Virus record (IMG/VR): IMGVR_UViG_3300020122_000089
Coordinates: 40,059 to 104,058 of that record
Origin: a virus
Reading direction: 5' to 3' (one strand)
Length of the DNA: 64,000 nucleotides
Within the stretch, counting starts at the first letter, position 1, and each line of letters opens with the position of its first letter. The position numbers were made by a program, and so were the translations under genes. Shown piece by piece: positions 1 through 64,000 of the stretch. The notes beneath the pieces are model-generated. The model worked only from the letters and a program-made list of their open reading frames with translations. It ran no database searches and was not told the DNA's origin.

Positions 1-101
1 TCAAATTCACGAAGAAGCTCAACGCCATCCTCTTCTTCTTTATCATTTAGAATAGAGAGGATTTTGAATCTAAGATCGTTTGCGCGTTGCGTTATATCCA
101 T
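1..101 (-). CDS. hypothetical protein, partial (runs off the left edge; MDITQRANDLRFKILS...)
   Basis: ATG at 101 directly after the stop of the upstream tail gene; frame open to the window edge. Confidence 0.45.
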   Translation of the reverse strand, partial: MDITQRANDLRFKILSILNDKEEEDGVELLREF

Positions 102-2699
102 TTAGGTTCCAATGAATCCGCCTACGGCAGGAACGTCGCCACCACCGCCACTGCCAAATTGCTGCTGCCCACCAATCCCACCGGTAGGGACTACGCTGAA
201 AGGCTCTGATGCAACAGGATTTCCCGCTGTAATGCCTAAAGAATTAGTGTTGCGCTCTTTTAGGTTCTTCCTTACAAACTGTACGGGGGTTTTACCCGTA
301 ACCTGCATCACCCTTGCGATTTGTAAGTATGGGCCTGCCGTGTTTATAGTAGTCGAAGTGCGGAAACAAAGATAAGTGTCCTTCGCCGTGAAGGCATCCG
401 CTCTAATCATTGCCGTAGCTTCTACATAGAGAGGGGTGGTGGTGAATAGTGTACTTCCAAGCGAGATAATATCAGACTGCTGGACGGCAGCATGGACGGT
501 TTGTACGGTCGCCGTTCCGCTAAGGTTTGGCGTTACTTCAAACGACTGATCGTTTGTAATTGAAAGGACGGTGCGGACGTCATTGTTGATCGCCACCTCA
601 GCGCCTACCCTTAGTTCGGAGGTTGCAAGACCTAATCCGTTGTGTGAATTAACGGTATGGAGGTTCGCGTTTATATCCCAAGTGTCTGTCAAATCAAAAA
701 GACTCGCCAGTAATAGGTCGAGATTAGCGGTTAAGCTGCTATTAGAGGATAAGAAGAAGGTCCAACTCTTGAAATCGCCTCTTACGATGTTGGTGAATAA
801 ATCCTGTATAATGTACGCCTTATTTGCGGCGGAATCATTTTGACGCCAAAACGCTAAGTGGTTCGCTTGATCCCACCGGCCACGAGTGCTACCGGTTCCA
901 ATTCCAACAAATCCGCCCGTGGATATTCGCCACTGCTGCCAATTGCCCATGGTGGTAGGGGTAGTGCCATCGTCGTTTGTAAAATCGCCATTCCATAGAT
1001 CGTTGTCAAATGCCGTGTTAGGCGAATAATCAATCTGTCCACTCAGGGCTGGTATCGCCACAGAGGCCGCGCTTGTAGTTTGACCAACTGAGTTAGTCAG
1101 TCGAAATTGGCATATAAGCTGGACGTCGCCAAACAGTTTCCTTAATCGTTTTAGCGAAATTGGAATGCTTACTATGGTACCACGATCCGTCACATCGTAA
1201 AATACTACACCTGCGGCGCTAGTTGGGTTATCCAACTAGTTTAGATTCAAGCTAGTAGTCGCTGCAAAATCCGAGATGTTTAACTCTACCAATTTAACAG
1301 AAGCGATATTCGTAGCGTTCGCCATTGGCAGCTTGCAATGTAATTTGCCTCTTACAAAGAAAAACTTGGGCGCATCTGGAAGAACCGGCGCCGTTAAGTC
1401 CGCCGGTATATCGTCTGGTACGCCTGTCGAAAAAGAGGCTCGGGTAAATGTAAGCTGTAATCCACCTATCGCGGTAATTACCACCTGTAGATCGTAAGTC
1501 TGAGATGGCTTGAACCTTGCGCCATCTGCGATAACTATAGATTGGGCACCTGCGACTACTAATTCATTATGTTTCAAGGTGGTTTTGTCTATAAAAAGAA
1601 CATAAGCACCTACACTTTCAGAAGATAGCTTCCGGAAGACTTTGACATTTTTAGGCGCCACTGGCGTTGCAGGTTGCGTAAAATTTAAGGTTAACTTAGC
1701 CGCCTTTGAAGTGTAAGGAGGCGTTGTACTATCTATTGAAAGACTTGGGCTAGTCAGTAGTGTAGGGTCAACTGAAAACCCTCCGGCTGAAAAAGTGCAT
1801 CCACCGCCCGTACTTACGGATTTGTCATTTCCAATCCAGGTGATGTTTGCGGTCCAGTTTATTTGATCGCCTGGAATGTATCCTGTCTGTGTGATGTCTA
1901 CAAATCCTCGATTAACCTTAGTTGGGGAGTTTGGATCTACCTGTGTTAGCTCAACGCCATTCAAAACGTGTGTAATATGCTTTGCAACGAAACTACCTGA
2001 TTTAGCCACTACCACGACGGTATCAGAATTTGAAGCACCCCACGTTTGGGCATTACCAGATGCGTCGAGTGGTGCCCAAACCCTGTAAGTAACAATTGCT
2101 TTATAGTCTAGGTTTGGGTCTAATCCGTTTGCTGCAATTGCGCCTCCGACTATGCCACCCGTTATCCCTTGTATAAGTCCGCAGTTAGGATCCGATGGAA
2201 CGCCAAACAGTGACCCTAACGAAAACGTAATGAGATAATCAGATTCGTTTCTTGGTGAATCAGGAAAATCAATCGCAGGATTCTGTGTTCTCGCTCCATT
2301 TGAGTCTACAGAAACGAGCTTGATACAGCCATATTTCTTCCCTGCGTATAGCGGGATTGGAAAATCAAAGTCAAATACTGGCGGCGTCGGGGATGGTATT
2401 TCAATGTCGGCCGAGTTTATTCGCCATGTCACTGTGACGGGACTACCGGTACCTGTATACTCTTCTAATACCACCTTGAGCTTATTAGTATTGAACGGAA
2501 CTGCACATCTGAGAGTTACTATTACCCTGCCGTTTTTGCCAGGCTTTGTAGCCACAGGCCACGGGCCTATAGGCGTTAGGTCTGTAGGATTGCCCGCACC
2601 AGTAGTTCCTGTGCTTGAAGATTGCGCTGCAATTTGCTGGCGCAGGTCCTCAAGCATGTTCTGCGTCGTTGGATAATCTATGTCGCCGCCTATACCCAT
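102..2699 (-). CDS. virion/tail structural protein, interrupted by one in-frame TAG at 1236-1238 (487 aa + 377 aa in the same frame)
   Basis: ORFs 1236..2699 and 102..1235 are contiguous in one frame (AAC TAG TTG). Thr/Gly/Ser-rich beta-type sequence, located after the other tail genes. Confidence 0.55.
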
Positions 2700-2743
2700 T
2701 TCCTACTTGACCTTTTGACGTAAATATGTTATATTAAACACCG

Positions 2744-3646
2744 ATGACCAGAATACATACATTAAACGAGTCGCGTTTTGCACGGGTGGATTCTGAGGAT
2801 GCGGCCTATTGGTTAGGCTTTATTGCCGCTGATGGATGCGTGACCGACCAGGGTGATTTCGCCATACAGCTTGCCAGGCAGGATGAATGCCACCTCCATG
2901 ATTTACGAGATTGGTTTGGCAGTACACACGCCATCAGTCGTAAAGAACTACCATACCCTTCTTCATCTTTTACATTTCGATCACGTATAATCGCTGATAA
3001 TCTTGCCAGGTATGGGGTCACCCCTAGAAAATCCATAACCTTAAATTGGCCGTCAGAATTAAACCCCACCTTATATCGTCATTATATCCGTGGATATGTC
3101 GATGGCGGCGGAGGGTTATATTCCGGTAAGGCTCGATCAAACCAATCAACCTTCCATTTTAGCGTCATCGCCACTAAAACATTTGCAGATAAGCTACAGT
3201 CGGTGCTGATGTCAGAGTGTCGATTAAAGAAAACTAAGCTAGGTAAAAGTAAGGCTGGAATGGTTATTGTTGAATACGGAGGATTCTTGCAAGTTAAGAG
3301 AATTTTTCATTATCTTTACGATGGCGCTACTGTTTATTTATTGCGTAAACGATTTCCGATTCAATTAGCATTAAGCATGCACGTAAGACCTTCTAGCCAA
3401 CCAACCGACGAGCAGTATCAAAGGTGCGCAACATTGCCGCATGATGAAATTTGCCAACTATATATCGATGGTGATAGCACTGTTGACCTTTCTCGTAAAT
3501 ATAATGTTTCCATTGGCGCTATAACAAGTATAGTAAGGAAACATGGGCTATTAAGATCAACCAAGGAGGGTACGAGACTATACTGGGTAAGAAAGGGTAG
3601 CGAAATTCTTCCGGAGGAAATCAAATCCGAACTGGATGTTCTATGA
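2744..3646 (+). CDS. free-standing double-motif LAGLIDADG homing endonuclease with C-terminal HTH
   Basis: Motifs YWLGFIAADG and YIRGYVDGGG. Inserted antisense between tail genes with its own promoter (TTGACC 2707, 17 bp, TATATT 2730). Confidence 0.85.
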   Translation: MTRIHTLNESRFARVDSEDAAYWLGFIAADGCVTDQGDFAIQLARQDECHLHDLRDWFGSTHAISRKELPYPSSSFTFRSRIIADNLARYGVTPRKSITLNWPSELNPTLYRHYIRGYVDGGGGLYSGKARSNQSTFHFSVIATKTFADKLQSVLMSECRLKKTKLGKSKAGMVIVEYGGFLQVKRIFHYLYDGATVYLLRKRFPIQLALSMHVRPSSQPTDEQYQRCATLPHDEICQLYIDGDSTVDLSRKYNVSIGAITSIVRKHGLLRSTKEGTRLYWVRKGSEILPEEIKSELDVL

Positions 3647-5333
3647 ACAAACCCTCCGCACCCACAACCTGCTTGCCGCCAGCATCGCTACCGCTCATCC
3701 CTATTGCAAAACTATGAATTTCCTGGATATCTAAATGCTTGAACTGGCCTGTTTGATTCGCACCTTGAGAAATGTTTGTTCCTTGCGCATTTGACGTTGA
3801 GAGATTAAGATCGCTATAGATATCGAGCCGGTGGGCAACGTCTGCAATCGACTCGGCGCCTATAAAGGTTTTTCCAAACGCGGCAAAATCACCTGCTTGA
3901 AATTGAGATACTAAACTCCAACCTGTACCGCCGCCTGTTTCGGGGGTGTAAAGATTACCTGCCGAGTCAGAGAACAAAGCCCTTCCGTTTACAGTATCAG
4001 TTACCGCTGTAACTATCGAGGCAGGCATGTCCATTGGGGTGTTCCATTGGGCGAGATAACGATTGTAGGAGATACCGATCGAGCCATTAACATAAAATAC
4101 ACTATCCGATGCGGGGTCGTAACATACCACCACGTTGCCAGCGGCATACCCGTTAGCAGCAAAAAATTGCATAACAGGGGCGGCGAAAGAGGTTGCTTCG
4201 TCGTTCGGGTCGCGATAAGAGCTGCCACCTAAACTGTATCTATCTCTGACAGGGCCGCGAGTGCCAAGCCAGGCGTATATCTCACCTCCAACGGTGGCGA
4301 TTTGATTTGCACTTACCACACCTGTGGTTGGCCAAATTGGGTAGACGTTTAATGGGCTAATAGTGCTCTGTGATGCTGATACAAGATTCACACTTGAAGC
4401 GGTACAAACAAGGACCCGACCTTCAACGCCACTTCCTTTTACAGCAGTAATCGTTCCACCGCCGGGAATGAATAATACAAAACTTACGGGATAGGCTTCT
4501 GGCTTGTTTGGGTACGAGGGGGATAATCCAGCACCACCATAACATCCTGCCGCTACTATGACAGAATTGATTGCAAAACAAAAACCACAGGTGGGCGGAA
4601 CGCTGAAGGTCTGAGGAGCTAAATCGCCAAGCTGCGCGTCTATCCATCCAGGGGTTGTGTCGTTTGGTACTTGAATCGTATATGGAAGAGTCGGAATAGT
4701 AGTGTCGTAAAGATGAAAGTAAGGACCGATAGAACCAAACCCGCGCTTTGTAGCGTAAATGCCTATCTTGTTTGCACCAGCAGGAAGGCCGGGAAGGGCT
4801 GTGATATTTATTCCATGATTAGTGACTGATATGACATTTGAAGGTGCGCTGACGCTCGATTCGCCACCTGTTAAGGACCTGATTCCAGTAACGGCAATTG
4901 AATAAGCACCATTGTTATGCCCGGCGACGCCACTATCGGCTATTGTTGGCGCGCCTGGTGGTAAGAGGCCAGCAGCTACGGCCGAGCTTCCTGTGTAAAT
5001 CGTTACCGATCCGCCTTGAACAGCGCCAAGCGTTACGCCGCCAACCCTTGCAAATCCAGAGCCAGCGAAGAAATAAATTCCATTGCCAAAAGCCTGTACT
5101 ATACTTCCGCCACCGCTTAACCCTCCATAAGTAGAGGCGACATTTAATAGCGGATTCACGCCACCTGAACTAGCAACGGACCCACCAAAGCCTTTCGAGG
5201 TAATTAGTAACCCTTTACCACGTACCCATAGATTTTTACCGGCCAATAGGGTATGTGGTACGCCAAAGATTGGCGCAGTAGAGGGCCAATAGCCGTTTTC
5301 AAAGAAAAATCTCGCGGGTATTCTATCGCTCAT
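3621..5333 (-). CDS. putative tail/nozzle (head-stabilisation-type) structural protein
   Basis: 570 aa, Gly-rich beta-strand pattern, position after adaptor-like genes; family assignment is inference. Confidence 0.5.
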   Translation of the reverse strand: MSDRIPARFFFENGYWPSTAPIFGVPHTLLAGKNLWVRGKGLLITSKGFGGSVASSGGVNPLLNVASTYGGLSGGGSIVQAFGNGIYFFAGSGFARVGGVTLGAVQGGSVTIYTGSSAVAAGLLPPGAPTIADSGVAGHNNGAYSIAVTGIRSLTGGESSVSAPSNVISVTNHGINITALPGLPAGANKIGIYATKRGFGSIGPYFHLYDTTIPTLPYTIQVPNDTTPGWIDAQLGDLAPQTFSVPPTCGFCFAINSVIVAAGCYGGAGLSPSYPNKPEAYPVSFVLFIPGGGTITAVKGSGVEGRVLVCTASSVNLVSASQSTISPLNVYPIWPTTGVVSANQIATVGGEIYAWLGTRGPVRDRYSLGGSSYRDPNDEATSFAAPVMQFFAANGYAAGNVVVCYDPASDSVFYVNGSIGISYNRYLAQWNTPMDMPASIVTAVTDTVNGRALFSDSAGNLYTPETGGGTGWSLVSQFQAGDFAAFGKTFIGAESIADVAHRLDIYSDLNLSTSNAQGTNISQGANQTGQFKHLDIQEIHSFAIGMSGSDAGGKQVVGAEGLFIEHPVRI

Positions 5334-5430
5334 TTTCTTCCGGAAGAATTATTTTCTTGACATCTGATCGGAATTAACATATAGTTAATAACGTAGACGA
5401 TAGGAATCGTCAAAAGGGAGGGAAAGATCG

Positions 5431-5643
5431 ATGTCGTTCAACATTAAAGAAGAAATTGAAAAATTGCCGCTGTCGAAACAGCATGAATTACGTCACATCC
5501 TAGCGACCAATAGCTGGCCTGGATGGGACCTACTAAGACTTCTCGGAGAGGAATCAACATTGATGACCGTCGGTGAAGAATGGGTAGATGACGCTATGGG
5601 GTATTTTAATATTCCGCCTCATGGTACATCGTTTACGGGATAA
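5431..5643 (+). CDS. hypothetical protein
   Basis: TTGACA/TATAGT promoter and GGGAGG Shine-Dalgarno upstream. Confidence 0.6.
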   Translation: MSFNIKEEIEKLPLSKQHELRHILATNSWPGWDLLRLLGEESTLMTVGEEWVDDAMGYFNIPPHGTSFTG

Positions 5644-6216
5644 TCAAAATAGCTTAGGTCTGTCCATTGGGCGGCCGTTAACCTTTGCGGCCGTCCTTGC
5701 GTATTCAATCGCCATAGTGCTGGTTTGTACACCAGAATAAGCGGCATGGAGTTCGTCTATGTCACCTTCGATTGATTGAACATGGCCGCAAAGATGGCAT
5801 CTGTTAGCCCAAACCATCCCCCCATGGCTACTAGAGTAGTGGCGGAATATCCTTTGATAATGCGGATGCTGCTTTAGATCGGGCTCTCTTTCGCCTGCTT
5901 CGATTGCCTTTCCATGTTGAACGTAGTCCGTGGTATCAACCATGTGAACGCAATCACACCGCTCGCGATCGTCTATTTCTTCGCCGTCTTTTAATGATTG
6001 AATGAACTTTAGATTCTCAGGGTCAACTTCTATTACAAGGGCCTCATTCCAACGCCCCATCCTCATGAGTGCTTCTACAAGCTGGGCGCGGCTGCCTACC
6101 TCTTGGCGTTGCGAGACGATGAGAATCTTATCGTCGATAGTGAGAGACTCCATCTCCGCTAAACTGCGCGGTTCTTCTATCGGCATATATGGTATTTTTT
6201 CGCTTGCTTTTGGCAT
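5644..6216 (-). CDS. hypothetical protein with CxC and CxxC motifs
   Basis: 190-aa ORF in late-operon orientation. Confidence 0.6.
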   Translation of the reverse strand: MPKASEKIPYMPIEEPRSLAEMESLTIDDKILIVSQRQEVGSRAQLVEALMRMGRWNEALVIEVDPENLKFIQSLKDGEEIDDRERCDCVHMVDTTDYVQHGKAIEAGEREPDLKQHPHYQRIFRHYSSSHGGMVWANRCHLCGHVQSIEGDIDELHAAYSGVQTSTMAIEYARTAAKVNGRPMDRPKLF

Positions 6217-6242
6217 TTGGTTGTGCTATACTAGCTCGCGTT

Positions 6243-7181
6243 ATGGATAGAAAACTTATTATCGAGGCGATGGACGGTAAATTAGCCGCAATAGCTAAGT
6301 GCGAATCCGATCTTCGTGTAAGAGCTGAATTGCGCCAACCGGAATATCGCCAAGAGGTTCAACGTGAACAAATGATGCTTGAGGCTGGCGAAATATATCG
6401 CTGGACGCAAGAAACGATTGGCATAGCAAAGGCTTCGACAGTAACATTTCCATTAGACGCCAAATTCGACAGGTCTTGGCTTTATACCCCTGCCGGATGG
6501 TGGTGGCTTGGTAGGGATGCAAATCTCATCGTGCATTCACCCGACCCTGCACATAACGGCATGCGCCAGCGTGTTTGCGCTATTTCGTATGGGCTATTTG
6601 ACGGCGGCGCTGCGGCATTTTTATCTGACCGATCCGCCATTAAAGATTCGCTCAATAGTAAGCCGCTCGTTCTACTCGGTGCATTTACCTATGACCACCT
6701 TGAGAAGCAGATCGGGCCAGTTCCTAGCTGGTACGGATTTTGGCCAGAAGGCGAAACACTAGAACAGACATTGAAGCGCGAGACTAGCACCCCTGATAAA
6801 TATCGAATATGGAGTAAAAACGGCATTCAGATTCTACCATTTTTCGCCGCCGCGAGCCTTTGGCTTCAGCAAAAGATTGTCTCTTTGCAATCTGTCAAGT
6901 ACGACGGTAAGGGCAATCCGCCACGGCGATTCAGACGTAAGGATGCGAAATGGAGCGTTCAAATTATTAGATTGCGCCGGCGTGAAAATATCTCGCAGTC
7001 TACTAATTCTCATGGCGATATTGAATGGACGTGTCATTGGGTCGTTAAAGGCCATTGGCGAAATCAATTTTATCCATCCACAAACACTCATCATCCGATA
7101 TGGATCGACCCTTACTTAAAAGGCGACGAGACAAAGCCATTAAAACTTCATCCTGATCGTGTTTACGTAGTACAAAGGTGA
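6243..7181 (+). CDS. phage hypothetical protein (C-terminal HWVVKGHWRNQ...WIDPY motif)
   Basis: Start moved to ATG 6243, downstream of promoter TTGCTT 6204, 17 bp, TATACT 6227. Confidence 0.65.
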   Translation: MDRKLIIEAMDGKLAAIAKCESDLRVRAELRQPEYRQEVQREQMMLEAGEIYRWTQETIGIAKASTVTFPLDAKFDRSWLYTPAGWWWLGRDANLIVHSPDPAHNGMRQRVCAISYGLFDGGAAAFLSDRSAIKDSLNSKPLVLLGAFTYDHLEKQIGPVPSWYGFWPEGETLEQTLKRETSTPDKYRIWSKNGIQILPFFAAASLWLQQKIVSLQSVKYDGKGNPPRRFRRKDAKWSVQIIRLRRRENISQSTNSHGDIEWTCHWVVKGHWRNQFYPSTNTHHPIWIDPYLKGDETKPLKLHPDRVYVVQR

Positions 7182-7188
7182 AACCGCC

Positions 7189-7554
7189 ATGCCAATAGAT
7201 TATGCCGCTATCGCAAAACGTCTTGATGAAAGAAAGAAGATTTACAATAAGCCGCATCCGTGGGAGGAAGGGTTTTCGATTGAATTGTATGCAATTGATT
7301 GGATGGAATACCGCATTCTAAAACTCAATAGAGAATCGGATGAATATGCTACGTGGTATGAATCCTATCGTGCCAATAATACAATGGGTAGATTCTTCCG
7401 AACGCATTGCGGCGTCTCTGCTATTGAATTACTCACAAAACTTCTTCATGGACAAATCACGCTACCGCACTCCGAACGCACGTTATGTCCTCGATGTAAT
7501 CTAATCCGTGAACAAAGAAAGATGGCAAAGAATCTAAAGTGGAGTAAATCATGA
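7189..7554 (+). CDS. hypothetical protein
   Basis: 121-aa ORF directly after the previous gene. Confidence 0.55.
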   Translation: MPIDYAAIAKRLDERKKIYNKPHPWEEGFSIELYAIDWMEYRILKLNRESDEYATWYESYRANNTMGRFFRTHCGVSAIELLTKLLHGQITLPHSERTLCPRCNLIREQRKMAKNLKWSKS

Positions 7555-7563
7555 TGCCGCTTG

Positions 7564-8178
7564 CTATTGCGATGGTGCGCCAGGTAATTGGGGCGCTGCA
7601 TCTGCTGTTTCCGCTTGTCTAATTACTTCATTCAATGCGCCGCTTTCAAGTATAATCGCTGCGCCGATGTCCGCGATATTGTCAAATAATTCCCCGTCAA
7701 ATACTGCGTCTGTCAAATCCGCCGGAACTTTTTGCCCTACCAATTGAATTGAGGTTCCGGCAGGGATACTGCCTAGGTTATCACGGACAAAAAGATTTTG
7801 CTCAAAAAAGGTATAGTAGAGGTAGTCATTGTCGGGTATGGGCGGTGGGTTCATTAGGTCATGATACGTAGGTCTGAATTTAAGTCCAAATCGCACTCCG
7901 GTCATGGTAATACGGATGTGTTTTCTAGCCTTACGTGAGAGTAGTAAGGTAGGTGCTAGATTATGAACAGGCACCTGCCCTGCGTTTAAGGTTAAATCCC
8001 ATTCGTTTTGAAGAAGTGGAAAGAGATAGTCATCCGCCGCAACACGGTCGGCTAGTCTTTGTAGGGCGGTTGGGATAGTGGACTGTATAGAAACGCGCCA
8101 CAGTTTGCCTTGAGGTTGTGGAAGGCCTTTCGCCAGCCTTAGCCACACTGTATCTACATATTGCTGTACGGTTGCCAT
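7564..8178 (-). CDS. putative head-tail adaptor / tail tubular protein
   Basis: About 200 aa with helix-beta-helix layout, located in the structural block; inference. Confidence 0.45.
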   Translation of the reverse strand: MATVQQYVDTVWLRLAKGLPQPQGKLWRVSIQSTIPTALQRLADRVAADDYLFPLLQNEWDLTLNAGQVPVHNLAPTLLLSRKARKHIRITMTGVRFGLKFRPTYHDLMNPPPIPDNDYLYYTFFEQNLFVRDNLGSIPAGTSIQLVGQKVPADLTDAVFDGELFDNIADIGAAIILESGALNEVIRQAETADAAPQLPGAPSQ

Positions 8179-8196
8179 TTGTTTCTTCCGGGAGAA

Positions 8197-8907
8197 TTAA
8201 GCCGCCTGACCTGCCATTTTTGCGGCAATGTTCTCCCTTACCTGAGAAGGAATCGACCCTTCGCCACTTGCAATTGCGCTTAATCCTTGTTGGAACATTT
8301 GACCCCAACCACCCATTGGGCCTACATTTTCCCCTTCCACCGGAACGGCAAGTGACATAGCGCCACAAGTGACCACCCATCTGTATTCATCTGCCGCTTG
8401 ACAGGCTGAGGCTTGTGTGAATGTTGGGGCGGTTACATTAACACTCACCGATCCGCCGCCGCTACGAGCGGCTATCAAGGCACCGTTGTGGAAGATGACC
8501 TTGCCGTCTGTCGCATAGTGGCAATCGAAGTCTAGCCCTAATGGATTAGCCGAGACATGGGTTAATTCGTATTGTATCTCGGCAGGGTCCCATTCGATGC
8601 CTGGACGGTTGCCTGGCGCCGTCCCTCCTGTTACCACAAATACGACACTCGCCATTGGGCCGGCCATTGCCAATAGGGTGCCGCCATGCGCAAGACCGGA
8701 TTGGGTGGAGTAGTAGAGGGCCGATCTGCCATTATCCTTATTTCTAAAGGTGGCCGCGCAGACTATAGCGTCCGCGGTTAGGATTAGGTCGGTAACCTGA
8801 TTGGTATTCCAACGGGGGTCCACCACCACACCCGAATATTGGCCAGGGGTGCCGGCATTTAAGAGCGTGATGCAATCCGCGAGGACCGTTGCCAGGCTTA
8901 CAGCCAT
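8197..8907 (-). CDS. putative head-tail adaptor-like structural protein
   Basis: N-terminal helical pattern (LATVLADCITLL...DPRWNTNQVTDLI) typical of phage adaptors; position. Confidence 0.45.
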   Translation of the reverse strand: MAVSLATVLADCITLLNAGTPGQYSGVVVDPRWNTNQVTDLILTADAIVCAATFRNKDNGRSALYYSTQSGLAHGGTLLAMAGPMASVVFVVTGGTAPGNRPGIEWDPAEIQYELTHVSANPLGLDFDCHYATDGKVIFHNGALIAARSGGGSVSVNVTAPTFTQASACQAADEYRWVVTCGAMSLAVPVEGENVGPMGGWGQMFQQGLSAIASGEGSIPSQVRENIAAKMAGQAA

Positions 8908-8950
8908 TTGCTACTTGACTCCGTTTGGAAATAGTAGTATAATATAGCCC

Positions 8951-9832
8951 ATGCGTAGATTTAACCGAATCAAAAAAGAGTGCCTACATGATAAAGAGCC
9001 GGACGGCGCGGTGCATATTCCACTTGGACATGGGCAATGTGCTATAGTTGACATGGAAGATTATCCGACATTGATAGCATACAACTGGATGGGTGGGCGA
9101 TATGCGTATACAGTCATCGGCGGACGTAAAAACCCCCAAAAAATTTACATGCATCAACTAATACTATCAACACCAAATGGGCGTCAGGTGGATCATAGAG
9201 ACAGGAATCGGATGAATAATAGACGTATAAATCTAAGGCCAGCCACCGCATCCGAACAGGGACATAACAAGTCGGTTAGTAGTTCTAGTACAACGGGCTA
9301 TAAAGGCGTGTCGCGCTCTGGCAATAATTTTTGTGCATATATTAAGACAAACGGGCATCGAATCATTCTTGGCACATTTATTACCGCAGAGGGTGCTGCG
9401 TATATCTATGACGATGCGGCTAGGATTCATTTTGGAGAATTTGCAGCCTGTAACCTTCCTCCCGATCCTCAGAAGGTAATTCAGGCAAAGCTCAGACAAT
9501 GCAAAAGAAGGGGCCACCCTCTCCATATCGGCGTATATCGTAGGGGCGATAAATGGGCGGCGCAGTTCAAAAAGGATGGCGCATGGATTCATTTAGGTCT
9601 ATTCGCGACAGAGCAAGAGGCGTACCAAGTAACGGTGTTGGCTACTAACGGAGATTTCACCAAAAAGAAACCAGGTGAAGCGCAAAGAAAATTCACAGCC
9701 GAACAGATACTGGATATCAGGAAAATGCGTCGCGACAAGGTGCCTTATTCTACCATCGCCACGTATTTCTCTACTTGTATTGCTACGATTCAAAGTATAG
9801 TTTCGTATAGGTCCTATAAGGATATCCCCTAA
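8951..9832 (+). CDS. free-standing HNH endonuclease with AP2 DNA-binding domains
   Basis: MHQLIL...VDHRDRNRMNNRRINLR (HNH); GYKGV...LGTF...AAYIYD (AP2). Promoter TTGACT 8915, 17 bp, TATAAT 8938. Confidence 0.9.
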   Translation: MRRFNRIKKECLHDKEPDGAVHIPLGHGQCAIVDMEDYPTLIAYNWMGGRYAYTVIGGRKNPQKIYMHQLILSTPNGRQVDHRDRNRMNNRRINLRPATASEQGHNKSVSSSSTTGYKGVSRSGNNFCAYIKTNGHRIILGTFITAEGAAYIYDDAARIHFGEFAACNLPPDPQKVIQAKLRQCKRRGHPLHIGVYRRGDKWAAQFKKDGAWIHLGLFATEQEAYQVTVLATNGDFTKKKPGEAQRKFTAEQILDIRKMRRDKVPYSTIATYFSTCIATIQSIVSYRSYKDIP

Positions 9833-9973
9833 CCAGCTAATTTCCACCCCTCACAATTTTCATTGCAATCATCAGCCAGCCACAACCTACCGCATTGGCA
9901 TTTGAATACGTGAACTGATTCGGGCGGTAGAATTCTCTTGCAAATGCACATCGTTGTATGTTATAATGCGGCA

Positions 9974-10510
9974 ATGCTTTGGTGTTTATCTAACCGTTGT
10001 GATATACTTGCCTTACCGTTAGCTGATCGCCATTACAATCGCCAAAAGATAGGATCGCCACAATTCGTTCCGCCGGGCAGATGTATTGTCCTGCTAACCC
10101 CTCAAGCGGACGCTCTCTGGGTATCATCTTGGCCGTTAAAGGAATTCACAAAACATGCATGGTCTGGCGCATGGATCAATACATTATTCCGTAATGAATC
10201 TGATATTTTATCAAGCATACTAATTCAAGGGGCGGTAGCCATCACCCGTGGTATTTGGGGCGACCCACCCCGATTAGGTATGGTGACGTTCATTGATAAA
10301 ACCAAGGTAAAGAAGAAACGCGATTGGGGTAGATGCTACCGTCGAGCTGGATTTATTCCAGCGCAATGCCCGATTCATTATCCAGGGGTGACACGCGACT
10401 GCGCCTCTTGTCGTCATGAAACGTCTATCAACCATCTTTTTGCAGTACAGATGTTGCCGACGGCGATGCCCGAACCTAAGTATTTCCCGTCGTTATTTGA
10501 CTATCTTTAA
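9974..10510 (+). CDS. phage protein, possibly Mom-like/GNAT-fold DNA modification enzyme
   Basis: ADRHY...PPG and GRCYRRAGF motifs reminiscent of Mom-like proteins (inference). Leaderless start 6 nt after TATAAT 9962. Confidence 0.4.
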   Translation: MLWCLSNRCDILALPLADRHYNRQKIGSPQFVPPGRCIVLLTPQADALWVSSWPLKEFTKHAWSGAWINTLFRNESDILSSILIQGAVAITRGIWGDPPRLGMVTFIDKTKVKKKRDWGRCYRRAGFIPAQCPIHYPGVTRDCASCRHETSINHLFAVQMLPTAMPEPKYFPSLFDYL

Positions 10511-11111
10511 CCTTTGCAACATTCGCTGGGACAAAGTAATCCGTGTGGCAATCTTTGCATTGATGAACGAATCCGCCTGTTTCGCCAAGGATTTGTTTGT
10601 GTGCGGCATCTTCTTGCATGCCGTATTTTTTCATTGTTGAATCTAGGCGTTCTTTGTACTTCGGGTTGTCGATTGGAGGGTGCCACGGCCCGGCGTCAGC
10701 ACCACACGAAGGGCATTTTCCAGGCCCGTCGGCGGCATGCACCATATCGCCTTCGTATACTTCGCGGCCGTCTACGATTAAGAATCCGTCACCGCAAGGG
10801 ATTTTCTCGATGTTTTCATCCTTTGACATATCTTCGGTGGGCTCTTCGCTTGCCGCCATAGCTTTTGGTTCTTCCGGAAGATTGACAAAAACGGTTAGGA
10901 TATCTTTGCCGTCAAATTGAAGTGTGTATGATTCTTGCGGATCGACAAGAATAGAGCCAGCAGCGCCAACCTCACCAACCCCAGTAATCTCTATCTTATT
11001 GACAGGGGCGGATAAATACCAAGTGAGGCGCACTTTATCGCCCTCTACCTTAGCGGTAAAGCAGCTGATGATACTAGGCGGTGGTGGTTGCTCTATGTTG
11101 TCATCTGGCAT
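10476..11111 (-). CDS. hypothetical protein with Ig-like N-terminus and two CxxC motifs
   Basis: 211-aa ORF coupled to the upstream gene. Confidence 0.55.
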   Translation of the reverse strand: MPDDNIEQPPPPSIISCFTAKVEGDKVRLTWYLSAPVNKIEITGVGEVGAAGSILVDPQESYTLQFDGKDILTVFVNLPEEPKAMAASEEPTEDMSKDENIEKIPCGDGFLIVDGREVYEGDMVHAADGPGKCPSCGADAGPWHPPIDNPKYKERLDSTMKKYGMQEDAAHKQILGETGGFVHQCKDCHTDYFVPANVAKVKDSQITTGNT

Positions 11112-11881
11112 TAGTAGCCCCCGGGCCAGCCCCTTCCAATTCTACCTGCACGGCTTTCGCCAAATATCTTGCGCCGTTGAGGCGTCTCACGCCTGAAGCC
11201 GCTCCAGCGAGCTTCTTCAAAGAGCGGGGCCCATTGCTGCACCTTCTTTTCTTGCGCCTGCGCTAGTAGTTTTTGCCGCTCGTTCAGCCCTTTATCTGGG
11301 TCTGCTAGAAATGCAAAAAGGTTTAATGCGCAGTCAGCTATTAGAAAGAAGTGCTGCTCCTCGATTGGGAATAATGATGTATCATCGAAGATAGGCGGTA
11401 CGCTCGCCGATCCGGTAGAATATGTTACCATATATACACAGGACTGGCTATGCGCGGGCGTCCATAGCATTTTCCATTGCCCATCTTCGTTGATTGGCGC
11501 AAAACAGGCTGCTACGTGAGGATGCGCCCATCCACCACCTATAGGTAAATTGTCAGGCCCGCTCCAGTAAGAGGTCATTTGATCGACCCTAACGGCGTCT
11601 ATCATTCTTGGAATGTGATATGGATTGTTAGGGTCGTATGTCTTTATCATTACCACTTCGGCGAAATCGCCTAGGGTGATATTTGTTTCAGCGGGCAGTC
11701 CTGCATTGACAGGCATTGGCCATCGTTTTACCGACCAGCTTTCATGTGTTAAACGTAGCTTCGTTCGGTAGAAGGCGGTAACACCCCAGGCCTCCATTAA
11801 GATTTGGTCGTCGCCTAACTCTTGCTCGGACGGGTAGCCTAAGGCTCGTCTGACTTCGCCAATGAAAACGGCCATTAGCAT
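11111..11881 (-). CDS. putative head-completion/adaptor protein
   Basis: 256 aa, N-terminal 'FIGEVRRALG' helix typical of adaptors; position. Confidence 0.45.
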   Translation of the reverse strand: MLMAVFIGEVRRALGYPSEQELGDDQILMEAWGVTAFYRTKLRLTHESWSVKRWPMPVNAGLPAETNITLGDFAEVVMIKTYDPNNPYHIPRMIDAVRVDQMTSYWSGPDNLPIGGGWAHPHVAACFAPINEDGQWKMLWTPAHSQSCVYMVTYSTGSASVPPIFDDTSLFPIEEQHFFLIADCALNLFAFLADPDKGLNERQKLLAQAQEKKVQQWAPLFEEARWSGFRRETPQRRKIFGESRAGRIGRGWPGGY

Positions 11882-11922
11882 TTTGCTTGACCCCTTAGAA
11901 CAAATGTGCTATACTACGAAAC

Positions 11923-12315
11923 ATGGAATCTTCCGGAAGAAAGAATTTCATTGTTCAACATCCAAATGGCGACCTCACCCTCTGCGGGCCTGGTAGATCG
12001 AAAACCTTCAACATACCATCTAAAATCACTCAACAGTGAATACAGTTCCCATGCCTCAGAAGAAGCATGCGGCACATCCTAGAACATGCTGAACCGTGCG
12101 AAGATGTACGGTATCAAGTAAAGATGGCGCTTTTGGTTGATGCCGCTCTTTTAGGGTGCGGCCAGCAAAACGATCCAGGTTGGCCGTACCTGCCTACTGA
12201 ACCCATAGCATGCCTGCCAGTTTCAGATTTGTGGTTGAATGAAATCCTGGCATTGCCGCATATTGCTGAACGGATACAGAAATCTCATGACCCACTTACA
12301 GTGCCAGCCGATTAA
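11923..12315 (+). pseudogene. small gene with internal in-frame TGA at 12037-12039
   Basis: Leaderless ATG 11923 after TTGACC/TATACT promoter is in frame with ORF 12067..12315. Confidence 0.5.
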
Positions 12316-13850
12316 CCGCCAAGAATAGACTTCAACACCTGATCCTTTGCACCTTTTGGATCAAGTCTAGCGGCTATCTTTTCTATGTCGGCTTCGTCTT
12401 CGGGGGATAGTTTTACGGGTGGAGCCATTGGCCCTACCGATTCGTCATCGTCTTCTTGATTTGATTCCGTCGCCAATGGCATCGCTTTGTCCATTTCAAT
12501 TGCCGCTTGAACGCCAGGCGATGGCTCGACAAAGGCCGTTGGCGCGTAGGGCGCTGCTGACTCACCTACTGGGCGGAATTCATACCCGCAATGGCGACAC
12601 TTGCGAGGCGGCCCTCCGTTGATTGTGTTGATCTCCTCTGCGCAATCTGGACATTGCATTTTTTGGATAGTCGAGGCGGTAGCCGCAGGCTGTCCATTTC
12701 CCGCATTCTTCGCCACAACTGTTTCGATGTACATCTTGATTTCTTCCGGAGAAAGACCGCCACGGGTGGTGGATTCAAGAGTACGGCTTAGTGCAGTACG
12801 TTCGGGTTTGCGACCTAATAGCCACGCGAGCTTGAAGTAGTAACGGTCGTAATTGTCCGTATTGTTAGGATTGCGCATCCTATCTTCAATTGCGGCTATT
12901 CTTGTTTCGGCGATGATTCTGAATTGGTCATTGGCGGGTATCATGTAATCCATTATTGCGCGGTGCCACGCATCGCGCAGGAACGGCCTTGCGTCAATCA
13001 CCCTGCGATGTGATTCAAGCATGCGGCCAGTTTCAAGACGTTCTACTGCATCTTGAAGCCAGCGGAGGCGGATGGCGAGCATACCTACCGCCTCTATCTC
13101 ATTTCGCATGTCGGCGGGTTTGTCGAGTTCTTTTACTCGCGAAGGTCGAATCATTTCATTCAACGTGCTGTATTCAACGTCTATCTTATCGAATGGTTCG
13201 ATATGCGCTAGGATATGTGACGTGATAGCGCGGTCTGATCTGAGGGCTTGAAGCGTAGTCCCGGCGGGGATTGCAATTACGTGCAACCTTCCTATCTCTT
13301 TTTGTTCGATTGGATGGCTTATCACCACCTCTTTGTGCGGAACGGCTTGGTCGAGCCTACCGGCTAATACGGATTCTTCAATAGCGCCAATCCTGAACAC
13401 TTCGCCGGCGGGGATTCTTGAATACGCAGGCGAGTGAAGCATTGGCTGTAACCCTTCTGCGTCAATGCCTGGAATGTAAACATAATACGGGCCGGGTTCG
13501 GCGGTATTGATATCCCGCACCGTGATGCGTGGTTGCATTTCGTTTGGCACCATCGCATCTTGCCCAAGATTGTCAAAAACACTCTTTTCAACTGTCGCGC
13601 TACTCATGGTTGGTCTCCTTAAACTCTTTTTCTTTCTTCCGGAAGAATTCTTTAGGGCCGCTCCGGTGATTTCGGCCATTTTATGACGGATGACTTCGTA
13701 GGTGTCTTTTGAGGTGTTTAATTCTGTTTCACCTGAAACGCTTGACGCCCATTCAAGAAGGATTAAAAGGTTTTCATCGTTGAAACTTTCATGCGGAGAG
13801 GTTTGACGTGCGTTAAACCAAACGTCGCGGAGGTATCTTTCCCATGCCAA
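12312..13850 (-). CDS. hypothetical protein with C-terminal zinc ribbon; probable true or second start at ATG 13607
   Basis: CPDC...CRHC. Strong AAGGAG Shine-Dalgarno precedes in-frame ATG 13607. Confidence 0.6.
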   Translation of the reverse strand: MAWERYLRDVWFNARQTSPHESFNDENLLILLEWASSVSGETELNTSKDTYEVIRHKMAEITGAALKNSSGRKKKSLRRPTMSSATVEKSVFDNLGQDAMVPNEMQPRITVRDINTAEPGPYYVYIPGIDAEGLQPMLHSPAYSRIPAGEVFRIGAIEESVLAGRLDQAVPHKEVVISHPIEQKEIGRLHVIAIPAGTTLQALRSDRAITSHILAHIEPFDKIDVEYSTLNEMIRPSRVKELDKPADMRNEIEAVGMLAIRLRWLQDAVERLETGRMLESHRRVIDARPFLRDAWHRAIMDYMIPANDQFRIIAETRIAAIEDRMRNPNNTDNYDRYYFKLAWLLGRKPERTALSRTLESTTRGGLSPEEIKMYIETVVAKNAGNGQPAATASTIQKMQCPDCAEEINTINGGPPRKCRHCGYEFRPVGESAAPYAPTAFVEPSPGVQAAIEMDKAMPLATESNQEDDDESVGPMAPPVKLSPEDEADIEKIAARLDPKGAKDQVLKSILGG

Positions 13851-13851
13851 G

Positions 13852-14799
13852 CTAATACACCTTTTGCCCTCCGCCTGCGGATGAGAATATCCAGGTAGAT
13901 TTGCCTTTCCTGCTGGTGAATCTTTGCTTGTGCGTATTGAAGGCCGATCTGATGCGTAGCCGCATAGCTTCGCGCTCTTTTGCTTTTAATTCTTTATCGG
14001 TATCGGCTATGCGCATTAGATTCTTTCGCATCGCTTCTGGCGTAGGGGATTCTCGCCAATCATGTGTGTGAGTTTCTGCGTAGTTACGTCGCCAGAGTGC
14101 TTGTACGTATTCGAGGTCGAGGTCGGATGGTTCACGATACAGCCCAAAACATTTTCTTCTTTCTAGTTTTGCGCGTTCGCAACATAGATGTGAAACGTGC
14201 CTCCAAATGCCGTGAAAGCCAAGAAAGTAAAACCCCTCGCGTGGCATTGGACCCATGTCCGCCTCTTGCCCGGGGTGTCCAAACGTACCCATTACACGAC
14301 GCCTCGCTTCATCCCATGGGCCTATGATTTCAGGCGGCGTGTATTGACTTACCCACCAACGAGGAACGCCAATCTCTTGGTTGTATACCATTTGCGGATA
14401 AGGAAGCCCGTATTCTTCACCGTCAGGAAGCATCGCCTTTAACTTACCGAATTCTTTTTTCAATGGGTAGGTTAAGGTTTTTACTGTTCTTCCGGAAGAA
14501 TCACAGACGTCTACATGCCAGCCGATTTGCTCCTGAAGGATTACCCTGTGTAGGTATTTCAACGCCCTTGTGAAGGGTGTCCATGTACAAATTGAACCCC
14601 ATTCCAATCTAAGCATTGGCAGTCCATTTGGGGTTAATCCTGCAATGTTTATCAATTGGCGTTGAAACCAATCACACCCTTGAGGTGGATTAAAGTTTCT
14701 TGGCGGTGGCCATATATCGTAAGGATTCTCGGACATTTGAGATGTACCGAGAACTAATGGCCTGTCTACGTCGATGAGGTATTTTTGTTCTGCGCTCAT
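13852..14799 (-). CDS. hypothetical protein
   Basis: 315-aa ORF coupled to its neighbours. Confidence 0.65.
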   Translation of the reverse strand: MSAEQKYLIDVDRPLVLGTSQMSENPYDIWPPPRNFNPPQGCDWFQRQLINIAGLTPNGLPMLRLEWGSICTWTPFTRALKYLHRVILQEQIGWHVDVCDSSGRTVKTLTYPLKKEFGKLKAMLPDGEEYGLPYPQMVYNQEIGVPRWWVSQYTPPEIIGPWDEARRRVMGTFGHPGQEADMGPMPREGFYFLGFHGIWRHVSHLCCERAKLERRKCFGLYREPSDLDLEYVQALWRRNYAETHTHDWRESPTPEAMRKNLMRIADTDKELKAKEREAMRLRIRSAFNTHKQRFTSRKGKSTWIFSSAGGGQKVY

Positions 14800-15446
14800 T
14801 TGATAAATGCCGTGTATGAAGGTGGGTAAGATATTGTCGATTGTGGAATTGAAGGGGCGACCCCTGCCGTCATCGGGCCATCAAAAGATACATCGATAGC
14901 GCATGGCGCTACGCCTTCGAGACGTTTATTCACCTCCATAAACTGCTTTAATTTCTTCTTTGGGATTGATAAACAAAATCTGCCGTATTCAGTAGTTGGA
15001 AACTCGTGGTCATTCCAGCCTTGCATCCATCGTATGGTTCTAGTGCCAACACTCCAAAACCCAAAATATATCTTCCACGTTCCACGGTCGGTGGCGATAC
15101 CAATAATAAAATCCTTGATGAAGAAGCTGATCTGGCAGCCCCATTCGTACACGTCTCTATCACTAGAACGCTGAAGCCCTATGCCGTATTGCCAAACGGC
15201 GGCGTTGCCCTTGCCCCACCATAAGATTCGGTGCTTACTACCTTTTGCGTTCCGTACTGGACTTCCTTTACCTTCAATACGGAAGAATGGCCATGCGAGA
15301 GAAAACCCTAGCCAGTGCGTCTTAGAGGATACTAGAATACAGCCACCCCAGCCCCACGGATTATATCTAGGGCGCAGGAAATACATGCGGCGATAATACA
15401 CGCCACCACTTTCGTCTGTTTTGAATTTCTTCCGGAAGAATTGCAT
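14796..15446 (-). CDS. hypothetical Trp-rich protein
   Basis: 216-aa ORF with ATGA overlap. Confidence 0.55.
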   Translation of the reverse strand: MQFFRKKFKTDESGGVYYRRMYFLRPRYNPWGWGGCILVSSKTHWLGFSLAWPFFRIEGKGSPVRNAKGSKHRILWWGKGNAAVWQYGIGLQRSSDRDVYEWGCQISFFIKDFIIGIATDRGTWKIYFGFWSVGTRTIRWMQGWNDHEFPTTEYGRFCLSIPKKKLKQFMEVNKRLEGVAPCAIDVSFDGPMTAGVAPSIPQSTISYPPSYTAFIK

Positions 15447-15451
15447 TGTGG

Positions 15452-15913
15452 TTACTTTGTGATATTTTCCAGCATCTCACGCATGTGGTCTTTGAAACGG
15501 GATATGGAAGGGGTATTTTCAATCGGGATTTTACATCCAGGCCAAATTGGCATGATAGCACCTGGCGCTGCGTTTGCCAGCCCCGCTATGTTACACATCT
15601 TTTCATCCTGCGCCTGGTCTTGCATTTGCTGCCAGACGGCCGCCATTTCGCGCTGCTGTTTTCTGAATTCACGTTCTTTCCACTCTACTTCTGTCAGCCT
15701 TTCTTTTGGCATTTCACCCGCCAACCTTCGATTAACTTCGGCGGCCAGTTCATCTGAATAAAGCAGCGCGTTTAGAATTTCTCCTTCCGGAAGACCGGTT
15801 TGCTCGACAAGTTCGGATAACATTCGCCCTATCGCGGCGAATGCCCTATTGCTTTCGGCGGGTTCTAAGACGCGCTCGCGCTCTTGAACGTCGGGTTGTG
15901 ATTGGGTGTCCAT
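15452..15913 (-). CDS. hypothetical protein
   Basis: 153-aa ORF. Confidence 0.6.
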   Translation of the reverse strand: MDTQSQPDVQERERVLEPAESNRAFAAIGRMLSELVEQTGLPEGEILNALLYSDELAAEVNRRLAGEMPKERLTEVEWKEREFRKQQREMAAVWQQMQDQAQDEKMCNIAGLANAAPGAIMPIWPGCKIPIENTPSISRFKDHMREMLENITK

Positions 15914-15914
15914 T

Positions 15915-16337
15915 TCAGACTATTATCACCTCGCCTGGCTTACCCATCTTCTTTGCTTCTTTTACGGTCCAGCACCCACCACTCTTCACATGTTCATTCG
16001 TACCGCAATGGTAGCAGAGCTTGAATCGCATACCGTCGTAATTTGGCGGTAGCTCTTTAACGGTAATACAAACAACCTTGTCGCTGTTTTGGGCTATCTT
16101 GAGATTGCGCTGTTTGTATCCACCTTCCCAGGATCGGCGCGCGGGAGGAAATTCCTCATATTCAAGCCCTAAAGATTTTGCCTCTTCTACGGCCCAAATA
16201 TCAATGCCACCTAAGTGACATGCGCCACTGACTACTATATCGCCATGGCTGAGTAATGAACGAATAGTCTGGCGGGCTTTTGCTTCTGTGTCGGATGTGA
16301 ACTTTGCAGCTTCGCTGCCAACGATTCCAATTCGCAT
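15915..16337 (-). CDS. SLOG/YspA-like nucleotide-binding protein
   Basis: IGIVGS...VVSGACHLGGIDIWA...RNLKIAQNSD...SGGCWT pattern; leaderless start after CATAAT. Confidence 0.65.
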   Translation of the reverse strand: MRIGIVGSEAAKFTSDTEAKARQTIRSLLSHGDIVVSGACHLGGIDIWAVEEAKSLGLEYEEFPPARRSWEGGYKQRNLKIAQNSDKVVCITVKELPPNYDGMRFKLCYHCGTNEHVKSGGCWTVKEAKKMGKPGEVIIV

Positions 16338-16423
16338 GATTGCATTATGCAAGGGCCGTTACCTTATGTGCTATTTCATAAGAACCGTCTGGCTATTCAC
16401 CGCGATGACGGCCAGCCCTTGTT

Positions 16424-17152
16424 CTAGGGGCTCGATTTTCCACACTCTTTCGCTATGCGTTTGACGAATAAGATATCAGCCTTTCGCGTTTCTTCTGCAT
16501 CGGCGGCACGGCGAGCTTCTTGCGCTTCTTTTTCTTTATCTTCGGCTATCGCCTTTAATCGTTCTAGGTGCGTCTTACCGGCGTATTTATCTGGGGGTGG
16601 ATACGTCCATGTCGTGCCGCTGCCACTAAACGTGATTACGCCCGTTAGGCCGCCTAGGTCGACGTAGTCCGGTATCTGCCTCGCCGCCTTTTGAATGGCT
16701 AAAAGGAGATTTTCCCGTGTGCACTCGATATCATTGCCAGTCTTGGCGGTGGTGGCCTTAGTTGCCGCCTCGCAGCAATCGTTGAATTCTTTAGTACCGG
16801 GCACACCACCGCACCCACATAGCCATTGAGTCTGAGTGGGCGGAAGCGTGAACGCAACCACCCTTCCGGTCATGCGTGATGGCTCTTGGATGTGTAGCAC
16901 ATGTAGCGCTTCATCTCGCCGACGCACCATATTAGCCCACGTATTCTCGCGATTGAATTTCCTCCACTCTAAAACATCACCAATCTCAGGATGGGTGATG
17001 CCTTCACATTCAAGCGCCTTAGCCTCCCAAAGCATCGCTGCACGTTCCCATTTGCTTGTAGCGTCTTGCCATGCGGATACGGATTGCGCATTGGCGGCGG
17101 TATGGATTAACGATATCGCAACCGTTAAGAATAAGAGGATTCGTAATTTCAT
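16424..17152 (-). CDS. secreted hypothetical protein
   Basis: Signal peptide MKLRILLFLTVAISLIHTAANA-Q. Leaderless promoter TTGACA 17188, 17 bp, TAATAT. Confidence 0.65.
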   Translation of the reverse strand: MKLRILLFLTVAISLIHTAANAQSVSAWQDATSKWERAAMLWEAKALECEGITHPEIGDVLEWRKFNRENTWANMVRRRDEALHVLHIQEPSRMTGRVVAFTLPPTQTQWLCGCGGVPGTKEFNDCCEAATKATTAKTGNDIECTRENLLLAIQKAARQIPDYVDLGGLTGVITFSGSGTTWTYPPPDKYAGKTHLERLKAIAEDKEKEAQEARRAADAEETRKADILFVKRIAKECGKSSP

Positions 17153-17210
17153 GCAGAACATATTAACACACTATTTAGCATTTGTCAAGAGAAATCTTCC
17201 GGAAGAAAGT

Positions 17211-18221
17211 TCACTTAACACCAATTCCTATTAGGATTGCTACGCTTTGCGCGTCAATATCGGGGTGGTAATTATCTTCAAATGTCATCCGGATAGCTTC
17301 GCACATTGCTTGGTGTTTTTTTGGTGATGTTTCAGTGATTATTTGCGCCGCTTCTTCGGTTGAATGATTGTCTAGGTCGATACAGGTTTCACCATCACGC
17401 CAAAACACCCCCGATCGCTGTCCTTCGTAGTATCGGGCATGGCCTATTAGCGGCCTTCCTATTGCAGCCCATGAATGAATACAGTGGCCGAAACCGTCGC
17501 CGGTTGGTTTGTCATGATAAGCCCAAGATGAACGCGCCATCTTTTCTGCGATTGAGGCCACCGGAGTTAAAAACCCATCAGGGCATTTATGGCCGTAGGA
17601 TTTGAATTCGTAGCTTGGTAATAATTTTGACAGTTCGGCGAAAGGTTCATAGGATTCTGGAATTTGCGGGAGTAGATTAACAAAAGATGTAATCCTTTTC
17701 GATGCTTTTGGCGTACGGAAACGAAATATCGAAAGGCTATCAAATTCTTGTGAAATATGAACGTATTTGCCTTCCAATCGTCTGCTGGTGCTATCGAGTA
17801 TCAACGGGCTGAGTTCGTGATTGATTCCCTGCCCTGCATTGCCGAGATGGTAAAGATATTTTGCGCCAATTTCTTGTGCGAAATTGTGAAAACCTTGCTG
17901 GTTTTCTTGAACTGATGCTAGTATAAAATCAAGCGACATTGTGCGGGCGCGTTCTAGGGTAACGCCATATATTGGGTGTTCTGGATGGCATTGATCGAAT
18001 GTAATAAATAGCCCGGGTTCAACCTCTCGATATTTAGCGTCGATATTAAGGTATTGCCTAGCAAGTCGGTCGTCGCCAAAGCATTCGCCAAACCTCCATA
18101 TTCCTGCCGTCCACCATTCAAGTCCTAGTGGGGTATAAAGTTCGCATCCTAATCTGTCTTCAAATAGGCGCTGGAGGGAATAGTATAAATCTGAGTGATG
18201 TCGGTCGGCTAGGATGCGCAT
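17211..18221 (-). CDS. GT-B fold glycosyltransferase-like protein
   Basis: MRILAD start and DGFGHCIHSWAAIGRPLI, matching the E-x7-E..G.P region of GT4 enzymes. Confidence 0.65.
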   Translation of the reverse strand: MRILADRHHSDLYYSLQRLFEDRLGCELYTPLGLEWWTAGIWRFGECFGDDRLARQYLNIDAKYREVEPGLFITFDQCHPEHPIYGVTLERARTMSLDFILASVQENQQGFHNFAQEIGAKYLYHLGNAGQGINHELSPLILDSTSRRLEGKYVHISQEFDSLSIFRFRTPKASKRITSFVNLLPQIPESYEPFAELSKLLPSYEFKSYGHKCPDGFLTPVASIAEKMARSSWAYHDKPTGDGFGHCIHSWAAIGRPLIGHARYYEGQRSGVFWRDGETCIDLDNHSTEEAAQIITETSPKKHQAMCEAIRMTFEDNYHPDIDAQSVAILIGIGVK

Positions 18222-18227
18222 TTTAAC

Positions 18228-18806
18228 CTACCAGCAAGAAGGAGGGGTGGAACACCACCTCCTATGACGCCCCTTATTAGCCCGGCTGATCTTACGTCTT
18301 TCTTCTTCGGTGTGTCTCCGTCTCGTTCCGGCGACTGATAACTTCCTTCGCCACTCCTCAGAAAACGGTTCGCGAATCCTACCACGTAGAGATTTGGCAA
18401 TCTTGGCGGCATGTTCCGGCGTTAAGCGCCTGCCGGTATTACATAAACGATTCAGGTGTCGGGCCACGTCGGAGACGCCCTGACCGCCCGTCGTAGTGTT
18501 AGTTAATCGTAAGCCCTCTGATTTTAATTTTTTAATCCATCGCTTTTCCGCCCCGTCCGGATCGGCGACGTTACTTTCTAGTATAATCAGTCCTGGCGGC
18601 GATGAAAGTGACCGAATCCAACGGGCCCGATAGGTATCATCGGCACGCCTCACCGTGATATGTGATCTATACCGTTTTTCCGGTTCGATAGACTGGCCTA
18701 CGTATCTTATCTCACCCGTTTCCGGGTCGGTTAGTCCATATATCGAACTTCGTTTCGTTTCTATTGATTCTAACCTGCGGAGAATTGCAAGATAGTCAAT
18801 CGCCAT
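18228..18806 (-). CDS. free-standing GIY-YIG endonuclease with NUMOD3-like repeats
   Basis: SIYGLTDP...IRYVGQS...RY..H...E.RWI...LTN; C-terminal HTEEERRKIS. Confidence 0.85.
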   Translation of the reverse strand: MAIDYLAILRRLESIETKRSSIYGLTDPETGEIRYVGQSIEPEKRYRSHITVRRADDTYRARWIRSLSSPPGLIILESNVADPDGAEKRWIKKLKSEGLRLTNTTTGGQGVSDVARHLNRLCNTGRRLTPEHAAKIAKSLRGRIREPFSEEWRRKLSVAGTRRRHTEEERRKISRANKGRHRRWCSTPPSCW

Positions 18807-18827
18807 TTATTACACCGTATAGCCTAC

Positions 18828-19832
18828 CTAGCCTAAAAACGCCTTCCACTCTTTTGCTATCTTTTCCTTTCCAAAAAGCTCAATAGCAATCCTGCGCTGT
18901 GCTTGAGATTGCCAATAGGCAGTTTCTTTACTCGATAATAGGCTTGACAGGATATTTCTTGCCTTTTTAGGATCGTCAGACCAGTATTGCGTAATTTGAT
19001 GTCCTTCAAATAGGTCGGGACCGTAAGGAAATACCTGCATCCAGGAAGGGCCTATAGATACCACCGGAATACCCGTCATCATCGCTTCGATTAGCCCTAG
19101 CGTATAACTGGCGGGCTGTGTCCCGCAATATAAGTACGCCCTGTTACATCGAAGCGATTGCTTCATGTCGTCAAAGGACATTTCGCCTTTTCCACGGATA
19201 GATTCAGAGCCAGGCCCAATGGCTACGGCGTCTAATCCTTCGGTTGCTTCATCCCAGAAACTCCAGTTCGTATATGGCTCTCTCTGAAAAAGATTTTGAG
19301 TAATATTTATGACGGCGGGGATTTGGCCGGTCCAACCTTTCCATTCTTCTGGGTCTTTATAAAATCTAATCCTGGCATCAGACCCAGCATATCCCGGAAT
19401 GTTTACCTCCTTTGGCGAATATCTGACAATTTGAAGACCCTCTTTTCTAAGTGGCGCCATCATCCTTTCATTGCTTTCTACTGACTGCCCGACCGTTCTC
19501 CATATCACCCGCTTGTGTTTAATCCTGCTCCATTGGGGAAAAATCCAAGCGTGTTCGTAGTGATGGCATATAATCGTGTCGCACCAGTCAAGTATGTCAT
19601 CTGGTATGTACTGTTTTGCTGCTGCGATATTATCCTGCGTATTTAACCCATCAACTATAGCCTGTAATTCTGGATGGTGTTTGACATCTGGTAATGCCGG
19701 GCGTTTTGGGTCGTGCGGGTGTGCGGGGTTGATGTATCCGCCAAGGCTAAAGCAATCATACCCAAGTTCGGATAAGAGTTTTAATTGGTCAAATTCCTCC
19801 ACACTATGAGCAAGGAGCAGTAGTATGTTCAT
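18828..19832 (-). CDS. glycosyltransferase (GT4-like)
   Basis: SYTLGLIEAMMTGIPVV motif. Confidence 0.8.
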   Translation of the reverse strand: MNILLLLAHSVEEFDQLKLLSELGYDCFSLGGYINPAHPHDPKRPALPDVKHHPELQAIVDGLNTQDNIAAAKQYIPDDILDWCDTIICHHYEHAWIFPQWSRIKHKRVIWRTVGQSVESNERMMAPLRKEGLQIVRYSPKEVNIPGYAGSDARIRFYKDPEEWKGWTGQIPAVINITQNLFQREPYTNWSFWDEATEGLDAVAIGPGSESIRGKGEMSFDDMKQSLRCNRAYLYCGTQPASYTLGLIEAMMTGIPVVSIGPSWMQVFPYGPDLFEGHQITQYWSDDPKKARNILSSLLSSKETAYWQSQAQRRIAIELFGKEKIAKEWKAFLG

Positions 19833-19852
19833 AATTCTTTCCGGAAGAATTT

Positions 19853-20578
19853 CTATCGCTTCACAGCCTTAAAGCCGCCGGGCCCTTCTGGCGGACCTTC
19901 AAATGTTAAGACGTGCGTTTTATCTAAAAGCCAATATAGTTCGGTTTGTGTTTTACCATTGCAGGGGTGCCATTCGCCTACGATTATTGGAACCTCTACT
20001 GCCGACGTGTCTTCTAATGCTGACCACTCGCAACCTTCGCAGTCCATTTTTAGAAAGCCGATCTCGCCATACGACCTAACGATTTCAGAAATAGAAATGC
20101 AAGGAACTTCTTCTTCTTCAAATGCTACGCCGGTAGCGCCGGCGCCGGTGACTAAAGAGGCGTTGCCAATAAACGCATGGTGGTTAGCGTTTTCTGAGCC
20201 TTGATATCGCCAGCGGATTTTTGTAGAATCAACATCAGGGCCTGCAACGCCTACTGGAAGTACCATTACTTGCTGCGTTAGATTGTTTTCTTGAATGTTC
20301 AATCTTAGTAAGGTGACATTTTCGGGGACTGGTTCTATACATAGCACTATAAGGTCTGGATTATCCATCGCCATTGCAATGCCAACAGAGCCAATGTGCG
20401 ATCCTATATCCACCGCTAACCCTGATTGCGGGGCGTTTTCTTTTAAGTGATATTCATCTGCCGCCATTGAGGATTGAATTGTATTCCAATCGTTTGTTTC
20501 GAGACGGTAGTGCATGTGCGCGATGTTGCCATGCGGGGTTATAAAATCCTGTATTGCTTGTTCGTAGTGAATTCGCAT
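19853..20578 (-). CDS. FkbM-family SAM-dependent methyltransferase
   Basis: VDIGSHIG, IEP, LKMDCEGCE motifs. Confidence 0.85.
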   Translation of the reverse strand: MRIHYEQAIQDFITPHGNIAHMHYRLETNDWNTIQSSMAADEYHLKENAPQSGLAVDIGSHIGSVGIAMAMDNPDLIVLCIEPVPENVTLLRLNIQENNLTQQVMVLPVGVAGPDVDSTKIRWRYQGSENANHHAFIGNASLVTGAGATGVAFEEEEVPCISISEIVRSYGEIGFLKMDCEGCEWSALEDTSAVEVPIIVGEWHPCNGKTQTELYWLLDKTHVLTFEGPPEGPGGFKAVKR

Positions 20579-21795
20579 CAGATTACCGCTGCTCCGCTTA
20601 TTTCAGTTGAATCTACTTCTAAGAATGGCTCGGCGTGAAATTCTCTCGCGCTGTTAATATCCACTTCCACTTCTTCTAGGAACGGACGCCAGTATTTATC
20701 TCTCACTACCTGCCAAGAGAGTTCTTGTTTTACAGTTTCAGCAGCTTGCAGTCCTTGTTCTGCGTATAAATCTTGATTGAGATAAATCTCTTTAATTGCT
20801 CGCGTAATTGCCGGTATAGAGGGAATTGCTTGCCAGCAGGCATTCATATTCCAGAATCTTTGTACGCTTGGTACTTTAATTCCAGCAAAAAGGTATTCTG
20901 GGCTTGCAGAGAAATCATGAACGATAACGGGCGTTCCGCATGCCTGTGCCTCCGCTTGGCAAAGGCCAAATCCTTCGCCATATGACGCCCCTAGTAAAAC
21001 ATCGGCGGCACTGTACATCATCGCCATGCGGTCATCGGATAATCCCATCGCTATGTCGTAGTCTGGCGTGTTGCAGGTGCAATCACCTAACCCGAGATTG
21101 CGGACTAAATCGTTTAAGTCAAGGCCGCCATCATTTGTAGTGGGGGTTAATGCGGTATGTAATAGCAAATCTGAATCGGGATATTCTTTGTGGAATGCGG
21201 CAAATGCTGCCATTTGTTCTGGAAATGCTTTCCTTGAAGGATAGTAGAAGTTTGCTGCCGCTATCAAGCAAATGAATTTATCCTCGCGAATTCCTAATTC
21301 CTTACGGGCCGCTTTTTTGTCTCTGGGGTAATAAATATCTGTATTAATCGCATGTGGAATGTAGATGCTAGGGATGCCAGACTTCCGCATTTCGCGTTTA
21401 CCAAATTGCGACATTGCTACAACATGTTTCGCTTCTTTCAGTATCCTTACCAATCGAGGAGGTGTCGGTATTGAATCTACCGGACTATAAGTGATCCAAG
21501 GAACACTGAACAGTCTTGGGAAGTCGCGGCTAAGCGTCCAAACATCGTGGAACGAGATTAAGCAGTCGGCCCTAGTAACCTTTACGTGCTCGCCAACTAT
21601 ATCATGACCCCAACTATCACGAAATGTTGGGAGGTATTCAACATCGTCAATCCTAGCCGGGCCGCCTTTATACCCCCAATGCGGCATGAAAAATACCTCA
21701 TGCCCTAAATCCTTAAAGGCACGGATAAGGAAGCGGGACTGAGTGCCGTATCCAGAGTTCACAAAATGGGCCACGGAGGACAAAAGGATTCGCAT
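20578..21795 (-). CDS. glycosyltransferase family 4
   Basis: SGYG N-terminal motif; GEGFGLCQAEAQACGTPVI. Confidence 0.9.
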   Translation of the reverse strand: MRILLSSVAHFVNSGYGTQSRFLIRAFKDLGHEVFFMPHWGYKGGPARIDDVEYLPTFRDSWGHDIVGEHVKVTRADCLISFHDVWTLSRDFPRLFSVPWITYSPVDSIPTPPRLVRILKEAKHVVAMSQFGKREMRKSGIPSIYIPHAINTDIYYPRDKKAARKELGIREDKFICLIAAANFYYPSRKAFPEQMAAFAAFHKEYPDSDLLLHTALTPTTNDGGLDLNDLVRNLGLGDCTCNTPDYDIAMGLSDDRMAMMYSAADVLLGASYGEGFGLCQAEAQACGTPVIVHDFSASPEYLFAGIKVPSVQRFWNMNACWQAIPSIPAITRAIKEIYLNQDLYAEQGLQAAETVKQELSWQVVRDKYWRPFLEEVEVDINSAREFHAEPFLEVDSTEISGAAVI

Positions 21796-21921
21796 TTTAA
21801 TTTCTTCCGGAAGATTTCTTTCTTTCGACGTGTCGCAATATCAAGTATACGATAAAAGCCCCTACCGCAGCGCAAATCACCGCTGCGCTGAATATTTCAA
21901 GCATGTCTCGAAACGGATGGT

Positions 21922-22614
21922 TCATCGCGGCATATTACGAAAGCTACGCACCGGATCGAATCCGTGCTGCGCAATACGGTATTTATCAGGAACTGTACCT
22001 GGATCGCCCTGTCGCGCCAATTGATTGCCTAGGTACATTGCAATTTCCTGAAAGGCGGTGTAGGGTTCAACCATTTTATAGAACTGGAAGTCTTTCAGGC
22101 AATCGTTTGGTATAAGGTTCAGGTATCGAGATTCATCTCTGGTAATAGTTAATACCGGAACGCCGAGTTCGATAAACAGAGGATGTATTTCTATCGGTGG
22201 ATTATTTAGAAAATCTTCGCGACGTTTGCGATTCCAGTTAAGCCCGCGTTGACGACCTAGCCGTCCGATAAGTCTGCGCTCTCGTTTTAATTCATCGCGA
22301 TAGCTCGGAGATGATTCCCTCAGCCCGTCTACGTTATAGACGCTAATCGGGTTTTTCTGCTCGCCTATAGATATGCGAATACAGGGATACAACCTGCCGC
22401 AAAATCCTACTATTACACGCTCGTTCATTTCTTTAAATTTATCATTTGAAGTCCATCCCCATCGTGAAATTTGCTCAGTAAGTTTTCGCGGTGGTTTATT
22501 TTTTAGGCGCTCATAATCTACGGTGAAACTACGGCGGTTATAATGTAGCTTTGGATCCAATCCAAAACCCATAGCGCCGTCATAGTAATCCTTTTTACCG
22601 CCGTGAATTTTCAT
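21922..22614 (-). CDS. phage hypothetical protein
   Basis: KDYYD...GFCG..YP...FQEIAMYL...HGFD pattern. Confidence 0.65.
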   Translation of the reverse strand: MKIHGGKKDYYDGAMGFGLDPKLHYNRRSFTVDYERLKNKPPRKLTEQISRWGWTSNDKFKEMNERVIVGFCGRLYPCIRISIGEQKNPISVYNVDGLRESSPSYRDELKRERRLIGRLGRQRGLNWNRKRREDFLNNPPIEIHPLFIELGVPVLTITRDESRYLNLIPNDCLKDFQFYKMVEPYTAFQEIAMYLGNQLARQGDPGTVPDKYRIAQHGFDPVRSFRNMPR

Positions 22615-23475
22615 TTATTCTTCCGGAAGAAACATATCCAACAACGAGTGTTTGGGTTTTATCAGCGACACTGGATGAATAGCGATAGGTGGTATATCCA
22701 TCTGCTCAATATCACAATCTGAATGGTTGCCATTACCGGAGGATAAATCAAGCACTTCTTGATTCATTCTATTGGCGGCGATTTCACAATAGCGCTCTTC
22801 GATTTCGATGCCAATGGCATGGAATCCCAAATTCTTAGCAGCTCGAAGAGTAGTACCGGATCCAAGGAACGGATCAAGGACAATACCGTCAGGCGGCATG
22901 GAAAGTGATAGCAGATGGGTAAATAAAGATAAAGGCTTTTGAGTTGGGTGGTCTAACTTGCCGGGCTGGCCATGGCGGTAACTATCAGCCTTAAAATAAT
23001 TTGGGCACGTCCCGGGACGTAAATTATTCCAGGATTTACCGGTTTTATACGCAAACACGCAAAGCTCCACACCAGAATCAAATCCAGCATGCGGTGCTGC
23101 TGGGACTGGTACGGCCTTAACCAGGACAAATGGCCTGGTCTTCCAACCTTCCCCTTCTAGCGTTGAGACAATGTCACCGAATTGTCGATGTCCGCACCAA
23201 GCGTAAATTGTATTGCTACATAAACGTGAGGCTAGTAAGATCGACCCAACTGCGCGGGCGGTACTGGCGCCCCAGTCGCTATCGTCGTTGAAAAAATCAA
23301 GTGAACGTTTCCCTTTACCCGGTTGGCGCACATGGGTGGCGCTGTTACCTAGACTAATCGAGTAAGGCGGGTCGGTTAATACTAGATCGACGGGTTCTAG
23401 CCGTGGGAGGATTTCCCTACAATCGCCGTGGTAGATTGTAATTCCACCATGTTCATAGTAGGGCGTCAACGGCAT
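22615..23475 (-). CDS. N6-adenine/N4-cytosine DNA methyltransferase (beta class)
   Basis: TDPPY, HPTQKP, DPFLGSGTT. Leaderless ATG 23475 after TTGCAA, 17 bp, TATACT. Confidence 0.9.
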   Translation of the reverse strand: MPLTPYYEHGGITIYHGDCREILPRLEPVDLVLTDPPYSISLGNSATHVRQPGKGKRSLDFFNDDSDWGASTARAVGSILLASRLCSNTIYAWCGHRQFGDIVSTLEGEGWKTRPFVLVKAVPVPAAPHAGFDSGVELCVFAYKTGKSWNNLRPGTCPNYFKADSYRHGQPGKLDHPTQKPLSLFTHLLSLSMPPDGIVLDPFLGSGTTLRAAKNLGFHAIGIEIEERYCEIAANRMNQEVLDLSSGNGNHSDCDIEQMDIPPIAIHPVSLIKPKHSLLDMFLPEE

Positions 23476-23585
23476 GATAAGAAGTATAACACAAATCAAA
23501 AACATTTGCAAGTGTTATTTTTGCGGCCGACCGCCCCTTCCTCCGTTTCTTCCGGAAGAAGGGGCAAATCGGGTTAGTTCGGTGA

Positions 23586-23861
23586 TTAGTATCGCCCTTC
23601 AAGTCGGATGCGATACAGTGTAGCGGTGCGGACGCCCGGACTAAGTTGCAGAATCAGCTTGTTACCACTGATCTGATACGTAGTAGGCGCCGATCCGTTA
23701 TATGACTCAACATCGAAGTCATCGATCTTCGTGATATAACGGGCCGTTATAGTGCCTGGACCGGAGTCGGTCGCAAGCGCTGTTGCGGTCCACCGCTCTA
23801 TCTTCTTGGTGCCCGCGTAATCGGGAGCCAAGGTGTCGACCAATGTCGGTGTAAACGCCAT
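23586..23861 (-). CDS. putative capsid decoration/cement protein
   Basis: Small beta-rich protein immediately after the MCP with strong AAGGAGG Shine-Dalgarno. Confidence 0.5.
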   Translation of the reverse strand: MAFTPTLVDTLAPDYAGTKKIERWTATALATDSGPGTITARYITKIDDFDVESYNGSAPTTYQISGNKLILQLSPGVRTATLYRIRLEGRY

Positions 23862-23888
23862 GATATGGCTCCTCCTTCTTTTTCCAGA

Positions 23889-26800
23889 TTACGCGAATGC
23901 TACGGCCGGTCCTGGCAGGTTTGTAATGTCGGAATTACTAATGAGCCAGTGGCAGCCGAAGCGGGTAGCCCCGCCTTGTGTTAGCTTATGGTTCGATTTT
24001 CCATAAGAGCAGACTATCGCATCGCCTATTTTAGGCGCCTCTTCGTTTAGTCGTTCACGCTGATTATCTTGCGCCCTGTTTGGGTTCTCACCATTCAAGT
24101 CTATTAGAAGAGGTTTTCGCATATCATTATCTCTAACAATATGGCCCCATCGGTGGAGGTCGTACTTACAGCCAAGGAACCCTATCCACTGATCGTAATA
24201 AGTCCCCCCGCTGGTGTACTGCCTGACCTGAAGCGTATCACGCGCATACGCCCCGAACTTCATTCATCTGTAATCTCCGGTTTTCACCGGAGTGTCGGAC
24301 TATATTATCGGCTGTAAACATTACAGTCGCCGGGCGCTCTAGCTGGTAAATTAAAGGGACTAAACCCTTCCAGTAGTCTCTACACCTTCCGAGGGTGTAC
24401 CCTCGACTTGGCTCGGTATTACCATACTATTTATTTCGTTTAGGCTTCACCGAATTCACCCGGTTAATTTCCCCTAGCATCACTGCTAGGTGAGCCAATT
24501 GTTAGTTTAGCTCGTACACATTGATTTCCGCCGGATTCACACCGTACGTCCTGTCCGGGTCAATCGCGACATGGGTTTCCCAGGTAATGCCTTCTCCAAA
24601 TTTCACGTCAGTGAACGTTTTGTTACTTCCCTTTCGGGAGGGTATATCATTTCTGTATACCTCTGTATGTTTCCATACAGCCCAGACTATCTCATATTCT
24701 CACTTGACAATGGCGCCTGTTTCATGTTATAATGTTTGGCATTATGCCACAAAAATTCGGACGCTTAACTGTTCTGGGTAGGTCTTACAACAATCCATCT
24801 AAATTTCAATTCGCCAGATGGACCTGTTTATGCGATTGCGGAAACATCGTAGAGCCACTTGCAATTCATGTGCGATCTGGAAACACCCAATCCTGCGGAT
24901 GCTTGCAGCGCGAAGCTGCGAGCAGACAGGGTAAGGCGAATGCTACGCATGGACTGTCGGGTACGCCTGAGGCCTACATCTACTATGCAATGCTTCAAAG
25001 GTGTTTTAACCCGGAGCATCCTAGCTATCAAAACTATGGCGGCCGTGGTATTACGGTATGTGAAAGATGGATTGGTGCTGAAGGATTGGCCAACTTTCTC
25101 GCCGATCTCGGGCCGCGCCCTAGTTCTGATTTGACACTCGAACGCAAGAATAACGATGGAAACTACGATCCCGATAATTGTAAATGGGATACACGCGATA
25201 ATCAGAATCGCAATTATCGTCGCAACCGATTTCTTACCTTTAATGAAAAGACGCAGTGTATCGCCGATTGGGCCAGCGAAACAGGTCTCTCTCATGATAC
25301 AATTAGCTATCGGTTGGCTCATGGATGGTCCGTCGAAAAGACTCTAACTACACCTACCAAAAACAGTCTCAAGTAAGAACCGGGGCGTTATTAGGCTCTT
25401 ATTGGATTGACTCCTCAAGCCTTAGTCGTTGCACCTGCCCGCCTACTTTTACGTCATTCGGCGAGATTGGCTCAGGATTTCCATGTCTCAAATTAACGAG
25501 ATTTAGGATTCCCTGAATTAACCCCGTTTGCTTACAGATGTTACCACCTGTAGGGACTTCTTTACAGAAATCCATTCTTAGCGATCCACCGCCCCCGTCA
25601 AAACGTTGCAAATTATATCCGTTCGTTGCTGTTATCCGGCCTACGCCGAAACTGGTCATTTCTGCCAGTTTCTTGCGGTTATTTTTCCCGCAAGACCAGA
25701 ACATTGCATCATCCTTATAGGATGTCGCCTCATTTGTTCGTTCACGCTGATTTCTTCCGGAAGAAACCTTGCGCCTCGTTGGCATTTCAGCCTCCGGGTC
25801 GATTACAGGCGATTTGCATCCCCGTATCACTACAGGACGGTCCAGGATTCCAGACATGTAGGCAGCTTTTTGGGTCGGGGAGGAAAGGATCAAAGTGTTA
25901 CCTGGGTTGTCGGTCCGATACCTGAGGCTAAAGTGCACCTCTACGAGCAATGCTACCTGCAATCTCTGTTGAGATGCATTTAGAACAATGCTCTTTAGGT
26001 ATGGACGGTTGGATCTGAGTTGACCTTGGATTTCCCCCTTATGTGTTAGCTTACGATTTTTCTTTTCGTAAGAACAGACTATCGCATCATCCTGACGTGC
26101 ATACAGGACGCCTTCTCGTTTAGTCGTTCACGGTAGATTCTTCCGGAAGAATTATCCTTCCGCCCTATCAGCATTGCAGCTTTTAAGTCGATCAGAGAAG
26201 GTTTTCTATTCATCGTCACCGATGAATGCACCCGAGATTGAGTGTCATTGTTTACAAGATCGGTCACAATCTGTTACCTCTTCCTTGTGGAAGCGGGCGA
26301 GTCGTTTCCGCTCACCTCTGCATGTTACCATGCAGTTCAGACTATATCTTTCTGAGTTTTCTTGATAAGCATTCTTAGCGCCTCCGTATCCGGAAAACCC
26401 TTCTTGATTAGGTAATGAATCGCCGCCGCTTTTACGTTCAATGTTTCAGCCCAAGCGGTGATACATTGCGTAACGTCATCGAGTGTTATCATGTGATTAC
26501 GCCGCGTATTACGCATCTGCTCTTTCTTGGTTGCCCACTTCACATTCCCTGGTTCGTAATTGCCGTTGTTGTCAATGCGCTCAAGAGAATGTTCTGGTGA
26601 TGGCCTTTCACCTACATCGGCGATCCAGTTTTCAAAGCCGTGCTCGCCAATCCACCTATCGGCAACCTTTATGCCACGTCCACCGTAATTTGGATAAGAA
26701 ATCCCCGATTTTCTACGGCAGCGTGTAAGCATGGCGCAGTACAATTCATACTCCACCGTATGCGAACGTCCATGCGTTCGGTTACCTGCCGCGGCGGCTT

Positions 26801-29594
26801 CCCGCTGTTTCTGTCCTTTATTGCGCTCTATTAATTCCTCTGTGCGTAAACAGCCGCAAGATTTAGTGACGCGATCATAGAGGCGCCTGGGCCGTGCAAG
26901 GATTTCGTTACCGCAATCACACTTACAAACATATCGAGTACGTACGTACCGTCCGATGGCAACCTGAACCCTCCGTATGACTGTCAGGCGGCCTACCCTG
27001 GGCGGAATTGGAAGCGCTGGATACATGCTTACTCAAACCTCAGACCGGGCATTGGCACGGGGTTATTAGTTTAGCCTCTTCACCCGTTAGTCGTTGAACG
27101 TTCCTGCCTACTGCTAAGCTATTCGGCAGGCTTCGCTGCTGATTGTCCTTTGAAAGGAGTTCCCAGCAATTAACCCGGTTTATCCTGGGCTGTTGATTCA
27201 ACCCATGTGGAGCCTTTAGCGCCGACCCCTCATAAGTGAGGTAATCATTCGCCGTAGTCCCCGTTGGCACTGTGTCGCACGTGATGACGCTCGTTGAGCG
27301 GTTGTTACCACCTGGGTCAACAACCACTCCGGTTGTAGGAGCGCCACGCGCTACGTTTGTAGTACCGTTTACGAAGTGAATACGTGCTCCGTCTTTTACT
27401 TTGAAGGAGCCGAACGTGCCGCCGTCTGCTACGGTTACGGCGCAGGTTACTGTACCGTTAGCACCTGTAGTAGCACTCTTGACTACCGCTATTGCACCGT
27501 TCTTAGAACCTGCAATTTGGAAGTCCAAAGTCTTCTTGGAGGCTTCGGTTTGGAGGAGGTAGAGGTCGCTGATTTTGTCAATCAGTGCATCGCCTCCGAT
27601 GTTGTCGAACACGTCCCCCGAAATAAGGAACGCGGTTGCGTATCTTGCTGGAAAAATCCGCATGTCATTACGGTCCTCCAACGGTTCAATTTCCGTTGGC
27701 CCGGGCCATCGCATCGTCTTGAACAGACGCCTCTCCGTTTGGTCTCTCACGCTACTAGATTCTTCCGGAAGAATTAGTTTGCGCCCCGTTCCCGTTTCAG
27801 GGTCCGAGTCTATTAGGGGTGGTTTACATAATCCACGTCGCCGTAGATTGAGTCCAATGTTTGAACTGCGGATTATCGGCAACTGGCATTGCTCCGCCTT
27901 CAGTGAAGTCGGTCTTGTTACTAGCTCTTTTTGTAAAGAGCCGGACGGGTCATTTCTGCCCATCTCTGCATTTTTCAATGCAGCCCGGACTATATCATAA
28001 ACTTTACCTTGATTTTCCTCAAGAAATGTGCTATAATGACGCACATGTATAAAGCGAAAAGCCTTGTCGGCCAAAGATTCGGACGTCTCATCGTTGTTGC
28101 GTTCTCGCATAGAAACGACAAGAAGAGGTCGAACCATTGGCTCTGTCAATGTGATTGTGGTGGGACGGCTACGCCATCCTCTTACGCCTTGAATTCTGGT
28201 CATACCCAATCCTGCGGATGTTATCACGCAGATTGCGCACGTGCTCAAGGTCATAAAAGTCGCAAACATGGAATGTCTAGGACGGCTGAATACTACGCTT
28301 GGAATTCCATGAAGGGTCGCGTTCTTTTTTCTCATCATCCTGGATATCCGGATTATGGCGGTCGAGGTATCACTATCTGCGACCGCTGGCTTGATCCGGA
28401 GCATGGGTTTGAGAATTTTTTGGAGGATATGGGGCCACGGCCTCATGATCAACTCTCTGTAGAACGCATGAATAACCACGGTAATTACGAGCCAGGAAAT
28501 TGCAAGTGGGGAACGGATACTGAACAGGCTCGAAATAAGCGCAGTAATCATCCTCTGACTTTTAACAACAAAACCCAGCCTATGTCCGCCTGGGCGGAGG
28601 AAACTGGATTGCCATATCACATTATCAGCCATCGTATTCGTGCTGGCTGGAGTGTCGAACGGGCGCTGACTGAACCTATCAATCAATCGTATTCCCGTCG
28701 AAAAAGGTAAAGCCCTGGGGCGCTGTTTGGCGTTACTAAGATTAGCTCTTTCGGCCATAGTCTCTGGACCTTCCTACCTACTTTTATGCTATTCGGTAGG
28801 CTTGGCTGCTGATTACCATATCTCGCGGTTGAGATTTAGGCTTCCAGCAATTCACCCCATTCATGTTAGATGTCACCATCTAACAGCCCATTGTGCATAG
28901 GAGTCGGATGCCGGCGGGCGGTCGTAGAAAGGAATTCTGTAACCCCGTTGATTGACCTGTATGGCCTTCCCTTTATGGAAGCGGTTGTACAATTTTTGTT
29001 GCGTTCCTTAGAACGGATGGATATTTTCATTCCACCTCTTACGGTTCAGATTTCCGCAAGATCGGACTGTTGCATAACCTAACAAATCAGGCCCCTCTTC
29101 GCTCAGTCTCTCACGGTAAAGATTTTTCTCTTTTTCCGCCTCGTTACCATGTTGCAGGTTTCGAGTCAATAAGAAGAGGTTTTCATCTATCGTTTTCACG
29201 GTAAATGCCCCGTATTTTGATGCCCAGGGTTTGGCTCTCTTCGAACTGTTTTTCAATCTCGGGATTGACAGCAGTCCTCACTACGGCTTCAAATTGGCTA
29301 AAAACAAGCTCCCGGTTTCTGGCGATTTTTCTTTTTCGCCAGCCCAGACTGTCGCATCACCCTTTTGGGCGCCTTCTCGCTCAGTCGTTTACGCCGCTCG
29401 GATTCATACCGCTCGTATAACGTTGGTCTCGTTAATTCGGATTCAACAATCCGTCCTAACTGTTTCCAAAGTTTATCTGCCAATACTTCATCCTGCTTGC
29501 GCATTGTTCCCGTTTCAGGATTCAACTCAATCAGAGAAGGTTGTTTTCCAAAGGAGGCTGTATCGCTACAGGGCTGGCCGAGCTTTTCAGCCAT
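23889..29594 (-). CDS. major capsid protein, 421 aa, in 11 exons: 29594-29589, 29311-29225, 28989-28899, 27909-27864, 27670-27201, 26266-26241, 26037-25852, 25623-25570, 24615-24509, 24264-24157, 23973-23889
   Basis: Exons sum to 1266 nt and give one open frame: MAELVFSQFEAVVRTAVNPEIEKQFEESQTLYNRF...SYFTEGGAMP...APHGLTDLVNNDTGEIQGQLRS...KYDLGATRFGCH...AVAFA*. Shine-Dalgarno AAGGGGG before the ATG; position downstream of scaffold; motifs typical of HK97-fold capsids. Confidence 0.85.
23974..24156 (-). mobile_element. group I intron 10 (183 nt, no endonuclease ORF)
   Basis: P3 CCUCUUC/GAAGAGG; P7 GACUA/UAGUC; P9.0 CU/AG then G; short P1; junction gives Y-D-L-G-A-T. Confidence 0.8.
24265..24508 (-). 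mobile_element. group I intron 9 (244 nt, IA-like, ORF-less)
   Basis: P1 GAGCU/GGCUC; P4 UUCGGU/ACCGAG; P7 AGAGACUA/UAUAGUCC; ends GAUG. Confidence 0.9.
24616..25569 (-). mobile_element. group I intron 8 (954 nt, IA-like) with antisense HNH gene in P8
   Basis: P1 GGAUUUCU-GUAA-AGAAGUCC; P7 AACGACUA/AUAGUCU; ends AAACG; junction gives M-D-F-T-D-V. Confidence 0.9.
24744..25376 (+). CDS. intron-encoded HNH endonuclease (antisense to intron 8)
   Basis: GRLTV..CLCDCG..SCGC..YGGRGI..LERKNNDGNYDPDNCKW. Promoter TTGACA 24704, 18 bp, TATAAT 24728. Confidence 0.9.
   Translation: MPQKFGRLTVLGRSYNNPSKFQFARWTCLCDCGNIVEPLAIHVRSGNTQSCGCLQREAASRQGKANATHGLSGTPEAYIYYAMLQRCFNPEHPSYQNYGGRGITVCERWIGAEGLANFLADLGPRPSSDLTLERKNNDGNYDPDNCKWDTRDNQNRNYRRNRFLTFNEKTQCIADWASETGLSHDTISYRLAHGWSVEKTLTTPTKNSLK
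25624..25851 (-). mobile_element. group I intron 7 (228 nt, no endonuclease ORF)
   Basis: P1 GUCU/GGAC; P3 UCGCCU/AGGCGA; P7 covariant GAACA/UGUUC; ends AACG. Confidence 0.85.
26038..26240 (-). mobile_element. group I intron 6 (203 nt, ORF-less)
   Basis: P1 CACU/GGUG; P3 CCUUCUC/GAGAAGG; P7 GACUA/UAGUC; P9.0 UU/AA then G. Confidence 0.85.
26267..27200 (-). mobile_element. group I intron 5 (934 nt, IA-like) with sense HNH gene in P8
   Basis: P1 UGGGUUG/CAGCCCA; P7 AACGACUA/AUAUAGUCU; ends AUUG; junction gives H-G-L-T-D-L. Confidence 0.9.
26337..27026 (-). CDS. intron-encoded HNH endonuclease (intron 5)
   Basis: GRLTV..CKCDCG..SCGC..YGGRGI..LERIDNNGNYEPGNVKW; ORF ends at the P7 3' strand. 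Confidence 0.9.
   Translation of the reverse strand: MYPALPIPPRVGRLTVIRRVQVAIGRYVRTRYVCKCDCGNEILARPRRLYDRVTKSCGCLRTEELIERNKGQKQREAAAAGNRTHGRSHTVEYELYCAMLTRCRRKSGISYPNYGGRGIKVADRWIGEHGFENWIADVGERPSPEHSLERIDNNGNYEPGNVKWATKKEQMRNTRRNHMITLDDVTQCITAWAETLNVKAAAIHYLIKKGFPDTEALRMLIKKTQKDIV
27671..27863 (-). mobile_element. group I intron 4 (193 nt, ORF-less)
   Basis: P1 AGUUCAA/UUGGACU with U.G; P10 CAUUG/UAAUG; P7 GAGACCA/UGGCCC (one mismatch); ends ACCG. Confidence 0.8.
27910..28898 (-). mobile_element. group I intron 3 (989 nt, IA-like) with antisense HNH gene in P8
   Basis: P1 CCUAU/AUGGG; P4 UUGCUG/CAGCAG; P7 AGAGACUA/UAUAGUCC; ends ACCG; junction gives S-Y-F-T-E-G-G. Confidence 0.9.
28045..28710 (+). 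CDS. intron-encoded HNH endonuclease (antisense to intron 3)
   Basis: GRLIV..CQCDCG..SCGC..YGGRGI..ERMNNHGNYEPGNCKW. Leaderless ATG 7 nt after TATAAT 28032. Confidence 0.9.
   Translation: MYKAKSLVGQRFGRLIVVAFSHRNDKKRSNHWLCQCDCGGTATPSSYALNSGHTQSCGCYHADCARAQGHKSRKHGMSRTAEYYAWNSMKGRVLFSHHPGYPDYGGRGITICDRWLDPEHGFENFLEDMGPRPHDQLSVERMNNHGNYEPGNCKWGTDTEQARNKRSNHPLTFNNKTQPMSAWAEETGLPYHIISHRIRAGWSVERALTEPINQSYSRRKR
28990..29224 (-). mobile_element. group I intron 2 (235 nt, ORF-less), junction non-canonical by 1 nt
   Basis: P1 CCCUG/CGGGG; P3 CCUCUUC/GAAGAGG; P7 GAGACUG/CAGUCC; removal restores T-L-Y-N-R-F. Confidence 0.8.
29312..29588 (-). mobile_element. group I intron 1 (277 nt, no endonuclease ORF) after MCP codon 2
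   Basis: P1 UGGCU/GGCCA with U.G; P10 AAGCUC/GAGCUU; P3 CCUUCUC/GAGAAGG; P7 GACUG/CAGUC; terminal G. Confidence 0.85.
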
Positions 29595-29688
29595 ACCGTA
29601 ATCCCCCTTTCTTTCCTAATCCTTGCCTACGCTTTTCTTCCGGAAGAACCGGAATACTCGGCGCGTTACTCATGCTCTTGATTACGGT

Positions 29689-29817
29689 GACGATTCCGTG
29701 GTACGTCAAACATTTCTTTTTGTTTCCGCTTCAATCCATTTGGCCGGAGGCGAGTCGGCGGTACGCCTTTTTTGGATTGAAACTGAGGGGTGCGGATGGC
29801 GAATCCGCGAGTACGCC
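29689..29817 (-). promoter_or_regulatory. three copies of a hairpin motif GRCG-UAC-N-GANU-CGYC in the MCP leader
   Basis: Copies at 29798-29817, 29749-29767 and 29689-29707, with a compensatory G-C to A-U change. Confidence 0.45.
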
Positions 29818-29854
29818 TATTAGTGATCTTTATAGGATCATGGAATAAGGCGAT

Positions 29855-30094
29855 TTAATATCGTTGTAGAATTTCAGTATCGCGCCATATTGGTTTTACC
29901 AAGAAGAATGCCGCCCTTAAATTCTTTCTCCTTTTAATGACGTAGGGGGTGGTATGTGTCAATAGCCGCCAAATCGCTCTAATATGACGTATAACCGGAA
30001 GCCTCTTCCATGGTGGCTGTCTGTATAGACGTCCTGCGGCAAAAAGCGAATCTAGGTATGCCTGTCCTTTTGGCGTAAGAGATATTTTCTCCAT
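29855..30094 (-). CDS. hypothetical protein
   Basis: 79-aa ORF in operon orientation. Confidence 0.45.
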   Translation of the reverse strand: MEKISLTPKGQAYLDSLFAAGRLYRQPPWKRLPVIRHIRAIWRLLTHTTPYVIKRRKNLRAAFFLVKPIWRDTEILQRY

Positions 30095-30100
30095 GGCGAT

Positions 30101-30301
30101 TTAATAAAACCCGCATCTTGCACCGCGGTCACGGTCCTTCCCACTAATAAGATCCTCAACGGTAGATTGTCGCTGAATCGTCACGTTGACGTTCACATTG
30201 TTGCGGGCGATGTCTGTAATTGCCTGAGCAAGTATTTTGGCATCGCGATCACTATTCCACTCCTGACTAATAATCGTAATTGTTTTTGTAGGTGTCTCCA
30301 T
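30101..30301 (-). CDS. hypothetical protein
   Basis: 66-aa ORF in operon orientation. Confidence 0.5.
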   Translation of the reverse strand: METPTKTITIISQEWNSDRDAKILAQAITDIARNNVNVNVTIQRQSTVEDLISGKDRDRGARCGFY

Positions 30302-30331
30302 ATTGAACGCCTATTCTTCCGGAAGATTTAA

Positions 30332-30570
30332 TTCCTTGAATCCGCACCGGCCAGAACGTATACGTTTTACTAGCGATCACTCGACCTATCGTCCATTTTC
30401 AAACCCGGCGATCAGCCCGAGCGCGATAGGCATCACGTCCCGTTTATACCTTGTCGGCCGCCGGAAATTCAAAAGGAAGGCTAACTATCCCGTCTTCGGG
30501 CTGCCGGTACAGCGTGACGGGCTCTCCTTCTGAATAGCCATAACACTCACGGCGGTGCGGATTCAAGGAA
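30332..30570 (-). ncRNA. candidate structured RNA closed by a perfect 18-bp inverted repeat
   Basis: TTCCTTGAATCCGCACCG (30332-30349) and its reverse complement (30553-30570); nested stems AUUCAGAAGGA/UCCUUUUGAAU, CCCGUC/GACGGG, CCUAUCG/CGAUAGG. Confidence 0.55.
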
Positions 30571-30580
30571 CAGTGACGTT

Positions 30581-30731
30581 AGCACGGGGTCGGTCGCTAC
30601 TCCGACCTAACCCCTGGGATTACGCTCGCTTCATCCAAAGGTATCTAATACCCTCGCGGGCTACATTTCTCACTCAACAACTTGCGATCATTGTAGAGTG
30701 GACGTGTCTTGCATTCCCACGCCGCCCGTGC
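30581..30731 (-). ncRNA. tRNA-like RNA with expanded anticodon and variable arms
   Basis: 7-bp acceptor stem GCACGGG/CCCGUGC, D-like GCGUG/CACGU, CACUC/GAGUG arm, T-like GUCGG-AGUAGCGA-CCGAC; no encoded CCA. Confidence 0.6.
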
Positions 30732-30757
30732 CGTACGCCTCACCTTCAATGGCAATA

Positions 30758-30786
30758 ATAATAACACATTCCGGGTTGTTTGTCAA
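30758..30786 (-). promoter_or_regulatory. sigma70-type promoter driving the ncRNA locus
   Basis: TTGACA, 17 bp, TGnTATTAT. Confidence 0.7.
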
Positions 30787-30812
30787 GTGTTTTCTTCCGG
30801 AAGATTTTCGCA

Positions 30813-32312
30813 CTAACCCGGAAGCCCTAACCCTGCTTGCTTCAATCTTGCCCTTACGGCGGCGCGAGTGCCTTCGATGTCGCCGGGCTGCGTTTGTGCT
30901 GGTTTTGGTGCACCGGAAGGAGGGTTCGACCCGCCAGGAATCTCTACCCTCTTTCTTGTGTTATCGGATTTTTGTTTTGCTTCACGCGCCTTAGCTACGA
31001 TTGGGCCAAATAGTTCTTTCGCCTCTTCAGCCATTGCGTTTGCGCGAAGGGTAGAGATGACCGCCATAGCGTCAAGTCCCCGCTGTTCATACTTTTGGCG
31101 GTTCTCAATAGTCGAAGCCGTTGCGGCTTGCTTGAGCCATTTCTTTGCGGTGGCCTTCGCGGTCTGAAAGTTTGGGTCGCTTGCCAATCTTTCTTTCGTC
31201 AGCGTCTTGAGGCGATCAGCGAGCCCGGGTCTGTCTTTTGGAACCGAAGATTGATACGTTTCTTTCAAGTCTTTGTCTAACGCATCTGCAAGGTATTGCT
31301 CGACCCTTGATTCGGCACGGCGCTCTGCTTCTTCTGCGGATTGCCCTTGAATTTTTTCTTGCCCGCCACGGAGATTTTCAATCTCTTTTCTAAGTGCTTC
31401 TGTTTCACGGCGGCGCGTGTCAAGCTCTTGCTGGATGCGGGACTGTTGAAGAAGGGCCCGTTGCTGTTCATCTCTGATGCCATCAATAGTGCGAACATGT
31501 ACAGGGTCGCTGAGATCAAGTTGAAGCCTTTGGGCGATTTGCTGTGGCGTTTCTACACCCTGCGGCCCTTGCTGCGGCGGTTGCTGATTGAGTGGCATAG
31601 CACTCGTTCCGCCATTTATGCGCGAGTAGATCGCTTGCATGATGTCGGGACTTTTCGCAACTACGTTGATGATGTTGTACATCGTCTCGCCATCGGTACC
31701 CGCAACCCGTTTGGACATGAAATCCCAAACTTGATTTAGTTGCTCGAACTGAAAGCGCCCTTCGTCGGTATTAAGATCAAGGGGTTGACCTTCTAACGCT
31801 TTTATCCTGCCTGCAATCTCGGGCCAGAATTGCGCCTCCATGACCGTGTCAACCAAAGCGTCGTGATATTCTGGCTCTTCGGTGGCCATCTTCGCCAACC
31901 CCTCGGCGGGCTTGAAATCCTCAAACGGAACGTCGGTTGAAAGATAGACACCACGACCCTGAGAGGATCGGGTAGTCTCTAGCTCCTGCTTGAAAGCATC
32001 ACGTTCGCGTACGGCTTCGTCGCGTTCGTATTTGCGCTTTTCATACGCAGAGCGAAACTCTGTTAATCCTTCAGATTTTGAAAGATCGAGCTTAGAGATT
32101 TCTTCGTCGGATAAAGGTTGTCCGGATTGGCGCTGCCCTTCATCTGTTGCGGGCGGTGTTTCTTGCTGACCGTCTGTTCCTGCCGCCACTGAAGCGGATG
32201 GCGCACTGCGATCCGCTTGTGGTGGTGGCTGATTACCCGACGCCGGCGGCGGACTGCTTTCACCACCCCCTAAGCCAAGATCGATTTCAGATTCTACAAA
32301 TGATCCGTCCAT
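30813..32312 (-). CDS. putative capsid scaffolding protein
   Basis: Acidic disordered N-terminus, long coiled coils, Pro-rich linker and C-terminal helix; upstream of MCP; GGAGGGG Shine-Dalgarno. Confidence 0.65.
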   Translation of the reverse strand: MDGSFVESEIDLGLGGGESSPPPASGNQPPPQADRSAPSASVAAGTDGQQETPPATDEGQRQSGQPLSDEEISKLDLSKSEGLTEFRSAYEKRKYERDEAVRERDAFKQELETTRSSQGRGVYLSTDVPFEDFKPAEGLAKMATEEPEYHDALVDTVMEAQFWPEIAGRIKALEGQPLDLNTDEGRFQFEQLNQVWDFMSKRVAGTDGETMYNIINVVAKSPDIMQAIYSRINGGTSAMPLNQQPPQQGPQGVETPQQIAQRLQLDLSDPVHVRTIDGIRDEQQRALLQQSRIQQELDTRRRETEALRKEIENLRGGQEKIQGQSAEEAERRAESRVEQYLADALDKDLKETYQSSVPKDRPGLADRLKTLTKERLASDPNFQTAKATAKKWLKQAATASTIENRQKYEQRGLDAMAVISTLRANAMAEEAKELFGPIVAKAREAKQKSDNTRKRVEIPGGSNPPSGAPKPAQTQPGDIEGTRAAVRARLKQAGLGLPG

Positions 32313-32362
32313 GATGTTGAATTACCCCTCCTTTTTCGTTTCTTCCGGAAGAAAAACTACCA

Positions 32363-32851
32363 CTACTTACCCAGCACAGCCTGCATTGCCGCGCTCTGCT
32401 TCTTGACGTAATCCGCTAGTTCTCGCTCTGTCTTTGGTGCATTCGGGCTTGCTGCCGGAGCCGAGCTATAGAATGCCTCGACTGTGCTGATGGTCGCATT
32501 CAGAATTATCCCTGCCGTGCCTAGCTGTGGGACATTGGCGAAGTCGCCTACTATCGGCGTGACCGTGTTGGCAAACTTCCTCACCGCCTCAAACTTATCG
32601 ACCTTAGTCTTCGCTATATTGAAGTCGCTTTCGAGCACGCCGAACGCATCAAGTAGTTTGTTGGTATCTGCGGTATAGGCGTCGCGTTGAGCCGGAGTGA
32701 TCTTATGCTGATCCACTAGTATTTGGATGACCGGAGTGAACGCGGTGATAGCGGACTTGAGTGGCGCGATTGGTATTCCGCACGCCACGGTAAACACGCT
32801 CATAGTCCAGATCAGGGTGGCGAGTGATGCAGCGGTTAGTTTACGAGTCAT
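32363..32851 (-). CDS. putative lipoprotein
   Basis: Lipobox-like TVAC after a hydrophobic N-terminus; AAGGAG Shine-Dalgarno. Confidence 0.6.
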   Translation of the reverse strand: MTRKLTAASLATLIWTMSVFTVACGIPIAPLKSAITAFTPVIQILVDQHKITPAQRDAYTADTNKLLDAFGVLESDFNIAKTKVDKFEAVRKFANTVTPIVGDFANVPQLGTAGIILNATISTVEAFYSSAPAASPNAPKTERELADYVKKQSAAMQAVLGK

Positions 32852-33444
32852 TTTGGTTCTCCTTTTGAGTTAGCAGGGTTCTGGTCCAATATAATCAACA
32901 ACGTCAATCTTACCCTCGAACGATTTGATATCATCGTTGAAGTCGCGCTTTAGCTGATGATTGAATCCAGCTAGAGACTCGGCAAAGCGATTGACACCTT
33001 CTATGTTGTCTTCATTTACAACAAAATGGATTGCTACCTTGATCTCTTTCAGCTTCACCTTGGTTCTCCTTTTCGTTGGGACACTATGGAATAGTCAACG
33101 TAAACGGCAGCGACATTGCTCCATCTGGGTTCCGACAGATCAGCACATGAGCGCCCGGCGCAAGATCGAGATGCTTAGCACTGCGAAATGAATCATCAAA
33201 CGGTTGCGCCGGCGTCATCTCGATATCCATTCCATCTAGTGTAAACCTCGCGATATACGGTGCATTCGTTGTGTAGGCGACGATCCTCTGTTTGTTACGC
33301 CGATAGTGAGTCTCAGGGTCGATGACTGGTCCGCCGGTCCCCAGGCAGCCTCGCGCATCGCAGACTAACACGAATCACACACAGAGGAAAGTGTGATTGA
33401 TTGGCCGTAGTATAGCACAGATTGCGAGAGAAGCGGTGAACTAC

Positions 33445-33780
33445 TCACTGACCACTGACGCGTTGTTGCAGCAACACCATTCGCTGATCATGTGCCGCAG
33501 CCAGCTCAATCGCTATTGCCTGTCCTGTTAGCCCAAACGCGGCAGCATCAAGATAGTCATGCGCTCCGGTCGGAATAGTAGCGATGTTGGCCTCAGTCCA
33601 CTGATCCCGCCAGTCTTTAGGCACAGGCACAAAGTCGTTGGACATTTCTTTGTGATCCTGTCCAACAGTGTCAATGTAGAAAATGATCCCTTCATTTACA
33701 GTGCCGTCGATGTCGTAGCGAGGCGCTACGATCTCTCCAGTTGCACTGCCGATACTCGTGAAACATGTGAATTGTCCCAT
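33445..33780 (-). CDS. hypothetical protein
   Basis: 111-aa ORF with AAGGAG Shine-Dalgarno. Confidence 0.6.
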   Translation of the reverse strand: MGQFTCFTSIGSATGEIVAPRYDIDGTVNEGIIFYIDTVGQDHKEMSNDFVPVPKDWRDQWTEANIATIPTGAHDYLDAAAFGLTGQAIAIELAAAHDQRMVLLQQRVSGQ

Positions 33781-33935
33781 TAGTTCTCCTTTAGCTTTTT
33801 GCCCGATGAACCGTCTTACAGTGCATTAGCACTTGAAAGAAGCTGCCAAACCGCAGGCCGTAGAATGAGCACTTTCGCGGGTCTCGGCTCTGCTTCCATG
33901 GCCAATGGTTTGGATTAAACTTCTTGAACACGGTG

Positions 33936-34139
33936 TTACGTACTTGAACCTATCGTCAAATCTGTCTTTGCCGTGATGCGTCCGATGACCGTCAGAATCG
34001 CGCCGCAGGCGAGGATCAGATTATCTGCAAGTCCGTCAGCGTCTATGCCGCTGAATACCTTTGGAAACGCCTTAGCTGCGATCATAATCACGACGCCCCA
34101 AAGCGTCTTACTGAGCAGGAAGTTTTTGGTTTGCTCCAT
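33936..34139 (-). CDS. holin-like small membrane protein
   Basis: K..L.SKTLWG...two TM segments...GRITAK pattern seen in small phage holins. Confidence 0.55.
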   Translation of the reverse strand: MEQTKNFLLSKTLWGVVIMIAAKAFPKVFSGIDADGLADNLILACGAILTVIGRITAKTDLTIGSST

Positions 34140-34439
34140 TCTGTCCTCCTAATCGTAATACTCGCGATGTCGCGGCGGCTCGCCCCCTCCAACGACTATC
34201 TAGTGCATAGCCAACACACCAGCCGCGACAGGTGCTACTAGTCCGAACAGCCAAACCGGCGTGATGATTATCGTGACGATCATCGTTGTCCTTAATCGCG
34301 GCAACGCCCGGATTACTCACGCATTAACCGACGTCCGAGGTCTTTCCAGTAGCGTGACAGCCGTGCCGCGAAGATCATGCCCGCCCGCCGCAGGCTTAGA
34401 ATCGCTTATGATCGGGTGAGCAGCGGGACGGGCACACTG

Positions 34440-34739
34440 TTAAGCATTCTCCGCCAACGTAATCGACACGCTCGCAGCCGCGCCGCTGATAACCTCAACG
34501 TCGGCGGTACCGGTAAGCGGCGGTGTCACATCGTTATCGGCAAACTGCACCTGAGCGGTCCCAAGCGGACCGACCGGCGCAATGACCGCACTCATTCCGT
34601 TAGCGGAAGGCGTGACAGTAAGGATCTTCGGATCGCTCGATCCCCAAGTCGCCGCCTTCACGGTGGTTGGATTCCCCTTGCTGTCCTTTGCTGACAACGT
34701 CGCTGTCGCCGTCTTATCATCGTGTAGCTGAAATGCCAT
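34440..34739 (-). CDS. Ig-like domain protein (ORF may start further upstream)
   Basis: DSKGN...TWGSSDPKILTV...GTAQV Ig-like pattern; AGGAG Shine-Dalgarno before ATG 34739. Confidence 0.6.
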   Translation of the reverse strand: MAFQLHDDKTATATLSAKDSKGNPTTVKAATWGSSDPKILTVTPSANGMSAVIAPVGPLGTAQVQFADNDVTPPLTGTADVEVISGAAASVSITLAENA

Positions 34740-35411
34740 GATCTCTCCTCTGATCGTCACGCCATCAAGCGTGAGAGTTGAAATGAAAATGCGCGGCTGT
34801 TGGTCGCTTCCCCGAACAAGCACAAGCAGTTCGTCTATCTTGCGCTCGATTCGCCTGAGACGGTGCCCGTCTTCCATCGTTGCGGCCCCCCCCCGCATTG
34901 TATCAAGGTTTTGCGTGTCTGGCTACCGCAAAAGCGTGATCATCTTGCTAAGCTGCAATAAGAAGGCCAACAGTCCCATCGCGTAAGCAATTCGACCGAT
35001 CTCCGCAAACTTCGGATTTGTGCTCAAGGCATAAACCAAGAGCCCGATCACCGATACTAGCAGTGCTAGGTAAATCTCCATTACTCTGCCTCCGCTTTAC
35101 TCGGTCCACAAAATCTCGCCCGACTCAATCCCGTATCCAAGAACGACGCTGAAACTTTAGCCCCTGGACTGAGTCGGGCAAAGTGTTACGGCACGACCTT
35201 GTCAGTGACCATCTTCTCCATTGCTTCGGTCACTTCCTGCAAGGTGTCGCGAAAAGGAACGTAGGCTGCTTTCAGTTTTGCGTCGAGGTCTTTACATTGG
35301 CCGAGTAGGTCGTGCCTCTCAACCTGTGCGCCCGCATGTACGGCCGCCTTAAACATTCCTTCCAGCACAAAGTTCTTGATAATGATGTCGTCAACTATCC
35401 CCGGCAAATCT

Positions 35412-35885
35412 CTACCTCCGCTTTTTACTATCGTCTATCCGACTGACATTGCCCTCGGTATCAACAAGCCAACCATACGCAGCCATGTTGTTGCGCAGCT
35501 TTTCATTCCAAGTTTTCAAATAGGTTAGCTCACTGTTGATTCGTTTGTTGTCTTCTAGGAGCGTACTGACCGCTTGGCTTGTATCGCGCTCCGTGCCGCG
35601 TGTCCACCAAACAATGTTGAAAGCGAGCGGCGTAAAAGCAATAAGTAGTGCCGCGATGATCGTGTTTCGTTGGGTCTTTCCGTTGCCGTTCGGAGTTGCC
35701 TCCTTCTTGATGAGCATCGTTACGCCAAGCATCAGTGCGTGTGTGGCCTCGCGCATCTCCGCTTCTTCGGCTTTCGTCATTGATTGCTCGTAGCTTACGT
35801 CACTATCCAGTACCGGCTTGAGTTTTCCTGTATTGACCTTCGGCTGCGGGAATCCAAATACTTCACCTGTCGCAGCGTTTCCCAT
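35412..35885 (-). CDS. membrane protein with coiled coil
   Basis: One TM segment followed by heptad repeats. Confidence 0.55.
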   Translation of the reverse strand: MGNAATGEVFGFPQPKVNTGKLKPVLDSDVSYEQSMTKAEEAEMREATHALMLGVTMLIKKEATPNGNGKTQRNTIIAALLIAFTPLAFNIVWWTRGTERDTSQAVSTLLEDNKRINSELTYLKTWNEKLRNNMAAYGWLVDTEGNVSRIDDSKKRR

Positions 35886-35958
35886 AAATCTCTCCCCAAC
35901 CCAGAGGGAACATCGGTCTCACTTCCCCGGCGCAAGAGTTCGGCCTGTAGGTCTATGC

Positions 35959-36735
35959 CTACTTAGAAAGTGGCCCACACACTATGGTCTGTGAGCTTCC
36001 ACTTACCTCGCTGGCAGTGTTCTCAAACTTGATCTTGATGTTGTGCGGCGCGCTGTTTCGGAATTGTGGCTCAAGTGGAATCGAGAATCCGTGGTCGCCG
36101 TTGTCGGGAAAGTTCCAGCTTTGAAACCAGTCGGCCACGTCCTGTCTATGCAGTCGTGCAACGACGGTATCAACTAGAACGTCATCGTAGTACACGCCTA
36201 CGGTAATTGGAATCGACGGACGACTCATATCAGCAGCCCATCCACGGAATGCTTGGCACTCAATCTTATCGACATTGCCAGCGTAAACTGGCGCGGCAGG
36301 TGGCGGGCTGCAATCTACGGTCTGTCCACCAAAGATGATCATCGACCCGTGTGCGATGACCACTGATATCATCGCGAAGCCATGATCTACCGAGATCCGT
36401 GTGTCGCCCTCAACCGAATGAAAGAACAAAACTAAGGGCTCTACTGACTCAACCGTTGCTTTCCCGCTGACTTCTGTATGACCTACTGCGTCAATAACAA
36501 AGTCACCGGCACTGTCAAAGCGAGCGGAGTTGTGAGCGGAGTCAGTCACACAAACGAAGCCCGACTGTTGCGCGAATTTGAACGGAGAAGCGTCGCGAGG
36601 AAGTATAAGGCCAAGACGAGTCCAGTCCGTGTCTACCCAATCCGTCGTTGGCGGATGTTGTGTAGGGCTCTGCGCGAGGGCCATCGAAGCCCACAGCGCG
36701 AGAATCGGTAACGCAAAGCCGATTGATCTTTTCAT
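35959..36735 (-). CDS. secreted protein
   Basis: Signal peptide ending ALA-Q; C-terminal G.VD...GWA.D...R.DV...HGF beta domain. Confidence 0.65.
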   Translation of the reverse strand: MKRSIGFALPILALWASMALAQSPTQHPPTTDWVDTDWTRLGLILPRDASPFKFAQQSGFVCVTDSAHNSARFDSAGDFVIDAVGHTEVSGKATVESVEPLVLFFHSVEGDTRISVDHGFAMISVVIAHGSMIIFGGQTVDCSPPPAAPVYAGNVDKIECQAFRGWAADMSRPSIPITVGVYYDDVLVDTVVARLHRQDVADWFQSWNFPDNGDHGFSIPLEPQFRNSAPHNIKIKFENTASEVSGSSQTIVCGPLSK

Positions 36736-37011
36736 TTGGTCTCCTTCTTCCTTTTACGTTCTTCCTCAACGGTCTCGATTGAATTAAATACATCGCAGTA
36801 TCCGGAGAGAAGATGATGCTTGAGACCGATTCCATCAAAGTCGGGCTCACTACAAAACGGACAGGTATAGACGCTGAAATCGCTCATTGTGGTACTTTCA
36901 TCGTTGGATCGATCTTAATCATATTGGCATACACCGCCGCAATCTCAGCTAGTTGCTCATTGCTCTGAGCTGCTGCGAGTTGCCGTAGAAGAGCTCGAAG
37001 TGTCCAGTGCA

Positions 37012-37449
37012 TTAGTGCCCTTTCGCAAGTGAGATTAAGAACATAATTATCGCTGCCAGTATAGCACCGGCAATCGCTCCAAGCACGGTATCACGACCCT
37101 TGTTTTGACTACGTGACTCACGCAGCCCCTGTAACTCCTTCTTGATATCCTCGAACTTCTCATCGGTTCGCTGAAACTGAGCCTGCGCTTCCGTGCGCGG
37201 AATCATCTGCTTGTACTGGTCGTCCATCTTGCGGGTGAGGTCGTTGTGTGTTGCATTGTACTGTTTCTGTCCCTCTTCCTGCTTGATGATCGCTTCTTTG
37301 CTTGACGCAAATGCCGCCTCTACCGCTCGCTGTCTTGATTCGTCGCGTTCTTTGTAGCGATCGTGGCGCTCGTTGACCAACTCTTTCAGCGCTTCAAGTT
37401 TGATGTCCAACTCGCGAGGACTGGAAACATGATCTGTTGAGTTGGGCAT
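37012..37449 (-). CDS. coiled-coil protein with C-terminal TM helix
   Basis: Heptads plus hydrophobic tail; possible lysis-cassette member (inference). Confidence 0.6.
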   Translation of the reverse strand: MPNSTDHVSSPRELDIKLEALKELVNERHDRYKERDESRQRAVEAAFASSKEAIIKQEEGQKQYNATHNDLTRKMDDQYKQMIPRTEAQAQFQRTDEKFEDIKKELQGLRESRSQNKGRDTVLGAIAGAILAAIIMFLISLAKGH

Positions 37450-37612
37450 TCCGTAACGCTACCTCACAACTGCTAGTCCGCGCATCGGGCACCTGCACGG
37501 CCGCTCATAGCGATTGTCATTCTTGCACGAGCCGCCGCTGTCGGTGTGGTCTTCATGATTGCCGACCCTACAAGCTGAGCATAGTTGATTCGGGTCGACC
37601 TGGCGCTTTGGT

Positions 37613-37876
37613 TCAGGCTCGCTCATAGGTCAGCTCGAAGATATCAGGCTTGCAAGGATAGAACTCGCCTTTAACACCTTTGATAATCCAGTCGCCGGGA
37701 GAGGCAACCATTAGACCTTCACTGGTGCCTATGTCCACGTACCGACCTTTCACCCAACCTGCCGCTGCGTCTTTTGTTTGCATTAAGAACGCCTGTACCT
37801 CGCGGGCATTCTCTCCTGTCCATCGAATCGCCTCAATCACTACGGGCTTCTTTCTAAACCTCTCAGGCTCGCTCAT
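37613..37876 (-). CDS. conserved phage protein (RKKPVVIEA...GDWIIKGVKGEFYPCKPDIF family)
   Basis: Well-known phage motif. Confidence 0.8.
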   Translation of the reverse strand: MSEPERFRKKPVVIEAIRWTGENAREVQAFLMQTKDAAAGWVKGRYVDIGTSEGLMVASPGDWIIKGVKGEFYPCKPDIFELTYERA

Positions 37877-39356
37877 CTTCCCTCCACCCACACCGTTCCA
37901 ACAAACGCGAGCATGGTGAAAGCGCCCAGAACAACCGCCAGCACGATGAGGGCGATCGCAGCTTTTCGCCCTCGTTCATCGCTCATTTTGAACCCATCAC
38001 GAGATATTTCTTGATGCCAGGATGTACTACCGATGCCGCTGAGCGCGTCTCTATGGCGGTCACGTCCTCTGCTGTATCGACGCAGATTTTTATGACTATA
38101 ACACCGCCAAACAGAACCCGTAACCGATCTTTCCAATCAAGTACAACATCGACCTCTGTTGAGACGCCGTAAGATAACTGCTTGTTCTTCCATGGCCAAT
38201 CAGGATAGCCAGAAAAGATCGTGAAGCGGATCAGGCGATTAAGCCAGCTTCGTTGCTTTAGAGGCGCGGTCATGTTTATTGATTCCATATCATTCTCCCC
38301 CTCTCCGTTCATTCTTCACCCGCCACGTTAACACGAACAGGATGGCAAGTACTAGAATTAAGAAGGCGACTAATGCAGCCAATTCTATCCTCGCTCCAGC
38401 TGAGCACGGAATGCGTCAAGCGCTTGAAGAAACGATCTATGAAAGCGAATCTCTGGAGATTCGTAAGAGGGTAACATGTCGTCCATCCGATACGCGCCTA
38501 TCGTTTCATAGATCGTACCTAGTCGCGAATAAATATCCCGACCAATGCTGTCTAATCCATCCGGTATCGGTGCTGCCATTTTCAATTACCTCCGCTTCAA
38601 TACTTTTAGATCGTACAAGTCAATCTCATCACAGAAGCTACATGTCCCATCAAGATGGATGACTGCCCTTTTCTCGCTGTTGATATAGTCTATCACACCG
38701 CGCCTGCCGTCCGGTAACAGCACCCGCTGTCCTTCGTGCCAGCCACGATGACAGGCGGAGAAGAGGCAGATAAGGATGAGTAATGTGAGTTTCATACGGT
38801 TATGAAACTTTCCCTTGCCATGTCTAATGCTTCCTCCCAGGAAAAGCCCATAAAGCCCTGATAGGGGCCCGGTATCTTAGGGCATGCACCGACATAATAG
38901 CGTACACGCTTGCCGTGATCGTCGGACTCGGTGAAAGAATCCTCGCCGAAGAGCTTGATTGTTTCGACTTCCGCTTCTTCCGGTGTCATCATCATTCTAT
39001 CCTCGTTTCGGAATCTCCAACTCTTCCAGCCTCACTAGGTAGAACTCGCCGCCCTGTTCGCAGTGGTAGATCAGTGCCCCGTTATGGGTACGTTGTAATC
39101 GAAGCGTCAGATGTCGATGGTTGCCCTGATCGTCTTCGTTCTCGCTCTCATCTTCAAGCGGCTCGCTCATTTGGTAGCCTCTCTAAGCTCTCTAAGCACG
39201 CTTCGGCAAGCAGTATGCACTCAGCCTGCTCATAGCTCTTCGCCTGCTGCCAGACTCGCGTGTCTTGTTCACCCGACCACGCGTCGGCATTTCTGGCAAG
39301 CTGCATGTGATGCCAGATTTGTTGGGCGAGGGAGGCGACGATATCGTTGCGGGGCA

Positions 39357-40400
39357 TCACTTCACCAGCCCTCGATTGTGAAAAATCCCAAACAGCCCGT
39401 AGCCAATTGGCCCGAGCTTGAACCATCGAATGATCTTTCGCTTCTCAGGGTATTTGTACTGCAAGTAATCTGTAGTTCCAATCAGCGCAAAGCTGATCGT
39501 AGTCCTCGCGTTTGTCGATGGAATAGGGATTGTTTCGTAGCATGTTGGGCAATGTTTCAACGCATATGTCGTTGAGAGTCTATCCCCTATCGCGGCTGCG
39601 GCCCAGGCTGCGTCGAAGGTGAAGTCGAGTGGCGTGTACCAGCGTTCTTTTCCTGTTGCGCCAGTTGATAACCACAGCCTTGGCATTGAAAAGCGAGGCG
39701 GACGTATAGCGATCGACTGTTCACCCTCCCGAGAGCTTACTGAGAAGTCGTGTCCATTGGAGCAGGTGAACGTGCAAGTTGTCCAATTCGGATCGCTGTG
39801 ATGATATACGCCCTTTTCATCGTAGTAGTCGTAAGTCGCCATCAATGTACAGGTGCATCCGAGTCCGCTTGGATAAACCTTGCTCTCTTTTCCCTGCTTG
39901 ACACAAACCGGACAGCGATGATCCCAACCTATTTGAGTGGCAGCTACTGTTAGCTTGCTTCCTGACGTAGTAGCACCCAAACAGCAGTCGTTAAATTCTT
40001 TTGTGCCCGACAGCCCGCCACGGCCGCAAATCATCGGCGATGTCAGAGTCTTGCTTGGTGTAGACTCTTGCCCGTAGGCGAGAAGGGGAAGGGCGAGAAG
40101 TAGCAACAGGGTAGGTAGAGCCTTTGACCTTAGAATACGGTCAATCTCTGCGGCGATTAGCGCTCCCGCTATAACAAGAGACCGCACAGCGTCATCACCG
40201 TGTTTGGCAATCAATCCCCGGGCATCACCCTCCGCGTCGCCATCATATTCGGCGCGGCAATTTGGTGTACCCCGCCCGAGTGGATCACAAACGGTGGCAT
40301 CGGTCCCGTGGACAGCAAGCGCAGCCTCAATATCGGCCCAATCTAGCGGCTTGGAAAGCTCAGTTCCCATTGGCGACAGTTCGATTGAATGTCCGCTCAT
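39357..40400 (-). CDS. mosaic hypothetical protein with an internal signal-peptide-like segment
   Basis: LVIAGALIAAEIDR domain, then LLLLLALPLLAYGQ, Cys-rich modules and a membrane C-terminus. Confidence 0.55.
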   Translation of the reverse strand: MSGHSIELSPMGTELSKPLDWADIEAALAVHGTDATVCDPLGRGTPNCRAEYDGDAEGDARGLIAKHGDDAVRSLVIAGALIAAEIDRILRSKALPTLLLLLALPLLAYGQESTPSKTLTSPMICGRGGLSGTKEFNDCCLGATTSGSKLTVAATQIGWDHRCPVCVKQGKESKVYPSGLGCTCTLMATYDYYDEKGVYHHSDPNWTTCTFTCSNGHDFSVSSREGEQSIAIRPPRFSMPRLWLSTGATGKERWYTPLDFTFDAAWAAAAIGDRLSTTYALKHCPTCYETIPIPSTNARTTISFALIGTTDYLQYKYPEKRKIIRWFKLGPIGYGLFGIFHNRGLVK

Positions 40401-41605
40401 TTGCCAACCTCCCCGCGCGAGAGGCAGTAGGCGGTAAGAATCTGCGCGATTGCCGGATCAAACATCGCAATAAGCATTTCTCGACTTTTTCCCGGCAAGA
40501 GTCCGTTGACGTTGAGCACTTCCGCACATTTCTCAGCCGATAGATTCGCGGGGTCTACGGCTGTCGGCGATTGAGCAAGGACTCTCCTGACGTGGTCCTT
40601 CGCGGCATCTACGGCGATCATTCGATGAGTATAGGGCGGTATCTCGAATCCACCTTCATCAAGGGCGTTGGTTATGTCGCTCACAACGCCAGCGGCGGCT
40701 ATCGACGGTTGGGCGCGGCGTTCACCCGCAGCATACGCCTCAAGCATGTGTCGATAATCATGATCGCTGTCGATTCTGTGAATCTCGGCATATTCGGCGA
40801 ACCACCTGTTGAATTGGATTACCACCCGGGCGGTTTCTGGCAACTCAGGCTTTGCATCTTCGGCGGCTTGCCCGCCCTGAATATCGAAATGCTTACGTAC
40901 TTCGTTCGCGACCTCGGCCACAAGATTAGCAGTTCGGGTATAGCAACAGGCAATAGCCGGATCGTTAATCGCCCTCACCTGCCAAGGCCCAACGGGATCG
41001 GTTGGCGGCGCTGAACCTATCAGGGCTCCGACATGCTGTGAACACGAATAGGTAACGCCCATATCGGGTCGGCGCTCGCCTTCGTCGAATATCTCAAAAT
41101 CGGCTTGAGCAGTGCAGGCTTGCTCGCTGGCTGCTTGAGTAGGGGCCAACGGCTCAACGATAGGATTTTCCCACTCCCAAGTTCGGCCCGAGCCGTCAGG
41201 ACATAGTGCCGCTTTGTTATCGTGACGACCGTGAACTTGACCACAGTGAGTGCACGTTACCTCTCGCTCGATTTGCGGATCTGAGATTGGCGCTGAGATA
41301 GACTTTGGCTCACGGCTCTGTTTATGCCAAGGATCGGAACAGTTAAACGACCTCGGAGGATATCCGTGACAGGTAGGGCACCACTTAGTAGGTTGCTCTA
41401 CGGCTTGTTGCGTTGTAGCCAGAGCTACACGAAGAACTTCTTCAACATAAGAACAGGTTGGGGCTTCCCCGTTTCCGCCAATCGAACTGCGCAGTTCATG
41501 TCGTACGTCTTCGATGCTGTGACCGGCTTTAAGCATCTCCAGTGCGGCGCTGAGAAAATGCATCTGTGGTTCTTGCTTCTGAATTTCCGATGCGGTAGGA
41601 TTCAT
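40397..41605 (-). CDS. mosaic hypothetical protein with CxxC motifs
   Basis: 402-aa ORF. Confidence 0.6.
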   Translation of the reverse strand: MNPTASEIQKQEPQMHFLSAALEMLKAGHSIEDVRHELRSSIGGNGEAPTCSYVEEVLRVALATTQQAVEQPTKWCPTCHGYPPRSFNCSDPWHKQSREPKSISAPISDPQIEREVTCTHCGQVHGRHDNKAALCPDGSGRTWEWENPIVEPLAPTQAASEQACTAQADFEIFDEGERRPDMGVTYSCSQHVGALIGSAPPTDPVGPWQVRAINDPAIACCYTRTANLVAEVANEVRKHFDIQGGQAAEDAKPELPETARVVIQFNRWFAEYAEIHRIDSDHDYRHMLEAYAAGERRAQPSIAAAGVVSDITNALDEGGFEIPPYTHRMIAVDAAKDHVRRVLAQSPTAVDPANLSAEKCAEVLNVNGLLPGKSREMLIAMFDPAIAQILTAYCLSRGEVGK

Positions 41606-41730
41606 TTGCTCACCATCCTTCTTTCATGAGACTTTGGTGGGTTTCAGCAGGGGCGGCTAGTTTCGACCGGTCGCCTTGTGCTGTCTCTGGGCTCATTGTA
41701 ACACCTCGCTCCCGCATTGCAAGCTGAATC

Positions 41731-41943
41731 CTACGGCAATATCTCATTGCAGTTCGAAATCGTGATACACCCGCTTGAATCAGCGTACAGGCTGATGTAG
41801 ACGGTTTGGCCTGCCGAGTTTGTGTAGGACGTTACAACATGTTCATTTGGCTGATAGCTGCAGTCCGAACAGGTTGAGCTATCACACGCACCGATGAACA
41901 GAATTGAGAGAGCGAGTACGAGAATTAAGATTGATCGTTTCAT
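41731..41943 (-). CDS. small Cys-rich lipoprotein
   Basis: MKRSILILVLALSILFIGA-C. Confidence 0.6.
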   Translation of the reverse strand: MKRSILILVLALSILFIGACDSSTCSDCSYQPNEHVVTSYTNSAGQTVYISLYADSSGCITISNCNEILP

Positions 41944-42275
41944 TAGTGCCTCCAATTCTTGAACGCTACTCCAATATGAACCCCGCCAACAACGTAACGT
42001 AGGATGTTCATTGCTCGCGGATGATTCTTCTGAAAGAACAGCGTCGTGCCGTAGCCCGCTGCGTTTAATCCGAAGTACAAACCACCATTGACCTGTCCGT
42101 TACTGCGGATGAATGGGTTGCCCTCCGTTCGCTTATAGCTTGAAGCGTAGTCAGCGGACACGCTGCCCCAAAACACAACGCTTGACGATTTGAAATTCCA
42201 GTCCCAAGTTGACTTGACGGGCTGTTGAGCAAAACAGGAACAGCAAAGTACGAGAATTACTAGCATCGTCTTCAT
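41943..42275 (-). CDS. secreted/membrane protein
   Basis: Signal peptide ending CFA-QQ; EGNP motif. Confidence 0.6.
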   Translation of the reverse strand: MKTMLVILVLCCSCFAQQPVKSTWDWNFKSSSVVFWGSVSADYASSYKRTEGNPFIRSNGQVNGGLYFGLNAAGYGTTLFFQKNHPRAMNILRYVVGGVHIGVAFKNWRH

Positions 42276-42283
42276 AAAAATCC

Positions 42284-44773
42284 TTACTTCGCGGGAACAA
42301 TCGACATTGGCTTAGGCTGTGTCAGTGTCTGAATATCGCGGTGAAACTGCTCCGTTTCGGCCTGTTGCATCTTTATGGTCTTTAGTTCTCTTAGTTCTTG
42401 GACCTCACGGCGGAGCTGTTCAATCTCCATTTGCTGATCTTGAATCGCACGGATCAACAGCGCTGGCATTTTGATATAATCAACGCTGTGCAGTTCGCCT
42501 CTTCGGTCTCGGATCGCAAGCCGCTCGTCAACCCGTGCCACTTCTTCTGCGATCAATCCAACCTGTCTTGACCCGCCTGTTTTGTAGTTGAACGCGACGG
42601 GCCGCAGTCTCATCACTTCATCAAGACCGTTTGTTAAAGGCTCGATGTGATCTTTGAATTTTAAGGCCGAGACGATACATGCTGCGTTGTCGTTGACTAG
42701 CTCGCCATTCGAGGCGACGCACATATAGGTAGTTCCTGAGCCAGAAGTAGAAAGGCCATCCATCCATACTCTCTTACGGATCGCTGCCCCACCTGCAACT
42801 TGTAGGGCTCCGGTTGTTGTGGACGTGGAGTCAGTTGTACTAGTTACAATAATGTTATTAAGTTTTAGATCGCCAGCAAAGCTACCTTGGGAACCTGTGC
42901 CGATTCCAACCAGGCCCGCAGAGATTCGCCCGATTCCAGTATCTTGACCTCCAGCAGCCTCCCAACTATTAGTATTCGCCCACACAAGTGACATATTTTG
43001 TGCAAGTCCAAACCGATTTCCTCCTGTATATATTTCAAAGACTGACCCCGTTCCCTCTACATAAAAGTCAAATACAGTTCCCGTCCGACGATACCAGCCC
43101 TGAGTCTCTCCGGCGAACTTGAATCCTTCTACTGCCCCATTAGCTATAACAAGCTGTCCGGCGATAGAAAGGTTTCCACTTGAATCTAGTGTGGTAGTAG
43201 CAGATGGGGTTTGTAGAGTTGTTGTGCCGCCGCCTGTCACAAGAGCAGTCGAAGTTAAACTACCCGCGCCAACAACCGTAACTGTTCCGCTTCCACCTCC
43301 CGCTGCTGCCCACTTCACCCCATTTGTACTTGCTGCATCTGCGGTCAACACTTGACCATCACTACCCACCGCAAGTTTATTCAGGCTTGCTCCACCCGGA
43401 GCGGTCAGCAAGTCACCTTTCGTATAGGCGGTCTGACCTGTCCCGCCGACCGCCACTGTAACTGTATTCAACGCCGCTGCAAGAATCTTTCCCGCTGCAT
43501 CGGTGTGGGTAGTAGGGCCAGAGCCGACTTTCAATACTCCCGCAACAAGTAGATTAGTTGCTCCGGCATCAGATGTAGAGCCTATACTCACGCCACCGCT
43601 ATCGTTTATCCTCGCCGCTTCCGTCCCTCCATTGTTCCCGACCGTGAATTTGATGAGGTCGGTTGTGCCAACACCGGAGGTCGAGCGAATCTCAGCCGAA
43701 GCCCCAACTGCTGTGCCGCCTATGACCGATGGGGTGGTGACAGAACTTGGGGTAATCGCTCCAAGGGTGACGGTCAGGGATGGGGTTGCGCCTCCGCTTG
43801 AAATGCCACTGACTCCATTTGCTGTAGTGATTCCGATAGTCTTAACAAACGTGCTTGAAAGTGAGCCGTCAGCAATTCCACTTACAGTCAACACCCCCGC
43901 ACTTGACAGCGAGAACGTCGCACCTGATCCGCTCAAGCCCACTGGCGCGTAGGCTGTTCCTCCGGCATTACCAGCAAGGATTTGGCCGGCCGATGGCGCG
44001 GTGTTGGGAACGATGCTGGCTTTCGTTTGAGCGTCGTTAGTGACTGCGCTCAACCCGACATCGGTCTTCGAGGGTGTCGAGTAAACGAACACGCCCGCTC
44101 CATCGTTGTGCAACCAACCAGCGCCGTTCGCCAGTGCTGCGATAGTCGTGAGGTTTGTGTTAAGTGGCTGTGCATCTGTGATTCCATACCCACTCAGTGT
44201 CGTTGGCTTGCTCGCGATATTTGCGAAGATGTAACCGGTGCCCGCTGCAAGGTTGCCCGATGCAATCGTGCCGAGGATTGGCGCTGTGAACGTCTGTTGT
44301 CCACCCCATGAATGCGCCGTCGAAAACACATCCGCGTTGAGCATTGCAGAGGTAACTTTAGTCGCGCCTATGGCGGTGGTTTTTCCGCCTGACGTACTAA
44401 CATCGCCGGTTAAATCGCCTACGGCGGTTGCTTGACTGCCGGCGCCGAAAACAAGCTGGTTTAACGTAAGGGACGCCGCGGAGGTGACGCAGGTAGCGCA
44501 GGCAATGGTTCCTGTAGTTGTAATTACACCGCCGGTTATTGGAGAGGTGGTTGAAATGCTGGTTACAGTTCCCGACCCACCGCCACCTGCCACGGTGACC
44601 ACACCACCTGTAATGGTGAGTGATCCGTCTGCGAATACAAGATTGGTGGCGTTTGTTCTTCCAACCCCTGTAGTTGCTTCGCGTATTGTCAGCGGTGGAT
44701 GGCTTTGCGCCTTTACCGTCCTACTACAAGCTATTGTAAGCATGAAGGCGAGAATGAAAAGGATTTTTTTCAT
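42284..44773 (-). CDS. tail fibre/spike-like protein with C-terminal intramolecular chaperone (peptidase S74-type) and N-terminal signal peptide
   Basis: Gly/Thr-rich fibre repeats (SGTVTS, KPTTLSGYGITDA); C-terminal SALKFKDHI...LRPVAFNYK...GLIAEEV...VDY...LIRAIQ. Confidence 0.8.
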   Translation of the reverse strand: MKKILFILAFMLTIACSRTVKAQSHPPLTIREATTGVGRTNATNLVFADGSLTITGGVVTVAGGGGSGTVTSISTTSPITGGVITTTGTIACATCVTSAASLTLNQLVFGAGSQATAVGDLTGDVSTSGGKTTAIGATKVTSAMLNADVFSTAHSWGGQQTFTAPILGTIASGNLAAGTGYIFANIASKPTTLSGYGITDAQPLNTNLTTIAALANGAGWLHNDGAGVFVYSTPSKTDVGLSAVTNDAQTKASIVPNTAPSAGQILAGNAGGTAYAPVGLSGSGATFSLSSAGVLTVSGIADGSLSSTFVKTIGITTANGVSGISSGGATPSLTVTLGAITPSSVTTPSVIGGTAVGASAEIRSTSGVGTTDLIKFTVGNNGGTEAARINDSGGVSIGSTSDAGATNLLVAGVLKVGSGPTTHTDAAGKILAAALNTVTVAVGGTGQTAYTKGDLLTAPGGASLNKLAVGSDGQVLTADAASTNGVKWAAAGGGSGTVTVVGAGSLTSTALVTGGGTTTLQTPSATTTLDSSGNLSIAGQLVIANGAVEGFKFAGETQGWYRRTGTVFDFYVEGTGSVFEIYTGGNRFGLAQNMSLVWANTNSWEAAGGQDTGIGRISAGLVGIGTGSQGSFAGDLKLNNIIVTSTTDSTSTTTGALQVAGGAAIRKRVWMDGLSTSGSGTTYMCVASNGELVNDNAACIVSALKFKDHIEPLTNGLDEVMRLRPVAFNYKTGGSRQVGLIAEEVARVDERLAIRDRRGELHSVDYIKMPALLIRAIQDQQMEIEQLRREVQELRELKTIKMQQAETEQFHRDIQTLTQPKPMSIVPAK

Positions 44774-44800
44774 TTCTTTTTCTTCCGGAAGAAACTCAGG

Positions 44801-45286
44801 CTACTGGCCAAACATTCTCTTGATACGCACAGTCACCAATGGCGAGCCACCGCCACTAAATGTCGTGGTTACGCGAGCACGGATGTATCCTAACGGGCCG
44901 GGATATGTAAAGAATTGCTTTGAAGGGGCAGTGGCGAAACTCGTTCCTACGGTTTCTTTATCAAGCTGCGCCCAAGTACCAGAATATCCACTCACAGCAG
45001 AATGCTCTAAAACAACAACACCGGCAGTTGTGCCGGTTGAGATTTCATATTCTACTGCTACTTGAGTACCGCCACCTAATTGGACTTCAGTACCGGTTCC
45101 TATAGCGGCGCTGAGTTCGGTGATCCACTGTGAATCTACGTTAGCGGCAGGTGGGTTGGAAATAGAAATAGCCGGAGGGTTAGCGCTGCCGTAGCTGGGG
45201 CGCGTAATTGTAAAATCGCCTATACCCCATCCCGCAAGAAACGCTAGGATGCTAATAGTTATTACCCTTACTAATGTTTTCGCCAT
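44801..45286 (-). CDS. secreted beta-rich protein
   Basis: N-terminal hydrophobic segment; C-terminal YIRARVT. Confidence 0.55.
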   Translation of the reverse strand: MAKTLVRVITISILAFLAGWGIGDFTITRPSYGSANPPAISISNPPAANVDSQWITELSAAIGTGTEVQLGGGTQVAVEYEISTGTTAGVVVLEHSAVSGYSGTWAQLDKETVGTSFATAPSKQFFTYPGPLGYIRARVTTTFSGGGSPLVTVRIKRMFGQ

Positions 45287-45696
45287 TACTTATTCCCTCC
45301 TTGCGCCGCCTCTTGAGGCGTCTTTGCTCTGTAAGCACCTTTTGTCCAATCGAACACAAAATCCTTTGGCACGTTAGATAAGTATCTTGTATTTGTTTCA
45401 GTAGCAATCCAAGCATTTTGCTTTGCGGCGGCGTTTGTTTCAAATGTTCTTACAACACGCACGTCGCAATCTTCTTTGCCGGTAAATAAGCGTTTTGCTT
45501 CATTCAACGCTTCGCTTGAAGCTATTGCATCAGAGTAAATCTGACGCATTTGCTGAAGCGTGTTTGGGTCTACCGAGATGTCGCTAGTTGGTGGTTTTGC
45601 TTTGTCGTCGGCGTGTATTGCATCGTACATGCATAAACAACAGAATAGTATCATTACTCCAATTATCATGCTTAGTGCGCTTTGTGTTATTTTCAT
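45286..45696 (-). CDS. secreted hypothetical protein
   Basis: N-terminal hydrophobic segment; coupled to neighbours. Confidence 0.55.
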   Translation of the reverse strand: MKITQSALSMIIGVMILFCCLCMYDAIHADDKAKPPTSDISVDPNTLQQMRQIYSDAIASSEALNEAKRLFTGKEDCDVRVVRTFETNAAAKQNAWIATETNTRYLSNVPKDFVFDWTKGAYRAKTPQEAAQGGNK

Positions 45697-46163
45697 ACCC
45701 TCACCTGTCCTAATCCTAACCTTTCTCTTACGCCGCGGTGGGCGGCCGGATCACGGGTGTCGTTGCTTACATTGTTCGCTGGGATTGCCACGTTGAGATT
45801 TGATATCAAAGCGAACCCCTGCCCTGATTCGCATTTGACACGTATTTCATCTTGAGGAATTGAATTTGTAACAATAATCTCGGATACGCGGTCTAGTGGG
45901 TTGACTATAAAGCTATTTTTTGTGTCTAGCTGCTCTCTTGTGAACTTCATTAGTTGACATCTCAGTATCGCGTCTCTGTGTGGTGTTAAAATCAGCACCA
46001 GCCTTTCATCGCCTACTATCGCTTGCATTTCGTTGATTACGCGATGAAGAAGGTATAGTGTAATTTCAGCGAAGCAAGCATCCATCTTATAAAGGGTAAG
46101 AATCTCTGCGGCCGACCCAATAGGATATTCCAGTCTGTCGTACTGTTGTTTTGTTGCTGACAT
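45693..46163 (-). CDS. hypothetical protein
   Basis: 156-aa ORF. Confidence 0.5.
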   Translation of the reverse strand: MSATKQQYDRLEYPIGSAAEILTLYKMDACFAEITLYLLHRVINEMQAIVGDERLVLILTPHRDAILRCQLMKFTREQLDTKNSFIVNPLDRVSEIIVTNSIPQDEIRVKCESGQGFALISNLNVAIPANNVSNDTRDPAAHRGVRERLGLGQVRV

Positions 46164-46184
46164 ATTCTTCCGGAAGAATTAAAA

Positions 46185-48941
46185 TTACATTGCGGCCCGT
46201 TGAGGAATCCCCGGTAAAGGTGGTACCTGAGGATATCCAGAAGCCAATGCGTTGTGCATACCCGCTTGCGACTGGCCTGGATGTTCGAGTGTTGGAGGTT
46301 TTAACGCCGCGTCAATTGCGCCTTTAGTGATTGTCTCGGCTAATCGGTGTTTGTGTTGCTGCGCTTCTCTATCTTTGTCTAACAGGTGCTCAAATGCGCT
46401 GTCTCGCATTGTATTGTCTACAGGAGGTGGCTGTATGTTCACGGCCGGAGCGGGTGTAGCCATTGCTTTTGCATGATCGGCGAGACCTTTAGCGCCAATC
46501 TCGTTTAAGCGTCCTTCCTGTCTGGTTTTTTCAAGGGCTATATCGCCTTGAGTCTTACTACTAGCCTTCACACCCTCCATCGCTTGAGCTAGTTGTATCT
46601 GATGCTGTTCGTCTTGTTGCTGCTGCTGTTGTACGATTTGACGATATTGCATCCACTGACTTCTAATTGCCGAGACGGCGATTGGGTCGGCCGCTTTAGA
46701 TTCATCCCCTCGCAGCCACGCTTTCATCTCGGTTTCATAAGATTGTGCGTCGTCGAGGTCTGAATCTACAGGGTGCATGCTTGATAGGATCTGCCCTGCG
46801 AGTTGTGCAATGTTGTTTTCGTCTGTTATCCCCATCGTAGACCGTTGTAGATGCCATTCTGCTATCTGTTTTGCTTCACCTACCGAGGTACATAATTGCT
46901 CTATGCGGATTTTAGCATTGCGACTTTCAATACTAAAATCACCCATTGGCATATCCCCTAGCCCATAAAGGGTGGCAATAAATTGTTTCGCTTCTGGCGG
47001 TGTCTGCGGATTTACAAATAACTGCCCAAACACAGACCACATATTCTGTAATGCAGCTTGCTTTTCTTCGCGAGGATGCGGTATCCAACTCCCAGGGCGT
47101 GGGTAGACATGAAAATCGCCCTCCATGTCGGCGCCGTTTAGAGATACCCATTCGGCGGTGCCGGTGTCGCCCCTGAGCGGCACCGGAACGTCCTCGGTAA
47201 CATTCTCGCGAAACATTTCTATCCACTGCTCTACCGCACGAGCCTGTCCAAAAGCGAGTGGCATGAGTTTTGGCCCTTGCAAGCCCATCGCTTTAGCATT
47301 CATTATCATCATGCCACGGGCGGTGTCAGTGCCACCCATTTCCATCGCGTTTGGATCGCCCGTTGTATTTGGGCTTACTACTTGGGCCATTACTTGCATT
47401 TCGCCCGACATCGTGTTTGGGTATGCTGCAAGGCCCGGGTCGGACGGGGGATATTGCCCTTGATAAATTAGCTCTTGAACAGGAGGTGCGCCAAATGGAA
47501 GTTCTGTTATACCTGCTGGGCTTCCATCGTAATCAGCGGCAGATAGTGGGGCTTTTATAATAGTTGGCATTCCGCCAGCGCGCGCCATATAATAAAGATA
47601 TTGAAGACTGCGAGCTTTTATCATCTCCATTTGTGGCTCGCACATGTCTGATAGCGTGGTCCTTCCGTCTGTTTTGTGCGGAACATAAACGTAAGGAACG
47701 TAAACCCAATGCCTCCGGAAGTCTTCTTCGTAATGATCTACCCAATCCGACCCTAGTCGAGTCATGCGAAGGCCTTTTGGGAATACCTCACCAAGCCTAG
47801 TATAGGCAGGGACCGTGGTTTCTTCTTGCCCTACAAATACTATATCTTGATTAAATTCTATGTGCGAGTATTTTGAAGGGCGGAACCACCAGTCTTCTGC
47901 TACTGTACGATCACCTGTAGCATCCGCCGAGCCTGCCGCCACTAAACTGGCTGGCGTCATTCCGGTAGGGCGTCGGGCTAATTCTTCCGATCTTATTCCG
48001 GCATCGTCCATGCCGGCGCCTTTTTTAGAAGAGCCAGGCTCCCACCAGGGCATTATTTCAGCCGCCGCATCACTGTCCACTAACCTCTTCCAACGAAGCC
48101 ATTCACCACTCATGTAATGAGCGGCGGTGCGGTCGCCTTTCATTTGTAGCGGGCTTACGCATCTAAGGGAGGGAAATCCTGCGTCCTGTTTTTCATATCC
48201 AATTATTTCTTGAATAGAAGTTTCTGGGCCATGAAAGAATTGCTGACGTTGACTTCCGCAGTCGGGGCATTTCCTGCCGTAGCCGGTATCTATTAACCTA
48301 GCAAGAGGGCCCATGCCGCCACACTCGCACATAAAAGAGGTCTGAGCGGACGTTTGTTTCCACGATTCTTCGTAGATTGGGTGTTCAATCCAAAGCCTAC
48401 CGGCATCGTAAGACCATTGTGAGTACCACCAAACACCACTGTAAAGCTGACGTGTTTTTTCTGACTCGAGGCGAAATTCCTCCGTCAGCAGTTCTTGTTC
48501 ATTGTAATCGGCTAGTCTTTGTGCTGCCGACGCAGATTCAGCGGTTTTAGAATCTCTTCCTGCGGGGTCTATGATAATGTCGGGGGTTGCTTCTAATGCT
48601 GCTGCTACTGATAGGTCGGTGAAGTAGGCGTACCAATTGTGAGGGTAAAATGGGTCTTCTGATGAATGCGGTAAATCTCTGACAGAATCATCGTACTCAG
48701 AGAACCGCCAAAAGTATTCGCCTTCGTAATACTTTTGGTTCCTAACACCCTCTCTATATTTAATTCTGTCAAAGCTCTTTTCAGTGTCTTCTAGTTTTGA
48801 AGCTAGAGAATCAAAATACTTGTCCCAATCGTCTTCTATCACCCTAGGATCGCGGCGCTGCGCACGTTCGCGGGATTGAGGCGTAGCGCCACTTCCTGGC
48901 GGGCGATTCGGGCGGGAAATGTCTAAGACGGAGGTTGACAT
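46185..48941 (-). CDS. portal protein (large, with zinc-ribbon insertion and Gln-rich barrel/tail)
   Basis: 918 aa between TerL and scaffold; KYYEGE..W, 'DMCEPQ.E', 'TARG' and Q-rich C-terminal coil typical of P22/T7-like portals; CECG..CPDC insertion. Confidence 0.75.
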   Translation of the reverse strand: MSTSVLDISRPNRPPGSGATPQSRERAQRRDPRVIEDDWDKYFDSLASKLEDTEKSFDRIKYREGVRNQKYYEGEYFWRFSEYDDSVRDLPHSSEDPFYPHNWYAYFTDLSVAAALEATPDIIIDPAGRDSKTAESASAAQRLADYNEQELLTEEFRLESEKTRQLYSGVWWYSQWSYDAGRLWIEHPIYEESWKQTSAQTSFMCECGGMGPLARLIDTGYGRKCPDCGSQRQQFFHGPETSIQEIIGYEKQDAGFPSLRCVSPLQMKGDRTAAHYMSGEWLRWKRLVDSDAAAEIMPWWEPGSSKKGAGMDDAGIRSEELARRPTGMTPASLVAAGSADATGDRTVAEDWWFRPSKYSHIEFNQDIVFVGQEETTVPAYTRLGEVFPKGLRMTRLGSDWVDHYEEDFRRHWVYVPYVYVPHKTDGRTTLSDMCEPQMEMIKARSLQYLYYMARAGGMPTIIKAPLSAADYDGSPAGITELPFGAPPVQELIYQGQYPPSDPGLAAYPNTMSGEMQVMAQVVSPNTTGDPNAMEMGGTDTARGMMIMNAKAMGLQGPKLMPLAFGQARAVEQWIEMFRENVTEDVPVPLRGDTGTAEWVSLNGADMEGDFHVYPRPGSWIPHPREEKQAALQNMWSVFGQLFVNPQTPPEAKQFIATLYGLGDMPMGDFSIESRNAKIRIEQLCTSVGEAKQIAEWHLQRSTMGITDENNIAQLAGQILSSMHPVDSDLDDAQSYETEMKAWLRGDESKAADPIAVSAIRSQWMQYRQIVQQQQQQDEQHQIQLAQAMEGVKASSKTQGDIALEKTRQEGRLNEIGAKGLADHAKAMATPAPAVNIQPPPVDNTMRDSAFEHLLDKDREAQQHKHRLAETITKGAIDAALKPPTLEHPGQSQAGMHNALASGYPQVPPLPGIPQRAAM

Positions 48942-49149
48942 TTTATAGATGTGGTGCTTCCGGAAGAAATCTAAACGGAGTGTCTATCGGCCTGGTCATC
49001 GGGTAGATTTTCATTTCAATAGCGCACTCCGCCGGTGCTTCATCTTGCGTTAGTCCGCACCAATAACAACGCTGGCCTATCTTGCATACCGTCGCTTCTG
49101 GCGTGACAATATGTTCAACGCAATCTGTAAACCAACAGTGTTGCATCGA

Positions 49150-50719
49150 TTACAATTCAATGCGCTGCAATAGATCGCGCTGCATTTGAACCAATTGGCC
49201 TAGCATGTTCGATTTATCGTTGAGCGTGTCGGCAATAGCGACTAGCACCTCCGCAGGTCTGGCTTTTTCGTTTGAAAGTGTCGGCGTTGGAGGTCTGGTA
49301 ACGGCGGTCAACCGCCCTTCTATTTGATGCTGGAGGTTTAATGCCTCTTCTACAAGAGCGCAAACACGGTCAAGGTGAACACTCGCCTGTCCGCGGTCTC
49401 TTTCTTGTGCGTGCCCTGCCGTTGTGTTCGCGTATTTTGCGTCTTCGTACATCTGTCATTCTCCTTTTGGTATTGAATTATCCCAACCATCCTCAATAGC
49501 CGCTTCTCGTATCACTGAAAATGCTACGTTACGACAAAGTGCATCGAGGTCAATAAAGTCGTAGTCTGGTTTTGGCGTATCGTATCGAGAAACAAATACC
49601 ATTGTATGATTGCCAATCTTTGGGCAGTTCCAGTCCATTATAACCGAGATACCTTCAATCGCAGCGCGTAACTGATTACGTAATACCCGTCCGTCGGTTT
49701 GTAACATTTCATTCGCATCGAATGAAGGTCTTAATTCGTCGCGTAATAGGATAATCGCTTCGCTTAGATTGTCTGGTACGGTGTATGGGCTTTGTCTGAT
49801 AGCACAAGCGGCAAAATACCCTAACACCATTTTCAATGTAACCCAGGCCGGCCTTTCTGTCTCGGCGAGGGCTCGGTTAGTTAGTTCGGCGTATTGATCT
49901 TCTTTGTATGCAACGGACATGGCGTTTTTCTTTCCTCAATCTTTTTTCTCTATTTACACGGATCCGTCCAATGCCAGGATCGGTGCGCGGCGTGCCTGTT
50001 AGGGACGCTAGATCGTCAAGCATGGCGTCTAATTGCAGTATACGTCCTTCGATAGCGTCTTGCCTAGACACCTGTACGGCCAGCTCCTCTTCGGCGGCGG
50101 TCAATGCGTCTTCGTATACCTTACTCACTCACATAACCTCAACGCCCATTCCTATATCCAAACTCCGCTCAAGTTCAGCGTCTTTTGCTAATAGGGCGTT
50201 AAATCTCTTGAGAACTTCTTTGTCTTTTTGCCTTGGGGAAGCGGCTAGGTCGTCAATACGTTCGAGGACGTCTTTATCGCCTCGCTGCATTGCTTCAAGT
50301 AGCCTGTCGGCTTCGGTGTCGAGTTCTATTGAACGGGCGCTGACGATGCGGTTCACCTGAGTCGCGCTACCTGGTGCCGATCTTTGAGTTGTAGGGACTG
50401 GCGTCCCCGACGCAGGAAGCATCCCTTGCCTTAGTAGTACAGAATCAGAAAGCGATCCGTATCTGTCACGCCACCAATTCAACTCTTCGTTTTGCCTCTG
50501 TAAGAGTTGATCCTTTTCCGCGATCCTTGTCTCTAAATCACGGGTGTTGCCAACAAGTAATCCTAAAAGGCGAGAGGTTGATTGACGTGCGACCCAAGCG
50601 GCAAATATGTGCAGTGGTGACTTGGTGCGCGTTTCTTGCCTCTCGCCTTCTTGTGGCCGCTGAAGCTCTGGACCCGTGATTGCGCCCTCAGCGGATTCTT
50701 TGCTGTTGGTTTCTTCCAT
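49150..50719 (-). CDS. run of four small hypothetical genes (49150-49452, 49456-49920, 49877-50128, 50129-50719)
   Basis: Tightly packed ORFs on the late strand. Confidence 0.55.
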
Positions 50720-50757
50720 TTCGATTCTTCCGGAAGAATAACCTTCCTGTTGGCCGT

Positions 50758-51099
50758 CTACGCTGTCTGCGTATTCATTTCAGTGGCGGTAAGGGCAGCG
50801 CCAGTGCCAGCGCCAGTATCGAAGGTTAATAGGAACGTTCTTAGCCCTGACACGCTTCCGGCGGCTGCTACACCTGCGTCAGTGATAGCGCCAATCGCTT
50901 GCAAGCGGTCAATGCGCTTCTGATACATTTCATAGAAGCGACGGGATGTTTCGTAACCGCTGAAAGTAATAGCGCGCAGACCGGCAACGGTTGTAAGCGC
51001 TGCAACTACGGCGTCAGTCAATGTACCAAGCGCGACCTGTAGGTTCACGGCATGCAAACCGTGCCGTAGAAATCCTTGCTGTACTTCATAAATTGCCAT
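50758..51099 (-). CDS. hypothetical, possibly virion protein
   Basis: Ala/Thr-rich, GGAGG Shine-Dalgarno. Confidence 0.55.
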   Translation of the reverse strand: MAIYEVQQGFLRHGLHAVNLQVALGTLTDAVVAALTTVAGLRAITFSGYETSRRFYEMYQKRIDRLQAIGAITDAGVAAAGSVSGLRTFLLTFDTGAGTGAALTATEMNTQTA

Positions 51100-51305
51100 G
51101 ATTGATTCCTCCTGCCACCTTTTCGGCGGCGGTTATTGAAGCTGCCGCCTGAACGGCATCTATGATTGCTTTACCTGCGAGTTCGCCGGCTAGAAGTTTA
51201 CTAATTATTAAAGCACCGGCTTCGTCGTAGGTGTTTACTGTCACCTGCTGCGGGTTTTGTTCGATTAAGATTTGATGGGTAAGCATGAATTATCTTCCGG
51301 AAGAA

Positions 51306-52196
51306 TTAACCCGCCAATTCTTCTTGCTGTTCGCGGATTTGTTGAGTACGCGCTGAGATATGCGCATATGACGGCGCCGGCTTTGCGTTGTCGTGTAATG
51401 CTTTTGCCGTCTTTTCACCCATGCACTGCCCGCATACAGCGTAAGGACTGCGACCCATTGGCCCGTGACATTTCGAGCATTCTTTTTGTTGTTCTTTTAC
51501 TCGCTCGCGGTAGGATTTTAGTTCGTCATGCTTTTGACGTCCTTGCTCGGCTTTCTGTTGAACTATTTTTTTAATTTGTTCAATGCGAGGCTTTGCGGCT
51601 TCAACTTCTGCATCGGCAAGGATGACCGATTCTTTGTTCTTAGTGTCAGGGAAATTCTTAGAACGGATAACCTCAATCTGCTTGTCGGCGTCTTTTAGCG
51701 ATTTGTCTATGCTGATTGAATCATCGGGCGGCGTTGCTTGTTTCAAGTCGGCGCGACGACAAAGGCCGCGATGCTTTTTCTTGCCACACTTGTTGCAAAT
51801 TCTTGGCTCATCATCACGTATTACGCTCGCGCGGCATTTTGAGTTCTTGCATCTATAGCGCCCGCCTTCTTCGATGCGCATTTCACTTTGACACTTAGGA
51901 CGTATCTTCGATGCAACGGATTCAGGATCGGCTTTCTCTAAGAATTTCTCGAACGTGTTGTGCGCTACCTGTATAGCGTTGAAGGGGTTTGATTGTTTCG
52001 ACTTCACGGTTGGCGTTTGCCGCGAAGCGTTGTTTTCTACGTCAACGGCAATCAAATGCTCTAGGGCTTCAATACCCCTCCGTAGCGCTTCATCTTCGGC
52101 GGAAAGCGAGCGTATTTCGGCTTCTACGTCAGCTAGAGTGGCGCGCATTTCATCAAGGGTATCTTGAAAGCGGTGTTTTTGCGCTGTGGCTTTCAT
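51306..52196 (-). CDS. hypothetical basic protein with zinc-finger motifs
   Basis: Coiled coil plus several CxxC motifs. Confidence 0.6.
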   Translation of the reverse strand: MKATAQKHRFQDTLDEMRATLADVEAEIRSLSAEDEALRRGIEALEHLIAVDVENNASRQTPTVKSKQSNPFNAIQVAHNTFEKFLEKADPESVASKIRPKCQSEMRIEEGGRYRCKNSKCRASVIRDDEPRICNKCGKKKHRGLCRRADLKQATPPDDSISIDKSLKDADKQIEVIRSKNFPDTKNKESVILADAEVEAAKPRIEQIKKIVQQKAEQGRQKHDELKSYRERVKEQQKECSKCHGPMGRSPYAVCGQCMGEKTAKALHDNAKPAPSYAHISARTQQIREQQEELAG

Positions 52197-53234
52197 GCTA
52201 AATCTTTACGCCCTACCAAAAGGAGCGGGCCTGCGCATATGCTCCCTAACCCGACGCCCTTGGTCAACAACCTTTTTTAGCTCTGGGCGTTCGTGTTCAG
52301 GTCTAGTTTTCAAGTATCTCGACGCAGCTTCGGTCATTGGTGAATGCGTGGCAGAGTAGCCACAAGAAGGACACTTGCCGCCTTCCATTTTAGCGCCACA
52401 TTCGGGGCAAGTACCGGTGTCGGTTGCCGCAGGCTGTGGAGGTCCGCCTTGCGCTGACACCTGATCCGACGGGCCACCTGGCGCGCCAGCCGCAGCGCCC
52501 TGGGCCAATTGTGCGGCGTCATTGTCAGAATCGCCAGGGGCAAATTTTGTTCAGCATGAAGGACAGACCACCATGGCATCATTGTCGCCATCATGGTCGG
52601 GGTCTGATACGCCAGCACCGCCCTGCGGCATTGCGGCTGCTATATTTGAAGCGTTTAACATTGACATTATTCCTCTCCTTGATCGGTATAAAACGGGATG
52701 CGAATACCGCGTGAATAGATTATCTCGCCGCTGCTTAATCGGTCATATATCTTTTGCTCGCGGCTAAACCTCTCTGAAGGTGTCTCCATATAGCGCATTG
52801 CGAATTTTGCTATATCCTCTAATGAATCACTTTCCGGTGCTGATAAAGAGCGCTGGTGTAATATATCGCGCTCTAATTCGGCTAAGTGCTCGCCGCACGG
52901 CTCGTATTCATTACATTCGCAGGGCATAAATTTCTTCCGGAAGATTCAAAATAGAGCATGTACAACTTTAAGGGGTGTCAAGGGGGATGGATTTGCATAG
53001 CCATCTTCGTATTTGAATACGTGGATGCGTTCACGGTTTTTAGAGTATGTCATTAAGTGCAATAACTGGCTATACTCTCGTCGTTTTGTAATCTCAGTCG
53101 CGGCGCGTGAGGCGGTGATAGCGGTGCAGTCTAACGCTTTGTAGCCTTCGTCCTTCCATCGTTGAATATGCTCTGGCAATTCTATAGCGGTTATGTTTTC
53201 TACTGTAAACATGCGCATTGTTTCTTCCGGAAGA

Positions 53235-53441
53235 TTACTTATGAAATCCGCCTAATGTCTTAGCAAGATTAGCCCGCTGTGCGGTCTTTTTGCCATATCT
53301 ACCAGCGCGAGCGGCGGCGAGCTTTGAGGTGGGAATTTTCTCGCCCTGCGGTACGCCTAAATCCCTGTGTAGTTGTCCGGGTTTTCGGATAGCTTTCCCG
53401 ATCCATCTCTTTGAGTAGTTCGAGCCGTTATACTTTGCCAT
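53235..53441 (-). CDS. small basic conserved phage protein
   Basis: WI..AI.KPG.LH..LGVP.GEKIP...RANLAKTL motif common near packaging genes. Confidence 0.75.
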   Translation of the reverse strand: MAKYNGSNYSKRWIGKAIRKPGQLHRDLGVPQGEKIPTSKLAAARAGRYGKKTAQRANLAKTLGGFHK

Positions 53442-54129
53442 TTTGCTCTCCGGTTTGAAAGAGTTCTTGACAATGCACTACCCAACGGCCGTTAGGTAAC
53501 ACTGCGTAGCGGGCTAGTCTATCGTCAAGCATGCGGAAGGTTTTGTCGAGTGATATTATCTGATAGGGCCGCTCTGTGGTGACTGGAAACCGCCCACTCT
53601 CGCTAAAATAGAAGGCGCTTGGATTATCATCTCTTTTGTGGTAAACAAACCTATTACCACTCGATTTGATTACGGGAATCGCATAGCTGCATTCCGCCAT
53701 TTCATCTTGATACGATAGAAAGCAGAATCGGACAACGGATTCGGAAATGGATTTGTCAAAGGATCGTATCATTTCAGGGGTTGCAACGCCAATGCGGCCG
53801 TCAGCGGTACCGAGAAGTTCTTTTCGATATGAAACATAATCCTCAAGATGGTCGCCATCGAGTAGTGTTAGTGGAAGGCTGTCTTTCCAAACATACATAT
53901 CTTGCTGATTGCCATTTCTTCCTGATATCAGCATTGCTACAGGCTGTTCGCCTTCAAGATATCTCGAAACAATGTATACGCGACAGTCCGGAGAATGATG
54001 CCTCGAAATATCACCCTCTAACATAGGCGCTTGAGCAAGGTATTTCTTTTGAAACCATTGATCGCAGCAGTAGCCTGGAATCTCAAATACGGCGGCTTGT
54101 GTTTCTTCCGGAAGTATTGCTGCGCTCAT
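53428..54129 (-). CDS. hypothetical protein
   Basis: 233-aa ORF. Confidence 0.6.
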   Translation of the reverse strand: MSAAILPEETQAAVFEIPGYCCDQWFQKKYLAQAPMLEGDISRHHSPDCRVYIVSRYLEGEQPVAMLISGRNGNQQDMYVWKDSLPLTLLDGDHLEDYVSYRKELLGTADGRIGVATPEMIRSFDKSISESVVRFCFLSYQDEMAECSYAIPVIKSSGNRFVYHKRDDNPSAFYFSESGRFPVTTERPYQIISLDKTFRMLDDRLARYAVLPNGRWVVHCQELFQTGEQNGKV

Positions 54130-54312
54130 TTTAGACCTTGCTTCTTTTCGTAATGCTTAATGGTTCGAGGGGCATAATCGGGGAGGTTTTTAGGTGACTG
54201 CCCCTCGTGTATTCGGCGGCCTTTGAACGGGATAATCCTTTCGGGGCGGGGATGCTTCCCGACTGGATCGCTTTCATGTAGCCAAATTGGGCTTTACTCA
54301 CGCTTGGCATAA

Positions 54313-55089
54313 CTATTCCTCCGAAAGAAATGAACGCCCGGCACCCGCATACCGCTTGAGACTATTCATATCTATGTCATATGCGCGGTCGCTAGAACGT
54401 AATCTTTTCCAATCCGGCGGCTCCTGTTTCGACCATTGTCGAATTGTCGATGTGCGGAACCTTACATTCGTAACATGCGACGAAGCCCTAATCCCGTCCC
54501 TGCATAACACTTTCAACTTTTCTAGTTGGTATTGCATGCCGGGCTGTAACCCTTCAAATTCATAATCAACACGCCCGCCGTTCATTGTAGGGATGGGTGT
54601 TTCTATTTCCGATCGGATGATCTGATTATCAATACCGCGCAACACCGTCCTTAACCTCTCCGTGCCGGCAGGAATCCAGGCGGACAGCGTGGCGGCTACA
54701 TTACGATGTGTGTCAAATCTTTCGGCGATCTTAAAAGGCGTCAGCGGCTTCGGAAGTGGCAGACTGTTTATGCTTGAAGCGTCAAGCGCCACCATAGCCC
54801 TAAACGACTGCGCTGCTTTTTGAAGTTCGCGGGCTAGTTCAGTAGACGCAAGCCAAGCACCTTCTTCGGCGTAATAGATCGCTTTCATGTCTAGGTCAAG
54901 AGGTACTTCCCATTCCATACCAGACGGTAAAGTACCTTTGACCACTAAGCGTGGCGCGCCTAACCCATCAACAATGTCAGGTCCGTATTGCGTGTTCAGC
55001 CTAGCATCATGAACTTCGTTAGGCATCATCGCCTGTAATGAAGCCGAAGCTACAGATTCAAGATTTGCGGCCATATCTATAGCACTCAT
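54313..55089 (-). CDS. hypothetical protein
   Basis: About 258-aa ORF. Confidence 0.6.
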   Translation of the reverse strand: MSAIDMAANLESVASASLQAMMPNEVHDARLNTQYGPDIVDGLGAPRLVVKGTLPSGMEWEVPLDLDMKAIYYAEEGAWLASTELARELQKAAQSFRAMVALDASSINSLPLPKPLTPFKIAERFDTHRNVAATLSAWIPAGTERLRTVLRGIDNQIIRSEIETPIPTMNGGRVDYEFEGLQPGMQYQLEKLKVLCRDGIRASSHVTNVRFRTSTIRQWSKQEPPDWKRLRSSDRAYDIDMNSLKRYAGAGRSFLSEE

Positions 55090-55220
55090 TGCCAATACCT
55101 GTCGCCTTGAATTTTTGAGGTGTCAATTCGGAGCATGAAGGATAGAAGCCAAAATACAAAAACAACACCAATTGTCAGGACGATTAAGATTCCGATAGAT
55201 AACAGGATTGCAGCGAGCAT

Positions 55221-55577
55221 CTAATACATCCTCATAGGGGAATAAGGCGAAACGCCACGGAAGTTGGCGTATGGTTCTGGCGAGTTTGCGCCCGCCGTTG
55301 GAAAGCCTATCGGCCTTTCAGGTGAAGGCGCTGCAAGTGGTGGTAGTGCTTTGCCGCCTAAGTCTGGCGCTTGCTGGCTGAAAGATTGATTCGGTTGCTG
55401 TCCGTAAGGCTGTATTGACATCGTATCAGGTGTTGCACTGGCTAGTGGCTTTGCACCGCCAAGAGGATTCGCGTACATACCCTGCCCGTTACCTGCGCCG
55501 CCGCCAAAAGACATTCCGCCTTGCGAGAAGTCTGGCTGGCCGTATGCTTGCTGATTGTATTGGAAAGGGGATCCCAT
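55221..55577 (-). CDS. low-complexity Gly/Pro/Gln-rich protein
   Basis: 118-aa ORF with Shine-Dalgarno-like AAGAA/GGA. Confidence 0.55.
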   Translation of the reverse strand: MGSPFQYNQQAYGQPDFSQGGMSFGGGAGNGQGMYANPLGGAKPLASATPDTMSIQPYGQQPNQSFSQQAPDLGGKALPPLAAPSPERPIGFPTAGANSPEPYANFRGVSPYSPMRMY

Positions 55578-56156
55578 TTCTTTACTAATCCGCCACTATC
55601 GCTGTTGCTTTCGATAGCTGATTGAGAATTGCTGTGGTGAGTTTCATCCTTCCAGATGCTTCTAAAAATACGCACGCGGTCTCATGTGAAACCCTAGCGC
55701 CACACTTACATCGAAAAAAACATTGAACCGCATCATCTACCCAATCGTGAAGGTGTTGCATTTCCTATTTCCTCCGGAAGATTTTTCATTGTCTCCTTAC
55801 GTACCACGTATTCTAGTACGATTAACGTAAGTGGGTATTTTAGAGGCGCGCAACACTCTCGGAAATTTTATCCGAGAAGATTTCACGGCTCGATTATGAT
55901 GATTATAGCATAATACGGGGATGTTGTCAAGTGTTATTTTCAATACTTTCTTCCGGAAGATTCAATTTCTTCTTGTTTCGCACTCGCTTTATCAAGACAT
56001 TCTTGACAATAATTGCCGCCAATACACGGGTCGCCACATTGTGCACATCCATGATAGCGACACCAGGCATCGCTGTTGCTTCTGGGAGGATTACCGCAAA
56101 ATGGGACTAGGCACTGTAAATTACCTTCGGTTGTGGACGTATTATCGTTCATCTTA

Positions 56157-56528
56157 TCAATAAAGCCTCCGCTGTGGAAATGGCATCGCCATCGCTGGAT
56201 AGTCATCTTGTTGATGCTGTAATGGAACAAATGGCGCATTGACGTCCACCTGGCCGCCTCGCAACTGACCTGACGATCCCGGTCCCTGCCCGGTAAAATC
56301 ATACGCAAGGCCACCACCCATATCTAGTGGTAGCGCGTATGGCGCGGGTTGGTAGTTTGCCTTCGCCATCGCCTTCATTAACGCCATCTTGACGTAATCG
56401 TTATGCAGCGCGGGGTTTTGCTGTACTGTCGATTGCGCTGGTATCGTACCGGTACGCGGGGTTCCGTGGCGCGCCTGATCCGCGAGGATCATATATCTCC
56501 GCTCTATTTCATTACGGGGTGTGCTCAT
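56157..56528 (-). CDS. hypothetical protein
   Basis: ATGA overlap with the TerL stop. Confidence 0.6.
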   Translation of the reverse strand: MSTPRNEIERRYMILADQARHGTPRTGTIPAQSTVQQNPALHNDYVKMALMKAMAKANYQPAPYALPLDMGGGLAYDFTGQGPGSSGQLRGGQVDVNAPFVPLQHQQDDYPAMAMPFPQRRLY

Positions 56529-58105
56529 TTCATCCCTAGCTTCTTCATAAAATCTCCCTTGCCTTTCTTTGCTTCGCGGGCTTCATCTAGGAATTCTCGC
56601 ATCCAAAAGGCGGAGCTTACCTCCGCCATTGGGTGTGGATTGAAAGGCAAATTCTCGGGTTTTAGTGATTCGTCCAATCTCATCGTTGCTTTAGCGCGTT
56701 CGTCGTAATCAAGGCCCGTCATGTACTTTCTTGCACGGGCCCAACCTTCAGAAAGTGCGGAGATGATGTCATCATGGGCACCGGTTTGTGCGCCATAACG
56801 AATACGGCCGGAAGCAAGACGTTCCATCCCGTAAGATTCAAGCTCGGAGAGTAGCGTCGCATCGTTGGGGATAGAAATTTCCTTCCGTTCAAATGCTAAT
56901 ACAAGAGCCTGTACGGCTTCTTCTTTTGTTGCGTTCGTTACTGTAAAGCCTCGAACAGGAAGACCTTCTTCGCGCCCTTGACGCCCACGCCCTGACTTTG
57001 CGCGGTATTTCATCATCGAGAGGGCATCGGCAAGGGCGAGATTTCCTTGCTCCTCAGATACTATCTCTGCCGGTTGAAATGCTTCGCATAATGCAATAAG
57101 TCGAGCAATCTGTAATGTGTATTCTATTTGATTGAAACGGTCGATCTTGACTACTGATTTAGTTGAAGCGTCAATAACTACGAATACTGAGAAATCTTGT
57201 AGCTTTGCCCAGTCACAGCCTATTACGTAAACGTGGTAGGGCTCTGCCGATTCACGTTCGATACCTTGCTTGATACACGCATGTACGTTGCGGAATACAG
57301 CACCGCCATCCTCCAGAAATTCTGCGAGATATTCTTGTCGGAAAACATCTTCGGGGTACTCTTTTCTTGCTCTCTCAATTTCACTTGCCTTGATATAGGG
57401 ATTTGCTGAGGTTGGGAATTTCCAACTCATCCAATCGGTTTCTGCCGGGTCTTGCCCTTTGAGCCATAGTTTGTAGAATCCGCCCTTACCTGAAGGGGTG
57501 GAGGTAAACCACGCATCGCCTTCTAGGTCTATTAACGTAGGGGCGATGGCAAAGTTAAACGCCGCCTCTAGGTTTGGTATTAGCGCAGCTTCGTCTATTG
57601 CAACCCGTTTGTATTTACGACTACGGCCGGCCTTGTATTTGCCGGCGCTACCAGTCTCGCTGTCGAGCGACCACGCTTCAATGATTCCGCCTGTACTCAA
57701 TTCAATCCTGTGCTCTGAATCATTGGCACGTACTATCAGCGGTTCGGCGGCAGCCTTAATATCACGCCAGCCTTCGAGAAGAAACTTATAGGTGGGCGCA
57801 AAGTAACCTACAGGATATCCAGCCTCGGCCATCTCAACAAGTAGATTACTGTCGAGCTTTGTTTTACCGATACGACGACCGGCCGAGATTACGTTGAACC
57901 TTCTTGATTCAGCTACAATCTGCGCTTGTGCAGGGTGAAGAGCGAGCCTATGCGTCTTTGGCGCTTTAGCAGCAGCCTCTTGAGCCTCTAATGCCCGCCA
58001 CCGCTCCATATACGGAGCTAATAGTTCGTAAGGAGATGGTCTTTGATTTGCAGGCTGACTCATGCTGATTGTTGCTAGAAGTAATATGGCGGATAGGATT
58101 GGCAT
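56525..58105 (-). CDS. terL: terminase large subunit (start may be the later Met, MSQPAN)
   Basis: LHPAQ, Walker A SAGRRIGKT, Walker B VAIDEAA, STPSG, FRQEYLAEF, nuclease IGCDWAK..D and HDD. Confidence 0.95.
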   Translation of the reverse strand: MPILSAILLLATISMSQPANQRPSPYELLAPYMERWRALEAQEAAAKAPKTHRLALHPAQAQIVAESRRFNVISAGRRIGKTKLDSNLLVEMAEAGYPVGYFAPTYKFLLEGWRDIKAAAEPLIVRANDSEHRIELSTGGIIEAWSLDSETGSAGKYKAGRSRKYKRVAIDEAALIPNLEAAFNFAIAPTLIDLEGDAWFTSTPSGKGGFYKLWLKGQDPAETDWMSWKFPTSANPYIKASEIERARKEYPEDVFRQEYLAEFLEDGGAVFRNVHACIKQGIERESAEPYHVYVIGCDWAKLQDFSVFVVIDASTKSVVKIDRFNQIEYTLQIARLIALCEAFQPAEIVSEEQGNLALADALSMMKYRAKSGRGRQGREEGLPVRGFTVTNATKEEAVQALVLAFERKEISIPNDATLLSELESYGMERLASGRIRYGAQTGAHDDIISALSEGWARARKYMTGLDYDERAKATMRLDESLKPENLPFNPHPMAEVSSAFWMREFLDEAREAKKGKGDFMKKLGMK

Positions 58106-58340
58106 TGCAATTCTTCCGGAAGATTTAGCACTATCGGTAGGCTGCGAAAAACATTGCCGTAAGAATCAATACAAGTATCACATGCACTACGTATACAAGT
58201 TGATCTGCGTATCTTTCGGCGTCTCGTTGCGTCATTGATGATTCAGCCTTGATCATCCGCCCGCGAGCGGCACCGCAAGGAATTCCTTCAAAGACAGTCC
58301 GTTAGCCGTCCCTTGCAGAACTCGCGGGCGGAAACCTTTG

Positions 58341-58919
58341 TTACGCATTAGCGGCGGCATCCGCGGCCGCAAGTGCGTCAGTGATTGTTTGCCGGCTTTG
58401 TGCTACTGGTTCTGGTAGGGTTATCTTTGTCAAGTCGGCGTCGCGAAGCTCTTCAAATGTGTCAATACCTTCGCCGTTCAAAATACCGGCGAAAGGAAAG
58501 CTCAACGGGATAATGCCAATCGCTTGCTTCGCTAGAGGTGCTGGCGTCGGTGTTGGTGTCGGTGCTGGCGGCGTGAACGCGCTAGGGTCGGCAGCCTTCA
58601 CGGCGTCGTCCATCTTCTTCACATCGTCGCTTAACCCGCTGACGGCGGTAGCGATGCCCTGCAATGTGTCGAGTTGCGGCATGTCCCTGCCTATCTGCGT
58701 TTTCAAGTCAGTGACGGCGGTTTGCAGGTCTGCACTGAGGGTTGCGAGACTATCTTTCAAATCCACTAGCCCCTGGCTGATCGTATTCAGAACATCTTGT
58801 GCGGTTGACATTTTATGCTGTATCTCCTTTACTAGAACTCGAACAGAGAAAATAAGTTCATATAATGCGTCAAGACCAAAATAGTGGCGGATTTTCTTCC
58901 GGAAGAATTCATAAGGCAT
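58341..58919 (-). CDS. coiled-coil protein with Pro/Thr linker
   Basis: 192-aa ORF. Confidence 0.6.
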   Translation of the reverse strand: MPYEFFRKKIRHYFGLDALYELIFSVRVLVKEIQHKMSTAQDVLNTISQGLVDLKDSLATLSADLQTAVTDLKTQIGRDMPQLDTLQGIATAVSGLSDDVKKMDDAVKAADPSAFTPPAPTPTPTPAPLAKQAIGIIPLSFPFAGILNGEGIDTFEELRDADLTKITLPEPVAQSRQTITDALAAADAAANA

Positions 58920-59100
58920 TATACTACCTGACGGCGAGCGGCTTCGCGTAGTTTACGCTTCAAACATTCATCGCAAGACATGTATCTAACGCCTTGAGCA
59001 TTGTGGCGTTTTGTGCGTGGATTCTTAAAACAAGAGGCGCACATGTTCATGCGGATAGCATGCGCCCTGCGGATTTTGGTTTGTAATGGGCCGGGAGGAA

Positions 59101-59574
59101 TCATGCGCCCTCCATGCTATTTATTCGTGCTAACACTTGTAAGCGTTCACGGATTTTCTGTAATCTGATTTGCATTTTCATACGGCCTGGATTTTCCTTG
59201 TGGCGTTTGCCAGGCCCTAATCCGTGACCCATTTTGTTATCACGAAGGAAGGATACTTGCCTTCTGAAAATCTCATGACAGTGATTGCAATCGGTAGGAA
59301 GATGTGGAAGTTTTTCTTCGCCTCTCATAATGCGCATGTAAGATACCATGCCATCTGCGGAAAGCCAAGGGTGAGGATCGGCGGGCTGATGAGAATGAAA
59401 TTCAACCCTATTAAAATGGCTGCCGTGTATAACCCAAGTATTTGCACCTGGCGGTAGTGTTGGCGCGACAACCGATAGCACACGCCCGTTACCACTAACC
59501 AGCATCCCGTTAGGCGCTAGATTGGTTAGTGGTTTCAGGCTGTTAATATCGTAAGTTGGACTATTGGCGGACAT
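59101..59574 (-). CDS. hypothetical protein
   Basis: 157-aa ORF. Confidence 0.55.
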   Translation of the reverse strand: MSANSPTYDINSLKPLTNLAPNGMLVSGNGRVLSVVAPTLPPGANTWVIHGSHFNRVEFHSHQPADPHPWLSADGMVSYMRIMRGEEKLPHLPTDCNHCHEIFRRQVSFLRDNKMGHGLGPGKRHKENPGRMKMQIRLQKIRERLQVLARINSMEGA

Positions 59575-59943
59575 TGTTACGCAGCCTCACTTTCGTTTCT
59601 TCCGGAGGATAATTCGCGGAGTTTGGCGGATATCTTCTTTCTTTGAGGCGATAGGCTTAATGCACCACGGGCACCTAAACGAGAGCCAAGCCCACGTAAT
59701 GCTTTTAGCTGTAACTCAAAGGCATTTCTACAGTCAGAACATTTCGCTGGCTCGTGCGGTAGCTCTATTTCGCCTCGCATTAGCTGGGTGTAGGACTAGA
59801 GGCCGTCTGGTTCGAGCCAGGGGTGAGGACTGGAAAATCTACCCGCCCAACTATCATAGATTTTTTGATCGCGCTCAAATTGCTGCTTGATAATAGGATT
59901 GATTGCTTTAGAGAGCCCCACCTCGATGTCTTTGAAATTCAAA

Positions 59944-60579
59944 TCACTCATGATCGCCACTCCCCGCCACTGCTCCTTCCGGAAGATGATAAACGCCGTC
60001 TCCGTTATTGCTTCCGTTATTTGTCAAGATTAAATCTTCTTGTCTTAATAACTGGAGGTGTTCCTTGGGGACGCCCATAGAAACTACATACTTTAATGCT
60101 TCAGCGATAGCAAAACCTGCCTCTAATTGTACGCGGATCATTCCAGCTACTACCTCCCGCCTTTTTTCTGTTACGTCTTCTATTTGAATTGGGCCGCCAT
60201 TAGCACCTACATGCTCTACGGTGTTCTTTTCAAAATAACCACCCTTGGTTTTGAGCCATAATGATACGGCCCAAGGCTCTCTGCGCTTAATGGACTCAAT
60301 GAGCTTTATTTCGGAGAAGTCGGTGATATAAGTTCTTGCTTCATCCCTAGCCTTTGCCAATTGCGGATAAACATTGAGGTACCTATGAATGGTCTTTTGT
60401 GAGCATTGTAATGTTTTAGCGGTTGGTATAACTAATCCCTTATTTCTACGTAGCGCCCACTCTACTTGTTCAATAGTGAATTTTTCTTGTAAACGTGTAG
60501 AATATGAAGCCAACGGGAAACCATTACCGCCATTATTATCTATTGTGGATTGTTGTTGAGTGTCCATAAGTACAACCAT
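59944..60579 (-). CDS. terS: terminase small subunit-like HTH protein
   Basis: HTH (AKTLQCSQKTIHRY), W..LWLKTKGGY and VEHVGANGGPIQ motif; upstream of TerL. Confidence 0.7.
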   Translation of the reverse strand: MVVLMDTQQQSTIDNNGGNGFPLASYSTRLQEKFTIEQVEWALRRNKGLVIPTAKTLQCSQKTIHRYLNVYPQLAKARDEARTYITDFSEIKLIESIKRREPWAVSLWLKTKGGYFEKNTVEHVGANGGPIQIEDVTEKRREVVAGMIRVQLEAGFAIAEALKYVVSMGVPKEHLQLLRQEDLILTNNGSNNGDGVYHLPEGAVAGSGDHE

Positions 60580-60580
60580 T

Positions 60581-61395
60581 CTAAGTGGTCAAAAGAAATT
60601 GCTTAATTCTTCTTCCAATAAACTCTGCAACGTTTGGGGTGACGGCGTTACCGATTCCTTTGTAACCACCCACCCAATCGGAAAGCCTCCCACCATCTCG
60701 GCTTCGCCTATCGTCAAGTAACGCGGGCCCCTCGCCGTTTCTATGTACGGGCATGGCGTCCGGTGTATTATACAAGTCGTAAGCGTTGGCTTCTCGCTTG
60801 CTAATTGCATCCATCCACGCTTTATCGCTCTCAATATAGGGGCATCGCTATGAAGTATTGAGGCGCTACAAGACCCTCCGGGATAGGCAACAATGAAGAC
60901 TCTACGGCGTCTTTGGGGTACTCCAAAGAATTGACTATCGAGCACTCTCCATTCCGCATCATACCCGATTTCGGCCAAGGCCCCAAGAACTCGGTCAATT
61001 CCTCGAAGAAGGAGCGCTGCCACGTTCTCCACGAGGACAACTCTCGGTCGTAATGCGTGAACGATTCTAAGGTATTCAACCCATAGTCCGCTTCTTGCAC
61101 CATCGATGCCTTCTCTATTTCCGGCGTTACTAATATCTTGACACGGGAATCCTCCGGCGAGGCAATCAACCCGCTCAAGCCCTCCGGCGTTAATAGTCCG
61201 AATGTCCCCGTATCGCTTGACGGTCGGCCAATGTTGCTTGAGGATTGTTCTTGCATAATCGTTTATCTCCACCTGCCAACGGCAAGACATCCCGGATCGT
61301 TCTAACCCTAAATCCAACCCTCCAATTCCCGAAAACAAACTACCAAACATTGGGGTGTTATTGCCATTATTAGACCGTGATAGATTGGCGCTCAT
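60581..61395 (-). CDS. C5-cytosine DNA methyltransferase locus of the overlapping alpha/beta type, with motifs spread over three frames
   Basis: LFSGIGG, GFPCQD, ENV, QRRRRVF and motif IX (GFPIGW) in 60589-61395; motif X (GNAVTP) in 60581-60814; beta-like ORF 60831-61256. Confidence 0.8.
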
Positions 61396-62388
61396 TATGA
61401 TTTCTTCTCTAAAGGCTTTTGAACTAACGTACCGGGTAATACGATAATACCTTGCGCTTGGCCTACTAGGTATACGGATACGTTATCAGGCTGGCTAAAC
61501 CTATAAGATGAGACGGCTGCTGTGATACACTCTAGGAGTCTTTCATGGACCGCAATTCGGTCGTATTGTATGTTGTTAATAGGTAAAGAGTATTGTGATA
61601 TGTTCGTACTCATGCCGTTGCCGCCTTTTATAACATTCCAAACAAATCATTCTGCCCGCTTGCGCGGTGTTTTTGAAACTGCTTGCCGTGTGCGATGGCT
61701 TTGTCAATTTGGGTTTCGATTAAGAATTGACGCCAAGTGCCAATTAGGAAATCTTCAATAAGTTTTCGGTTATATCTCATACGTGGCGCTATTGCGTTCA
61801 TGATGGCATCTTCGTTGCTGTCAATTAGAATGCCTACCTTACCGCTAAGGTATTTCAGATATTCCTTATCGGTATTGTGATTTACGTTGGTGGTCATCTA
61901 TGCTGCCCCCGTAGTTTTCGGAAATAGATATTCTGAAGAGATTGAATCTCCGCAAGGCTCTCACCGTAGGCGACTAGATCATAGGTTGATACTGGCCACT
62001 TTGAGACGTGATGCGTAAAATTGCGGCGCAACGGTCGCCTGCCCCGTTCTCTGCGCTTCGGGACACCCAATAACATGCGGATGTGTGTTCAGGCTATCCG
62101 GCCTTGCGCCGTATTCACAGGTCGCCGTCGAGATCGCCATTTTCTTTTGTAATTTCGCTTTCATTTGCGCATTCATCAGTTTGCGTTTCCTCTTTGGCGT
62201 CTAACGGCTTTTGGAAAAATTCATATCCGCATCTAGCGCAAGAACGGACTATGTGTTGGTCCTGCCCTTGATAAGAACATAGAATGACAGAACATCCTTC
62301 TTCTTCAAAACTTTCATCGTGATAGGAGGTGCGGAGAACATTACATCCGCACTTAGGGCAATCGCTGTCGATTTTGTAAGGGTCCACA

Positions 62389-62913
62389 TTATTTCATTTC
62401 TTCCGGAAGAAGATGCGCGATTTCTTTAACAGAAACGTCGTGCTTGAAGTTGCTCATTATTCCTGTGCCCGATAAAAGAATGCGGACCCTATCACTTTCT
62501 TTTAGTCGCTTATCAAATAGGCCAGTCATACCGCTGTAGATCCCTGTACCTATCACCTTTACCGGATCGTTATGCCTAAACCCATAATCCGATACATCAT
62601 CGCGAATATCATCAAGCATTACAAAGCCGTCTCGCATTCTTGATTGGATTAGAACTATGTCGTAAACAGGAATAATTGCTGGAGCGCCGGCGAATTCAAC
62701 TATCGAACGAAAGCCCTGGGCGCGTCTGATGATTGCAAGATTGTCACCGTCGTTGAGATTGACACAGGCGAAAACGTATCGAGGTAAGAATGGGTAGATT
62801 CGTTTTCTCGACTCTTTAACTCTAGGTGCCATTGCAATGATATTTTCAGATTCAAGCGCATGTTTTAATCGCTGTTCTTGGGAGGGGTGGGTGTGTAGGA
62901 TATGCCAAGCCAT
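62389..62913 (-). CDS. NusG/RfaH-family transcription antiterminator
   Basis: W.ILHT.P.QE...PFLPRYVF (NGN domain) and G.RHNDPVKVIG.G.YSGMTGLF (KOW). Leaderless ATG 7 nt after CATACT. Confidence 0.85.
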   Translation of the reverse strand: MAWHILHTHPSQEQRLKHALESENIIAMAPRVKESRKRIYPFLPRYVFACVNLNDGDNLAIIRRAQGFRSIVEFAGAPAIIPVYDIVLIQSRMRDGFVMLDDIRDDVSDYGFRHNDPVKVIGTGIYSGMTGLFDKRLKESDRVRILLSGTGIMSNFKHDVSVKEIAHLLPEEMK

Positions 62914-63140
62914 GATTTTAAGTATGCGCAGCCGTTTACGGCGACTTCCCGTATTCTGAATTCTTCCGGAAGATTTCCCGCCACCGCCCTCTAGGTGGCG
63001 TTGCTGAGACTGCATAAACACGGAAAGGCGCCCTTTGGCAAGGCGCCTACGATTTTCGTCAGGATGCGCGTTGAATTCCTATGCATTCTCGCGTCCGATG
63101 ATTGTTTGTGCTTGAAAGTTACTACTCCAACTACTCTTGT

Positions 63141-63283
63141 AGTATAACATACTCCGGGCTGCTTGTCAAGTAAAAAATACACTGTTTTCTTCCGGAAGAA
63201 TTCAAAACTGACAAAATTTGATAGAAAATAATCGACCGGGTAGGCGGTTTTTACTTGACAAACATCCTTACTGAGCGCATAAT
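63141..63283. promoter_or_regulatory. divergent promoter pair flanking a perfect TTCTTCCGGAAGAA site
   Basis: Leftward TTGACA 63169, 17 bp, TATACT 63146; rightward TTGACA 63255, 17 bp, CATAAT 63278; palindrome at 63187-63200. Confidence 0.75.
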
Positions 63284-63323
63284 GTCCTTGCGATTGAGAA
63301 TTGATAGAAAAAAGGAGATGAAC

Positions 63324-63656
63324 ATGAGCAAGAATGGCAAAAACACCAAAACGGCAAAGCGAGTGCATAAGCTCTCTTTGTCAAAGGCTTTTGAAAGCGG
63401 AGCGATCAAGCCCGGTCAGCGCGTTCGAGCGTTCTACCGCGATCACGAGATTGTGGGATTTCTTCGCAAGGATGCGACAATCAAACTGTCGGCGCCTACG
63501 CTGCCCGACATTGACAATCAGGTGTTTGGGACGATTTCTGGCGCCGCGAATGCAATCTGCGCCGCCGCCGGAAAGCCGACTCAGAGAAGCGGGTATTATT
63601 TCTTCGGAACCGTTGTCAATGGCAAGACGGTGCGACTCGCTGATCTCTGTCAGTAA
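63324..63656 (+). CDS. RAMA-like (Mrr N-terminal-type) DNA-binding domain protein
   Basis: F.TISGAA..I...SGY.FF...G..L.DL pattern; AAGGAG Shine-Dalgarno. Confidence 0.6.
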   Translation: MSKNGKNTKTAKRVHKLSLSKAFESGAIKPGQRVRAFYRDHEIVGFLRKDATIKLSAPTLPDIDNQVFGTISGAANAICAAAGKPTQRSGYYFFGTVVNGKTVRLADLCQ

Positions 63657-63730
63657 GCGCACCTTAACCGCTTTTAGCGGGTTGAGCGTATCAGCCCGCT
63701 TGATTTTCAGATAAGAGAGAGGGGGGTATA

Positions 63731-64000
63731 ATGATTGAAATTAAGCATAGAAACGGGACGGTGCTACGAGTGATTAACGCCGATACCTTGAGCGGCTCGG
63801 ACTTGAGCTACTCGGACTTGCGCGGCTCGGACTTGCGCGGCTCGGACTTGCGCGGCTCGGACTTGCGCGACTCGGACTTGCGCGGCTCGGACTTGCGCGG
63901 CTCGGACTTGCGCGGCTCGGACTTGCGCGGCTCGGACTTGCGCGGCTCGGACTTGCGCGGCTCGGACTTGCGCGGCTCGGACTTGCGCGGCTCGGACTTG
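63731..64000 (+). CDS. pentapeptide-repeat protein, partial
   Basis: MIEIKHRNGTVLRVINADTL followed by (R/S)GSDL repeats to the window edge. Confidence 0.85.
   Translation, partial: MIEIKHRNGTVLRVINADTLSGSDLSYSDLRGSDLRGSDLRGSDLRDSDLRGSDLRGSDLRGSDLRGSDLRGSDLRGSDLRGSDLRGSDL
63788..64000 (+). repeat. 15-bp tandem repeat (TTGCGCGGCTCGGAC), about 14 copies to the window edge
   Basis: Directly visible; nearly identical units. Confidence 0.95.

Follow-up and report, generated by a model that had tools for sequence, protein, structure and literature searches.

An evenly spaced 14-base palindrome at gene boundaries in an uncultured phage genome, a candidate site array for a two-fold symmetric DNA-binding protein

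The window analysed here is a 64,000-bp stretch (G000:C1:40059-104058) of G000, a 104,058-bp IMG/VR virus record from an uncultured phage. It carries genes for a large terminase, a portal-like protein, a tail-fibre-like protein and a glycosyltransferase, an intron-rich capsid-gene region with four group I introns called by Rfam (window 24275-24518, 24663-25579, 26318-27248 and 27966-28911) and an RfaH-like NusG paralog that opens a leftward gene array of ~97 kb as its first gene. The phage looks lytic, and no integrase or repressor was found. Spread through the genome, for the most part in the gap from one gene's stop to the start that follows, is a 14-base palindrome, TTCTTCCGGAAGAA, present in ~55 near-identical copies in the 104-kb genome: 30 are perfect and 25 have one mismatch, and a further 13 copies have two (window copies, Table 1).

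Table 1. Palindrome copies and associated features in the window (1-based window positions).
Feature	Position	Strand	Context
Degenerate copy AGCTTCCGGAAGAC	1627..1640		10-bp core intact; TTGACA after; start of the earlier finding
1-mismatch copy	3606..3619		convergent ends of LAGLIDADG ORF (+) and 570-aa gene (-)
Perfect copy	5335..5348		1 nt before ATG of 570-aa gene 3621-5333(-); 8 nt upstream of + strand TTGACA-17-TATAGT
1-mismatch copy	8183..8196		fills spacer: TAA-motif-4 nt-ATG
1-mismatch copy	10869..10882		9 nt before likely true ATG of ORF 10476-11111(-); G001 orthologue has its own motif likewise before start
1-mismatch copy	11928..11941
2-mismatch copy	12741..12754		within 512-aa gene (LSPEE)
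Perfect copy	13634..13647		SD and ATG 26 nt downstream
Perfect copy	14487..14500		within conserved 315-aa gene; DSSGRT, G001 DDTGRW, no gap
Perfect copy	15427..15440		codons 3-7 (MQFFRKK); 13 nt after upstream TAA
2-mismatch copy	15782..15795
1-mismatch copy	17194..17207		stop, 3 nt, motif, 5 nt, -35 TTGACA
2-mismatch copy	19836..19849		just before start of gene 18828-19832(-)
1-mismatch copy	21802..21815		6 nt before ATG of glycosyltransferase gene 20578-21795(-)
Perfect copy	22618..22631		...FLPEE stop, then ATG after 3 nt
Perfect copy	23547..23560		intergenic
Perfect copy	25752..25765		intron-rich capsid-gene region
Perfect copy	26138..26151		intron-rich region
Perfect copy	27760..27773		intron-rich region
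Perfect copy	29635..29648		intron-rich region
1-mismatch copy	30314..30327		overlaps TAA stop; ATG 12 nt later
1-mismatch copy	30792..30805		stop, 8 nt, motif, 5 nt, TTGACA-17-TATTAT
Perfect copy	32340..32353		left edge of motif-free island
12.4-kb island, no real copy	32354..44779		G+C 0.51-0.53 (higher); bounded at both ends by perfect copies
Perfect copy	44780..44793		island right edge; 6 nt before ATG of 829-aa tail-fibre-like gene
Perfect copy	46165..46178		between stop of portal-like gene and next ATG (1 nt); G001 motif at orthologous junction
1-mismatch copy	48955..48968		last codons of gene preceding portal-like gene
Perfect copy	50725..50738		ATG 5 nt later
1-mismatch copy	51292..51305		TAA-motif-6 nt-ATG
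1-mismatch copy	52932..52945		TGA-motif-4 nt-ATG
1-mismatch copy	53222..53235		TAA overlaps base 1; motif-3 nt-ATG
1-mismatch copy	54103..54116		codons 5-9 (MSAAILPEE)
2-mismatch copy	54316..54329
2-mismatch copy	55769..55782
1-mismatch copy	55948..55961		TGA-motif-17 nt-TTGACA-17-TATAAT (12/12 promoter match)
1-mismatch copy	58111..58124		TAA-motif-5 nt-ATG of large terminase gene 56525-58105(-)
Perfect copy	58894..58907		codons 5-9 (MPYEFFRKK)
2-mismatch copy	59597..59610
2-mismatch copy	59974..59987
RfaH-like NusG paralog, 174 aa from ORF Met37	62389..62913	-	Pfam NusG NGN, E 7e-11
Perfect copy	62398..62411		last codons of RfaH-like gene (...HLLPEEMK)
1-mismatch copy	62961..62974		5' leader of RfaH-like gene, 47 nt before ATG
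TTGACA-17-TATACT promoter-like site	63141..63169	-	RfaH-like operon
Perfect copy	63187..63200		between divergent promoter-like sites; upstream of both -35s (leftward by 17 nt, rightward by 54 nt)
RAMA-like candidate ORF, corrected frame	63255..63656	+	weak match

A sequence-only reading of the window had reported 17 perfect 14-mers, about 29 copies of the 12-bp core TCTTCCGGAAGA and about 11 variants. The first two counts were reproduced exactly, and the mismatch counts that follow leave ~12 variants without the 12-bp core, near the earlier figure. Words with zero, one, two or three mismatches to the 14-mer number 17, 16, 8 and 3 in the window, against 0, 0.01, 0.2 and 2.4 expected from composition, so that three-mismatch words are already at background level, and the enrichment over background is borne out by 100 dinucleotide-preserving shuffles, none of which contained the perfect 14-mer. 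Half-sites alone are enriched 1.6-2.2-fold, compared with >1000-fold for the full word, and the 10-bp core has the centre CCGG in 57 of 57 copies. It is the whole palindrome, centre included, that is under selection.

A relative, G001 (104-kb genome; TerL 56% identical), contains 25 perfect copies of TTCTTTTAAAAGAA, in which the arms are identical and CCGG has become TTAA; a search of that genome for the CCGG form found no copy. With CCGG in all 57 cores of the first phage and TTAA in the second, the change of centre is mirrored on both halves. Symmetry in G001 also reaches outward (T at -1 in 21 of 22 copies, A at +1 in 19 of 22, A-T-T / A-A-T beyond ±1), giving a palindrome of 16-20 bp. Related phages retain the arms TTCTT/AAGAA around a different centre while positions turn over, copies being mostly non-orthologous between the two genomes; repressor/stoperator pairs of Cluster A phages diverge comparably (PMC6550527). 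ILPEE peptide footprints in the proteins of a third relative imply that this phage, too, has the CCGG form. The worry that the repeat is an assembly artefact is dispelled by the sister motif in a second, independent assembly and by these footprints.

Copies concentrate at gene boundaries: 76% in G000 and 73% in G001 lie ≤30 bp from an ORF boundary, compared with 13-14% of random positions (13% in G000). By tallies that rest on crude ORF calls, 22 copies are intergenic, 13 fall among the opening 15 codons and 11 among the closing ~20, 8 are internal and 1 straddles an ORF end, and the 32 copies wholly within ORFs are read as FFRK (7), LPEE (12) and SSGR (13). The earlier claim that all three frames are used thus stands, as does its corollary: three frames, intergenic copies and concentration at boundaries mean that the strong selection is for the DNA sequence and not for the peptide. 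These placements show that copies sit where coding constraints tolerate them, in stop-motif-start spacers and first or last codons, and that weaker copies are retained within giant genes that offer no junction; an 8.7-kb ORF contains four copies with 1-2 mismatches, against ~0.03 expected. The motif had also been placed in introns, which we do not confirm: none of the copies at 25752, 26138, 27760 and 29635 is within the four Rfam spans, and a fifth, marginal group I match (E 0.93) takes in only 26138.

Genes that follow the motif immediately seldom have a Shine-Dalgarno (SD) sequence (1 of 16 in G000 and 1 of 12 in G001, compared with 41% and 31% of other genes), and in G001 exactly one base separates motif from ATG in 11 of 26 copies, which may reflect a function at gene starts beyond mere tolerance. 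The motif could in principle act in mRNA, as a translation-initiation site for a regulator or endoribonuclease or as a substitute ribosome-binding element, given that copies cluster around start codons, no more than ~25 nt to either side, that GGAAG occupies the SD position in G000 and that the base before the ATG in those G001 copies is A. We consider this improbable. The RNA hairpin is negligible (-0.5 to -1.2 kcal/mol in G000 and, for the 20-nt G001 form, -3.3), a search for compensatory changes in the arms found none, and AAAAGAA in G001 lacks any SD-like purine core, which means that what has been conserved is not an SD role. In six intergenic promoter cases the copy lies upstream of the -35 and is thus absent from the downstream gene's mRNA, and strict two-fold symmetry would go unexplained. 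Promoter-to-motif spacing varies from 5 to 54 nt, which excludes a classical activator site.

Copies recur at intervals of ~1.9 kb in G000 and ~4 kb in G001, and with the 12.4-kb motif-free island left out the G000 copies are more evenly spaced than chance would have it. Gaps have a coefficient of variation of 0.78 in G000 (island removed) and 0.60 in G001, lower than in random gene-junction sets (1.11 and 1.26; P<0.0002 each); for uniform random positions the value is ~0.98 in G000 (observed 0.76, P 0.02) and 0.94 in G001 (observed 0.60, P 0.004). The island contains 13 of 47 otherwise avoided hexamers (P 0.003) and looks like younger DNA yet to acquire the word. Its different composition and its two flanking perfect copies would also suit a reader-free recombination linker, used in cassette shuffling by the ERF, YqaJ-type exonuclease, RecA and RusA proteins that the phage encodes, or a self-spreading mini-element, as would the mostly non-orthologous positions, the sharp all-or-none copy family and a 1110-aa gene that occupies different genomic places in the two phages with copies flanking it in both. 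Cluster O mycobacteriophages have a known comparable palindrome array, and indels there are bounded by palindromes (PMC4351075). This explanation is nonetheless doubtful, only a little less so than action in mRNA, because a linker needs neither a palindrome, nor even spacing, nor degenerate copies within giant ORFs, and copies are not significantly enriched at junctions of conserved with non-conserved genes (odds ratio 2.1, P 0.06 in G000; 0.9, P 1.0 in G001). The sole apparent 12-nt insertion (SSGR, relative to G001) occurs as SSGS in a closer relative, and the in-gene copy at 14487 was gained by substitution.

Both phages purge palindromic hexamers extremely and each spares its own motif's core hexamer, and among the genes of G000 are one for a C5 cytosine methylase (60589-61395) and three for N6/N4 methylases. 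A tie to restriction-modification, with the motif a methylase or nuclease word (TCCGGA here, TTTAAA in the relative) for protection or self-marking, is nevertheless highly improbable. Restriction pressure removes sites rather than multiplying them; away from the motif TCCGGA is about as frequent as expected (22 versus ~24-26), so what is selected is not the hexamer but a 12-14-mer, a length well beyond that of known methylase words; the TTAA centre offers no cytosine to a C5 methylase; and junction placement and even spacing would be left unexplained. The methylation-linked motif suggested earlier draws no support from the first phage's hexamer counts or the second's centre.

The RfaH-like protein is the only recognisable transcription factor common to both phages. 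Its best solved match is RfaH (E 0.009), its C-terminal KOW-like barrel, in the predicted structure, resembles T. maritima NusG (Z 9.4) and its G001 orthologue is found at E 9e-6. Each phage has a copy 17-27 nt upstream of the operon's -35, and because the 52%-identical relative ends ...RILPEEII, the position of the copy in its last codons is conserved. The motif may be an elongation signal in the non-template strand, where this paralog (re)loads or pauses RNA polymerase, keeping transcription of the ~97-kb one-directional array processive and possibly coupling ribosomes to SD-less genes as RfaH does; the word being a palindrome, the non-template strand would be identical in both directions. 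RfaH itself reads a 12-nt ops element in the non-template strand, and the induced delay is thought to aid ribosome recruitment (PMC7819879). A two-domain paralog (NGN, KOW-like barrel) is encoded by both phages and the third relative, it heads the array with a motif copy in its own leader, TTCTT(T) in the arms is similar to the TTNTTT that B. subtilis NusG senses in the non-template strand, absent SD sequences would fit ribosome coupling, even spacing would suit repeated re-loading, and NGN identity tracks the centre (24% between phages that differ in it, 53% between two that share CCGG).

We regard this elongation model as unlikely, though it deserves more weight than the alternatives above. 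Dyad symmetry, which spans the centre and reaches 16-20 bp in G001, is superfluous for a monomeric reader of one strand, and an operon has about one ops element, whereas this motif occupies a third of all junctions. The ops-contacting residues of RfaH (K10, H20, R23 and Q24) align to H, A, S and E in the phage paralog, the structural model of its NGN half is poor (pLDDT<50), and the ops-like GGCGGTGGCGGG in its leader is one of 94 window matches against 47 expected. The copy at 63187 lies upstream of both divergent promoter-like sites and so probably outside both predicted transcripts, which is awkward for an elongation signal.

These considerations favour duplex DNA sites for a symmetric protein. 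Centre-spanning symmetry in two lineages, its extension in G001, the negligible hairpin and the scarcity of half-sites point to a symmetric reader of double-stranded DNA, and a relative's use of these arms around another centre makes a docking site for a two-fold symmetric factor most likely. The earlier proposal of sites for a dimeric protein thus remains the best fit. We put it forward tentatively, at somewhat under an even chance in its full form: with TCTTCCGGAAGA as functional core, a dispersed binding-site array whose reader, of two-fold symmetry, would probably be a phage-encoded dimer that acts on the whole chromosome. Pfam searches of 143 ORFs at E<=0.001 found no HTH, RHH, ParB or integrase family, and PHROGs and the ESM Atlas gave no match for small proteins common to the two phages. 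The RAMA-like protein proposed earlier is not supported as reader: its RAMA match, at 24.1 bits, falls short of the curated cut-off of 35.2, and it has no counterpart in G001, which shares the motif arms. The L5 stoperators invoked earlier serve only as a working analogy, since those sites lack symmetry, follow the direction of transcription and have a monomeric repressor as their reader (PMC6550527, PMC9283540). With a lytic look and neither integrase nor repressor, prophage maintenance, which classically accounts for silencing arrays, is without support here.

On the symmetric-protein reading, the bound factor would control or organise the phage chromosome as a whole. The centre may have changed jointly with the specificity of its reader, and restriction pressure is a possible cause, since G000 is almost without TTTAAA, the core of the G001 word. 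In the version that we prefer, the array would act as a bidirectional check on transcription at gene and operon ends, a stoperator-like or KorB-type global control that possibly opposes the phage's own RfaH-like antiterminator.

The genome carrying the palindrome TTCTTCCGGAAGAA, a 104,058-bp record rated complete by CheckV, holds 30 perfect copies, 25 with one mismatch and 13 with two. In the window, the perfect 14-mer occurs 17 times and its 12-bp core 29 times, against 0 in 100 dinucleotide-preserving shuffles, which bears out the copy numbers given in the sequence-only reading. The family is sharp: words with zero, one and two mismatches number 17, 16 and 8 in the window, compared with 0, 0.01 and 0.2 expected, and those with three mismatches (3 versus 2.4) are at background. 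Because most one-mismatch copies are altered at the outermost base only, base 1 often being overlapped by a TAA stop, the invariant unit is TCTTCCGGAAGA, of which the genome has 51 copies. The word is a continuous 14-bp palindrome without a spacer and with an invariant CCGG centre, and this form, as read from the sequence, contains no stop codon in any of its frames.

The TerL of this phage has few close relatives. One relative, IMGVR_UViG_3300012948_000003 (G001; the genome under study is G000), is a complete genome of 104,444 bp whose TerL is 56% identical. The CCGG word is absent from it, even with two mismatches allowed. It carries instead 25 perfect copies of TTCTTTTAAAAGAA, in which the arms are unchanged and both halves of the centre differ, TTAA replacing CCGG, all four base changes being transitions. 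The flanks in G001 are symmetric as well (T at -1 in 21 of 22, A at +1 in 19 of 22), giving a palindrome of 16-20 bp. Only 36-38 detectable proteins are common to the two genomes, with their order largely kept, and motif positions overall are not orthologous; both genomes have a copy at the stop of a portal-like gene and at the starts of a 1110-aa gene and a 499-aa gene, too few shared positions for the orthologous-junction test to reach significance (Fisher test, starts P 1.0, stops P 0.28).

The closest relatives were read as proteins from Logan contigs: P0003 (TerL 77% identical, 98.8 kb), P0122 and P0132, the latter two belonging to a third, closer relative. The giant protein P0122 (52% identical) contains (I/V/L)LPEE four times versus 0.06 expected, always where G000 has no copy, and the RfaH-like protein P0132 ends in ...RILPEEII, its G000 counterpart in ...HLLPEEMK. 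These LPEE footprints indicate that at least one further genome carries the CCGG form, and the protein sequences suggest that one motif position was conserved there while others turned over. An assembly artefact, a possibility that the sequence-only reading had raised, is refuted by sister motifs in two independent assemblies and a peptide footprint in a third lineage.

Searches beyond these genomes were negative. Neither the CCGG nor the TTAA form occurs in the ~40-kb relatives identified by TerL, and an exact-pattern scan of IMG/VR gave, among the matches listed, single-copy background matches only. Contigs from metagenomes and genomes, scanned by TerL, yielded no further member beyond a 2.6-kb fragment, and megablast (12 kb) and tblastn (portal-like protein) against cultured phages found no match; the closest cultured-phage TerL is 32% identical, and those in bacterial genomes are at most 47% identical. 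No sequencing runs, RNA or DNA, were listed for window 50000-59900.

Placement follows gene boundaries. ORFs in G000 were mapped crudely by taking the longest ones greedily, which gave 161 genes with 95% coverage. Of the 55 copies having zero or one mismatch, 76% are no more than 30 bp away from an ORF boundary, compared with 13% of random positions; the corresponding values in G001 are 73% and 14%. Copies are intergenic (22), in the first 15 codons (13), in the last ~20 codons (11) or internal (8), and all three frames are used (FFRK 7, LPEE 12, SSGR 13). Along the local genes, a copy typically follows the stop codon by 0-8 nt and precedes an ATG by 1-6 nt; if two genes are separated by a sigma-70-like promoter, the order becomes stop, motif, 5-20 nt, TTGACA-N17-TATAAT. 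The motif in G001 is followed directly by A and then ATG in 11 of 26 copies, and in two copies its internal TAA serves as the stop of the upstream gene. Only 1 of 16 G000 genes starting directly behind the motif has a Shine-Dalgarno match, compared with 41% of other genes. Half of the 12 strong sigma-70-like sites have an upstream copy, a rate about that of any junction, and the distance to the -35 ranges from 5 to 54 nt, which is no activator geometry and rules out a classical activator site. The operon that opens with the RfaH-like gene has, in each of the two phages, a copy 17-27 nt upstream of its -35. The perfect copy at 63187 lies between two divergent promoter-like sites heading the two transcription arms of the genome and is thus probably outside both predicted transcripts. 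A test for copies at module boundaries was not significant.

The copies are also evenly spaced. With a 12.4-kb island removed from G000, the coefficient of variation of the gaps is 0.78, and it is 0.60 in G001, whereas sets drawn at random from the real gene junctions yield 1.11 and 1.26 (P<0.0002 each). Against uniform random positions, again with the island removed, the values are 0.76 versus ~0.98 in G000 (P 0.02) and 0.60 versus 0.94 in G001 (P 0.004); with the island kept, G000 shows no evenness against uniform positions (1.02 versus 0.97, P 0.68). The 8.7-kb giant ORF, which has no junction inside, contains four copies with 1-2 mismatches, compared with ~0.03 expected. This island is the single large gap in the array, with a perfect copy at each border; its G+C is higher, and of the 47 instances of otherwise avoided hexamers in the genome, 13 fall inside it (P 0.003). 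The island has the look of younger DNA into which the word has not yet spread.

Several simple explanations fail. An RNA hairpin is rejected by folding energies of -0.5 to -1.2 kcal/mol in G000 and -3.3 for the 20-nt form of G001, and by arms without compensatory changes; the stable stem-loop and U tract of an intrinsic terminator are likewise absent, the flanks being A-rich with no T run. A single half-site signal does not account for the motif, as TTCTTCC occurs 32 times outside full copies versus 18 expected. The sequence-only reading had also considered a methylation-linked motif, which we reject because TCCGGA is about as frequent beyond the motif as expected (22 versus 24-26) and the TTAA centre of G001 contains no cytosine.

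Restriction may bear on how the centre changed. Palindromic hexamers are depleted more than 5-fold in 16 of 64 cases in G000 and 24 of 64 in G001 (mostly with zero copies), compared with 0.3-2% of non-palindromic hexamers; AGATCT, for example, occurs 0 times versus 31 expected and CGATCG 0 versus 65. The two genomes do not avoid the same set of hexamers, suggesting that their hosts, or the restriction pressure on them, are not the same. TTTAAA, the core of the G001 motif, occurs once in G000 versus 25 expected, and TCCGGA is avoided in neither genome. These counts would fit a history in which restriction by a host enzyme ruled out the TTAA centre for the lineage of G000, so that the reader and its sites evolved anew.

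Taken together, the strict two-fold symmetry that includes the centre in both lineages, the symmetric extension in G001, the full palindrome as the unit, the coding-tolerant placement and the even coverage lead us to read the motif, tentatively, as double-stranded DNA sites for a symmetric (dimeric) reader acting chromosome-wide. Such a protein would bind the palindrome on double-stranded DNA and, in the version we favour, would hold transcription in check in both directions where genes and operons end, by analogy with stoperators (PMC6550527) or KorB operators (PMC11790492). At E<=0.001 in Pfam, no HTH, ParB (including ParBc/HTH CTPase) or integrase family was found among 143 ORFs, nor any repressor or ParA family, most ORFs matching no family at all. 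Small proteins shared with G001 gave no match in Pfam, PHROGs or the ESM Atlas. The RAMA-like ORF, which the sequence-only reading had put forward as reader, is not supported: its match is below threshold, and it has no counterpart in G001.

A different kind of candidate reader is encoded in both phages, where an RfaH-like NusG paralog is the first gene of the leftward array. Its NGN domain is recognized by Pfam (E 7e-11), and its best solved match is RfaH (E 0.009). The AlphaFold model has a pLDDT of 52 overall with a poor N-terminal half, and the KOW part alone was compared, giving a KOW-like barrel with Z 9.4 and rmsd 1.7 over 56 residues. The protein thus has the NGN + KOW make-up of the RfaH-ops system. 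NusG-family factors read short words in the non-template strand (RfaH, ops; Bacillus subtilis NusG, TTNTTT; PMC7819879), the motif arms TTCTT(C/T) are near TTNTTT, and RfaH targets lack a Shine-Dalgarno sequence, as do genes behind the motif. Even so, we consider it unlikely that the motif is a non-template-strand signal for this paralog, the chief rival to the dimer model. A one-strand reader has no need of symmetry; ops is an asymmetric 12-nt word found about once per operon leader and TTNTTT a loose 6-mer, neither of them palindromic, whereas the motif is a palindrome occurring ~55 times; the ops-contact residues of RfaH align to other residues in the paralog; the ops-like word in the leader of its gene does not exceed background; and the copy at 63187 lies outside the predicted transcripts. 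Less probable still, in our judgement, is a more elaborate form, in which the palindrome would be a bidirectional ops-like loading and pause site every 2-4 kb for the phage RfaH-type factor, keeping host RNA polymerase processive over the ~97-kb array and handing genes without Shine-Dalgarno sequences to ribosomes, with the centre co-evolving with the NGN domain.

For the array of double-stranded sites that we prefer, the closest described case is in Cluster O mycobacteriophages, whose 17-bp palindrome TGTTCGG-N3-CCGAACA occurs in >30 copies (34 invariant) in short intergenic spaces, at gene 5' ends and in some genes, and is absent from other phages; its discoverers suggested dimeric-regulator sites, and the function is unsolved (Cresawn et al. 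2015, PMC4351075). G000 likewise has tens of dispersed, near-invariant, dyad-symmetric copies in one genome, placed between closely adjoining genes, near gene ends and sometimes within genes, without a fixed relation to promoters, and among the phage genomes compared the word is lineage specific, the CCGG form occurring only in G000 and, by its footprint, one Logan relative. The Cluster O word has an N3 spacer whereas ours is continuous; a single motif, largely fixed in position, is common to the Cluster O genomes whereas our relative has a mirrored centre change; even spacing is demonstrated here; and the hosts and phage lineages are unrelated. The kind of array is therefore already described, and what sets this case apart is the mirror-image exchange of the centre, the evenness of the spacing and the presence of an RfaH-like factor. 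To our knowledge, no function has been established for genome-wide palindrome arrays in phages. Conserved words of 13-17 bp also recur within single phage lineages, at numerous gene starts or between genes, as the start-associated sequences (SAS) of Cluster K mycobacteriophages, which are asymmetric and include the ribosome-binding site, and as the conserved inverted repeats (CIR) of Streptomyces phage phiC31, which are palindromic and bound by the known repressor of that temperate phage.

Cluster A stoperators (L5, Bxb1) number 20-30 per genome, mostly off promoters in short intergenic spaces; their consensus differs between related phages together with the reader, and binding blocks elongating RNA polymerase (PMC6550527, PMC9283540). 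They differ in being asymmetric 13-bp words oriented along transcription and read by a monomeric immunity repressor in temperate phages, whereas our motif is perfectly palindromic and the family search at E<=0.001 showed neither an integrase nor a repressor. On the IncP plasmid RK2, identical palindromic operators (KorB-O_B and KorA-O_A) are, as here, dispersed over a mobile genome, and a dimeric protein silences at a distance (PMC11790492). KorB is a ParB-family CTPase clamp, a domain with no match here at E<=0.001. O_B sites on RK2 number about a dozen, well below the copy number here.

Other features of the genomes are collected in the table. The C5 cytosine methylase may be split or truncated. 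Four copies of the motif lie in the intron-rich capsid-gene region and could belong to introns. The 15-bp repeat accounts for the 95-bp 'direct terminal repeat', so the contig ends are an assembly break inside the repeat and physical termini are not proven. The giant ORF is probably an injected polyvalent protein, and the G001 18-bp repeat is probably a 6-residue protein repeat. The palindrome is absent from the 64-67% G+C contigs with glycosyltransferase-like genes (L332, L333, L335-L340), which are probably unrelated carriers, suggesting that a glycosylation module has been passed horizontally among phages that are not related.

Coordinates of features in the window, in the whole genome (G000) and in the relative G001
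Feature	Position	Strand	Details
RfaH-like NusG paralog	window 62389-62913	-	first gene of ~97-kb one-directional array
Terminator-like hairpin	window 63022-63047		in ~220-nt leader of RfaH-like gene, followed by motif copy
12.4-kb island	window 32354-44779
TerL	window 56525-58105	-	PHROG 2
C5 cytosine methylase ORF	window 60589-61395	-	268 aa; matches profile positions 3-161 of 324 only
ORF next downstream of methylase	window 59944-60579	-	211 aa; no family match
15-bp tandem repeat GCGCAAGTCCGAGCC	window 63811-64000; genome 1-115	-	~20 units, at both contig ends; in ORF with Pentapeptide-repeat match (E 3.8e-12)
Group I introns	window 24275-28911	-	four above Rfam gathering score (67-91 bits) in 4.6 kb, one marginal match
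Homing-endonuclease domains	within window 2744-30758		HNH, GIY-YIG, NUMOD3, LAGLIDADG
Giant ORF	genome 28726-37389 (left of window)	-	2887 aa; histidine-phosphatase domain (E 1.4e-15), weak ART-PolyVal match; homologues 5243 aa (G001), 3765 aa (Logan relative)
Tad5 (Thoeris inhibitor) ORF	within window 32363-63656		Pfam PF25190, E 3.7e-24
Double zinc ribbon ORF	within window 32363-63656
Glycosyltransferase-like gene	window 18828-19832		334 aa; 48-71% identical genes on IMG/VR viral contigs of 64-67% G+C
18-bp periodic repeat, GAGMGAACCA + 8 variable bases	G001 22549-22950 and 82632-83680		~20 units, within genes

Overall, copies stay evenly spaced within giant genes too, which points to a function tied to distance on the DNA and not to individual genes, and the near-absence of TTTAAA in G000 suggests that host restriction can force the rewriting of a genome-wide signal. 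The two genomes form a natural specificity swap, with the same arms and a mirrored centre, which makes binding tests clean. The conserved RfaH-like factor, together with starts lacking Shine-Dalgarno sequences behind the motif, provides a testable alternative mechanism; a bidirectional ops-like site, if true, would be phage-built 'punctuation' coupling transcription and translation at gene junctions. Finding a reader of the palindrome would define one means by which large lytic phages control or organise a whole chromosome.

Follow-up and report, generated by a model that had tools for sequence, protein, structure and literature searches.

The major capsid gene of this phage occupies 5706 nt of the minus strand (29594-23889) of the window, by which we mean the whole 64,000-nt stretch analysed here (positions 40,059 to 104,058 of IMG/VR record IMGVR_UViG_3300020122_000089), and it is predicted to be interrupted by ten group I introns (Table 1). 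When the ten segments are removed, the 11 exons, which range from 6 to 470 nt, join into one frame of 1266 nt for a protein of 421 aa, and introns account for 4440 of the 5706 nt (77.8%). A sequence-only reading of the window had proposed this arrangement, with an intron share of 78%, and its ten insert lengths agree exactly with those of the inserts; the identification of the gene and its introns now rests on the fold of a homologue, on Rfam matches and on RNA covariation. Intron-less homologues of 415-420 aa align with the joined frame end to end and colinearly with the exons, and in tblastn comparisons the homologues P0010 and P0012 give colinear blocks on the minus strand of the window. 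Exons 1 (6 nt) and 6 (25-26 nt) are too short for clean tblastn blocks, and their boundaries were therefore taken from the intron lengths of the first reading together with the frame check. The prediction that gene callers would overlook such a gene is borne out by the database entry for the locus, which is not the spliced protein but a read-through ORF of 572 aa (P0001); the homologues P0002, P0003 and P0005 are read-through forms as well.

Table 1. Exons, predicted introns, putative endonuclease ORFs and promoter-like sites of the capsid locus (window positions).
Feature	Position	Strand	Remarks
Exon 1	29589..29594	-	6 nt, ATGGCT = Met-Ala; Shine-Dalgarno-like AAGGGGGA upstream
Intron 1	29312..29588	-	277 nt, compact family; P1 UGGCU/GGCCA; P10 GAGCUU/AAGCUC
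Exon 2	29225..29311	-	87 nt
Intron 2	28990..29224	-	235 nt, compact family; irregular junction
Exon 3	28899..28989	-	91 nt
Intron 3	27910..28898	-	989 nt, RF00028 91.3 bits; antisense endonuclease gene in P8 loop
Intron 3 promoter-like site	28009-28037		TTGATT-17-TATAAT, with TG
Intron 3 endonuclease ORF	28045..28710	+	phrog_374, E 3e-65
Exon 4	27864..27909	-	46 nt
Intron 4	27671..27863	-	193 nt, compact family; P1 AGUU/GACU; P10 UAAUG/CAUUG
Exon 5	27201..27670	-	470 nt
Intron 5	26267..27200	-	934 nt, RF00028 66.1 bits; endonuclease ORF on sense strand
Intron 5 endonuclease ORF	26337-27026	-	phrog_374, E 6e-54
Exon 6	26241..26266	-	26 nt
Intron 6	26038..26240	-	203 nt, compact family; weak Rfam match, 16.8 bits
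Exon 7	25852..26037	-	186 nt
Intron 7	25624..25851	-	228 nt, compact family
Exon 8	25570..25623	-	54 nt
Intron 8	24616..25569	-	954 nt, RF00028 74.2 bits; antisense endonuclease gene in P8 loop
Intron 8 promoter-like site	24704-24733		consensus match 12/12, with TG
Intron 8 endonuclease ORF	24744..25376	+	phrog_374, E 2.6e-61
Exon 9	24509..24615	-	107 nt
Intron 9	24265..24508	-	244 nt, RF00028 67.0 bits; without ORF
Exon 10	24157..24264	-	108 nt
Intron 10	23974..24156	-	183 nt, compact family
Exon 11	23889..23973	-	85 nt, TAA stop included

The expectation that the joined protein would have the HK97 fold of major capsid proteins is met by structure prediction, with the qualification that the fold was modelled for the homologue P0010 (73% identity) and that the joined 421-aa protein itself was not the query. 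The AlphaFold2 model of P0010, built on an alignment of 68 sequences, has a pLDDT of 87.9 and a pTM of 0.83; its best solved matches in Foldseek are the capsids of phages Mic1, A-1(L), SU10 and HK97 (probability 1.00), and the top matches are exclusively phage capsids or encapsulins. Profile comparison of the same homologue found the PDB capsids 7f38 (E 2e-9) and 6j3q (E 2e-6), the PHROG profile for the capsid protein is named "major head protein", and a match to the NCBIfam family capsid_maj_Podo scored under the cut-off. No second copy of the capsid gene was found in the genome. The proposed position of the gene after a scaffold gene has little behind it so far, since the link of the upstream 499-aa ORF to a scaffold family is no more than a weak lead. 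Among GenBank phages there was no match to the whole locus (megablast), to exon 5 (tblastn) or to intron 10 (blastn); Pfam gave no match for exon 5 or the neighbouring genes; and GTDB genome contigs, when scanned, yielded no relative and hence no host.

The ten introns fall into two structural families. Introns 3, 5, 8 and 9 (989, 934, 954 and 244 nt) pass the gathering score of Rfam model RF00028, so that a search with this model, which had been suggested as a check, succeeded for four introns but not for the remaining six (introns 1, 2, 4, 6, 7 and 10). The latter form a compact family of 183-277 nt that lies below Rfam detection and whose core was recognized by covariation instead. They share a core of P3-P4-P5-P6-P7-P8-P9, the P3/P7 pseudoknot included. 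In a structure set by hand for the six sequences, 94.9% of the cells are paired (slid controls, about 40%), and compensatory changes are seen in 27 of the 39 pairs, the P7 pseudoknot included. When five independent copies are added to the family the values become 96.5% of cells paired and 33 of 34 pairs compensated, in an alignment that was fitted to the model. The strings at J6/7-P7 and J8/7-P7 (GACUA and AUAGUC) agree with the Rfam consensus, and a group I core, made up of the P3-P8 and P4-P6 domains and the P3/P7 pseudoknot, can be recognized in all ten introns. Pairwise identities within the compact family are 47-73% and do not group its members by a common target motif. A palindrome of this genome sits in P6 of intron 4 (27761-27772), intron 6 (26139-26150) and intron 7 (25753-25764). 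Early in-frame stop codons follow no pattern from intron to intron, and introns 1, 7 and 10 are open over their whole length. Inteins and ribosomal bypass were considered as readings of the inserts and ruled out, because the inserts contain stop codons, frame changes and ribozyme cores.

We searched the entire genome with RF00028 and with R1, a covariance model of the compact family restricted to the P3-P9 core, and found no intron core with either model outside the capsid gene; the absence of introns from other genes, as first proposed, is seen also in the terminase gene TerL (56525-58105), which is one uninterrupted ORF. The matches to R1 are confined to capsid genes, namely that of this genome and those of the relatives L002 and L005, and no copies were found in the intron-less L001 and L003.

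The rule that the upstream exon ends in a U paired with a guide G, and the intron in a G, had been claimed for nine junctions. With boundaries set by group I rules, and shifted only within the freedom allowed by homology (which leaves the protein sequence unaffected), the terminal G is present in all ten introns and the exon-end U in nine, where its partner is a guide G at position 9-13 of the intron. For intron 5, Rfam wrongly placed P1 in an exon hairpin, and the 5' site was fixed by homology. Each intron has a guide of its own, matched to its own exon. The exon side of P1 is just 3 bp in introns 3 and 10; an adjacent P10 of 3-6 bp can be drawn for introns 1, 4, 8 and 9 and a near-adjacent one for introns 5, 6 and 10. 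From these features the splicing of all ten introns is inferred.

The exception is intron 2, which is off by one base, and we found no explanation for this. The last base of its upstream exon is a G, which faces a C, and the U.G wobble is displaced by one base upstream, to -2. If both cuts were canonical, the frame would be shifted. From the guide (5'-UAC then GGGG) a product CCCU-GUA is expected, and to make it either the RNA would have to be cut after a G-C pair or the intron would have to end in U and not in G; the predicted in-frame product of exons 2 and 3 is CCCUGUAC. An alternative 3' site, which would add five residues, was rejected since in our reading it would cut a hairpin and lose P10. 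The anomaly might mean that at least one intron, intron 2 foremost, cannot splice correctly alone, either because the gene is defective in the genome as assembled or because the intron relies on assistance, be it from a protein cofactor, from another ribozyme or from a non-canonical splice site, and the irregular junction stands out all the more as the nine other introns in the window and seven introns of L002 are all canonical. We nevertheless hold this reading to be quite improbable: intron 2 retains an intact core, with a score of 134.5 bits against the family model (whose six training sequences, however, include it), the genome is complete, has terminal repeats and contains no other capsid gene, and an assembly error of one base would likewise account for the irregular junction.

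Three of the ten introns (3, 5 and 8) contain a putative endonuclease gene, two of them antisense and one sense. All three ORFs match the PHROG family phrog_374, "HNH endonuclease"; their catalytic residues and cleavage activity rest on this profile name only, and no match was found in Pfam, NCBIfam or the PDB. The start listed for the ORF of intron 3 is TTG 28009, and ATG 28045 lies 7 nt past the -10 box of the promoter-like site; for intron 8 the listed start, ATG 24732, falls inside the -10 box, and ATG 24744 lies 10 nt past it. These features lend some substance to a reading in which the same anatomy is kept because it is useful, with the endonucleases cutting the intron-less capsid genes of competitors and with splicing acting as a gate on capsid synthesis. 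Two of the endonuclease genes would have strong sigma-70-like promoters of their own, positioned for near-leaderless mRNAs, so that their expression can be uncoupled from that of the capsid gene; P1 of intron 1 takes in the UG of the AUG start codon, so that translation might wait for splicing; and for phage PhiPA3 an intron endonuclease is reported to interfere with a co-infecting phage (PMC11620839). Against this reading, seven of the ten introns lack an endonuclease gene, a sister phage with a complete genome of equal size carries no introns, the insertion sites differ between close relatives, as selfish turnover predicts, and there are no data on expression or competition. We consider a useful load unlikely, although it cannot be dismissed.

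Relatives of this phage differ strongly in the presence and absence of introns. The complete sister genome (104,444 bp) is without a match to either intron model, from which it follows that the introns are dispensable. The capsid gene of L002 has eight introns, mostly at sites other than those of the window; the single site in common is that of intron 9, where the two introns have the same guide (GGCUC). Upstream of its start L002 has the same context, GATTACGG, one base (T) and then ATG. In L005 an intron follows codon 17. The target CAGUU-C (the hyphen marks the insertion point) is occupied by intron 4 of the window and by two introns of L002, all with the guide GACU. The insertion sites are no more conserved in the family alignment than random sites (p = 0.21), which gives no support to the usual pattern of a conserved homing site. 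The suggestion that the capsid gene is an intron sink fits this pattern of presence and absence, as far as comparison of the sequences allows.

The same variability, however, could be taken to mean that the count of ten was inflated by assembly, through the threading of population alleles with different intron subsets into one path. The contig is a metagenome assembly, and the linkage of the ten introns on one DNA molecule rests on it; typical short reads exceed several of the exons in length (6, 26, 46 and 54 nt), which leaves the linkage of neighbouring introns dependent on few reads. Yet the genome record is a single contig of 104 kb with direct terminal repeats, rated 100% complete, and the independent contig L002 has eight introns in a row, and we regard an inflated count as very improbable.

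We are therefore left, with high confidence, with a single major capsid gene of the HK97 fold (421 aa) into which ten mobile group I introns, belonging to two structural families, have inserted. We observe directly the anatomy of the sequence, its homology to intron-less genes, the covariation of the RNA and the differences in intron content among relatives; splicing, the route of homing and any effect on the timing of capsid synthesis are only inferred. The 5.7-kb primary transcript would fold into ten ribozymes, in each of which the intron's own guide would pair with the upstream exon (P1, with its U.G wobble) and the downstream exon (P10), and with a guanosine cofactor each intron would excise itself, ending at its terminal G. 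The capsid frame would become readable only after all of these excisions. The load would have accumulated selfishly and not as a device; this is the better reading, and for a timing device there is no evidence either way. In co-infections the three endonuclease genes could promote homing into alleles without introns, and the seven introns without ORFs, each separated from a neighbour by 6-470 exon bases, might be carried along by co-conversion or, alternatively, might arrive at new sites through reverse splicing at short motifs that match their guides.

These elements can also be combined into a more elaborate reading, which we think distinctly doubtful. The capsid gene would be a long-lived nursery of introns in the phage lineage, where compact introns without ORFs would spread both by reverse splicing at short guide-matching motifs such as CAGUU-C and by hitch-hiking with antisense, self-promoted, leaderless endonuclease genes. 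The introns would have become domesticated, their P6 hairpins bearing the genome-wide palindrome of each host phage, and the splicing of intron 1 would unmask the start codon, whereby capsid translation would be gated by the folding of a ribozyme.

If a gene invaded by ten selfish introns is indeed what we see, the most abundant protein of the virion would depend on ten ribozymes in one transcript, with exons down to 6 and 26 nt. The gene could then serve as a simple system for asking how tandem group I introns escape exon skipping, how introns that lack endonuclease genes spread, and why one gene becomes a reservoir of introns when neither the other genes of the phage nor a sister genome have any. 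As gene callers and Rfam miss genes of this kind, the capsid genes of environmental phages are probably incompletely annotated.

The introns of the mitochondrial cox1 gene of Agaricus bisporus mostly carry LAGLIDADG genes. That gene resembles the one described here in being a single conserved gene that is a reservoir of many group I introns, whose presence or absence differs between relatives (PMC2987802); it differs in being a eukaryote organelle gene, as opposed to a late gene of a phage with compact introns without ORFs and genes named "HNH" by PHROG. In orf142 of Staphylococcus phage Twort (Landthaler and Shub 1999, PMC22036, via PMC11878797), several group I introns without ORFs lie in one late structural gene and the tandem ribozymes pose the same problem of exon skipping. 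Twort is reported to have three introns, whose splicing was demonstrated, as against the ten whose splicing we infer, and the gene described here is set apart by the small size of some exons (6 and 26 nt) and by three introns with endonuclease genes. Cultured phages with introns in capsid and tail genes are also reported from Cluster J of the mycobacteriophages (PMC3706429), where splicing was demonstrated and the introns are far fewer than the ten in this one gene.

Uncultured phages offer further parallels. The capsid gene of the crAss-like Zeta group cMAG OLRF01000054 is split into five fragments (Yutin et al. 2021, PMC7886860), and is thus another metagenomic phage capsid gene that is fragmented by group I introns and on which gene callers fail; genomes of that group have up to 14 introns (PMC7886860), spread over many genes, whereas here all introns of the genome, ten in number, are concentrated in a single gene, and both the habitat (here not the gut) and the capsid family are different. 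Small group I introns (~206 nt) are common in uncultured phages, as known from the Jug jumbo phages, whose splicing was validated with metatranscriptome reads (PMC12880540), and from the Bastillevirinae (PMC11878797), with the difference that these have one to three introns per gene, mostly in terL, nrdD and DNA polymerase genes. In the Bastillevirinae introns were found only in DNA-metabolism and terminase genes (PMC11878797), and a 2025 study raised the question of why phage introns stay in DNA-metabolism genes. In the papers that we searched, group I introns number one to three per phage gene (Twort, Bastillevirinae) and a gene is divided into five fragments at most (the crAss-like capsid gene); with ten introns, the capsid gene described here clearly exceeds the published counts that we found, three or four in a single phage gene.

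The source record is a 104,058-bp IMG/VR virus genome that has direct terminal repeats and is rated complete, and the window is its final 64 kb. When exon 5, the largest open stretch of the interrupted gene (147 aa), was used as a query, it retrieved four full-length proteins of 415-420 aa, together with a set of odd-length read-through ORFs. In tblastn comparisons of the full-length homologues with the window, the matching blocks are colinear on the minus strand; the first exon (6 nt) and the sixth (25-26 nt) are too short for clean blocks. Joining the exons with the ten intron lengths proposed in the sequence-only reading yields the single frame that it had claimed, of 1266 nt or 421 aa, and leaves 4440 of the gene's 5706 nt (77.8%) as intron. 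The joined protein aligns with intron-less homologues, being 73-76% identical to those encoded by two relatives (L001 and L003). No second copy of the capsid gene was found in the genome. A structure model was built for an intron-less homologous protein, P0010, in place of the window's joined protein, from a 68-sequence alignment obtained by a profile search of 1.8 billion proteins. The best solved matches to this model (pLDDT 87.9, pTM 0.83) are capsids of the cyanophages Mic1 and A-1(L), phage SU10, several mycobacteriophages and HK97, the last being the fold that had been anticipated. The family profile also matches PDB capsid chains 7f38 and 6j3q and a PHROG "major head protein", and matches NCBIfam capsid_maj_Podo below the cut-off. 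On the strength of the homologue's predicted fold, the joined exons constitute an HK97-fold capsid frame.

Homology leaves each junction a freedom of zero to three bases, within which boundaries can be chosen, with the protein unchanged, such that every one of the ten introns has a terminal G and U is the last base of the upstream exon in nine cases; the nine junctions earlier assigned to the U.G/terminal-G rule are thus upheld. At the nine canonical junctions the last U of the exon is paired to a guide G located 9-13 nt into the intron, within a P1 helix of 3-5 exon pairs (flanking bases included), and in several introns a P10 pairing with the downstream exon adjoins P1, most clearly in intron 1 (UGGCU/GGCCA adjoining GAGCUU/AAGCUC). 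The guide of each intron is therefore specific to the site where that intron sits. A majority of the window introns, and all eight introns of the relative L002, have a 3' tail of UAACA or a near variant, followed by a few bases and then G.

Intron 2 is the one junction that had already been flagged as irregular, and it is off by one here as well. The exon upstream of it ends in CCCUG (junctions 29225/29224 and 28990/28989), and its guide, 5'-UAC then GGGG, places the U.G wobble one base before the frame-preserving junction. This guide predicts the correct in-frame product CCCU-GUA, which needs either a cut after a G-C pair or an intron ending in U. No canonical cut pair at intron 2 gives the in-frame product, and canonical cuts at both ends would lose one base and so shift the frame. 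The anomaly may be a genuine exception, a defect, or an assembly error of one base.

Table. Features of the capsid region and neighbouring genes, in window coordinates
Feature	Position	Strand	Basis or score
Intron 1	29588-29312	-	homology, exon-U/terminal-G placement
Intron 2	29224-28990	-	homology, terminal-G placement; exon ends in G
Intron 3	28898-27910	-	homology, exon-U/terminal-G placement
Intron 4	27863-27671	-	homology, exon-U/terminal-G placement
Intron 5	27200-26267	-	homology, exon-U/terminal-G placement
Intron 6	26240-26038	-	homology, exon-U/terminal-G placement
Intron 7	25851-25624	-	homology, exon-U/terminal-G placement
Intron 8	25569-24616	-	homology, exon-U/terminal-G placement
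Intron 9	24508-24265	-	homology, exon-U/terminal-G placement
Intron 10	24156-23974	-	homology, exon-U/terminal-G placement
Rfam group I match, passes	27966-28911	-	91.3 bits
Rfam group I match, passes	24663-25579	-	74.2 bits
Rfam group I match, passes	24275-24518	-	67.0 bits
Rfam group I match, passes	26318-27248	-	66.1 bits
Rfam group I match, weak (intron 6)	26057-26209	-	16.8 bits
Sigma-70-like site, intron 8 antisense ORF	24704-24733	+	12/12 match, extended -10 box (TG)
Sigma-70-like site, intron 3 antisense ORF	28009-28037	+	10/12 match, with TG
Glycosyltransferase	20578-21795	-	PHROG
N6/N4 DNA methylase	22615-23511	-	Pfam
499-aa ORF upstream of capsid gene	30813-32312		weak lead to scaffold family only
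829-aa protein, endosialidase-chaperone domain (Peptidase_S74)	42284-44773	-	
TerL, 526 aa, uninterrupted	56525-58105	-	

The gene (29594-23889, minus strand) was searched with the Rfam group I model RF00028, its gathering score serving as the threshold. The covariance-model check suggested in the sequence-only reading was met by the four passing matches (introns 3, 5, 8 and 9) and failed for the six small introns, which Rfam's single model misses except for the weak match in intron 6. In its alignment of intron 5, Rfam puts P1 on a hairpin of exon 5 (27201-27248), 48 nt upstream of the true 5' splice site, so that boundaries taken from the covariance model alone would mis-annotate this exon.

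The six small introns (1, 2, 4, 6, 7 and 10; 183-277 nt) can be aligned with one another, and from them RNAalifold recovered P2, P3, P4, P5, P6, P8 and P9, with 31 of 40 pairs compensated. In a full topology set by hand, which includes P7 as a pseudoknot with P3, 94.9% of cells pair, compared with 32-41% after sliding of the partners; 27 of 39 pairs show compensatory changes, and the observed covariation was reached by none of 500 shuffles. R1, a covariance model trained on the P3-P9 core of these six introns, found four further matches in the L002 capsid gene and one in L005, the locus of another relative; L001 and L003, which lack introns, gave no match. When the five independent copies are included, pairing covers 96.5% of cells and compensation is seen in 33 of 34 pairs, in an alignment that leans towards the structure because it was fitted to R1. 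Although miniature, the compact core has a complete group I architecture, with a four-pair P4, a three-pair P5 hairpin and a short P6, and by the covariation of their sequences the six small inserts likewise belong to group I. Neither RF00028 nor R1 gave a match outside the capsid gene anywhere in the window's genome, which bears out the earlier impression that intron cores are absent from other genes, among them the uninterrupted TerL. That the gene holds ten group I introns, with a guide specific to the site of each, is thereby established at the level of sequence; the original observation is confirmed and its structural interpretation supported, while splicing, the linkage of all ten introns in one molecule and the intron 2 junction are not shown.

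Close relatives differ strongly in the presence or absence of introns. The capsid gene of the sister phage L001 (complete genome G001, 104,444 bp) is uninterrupted and its whole genome matches neither intron model, which argues that the introns are dispensable. The capsid gene of L002 (a 29-kb contig) holds eight introns, four of each family, at about 26, 74, 224, 294, 729, 919, 1073 and 1131 in window coding coordinates. Of these sites, the one at 1073 alone is shared with the window (intron 9, with an identical guide); three others are 3-7 nt away from the position of a window intron. In L005 an intron follows codon 17, and the window, L002 and L005 together present about 18 distinct sites in a 1.27-kb gene. 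A CAGUU/C site and the guide GACU are common to window intron 4 (27863) and two L002 introns (about 5871 and 6157), as would fit spread by reverse splicing; in sequence, however, the three resemble one another no more than they resemble the remaining members of the compact family. At window coding position 74 the CAGUU/C motif is intact and unoccupied.

Introns 3, 5 and 8 each hold, in the P8 loop, one of three paralogous ORFs (38-49% mutual identity) that match phrog_374 "HNH endonuclease" with E values of 6e-54 to 3e-65. They have no match in Pfam, NCBIfam or PDB, and the endonuclease name therefore rests on PHROGs alone. The ORFs of introns 3 and 8 are antisense to their introns, as is the homologous ORF in L002, and both window ORFs are preceded by strong sigma-70-like sites, with an ATG 7-10 nt past each -10 box (regions 24704-24746 and 28009-28047, plus strand). 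This arrangement suggests near-leaderless mRNAs of two endonuclease genes transcribed against the capsid gene, but it is a lead and not a demonstration, since promoter-like sites are, in total, no more numerous in the region than chance would give. At the intron 8 site, the -35 box falls within the P8 stem region.

We infer that each intron would self-splice from the late transcript, and that the intron load most likely arose by selfish spread, with endonucleases driving homing, close neighbours being co-converted, and reverse splicing perhaps contributing. The earlier proposal of a timing device for capsid synthesis is untested, its only hint being that the UG of the start codon lies inside P1 of intron 1. 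In unspliced RNA the same start codon opens a 98-aa frame (29298-29594, minus strand) that stays open across the whole of intron 1; introns 7 and 10 likewise read through in frame, and the passage of ribosomes along unspliced RNA would undo the folding of these ribozymes.

The palindrome TCTTCCGGAAGA is present in 29 copies in the window, with 0 expected. In introns 7 (25753-25764), 6 (26139-26150) and 4 (27761-27772) it makes up the P6 hairpin, and further copies lie just upstream of the capsid start (29636-29647) and at 25 other sites; it was found in 0 of 124 loci from other genomes. L002 has its own variant, TCTTCCAGAAGA, with 7 copies in 16 kb (including 5794, 6692, 7852 and 10537), some of which lie in the P6 of two of its compact introns and others ahead of its capsid gene. 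Hence the motif that the introns carry is, in each phage, the one repeated across that phage's genome. Among the neighbouring genes, the Peptidase_S74 domain of the 829-aa protein is one that we take to be of the kind carried by tail fibres.

Introns of the compact family occur widely among unrelated environmental phages. A pattern made from the P7 and J8/7 strings occurs in at least 119 stretches of IMG/VR contigs (L008-L126), and R1 gave 122 matches in the first 80 of these, often several per locus. Their likeness to the window's genome is confined to the intron cores, at about 70-75% identity. Ten flanking frames were sampled: four are structural (two portal genes and two major-head genes of another capsid family), three are endonucleases and three had no match. 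Such portal and major-head genes often contain several compact introns each.

Group I introns in phage structural genes were already known; a crAss-like capsid gene lies in five fragments, with up to 14 introns per genome (Yutin et al., PMC7886860), and Jug phages have a mean of 18.5 small introns per genome (PMC12880540). However, the genes of Jug phages are divided into two or three fragments each (PMC12880540) and those of the Bastillevirinae contain at most three introns (PMC11878797), as against ten in the single gene described here. No published report of ten introns in one phage gene was found in a literature search of limited scope. The window's capsid gene represents an extreme case of a known phenomenon, and its closest analogue in intron load is the fungal mitochondrial cox1 gene (PMC2987802).

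Follow-up and report, generated by a model that had tools for sequence, protein, structure and literature searches.

Background

Endonuclease genes that run opposite to the group I intron in which they reside are rare, and several known systems bear comparison with the locus described here. [quoted passage not shown] 2013, PMC3706429). Among nuclear rDNA introns, I-DirII of Didymium iridis and I-DsqI (L2066) are encoded antisense to both the ribozyme and the host gene and have an internal promoter of their own (PMC3073962, PMC9548176). Intron endonuclease genes of T4-type phages likewise occupy a peripheral loop and possess promoters within the intron, and the T4 gene segD lies antisense to the late genes that surround it (PMC2988022). 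On the basis of the analysis presented below, two introns in the capsid gene of an uncultured phage constitute a well-supported new example of this already published layout.

Antisense genes in the P8 loops of two capsid-gene introns

The capsid gene of this phage contains ten predicted self-splicing introns, two of which (introns 3 and 8) hold antisense endonuclease genes and a third (intron 5) a paralogue in sense orientation. In the window, by which we mean the whole 64,000-nucleotide stretch of phage DNA that was analysed, the Rfam family RF00028 (threshold 50 bits) recognizes four minus-strand group I introns, at 28911-27966 (91.3 bits), 27248-26318 (66 bits), 25579-24663 (74.2 bits) and 24518-24275, with introns 3 and 8 covering the full model (positions 1-253). 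The splice sites were refined using intron-less capsid homologues together with the terminal-U/omega-G rule. Intron 3 thereby extends over 27910..28898 on the minus strand (5' exon end U28899, omega-G 27910), its junction being placed against the intron-less P0133, P0127 and L083, and intron 8 over 24616..25569 on the same strand (5' exon end U25570, omega-G 24616), as indicated by Rfam, homologue junctions and the fold; the end points 28898 and 24616 of an earlier, sequence-only reading of this DNA were unchanged by the refinement. Intron 5 was assigned to 26267..27200 (minus strand; Rfam, 66 bits). After removal of introns 3 and 8, the product is colinear with P0133, L083 and L081, reading ...SDSY/FTEGG... 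and ...RMD/FTDVKFG... across the two junctions. The ribozyme cores show pairwise identities of 64-82%, introns 3 and 8 do not pair together, and in a comparison with a phage collection the intron core matched only unrelated phages, at the level of resemblance common to group I introns.

When the insert is taken out of intron 3, minimum free energy folding recovers P3-P8. The 3' arm of P8 (AGGUAAAGU, 28001..28009, minus strand) pairs with the 5' arm at 28705-28713 (GCUUUACCU) according to the Rfam alignment and to duplex and minimum free energy folding, which also carry the helix across a 3-nt bulge into an extension that reaches the promoter region. In intron 8, the Rfam alignment and folding place the 5' arm at 25369-25377 and the 3' arm at 24699-24707; in the extended P8, the spacer of the promoter described below partly pairs with the 3' end of the ORF. 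Both antisense cassettes exactly occupy the P8 loop, so that the stem of 9-12 bp still closes and the ribozyme core is able to fold.

The two antisense genes are HEG-3 (28045..28710, plus strand, 221 aa; PHROG 374, E 5.7e-65; >7,900 homologues; AF2 pLDDT 91) and HEG-8 (24744..25376, plus strand, 210 aa; PHROG 374, E 2.6e-61), which are ~49% identical. Their orientation opposite to the introns, noted in the sequence-only reading, is borne out by the minus-strand Rfam assignments, as is the position of the TAA stop codon in one P8 arm: the stop at 28708-28710 falls within the 5' arm of intron 3 and that at 25374-25376 within the 5' arm of intron 8. The paralogue HEG-5 (27026-26337, 229 aa; PHROG 374, E 6e-54) is indeed encoded in sense, on the minus strand like the capsid gene. 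It has no promoter (best score only 7), a GAGG at 27041-27038 lies within the 5' arm of P8, and the ORF ends in the 3' strand of P7.

A putative nuclease family without the catalytic histidine

The proteins have strong matches to PHROGs 374, 3377, 2081 and 953, each labelled HNH endonuclease. Pfam and NCBIfam searches with the three sequences returned no family match, two profiles compared with PDB sequences produced no meaningful hit, and Foldseek found no match in the PDB. The AF2 model of HEG-3 contains two strands (138-141 and 153-156) followed by a helix (158-163), and the closest PDB structure to residues 72-168 is PacI (3m7k/3ldy), a weak match with Z 6.1 and 79 residues aligned; structural matches in BFVD carry the names HNH, AP2 or homing endonuclease. 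The position of the catalytic His is occupied by Arg141, invariant in 40 family members, as is the loop residue Tyr148, which could replace the catalytic His as it does in PacI. The label HNH given in the sequence-only reading is therefore appropriate only loosely, in the sense of the PHROG labels, the canonical catalytic His being replaced by Arg. The protein would be a PacI-like nuclease of the beta-beta-alpha-metal type that lacks the catalytic His and begins with a zinc-ribbon/SH3-like domain. Relatives within PHROG 374 are mostly free-standing, with an Rfam intron at 0/40 of the nearest IMG/VR homologue loci.

Predicted promoters placed at the start codons

Each antisense gene is immediately preceded by a predicted, near-consensus promoter of the extended -10 type, identified with a sigma-70-type consensus on the assumption that the host polymerase has this specificity. 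The HEG-3 promoter (28009..28037, plus strand) has the form TTGATT-N17-TGcTATAAT, with the -35 box at 28009-14, the TG at 28029-30 and the -10 box at 28032-37 (10/12 matches). The HEG-8 promoter (24704..24733, plus strand) has the form TTGACA-N18-TGtTATAAT, with the corresponding elements at 24704-09, 24725-26 and 24728-33 (12/12 matches). The distances from TATAAT to the ATG given earlier as 7-10 nt were reproduced, at 7 nt for the start at 28045 and 10 nt for that at 24744. The further observation that the -35 box overlaps a P8 arm stands for intron 8, where 4 nt are shared; in intron 3 the overlap is only 1 nt of the 9-bp core arm, though the box falls within the bulged P8 extension. The two promoters are the top two plus-strand sites in 14 kb, and the two strands of the 64-kb window together contain only 10 sites of equal quality with TG.

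The same design recurs elsewhere in the genome and in relatives. In the window, a free-standing opposite-strand phrog_4645 endonuclease gene (2707..3646, plus strand) is preceded by TTGACC-N17-TGnTATATT with the ATG 8 nt on, an opposite-strand phrog_99 HNH gene (8915-9832) by TTGACT-N17-TATAAT with the ATG 7 nt on, and an opposite-strand DNA methyltransferase gene at 23475 combines a promoter and a close ATG in the same way. Genome-wide, ATG codons behind promoter-like -10 boxes lie most often at an offset of 7 nt (11 versus ~3 at other offsets), and when only ORFs of 80 aa or more are counted the offsets of 6-8 nt hold 10 cases versus ~1 expected. A third antisense copy, in the relative L081, has TTGCGT-N17-TGgTATACT, 7 nt and ATG, its -35 box again at the 3' arm of P8, and a free-standing homologue in L027, antisense between the terminase and portal genes, has TTGACA-N16-TATCTT, 7 nt and ATG. 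The promoters of the three antisense copies may share descent and are therefore not fully independent evidence. As judged from the genome-wide enrichment of ATG codons 6-8 nt after a -10 box, from the other opposite-strand endonuclease genes and from the L081 copy, the antisense promoter/ATG design is not due to chance.

Distribution among relatives

Capsid alleles without the intron are found in L083, P0127, P0130 and P0133, and the L081 capsid gene lacks both introns 3 and 8. P0124 represents an intron 3 homologue without an endonuclease gene, aligning to P0122, the read-through ORF of the window, to either side of a gap of 232 residues located at the P8 tip. The pattern is that of homing elements: an ORF in the P8 loop, with the intron and the ORF each present in some relatives and absent from others. 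In the L081 copy the invariant YGGRGI motif is missing, and this gene may be decaying. A quick tree joins HEG-5, which is in sense, to the antisense L081 copy as a sister pair (SH-aLRT 96), although the pair is deeply diverged. Megablast and tblastn searches of the phage collection identified no relative and no capsid or DNA similarity; a further metagenome search returned the L081 contig only, and a search of genome contigs gave no match.

A probable reversed, self-promoted cassette

HEG-3 and HEG-8 are the only notable plus-strand genes within a minus-strand gene block of ~50 kb. We consider it probable, at roughly three chances in four, that each element is an autonomous cassette of promoter and ORF, ~0.7 kb long, placed where the P8 hairpin has its tip and inverted relative to the ribozyme and the capsid gene. 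That the endonucleases would be expressed apart from capsid transcription, as the sequence-only reading had put forward, agrees with the promoters, the near-leaderless ATG codons and the like arrangement of the L081 copy and other opposite-strand genes; it is well supported by the sequence that the two genes would be expressible only as their own transcription units, in an independent and leaderless manner. The host RNA polymerase would start at the AUG or a few nucleotides from it, producing a leaderless mRNA, and no Shine-Dalgarno sequence was found before the ATG of either gene. For HEG-8, with the ATG 10 nt from the -10 box, the mRNA would more probably have a leader of 3-4 nt than none at all. 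Initiation at or near the AUG would allow the endonuclease to be made independently of late capsid transcription, of splicing and of ribosomes on the pre-mRNA. In the antisense copies no ribosome would translate through the ribozyme, in contrast to the sense HEG-5, whose ORF runs through P8 and P7.

The protein would nick or cut the intron-less capsid alleles of co-infecting relatives, leading to homing or competition. Late in infection, head-on capsid transcription should switch the endonuclease off through promoter occlusion, polymerase collision or pairing with the abundant pre-mRNA or excised intron. Since late capsid transcripts should far exceed the endonuclease mRNA, silencing of the endonuclease by capsid transcription would be the likelier direction of influence. 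The opposite direction, raised in the sequence-only reading as a modulation of the capsid pre-mRNA, would have the endonuclease mRNAs work chiefly as antisense RNAs, adjusting splicing or capsid yield by pairing with that pre-mRNA; it appears unlikely, in part because of this transcript excess. The geometry does make the endonuclease RNA perfectly complementary to the P8 insert over ~0.65 kb, and no intrinsic terminator was found after HEG-3 or HEG-8, such that transcripts could reach the ribozyme core and the upstream exon; the same concern has been voiced for the nuclear rDNA antisense endonuclease genes (PMC9548176). The complementary stretch is, however, a dispensable loop, free-standing endonuclease genes that are incapable of regulating the capsid share the cassette design, and among the regulatory features sought for capsid modulation (a terminator, operator-like similarity to homing sites and others) none was found. 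Moreover, HEG-3 and HEG-8 are full-length and retain every residue that is invariant in the family, which argues that the protein is what selection acts on.

This integrity also bears on the possibility that the genes are silent or decaying relics with promoter-like motifs present by chance. Homing endonuclease genes are expected to degenerate after fixation, and the missing motif of the L081 copy fits that expectation; yet both ORFs in the window are intact, the design recurs in L081 and across the genome, and with 10 such sites per 128 kb the chance of finding one 5-11 nt before a given ATG is ~5e-4, and before both ~3e-7. We regard this explanation as improbable. Still less probable is that expression relies not on the P8 promoters but on read-through, whether this comes from a plus-strand promoter far away or from the capsid transcript. 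A dependence on distant promoters has been suggested for T4 segD (PMC2988022), and no supporting evidence of this kind was found here: the capsid transcript holds only the complement of the endonuclease genes, many kilobases upstream are without plus-strand genes or strong plus-strand promoters, a terminator-like hairpin (24629-24642, plus strand) lies before the HEG-8 promoter, and an internal start would have no Shine-Dalgarno sequence to use. Finally, an assembly artefact is very improbable as the origin of the inverted orientation: the P8 arms are short inverted repeats that flank the cassettes and could confuse assemblers, but the same layout occurs in two separate cassettes here and in one on an independent metagenome contig (L081/L082), and the signals are orientation-specific, promoters being confined to the antisense copies and GAGG to the sense copy.

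If the elements are self-promoted, inverted cassettes, the arrangement would give a selfish endonuclease gene a simple, bacterial means of residing within a host gene that is essential and very highly expressed. The reversed gene, with a private promoter and an mRNA that starts at the AUG, would uncouple the endonuclease from capsid expression and leave the ribozyme free of ribosomes. The two antisense copies, the sense paralogue and the relatives without the intron or without the endonuclease gene form a natural comparison set for relating orientation to splicing, homing and timing.

The mirror reading frame

Opposite HEG-3, the minus strand contains a 572-codon open frame (27040..28758) that is a codon-aligned mirror of the gene and continues through exon 4, intron 4 and exon 5; in intron 8, a mirror frame of HEG-8 spans 25322-24828 on the minus strand. 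The antisense genes are depleted in TTA, CTA and TCA, and avoidance of these codons keeps the mirror frame in the intron sense open. Relative to GC-matched family members the depletion is suggestive only, and in a crude test free-standing homologues that are antisense to both neighbours gave no trend towards avoidance of mirror stops. The codon usage hints at a constraint between the two strands. As P8 arms are inverted repeats at the DNA level, recombination between them could flip the contents of the loop and leave the ribozyme undamaged, which would explain the occurrence of sense and antisense copies in one endonuclease lineage. We propose only tentatively, as a reading somewhat more likely wrong than right, that selection acts against TTA, CTA and TCA, either to keep the P8 insert open to ribosomes on the capsid pre-mRNA or in a lineage adapted to a backwards life in translated sequence, with inversion between the P8 arms switching the gene between sense and antisense. 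As part of that tentative proposal, an open insert of ~0.7 kb might, for example, escape Rho-dependent termination or RNA decay.

Comparison with known systems

At the level of the protein, the resemblance to PacI lies in a His-Me finger that does without the catalytic His and uses a Tyr of the omega loop (PMC5714182), here represented by the invariant Arg141 and Tyr148. The structural match is weak, however, and is accompanied by no sequence similarity, by other flanking domains and by another biological role.

The T4-type intron endonuclease genes share with HEG-3 and HEG-8 the peripheral-loop site and the internal promoters, and differ in being co-oriented with the intron, in using T4 middle and late promoters and in having a sequestered ribosome-binding site. 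Co-orientation, taken as the phage norm in the sequence-only reading, describes the T4 genes and does not extend to LittleE, where gp14 provides an antisense precedent (PMC3706429). I-TevI represses its own promoter via an operator that resembles its homing site; an operator of this kind was rejected for the present genes, a comparison of homing sites with promoter regions having revealed no similarity. The antisense placement of segD among late genes recalls that of the free-standing L027 homologue; segD differs in lacking a recognisable promoter and in lying outside any intron.

The nuclear rDNA introns match the present ones in antisense orientation, in the internal promoter and in the existence of related introns with sense and antisense versions. 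They are found in eukaryotes and differ in their Pol II promoter, spliceosomal intron, polyadenylation, His-Cys box nuclease and rRNA host gene. LittleE is similar in that an endonuclease ORF opposite to the capsid gene lies inside a group I intron, and also in its genome of ~100-117 kb, its numerous free-standing endonuclease genes and the presence of a glycosyltransferase close to the capsid gene. The report on LittleE (PMC3706429) describes no promoter or leaderless start, and gp14 is of the LAGLIDADG type, whereas the genes analysed here encode His-less, HNH-like proteins of PHROG 374. LittleE has one such intron; the present capsid gene combines two antisense genes and one sense paralogue among its ten introns.

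Results

The major capsid gene (29594-23889, minus strand) lies in a region (~10.5-63 kb of the window) whose genes are almost all on the minus strand; the window covers the final 64 kb of a 104,058-bp IMG/VR viral contig that ends in direct terminal repeats. The gene is divided into 11 exons by ten introns, which were mapped using intron-less homologues of 415-420 aa (P0133, P0127, P0130) and the uninterrupted allele of a related 104,444-bp contig (L083). Four of the ten were called, on the minus strand, by Rfam RF00028, which missed six small introns (~180-260 nt) sharing a common core, cgtgaacgacta...gatgcgatagtctg. With splice sites placed by the homologues and by requiring a terminal U in the 5' exon and a terminal G in the intron, introns 3, 5 and 8 occupy 28898-27910, 27200-26267 and 25569-24616, all on the minus strand, and the span proposed by the sequence-only reading (24616-28898) runs exactly from the 3' end of intron 8 to the 5' end of intron 3. 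Capsid intron number among relatives varies from zero (L083, P0127, P0130, P0133) to many (the L081 locus). The gene calls of related contigs include 'capsid' proteins of 517-600 aa (P0123, P0124, P0126) in which several small, stop-free introns are read through in frame, so that some introns of the clade are open in the exon frame.

Introns 3, 5 and 8 each contain an endonuclease gene (HEG-3, HEG-5 and HEG-8); the products are 42-48% identical to one another, and the genome has no further copies of this set. HEG-3 (28045-28710) and HEG-8 (24744-25376) are both on the plus strand, opposite to their introns, and the paralogue in intron 5 (27026-26337) is in sense, as had been read from the sequence alone. 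By the Rfam alignments, each ORF occupies the loop of P8, the hairpin flanked by the P3 3' strand and J8/7, and P3-P8 were recovered when the introns were folded with the insert removed. The 5' and 3' arms of P8 are 28713-28705 and 28009-28001 in intron 3, and 25377-25369 and 24707-24699 in intron 8; in both, the TAA stop (28708-28710 and 25374-25376) falls within the 5' arm, as proposed. The accompanying claim that the -35 box overlaps an arm stands for intron 8 (4 nt) and is marginal for intron 3, where just 1 nt of the core arm is shared; in the folding, both boxes are within extended P8 pairings. Sense HEG-5 has a GAGG in a P8 arm, and its final codons cross the P8 3' arm, J8/7 and P7. A shared motif opens the 3' exons adjoining introns 3 (27909-27898; ACTTCACTGA) and 8 (24615-24606; TTCACTGA) and may be a recognition sequence common to both paralogous endonucleases; the intron-less allele of site 8 in L081 (7866-7885) reads GGACTTCACTGACG.

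The predicted HEG-3 promoter consists of TTGATT (28009-14), a 17-nt spacer and the extended -10 box TGcTATAAT, and that of HEG-8 of TTGACA (24704-09), an 18-nt spacer and TGtTATAAT; the ATG follows after 7 and 10 nt, respectively, in line with the distances first noted. Earlier in-frame ATGs at 28036 and 24732 are inside the -10 boxes and would, therefore, be outside the transcript. No Shine-Dalgarno sequence precedes the ATG of HEG-3 or HEG-8; ordinary genes of this phage possess one, e.g. AAGGAGG before 23861. Sites matching at least 10 of 12 positions and carrying the TG number only 10 on both strands of the window, and the chance that a given ATG has such a site ending 5-11 nt upstream is ~5e-4.

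A promoter placed at the ATG is a genome-wide habit of this phage. The offset of the ATG after promoter-like -10 boxes peaks at 7 nt (11 cases vs ~3 elsewhere), and among ORFs of 80 aa or more, 10 cases occur at offsets 6-8 vs ~1 expected. The design recurs on the plus strand at a phrog_4645 endonuclease (2744-3646; 2707-3646 including the promoter), a phrog_99 HNH endonuclease (8951-9832; 8915-9832 including the promoter), a phrog_24928 ORF starting at 9974 (region 9938-10510) and an ORF starting at 6243, 10 nt after its -10 box, and on the minus strand at a DNA methyltransferase starting at 23475 (region 23511-22615) and an ORF starting at 17152 (region 17188-16424). In the 2707, 8915, 9938, 17188 and 23511 regions, the -10 box is near-consensus and mostly extended, with the ATG 6-8 nt downstream. 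Judged by these sequences, leaderless mRNAs seem to be frequent in this phage, a hint that such messages are in wide use in its host.

On the intron-sense strand, the frame that aligns codon for codon with an antisense endonuclease gene (the mirror frame) is unusually open for each of these genes. Compared with expectations from the codon usage of this phage, the combined count of TTA, CTA and TCA is 0 vs 8.2 in HEG-3 (28045-28707; P = 3e-4), 3 vs 9.9 in HEG-8 (24744-25373; P = 0.011) and 2 vs 7.4 in the antisense copy from L081 (6567-7253; P = 0.022). The deficit is not significant in sense HEG-5 (5 vs 7.0), and the free-standing genes at 2744 (26 vs 17.9) and 8951 (7 vs 8.6) show no depletion. 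TCA encodes none of the 42 serines of the three antisense genes, though T-ending codons are freely used (GC3, 0.45-0.53). The mirror frames are open for 221 (HEG-3), 171 (HEG-8) and 175 (L081 copy) codons, and the remaining two opposite-strand frames contain 11-17 stops. The effect is weaker against GC-matched family members, which have a mean of 5.2 such codons, with none in 8%; a crude test of the free-standing homologues gave no trend toward mirror-stop avoidance.

The window endonucleases have no sequence matches in Pfam, NCBIfam or PDB, but match PHROGs 374, 3377, 2081 and 953, all labelled HNH endonuclease, at E-values of 1e-20 to 1e-65. In the AF2 model, which is confident (pLDDT 91), the CxCxC...SCGC cysteines sit in a small SH3/Tudor-like barrel made up of residues 1-60, and the best match to residues 72-168 is PacI, an HNH restriction enzyme (Z 6.1, 79 aligned residues, rmsd 3.9 Å); structural neighbours in BFVD bear the names HNH, AP2 or homing endonuclease. 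The catalytic His position is occupied by an invariant Arg (E140-R141), and N152, N164 and Y148 are likewise invariant. PacI, too, has no catalytic His and relies instead on a Tyr of the omega loop (PMC5714182). The 'HNH' label given at first thus fits only loosely, and the protein is a predicted His-less, His-Me-finger-like nuclease.

The related locus L081 (same contig as L082) has a capsid exon 87% identical to that of the window and an intron-rich capsid gene that lacks introns 3 and 8. An intron at ~6436-7391, 3 nt from the intron 6 site of the window and 27 nt from that of intron 5, carries in P8 an antisense copy of the same endonuclease family, preceded by TTGCGT-N17-TGgTATACT, with 7 nt between the -10 box and the ATG; the -35 box again begins at the P8 3' arm. 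A stop codon within the arm is not a conserved feature, since here it lies past P8 in the P7 strand. This copy may be decaying, as it has lost the family-invariant YGGRGI motif. Other intron-associated ORFs of the same capsid locus include one for a 272-aa protein with repeated helix-turn-helix-like segments (4819-5637, plus) and one for a 187-aa protein, antisense to the capsid gene, that resembles canonical HNH (8745-9308, minus). P0131, from a further relative, has an AP2 domain (PF00847) fused to capsid exon sequence.

The read-through protein of another relative (P0124) aligns with the window's own mirror ORF (P0122) to either side of the P8 tip, where a gap of 232 residues intervenes, indicating that intron 3 also occurs without the endonuclease gene and that the cassette is a distinct insert of ~0.7 kb. 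The endonuclease family (>7,900 matches) is mostly free-standing, and none of the 40 nearest IMG/VR homologue loci has an Rfam intron. One of these homologues (L027; 2971-3822, minus) is free-standing and antisense between terminase and portal(-like) genes, with TTGACA-N16-TATCTT, 7 nt, ATG; its mirror frame is open throughout and stops 2 nt short of the terminase ATG, as though to bridge translation of the two late genes. The three window copies do not group as a clade in a quick ML tree: HEG-3 falls nearest to P0007, HEG-8 falls nearest to P0096, and sense HEG-5 and the antisense L081 copy are sisters (SH-aLRT 96), which argues that orientation changed within one lineage. An inversion between the P8 arms, which at the DNA level form inverted repeats, would be a simple route.

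Discussion

The endonuclease genes opposed to their neighbours in this phage are, by their sequence features, predicted self-promoted leaderless units, the two intron copies being the same kind of cassette placed in P8. We estimate at roughly three in four the probability that the cassette is expressed autonomously: host polymerase would start at or beside the AUG, the mRNA would be translated without a leader, and expression would depend neither on late transcription nor on splicing. By running in the opposite direction, the cassette would escape the conflict of sense HEG-5, in which the GAGG and the last codons are in ribozyme strands. Late in infection, head-on transcription, together with pairing to the plentiful intron RNA, should silence the endonuclease, although this timing is conjectural. 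The sequence-only reading suggested that the endonuclease mRNA could tune expression of the capsid gene that it opposes, a role for which no specific support was found and that we consider improbable.

Antisense ORFs are not mentioned in reviews of bacterial group I introns (PMC3984707). In nuclear rDNA introns, antisense endonuclease genes have their own promoters, and both sense and antisense versions are known (PMC3073962, PMC9548176), a likeness to the predicted self-promoted genes described here. Mycobacteriophage LittleE has exactly this layout, in that an intron of its capsid gene contains an endonuclease ORF that is on the bottom strand and is transcribed leftwards (Pope et al. 2013, PMC3706429); an antisense endonuclease gene in a phage capsid intron is thus an arrangement already published. 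New here are the different nuclease family, the presence in one gene of two antisense copies and one sense paralogue, and the evidence of a cassette design common to the free-standing endonuclease genes of the same genome.
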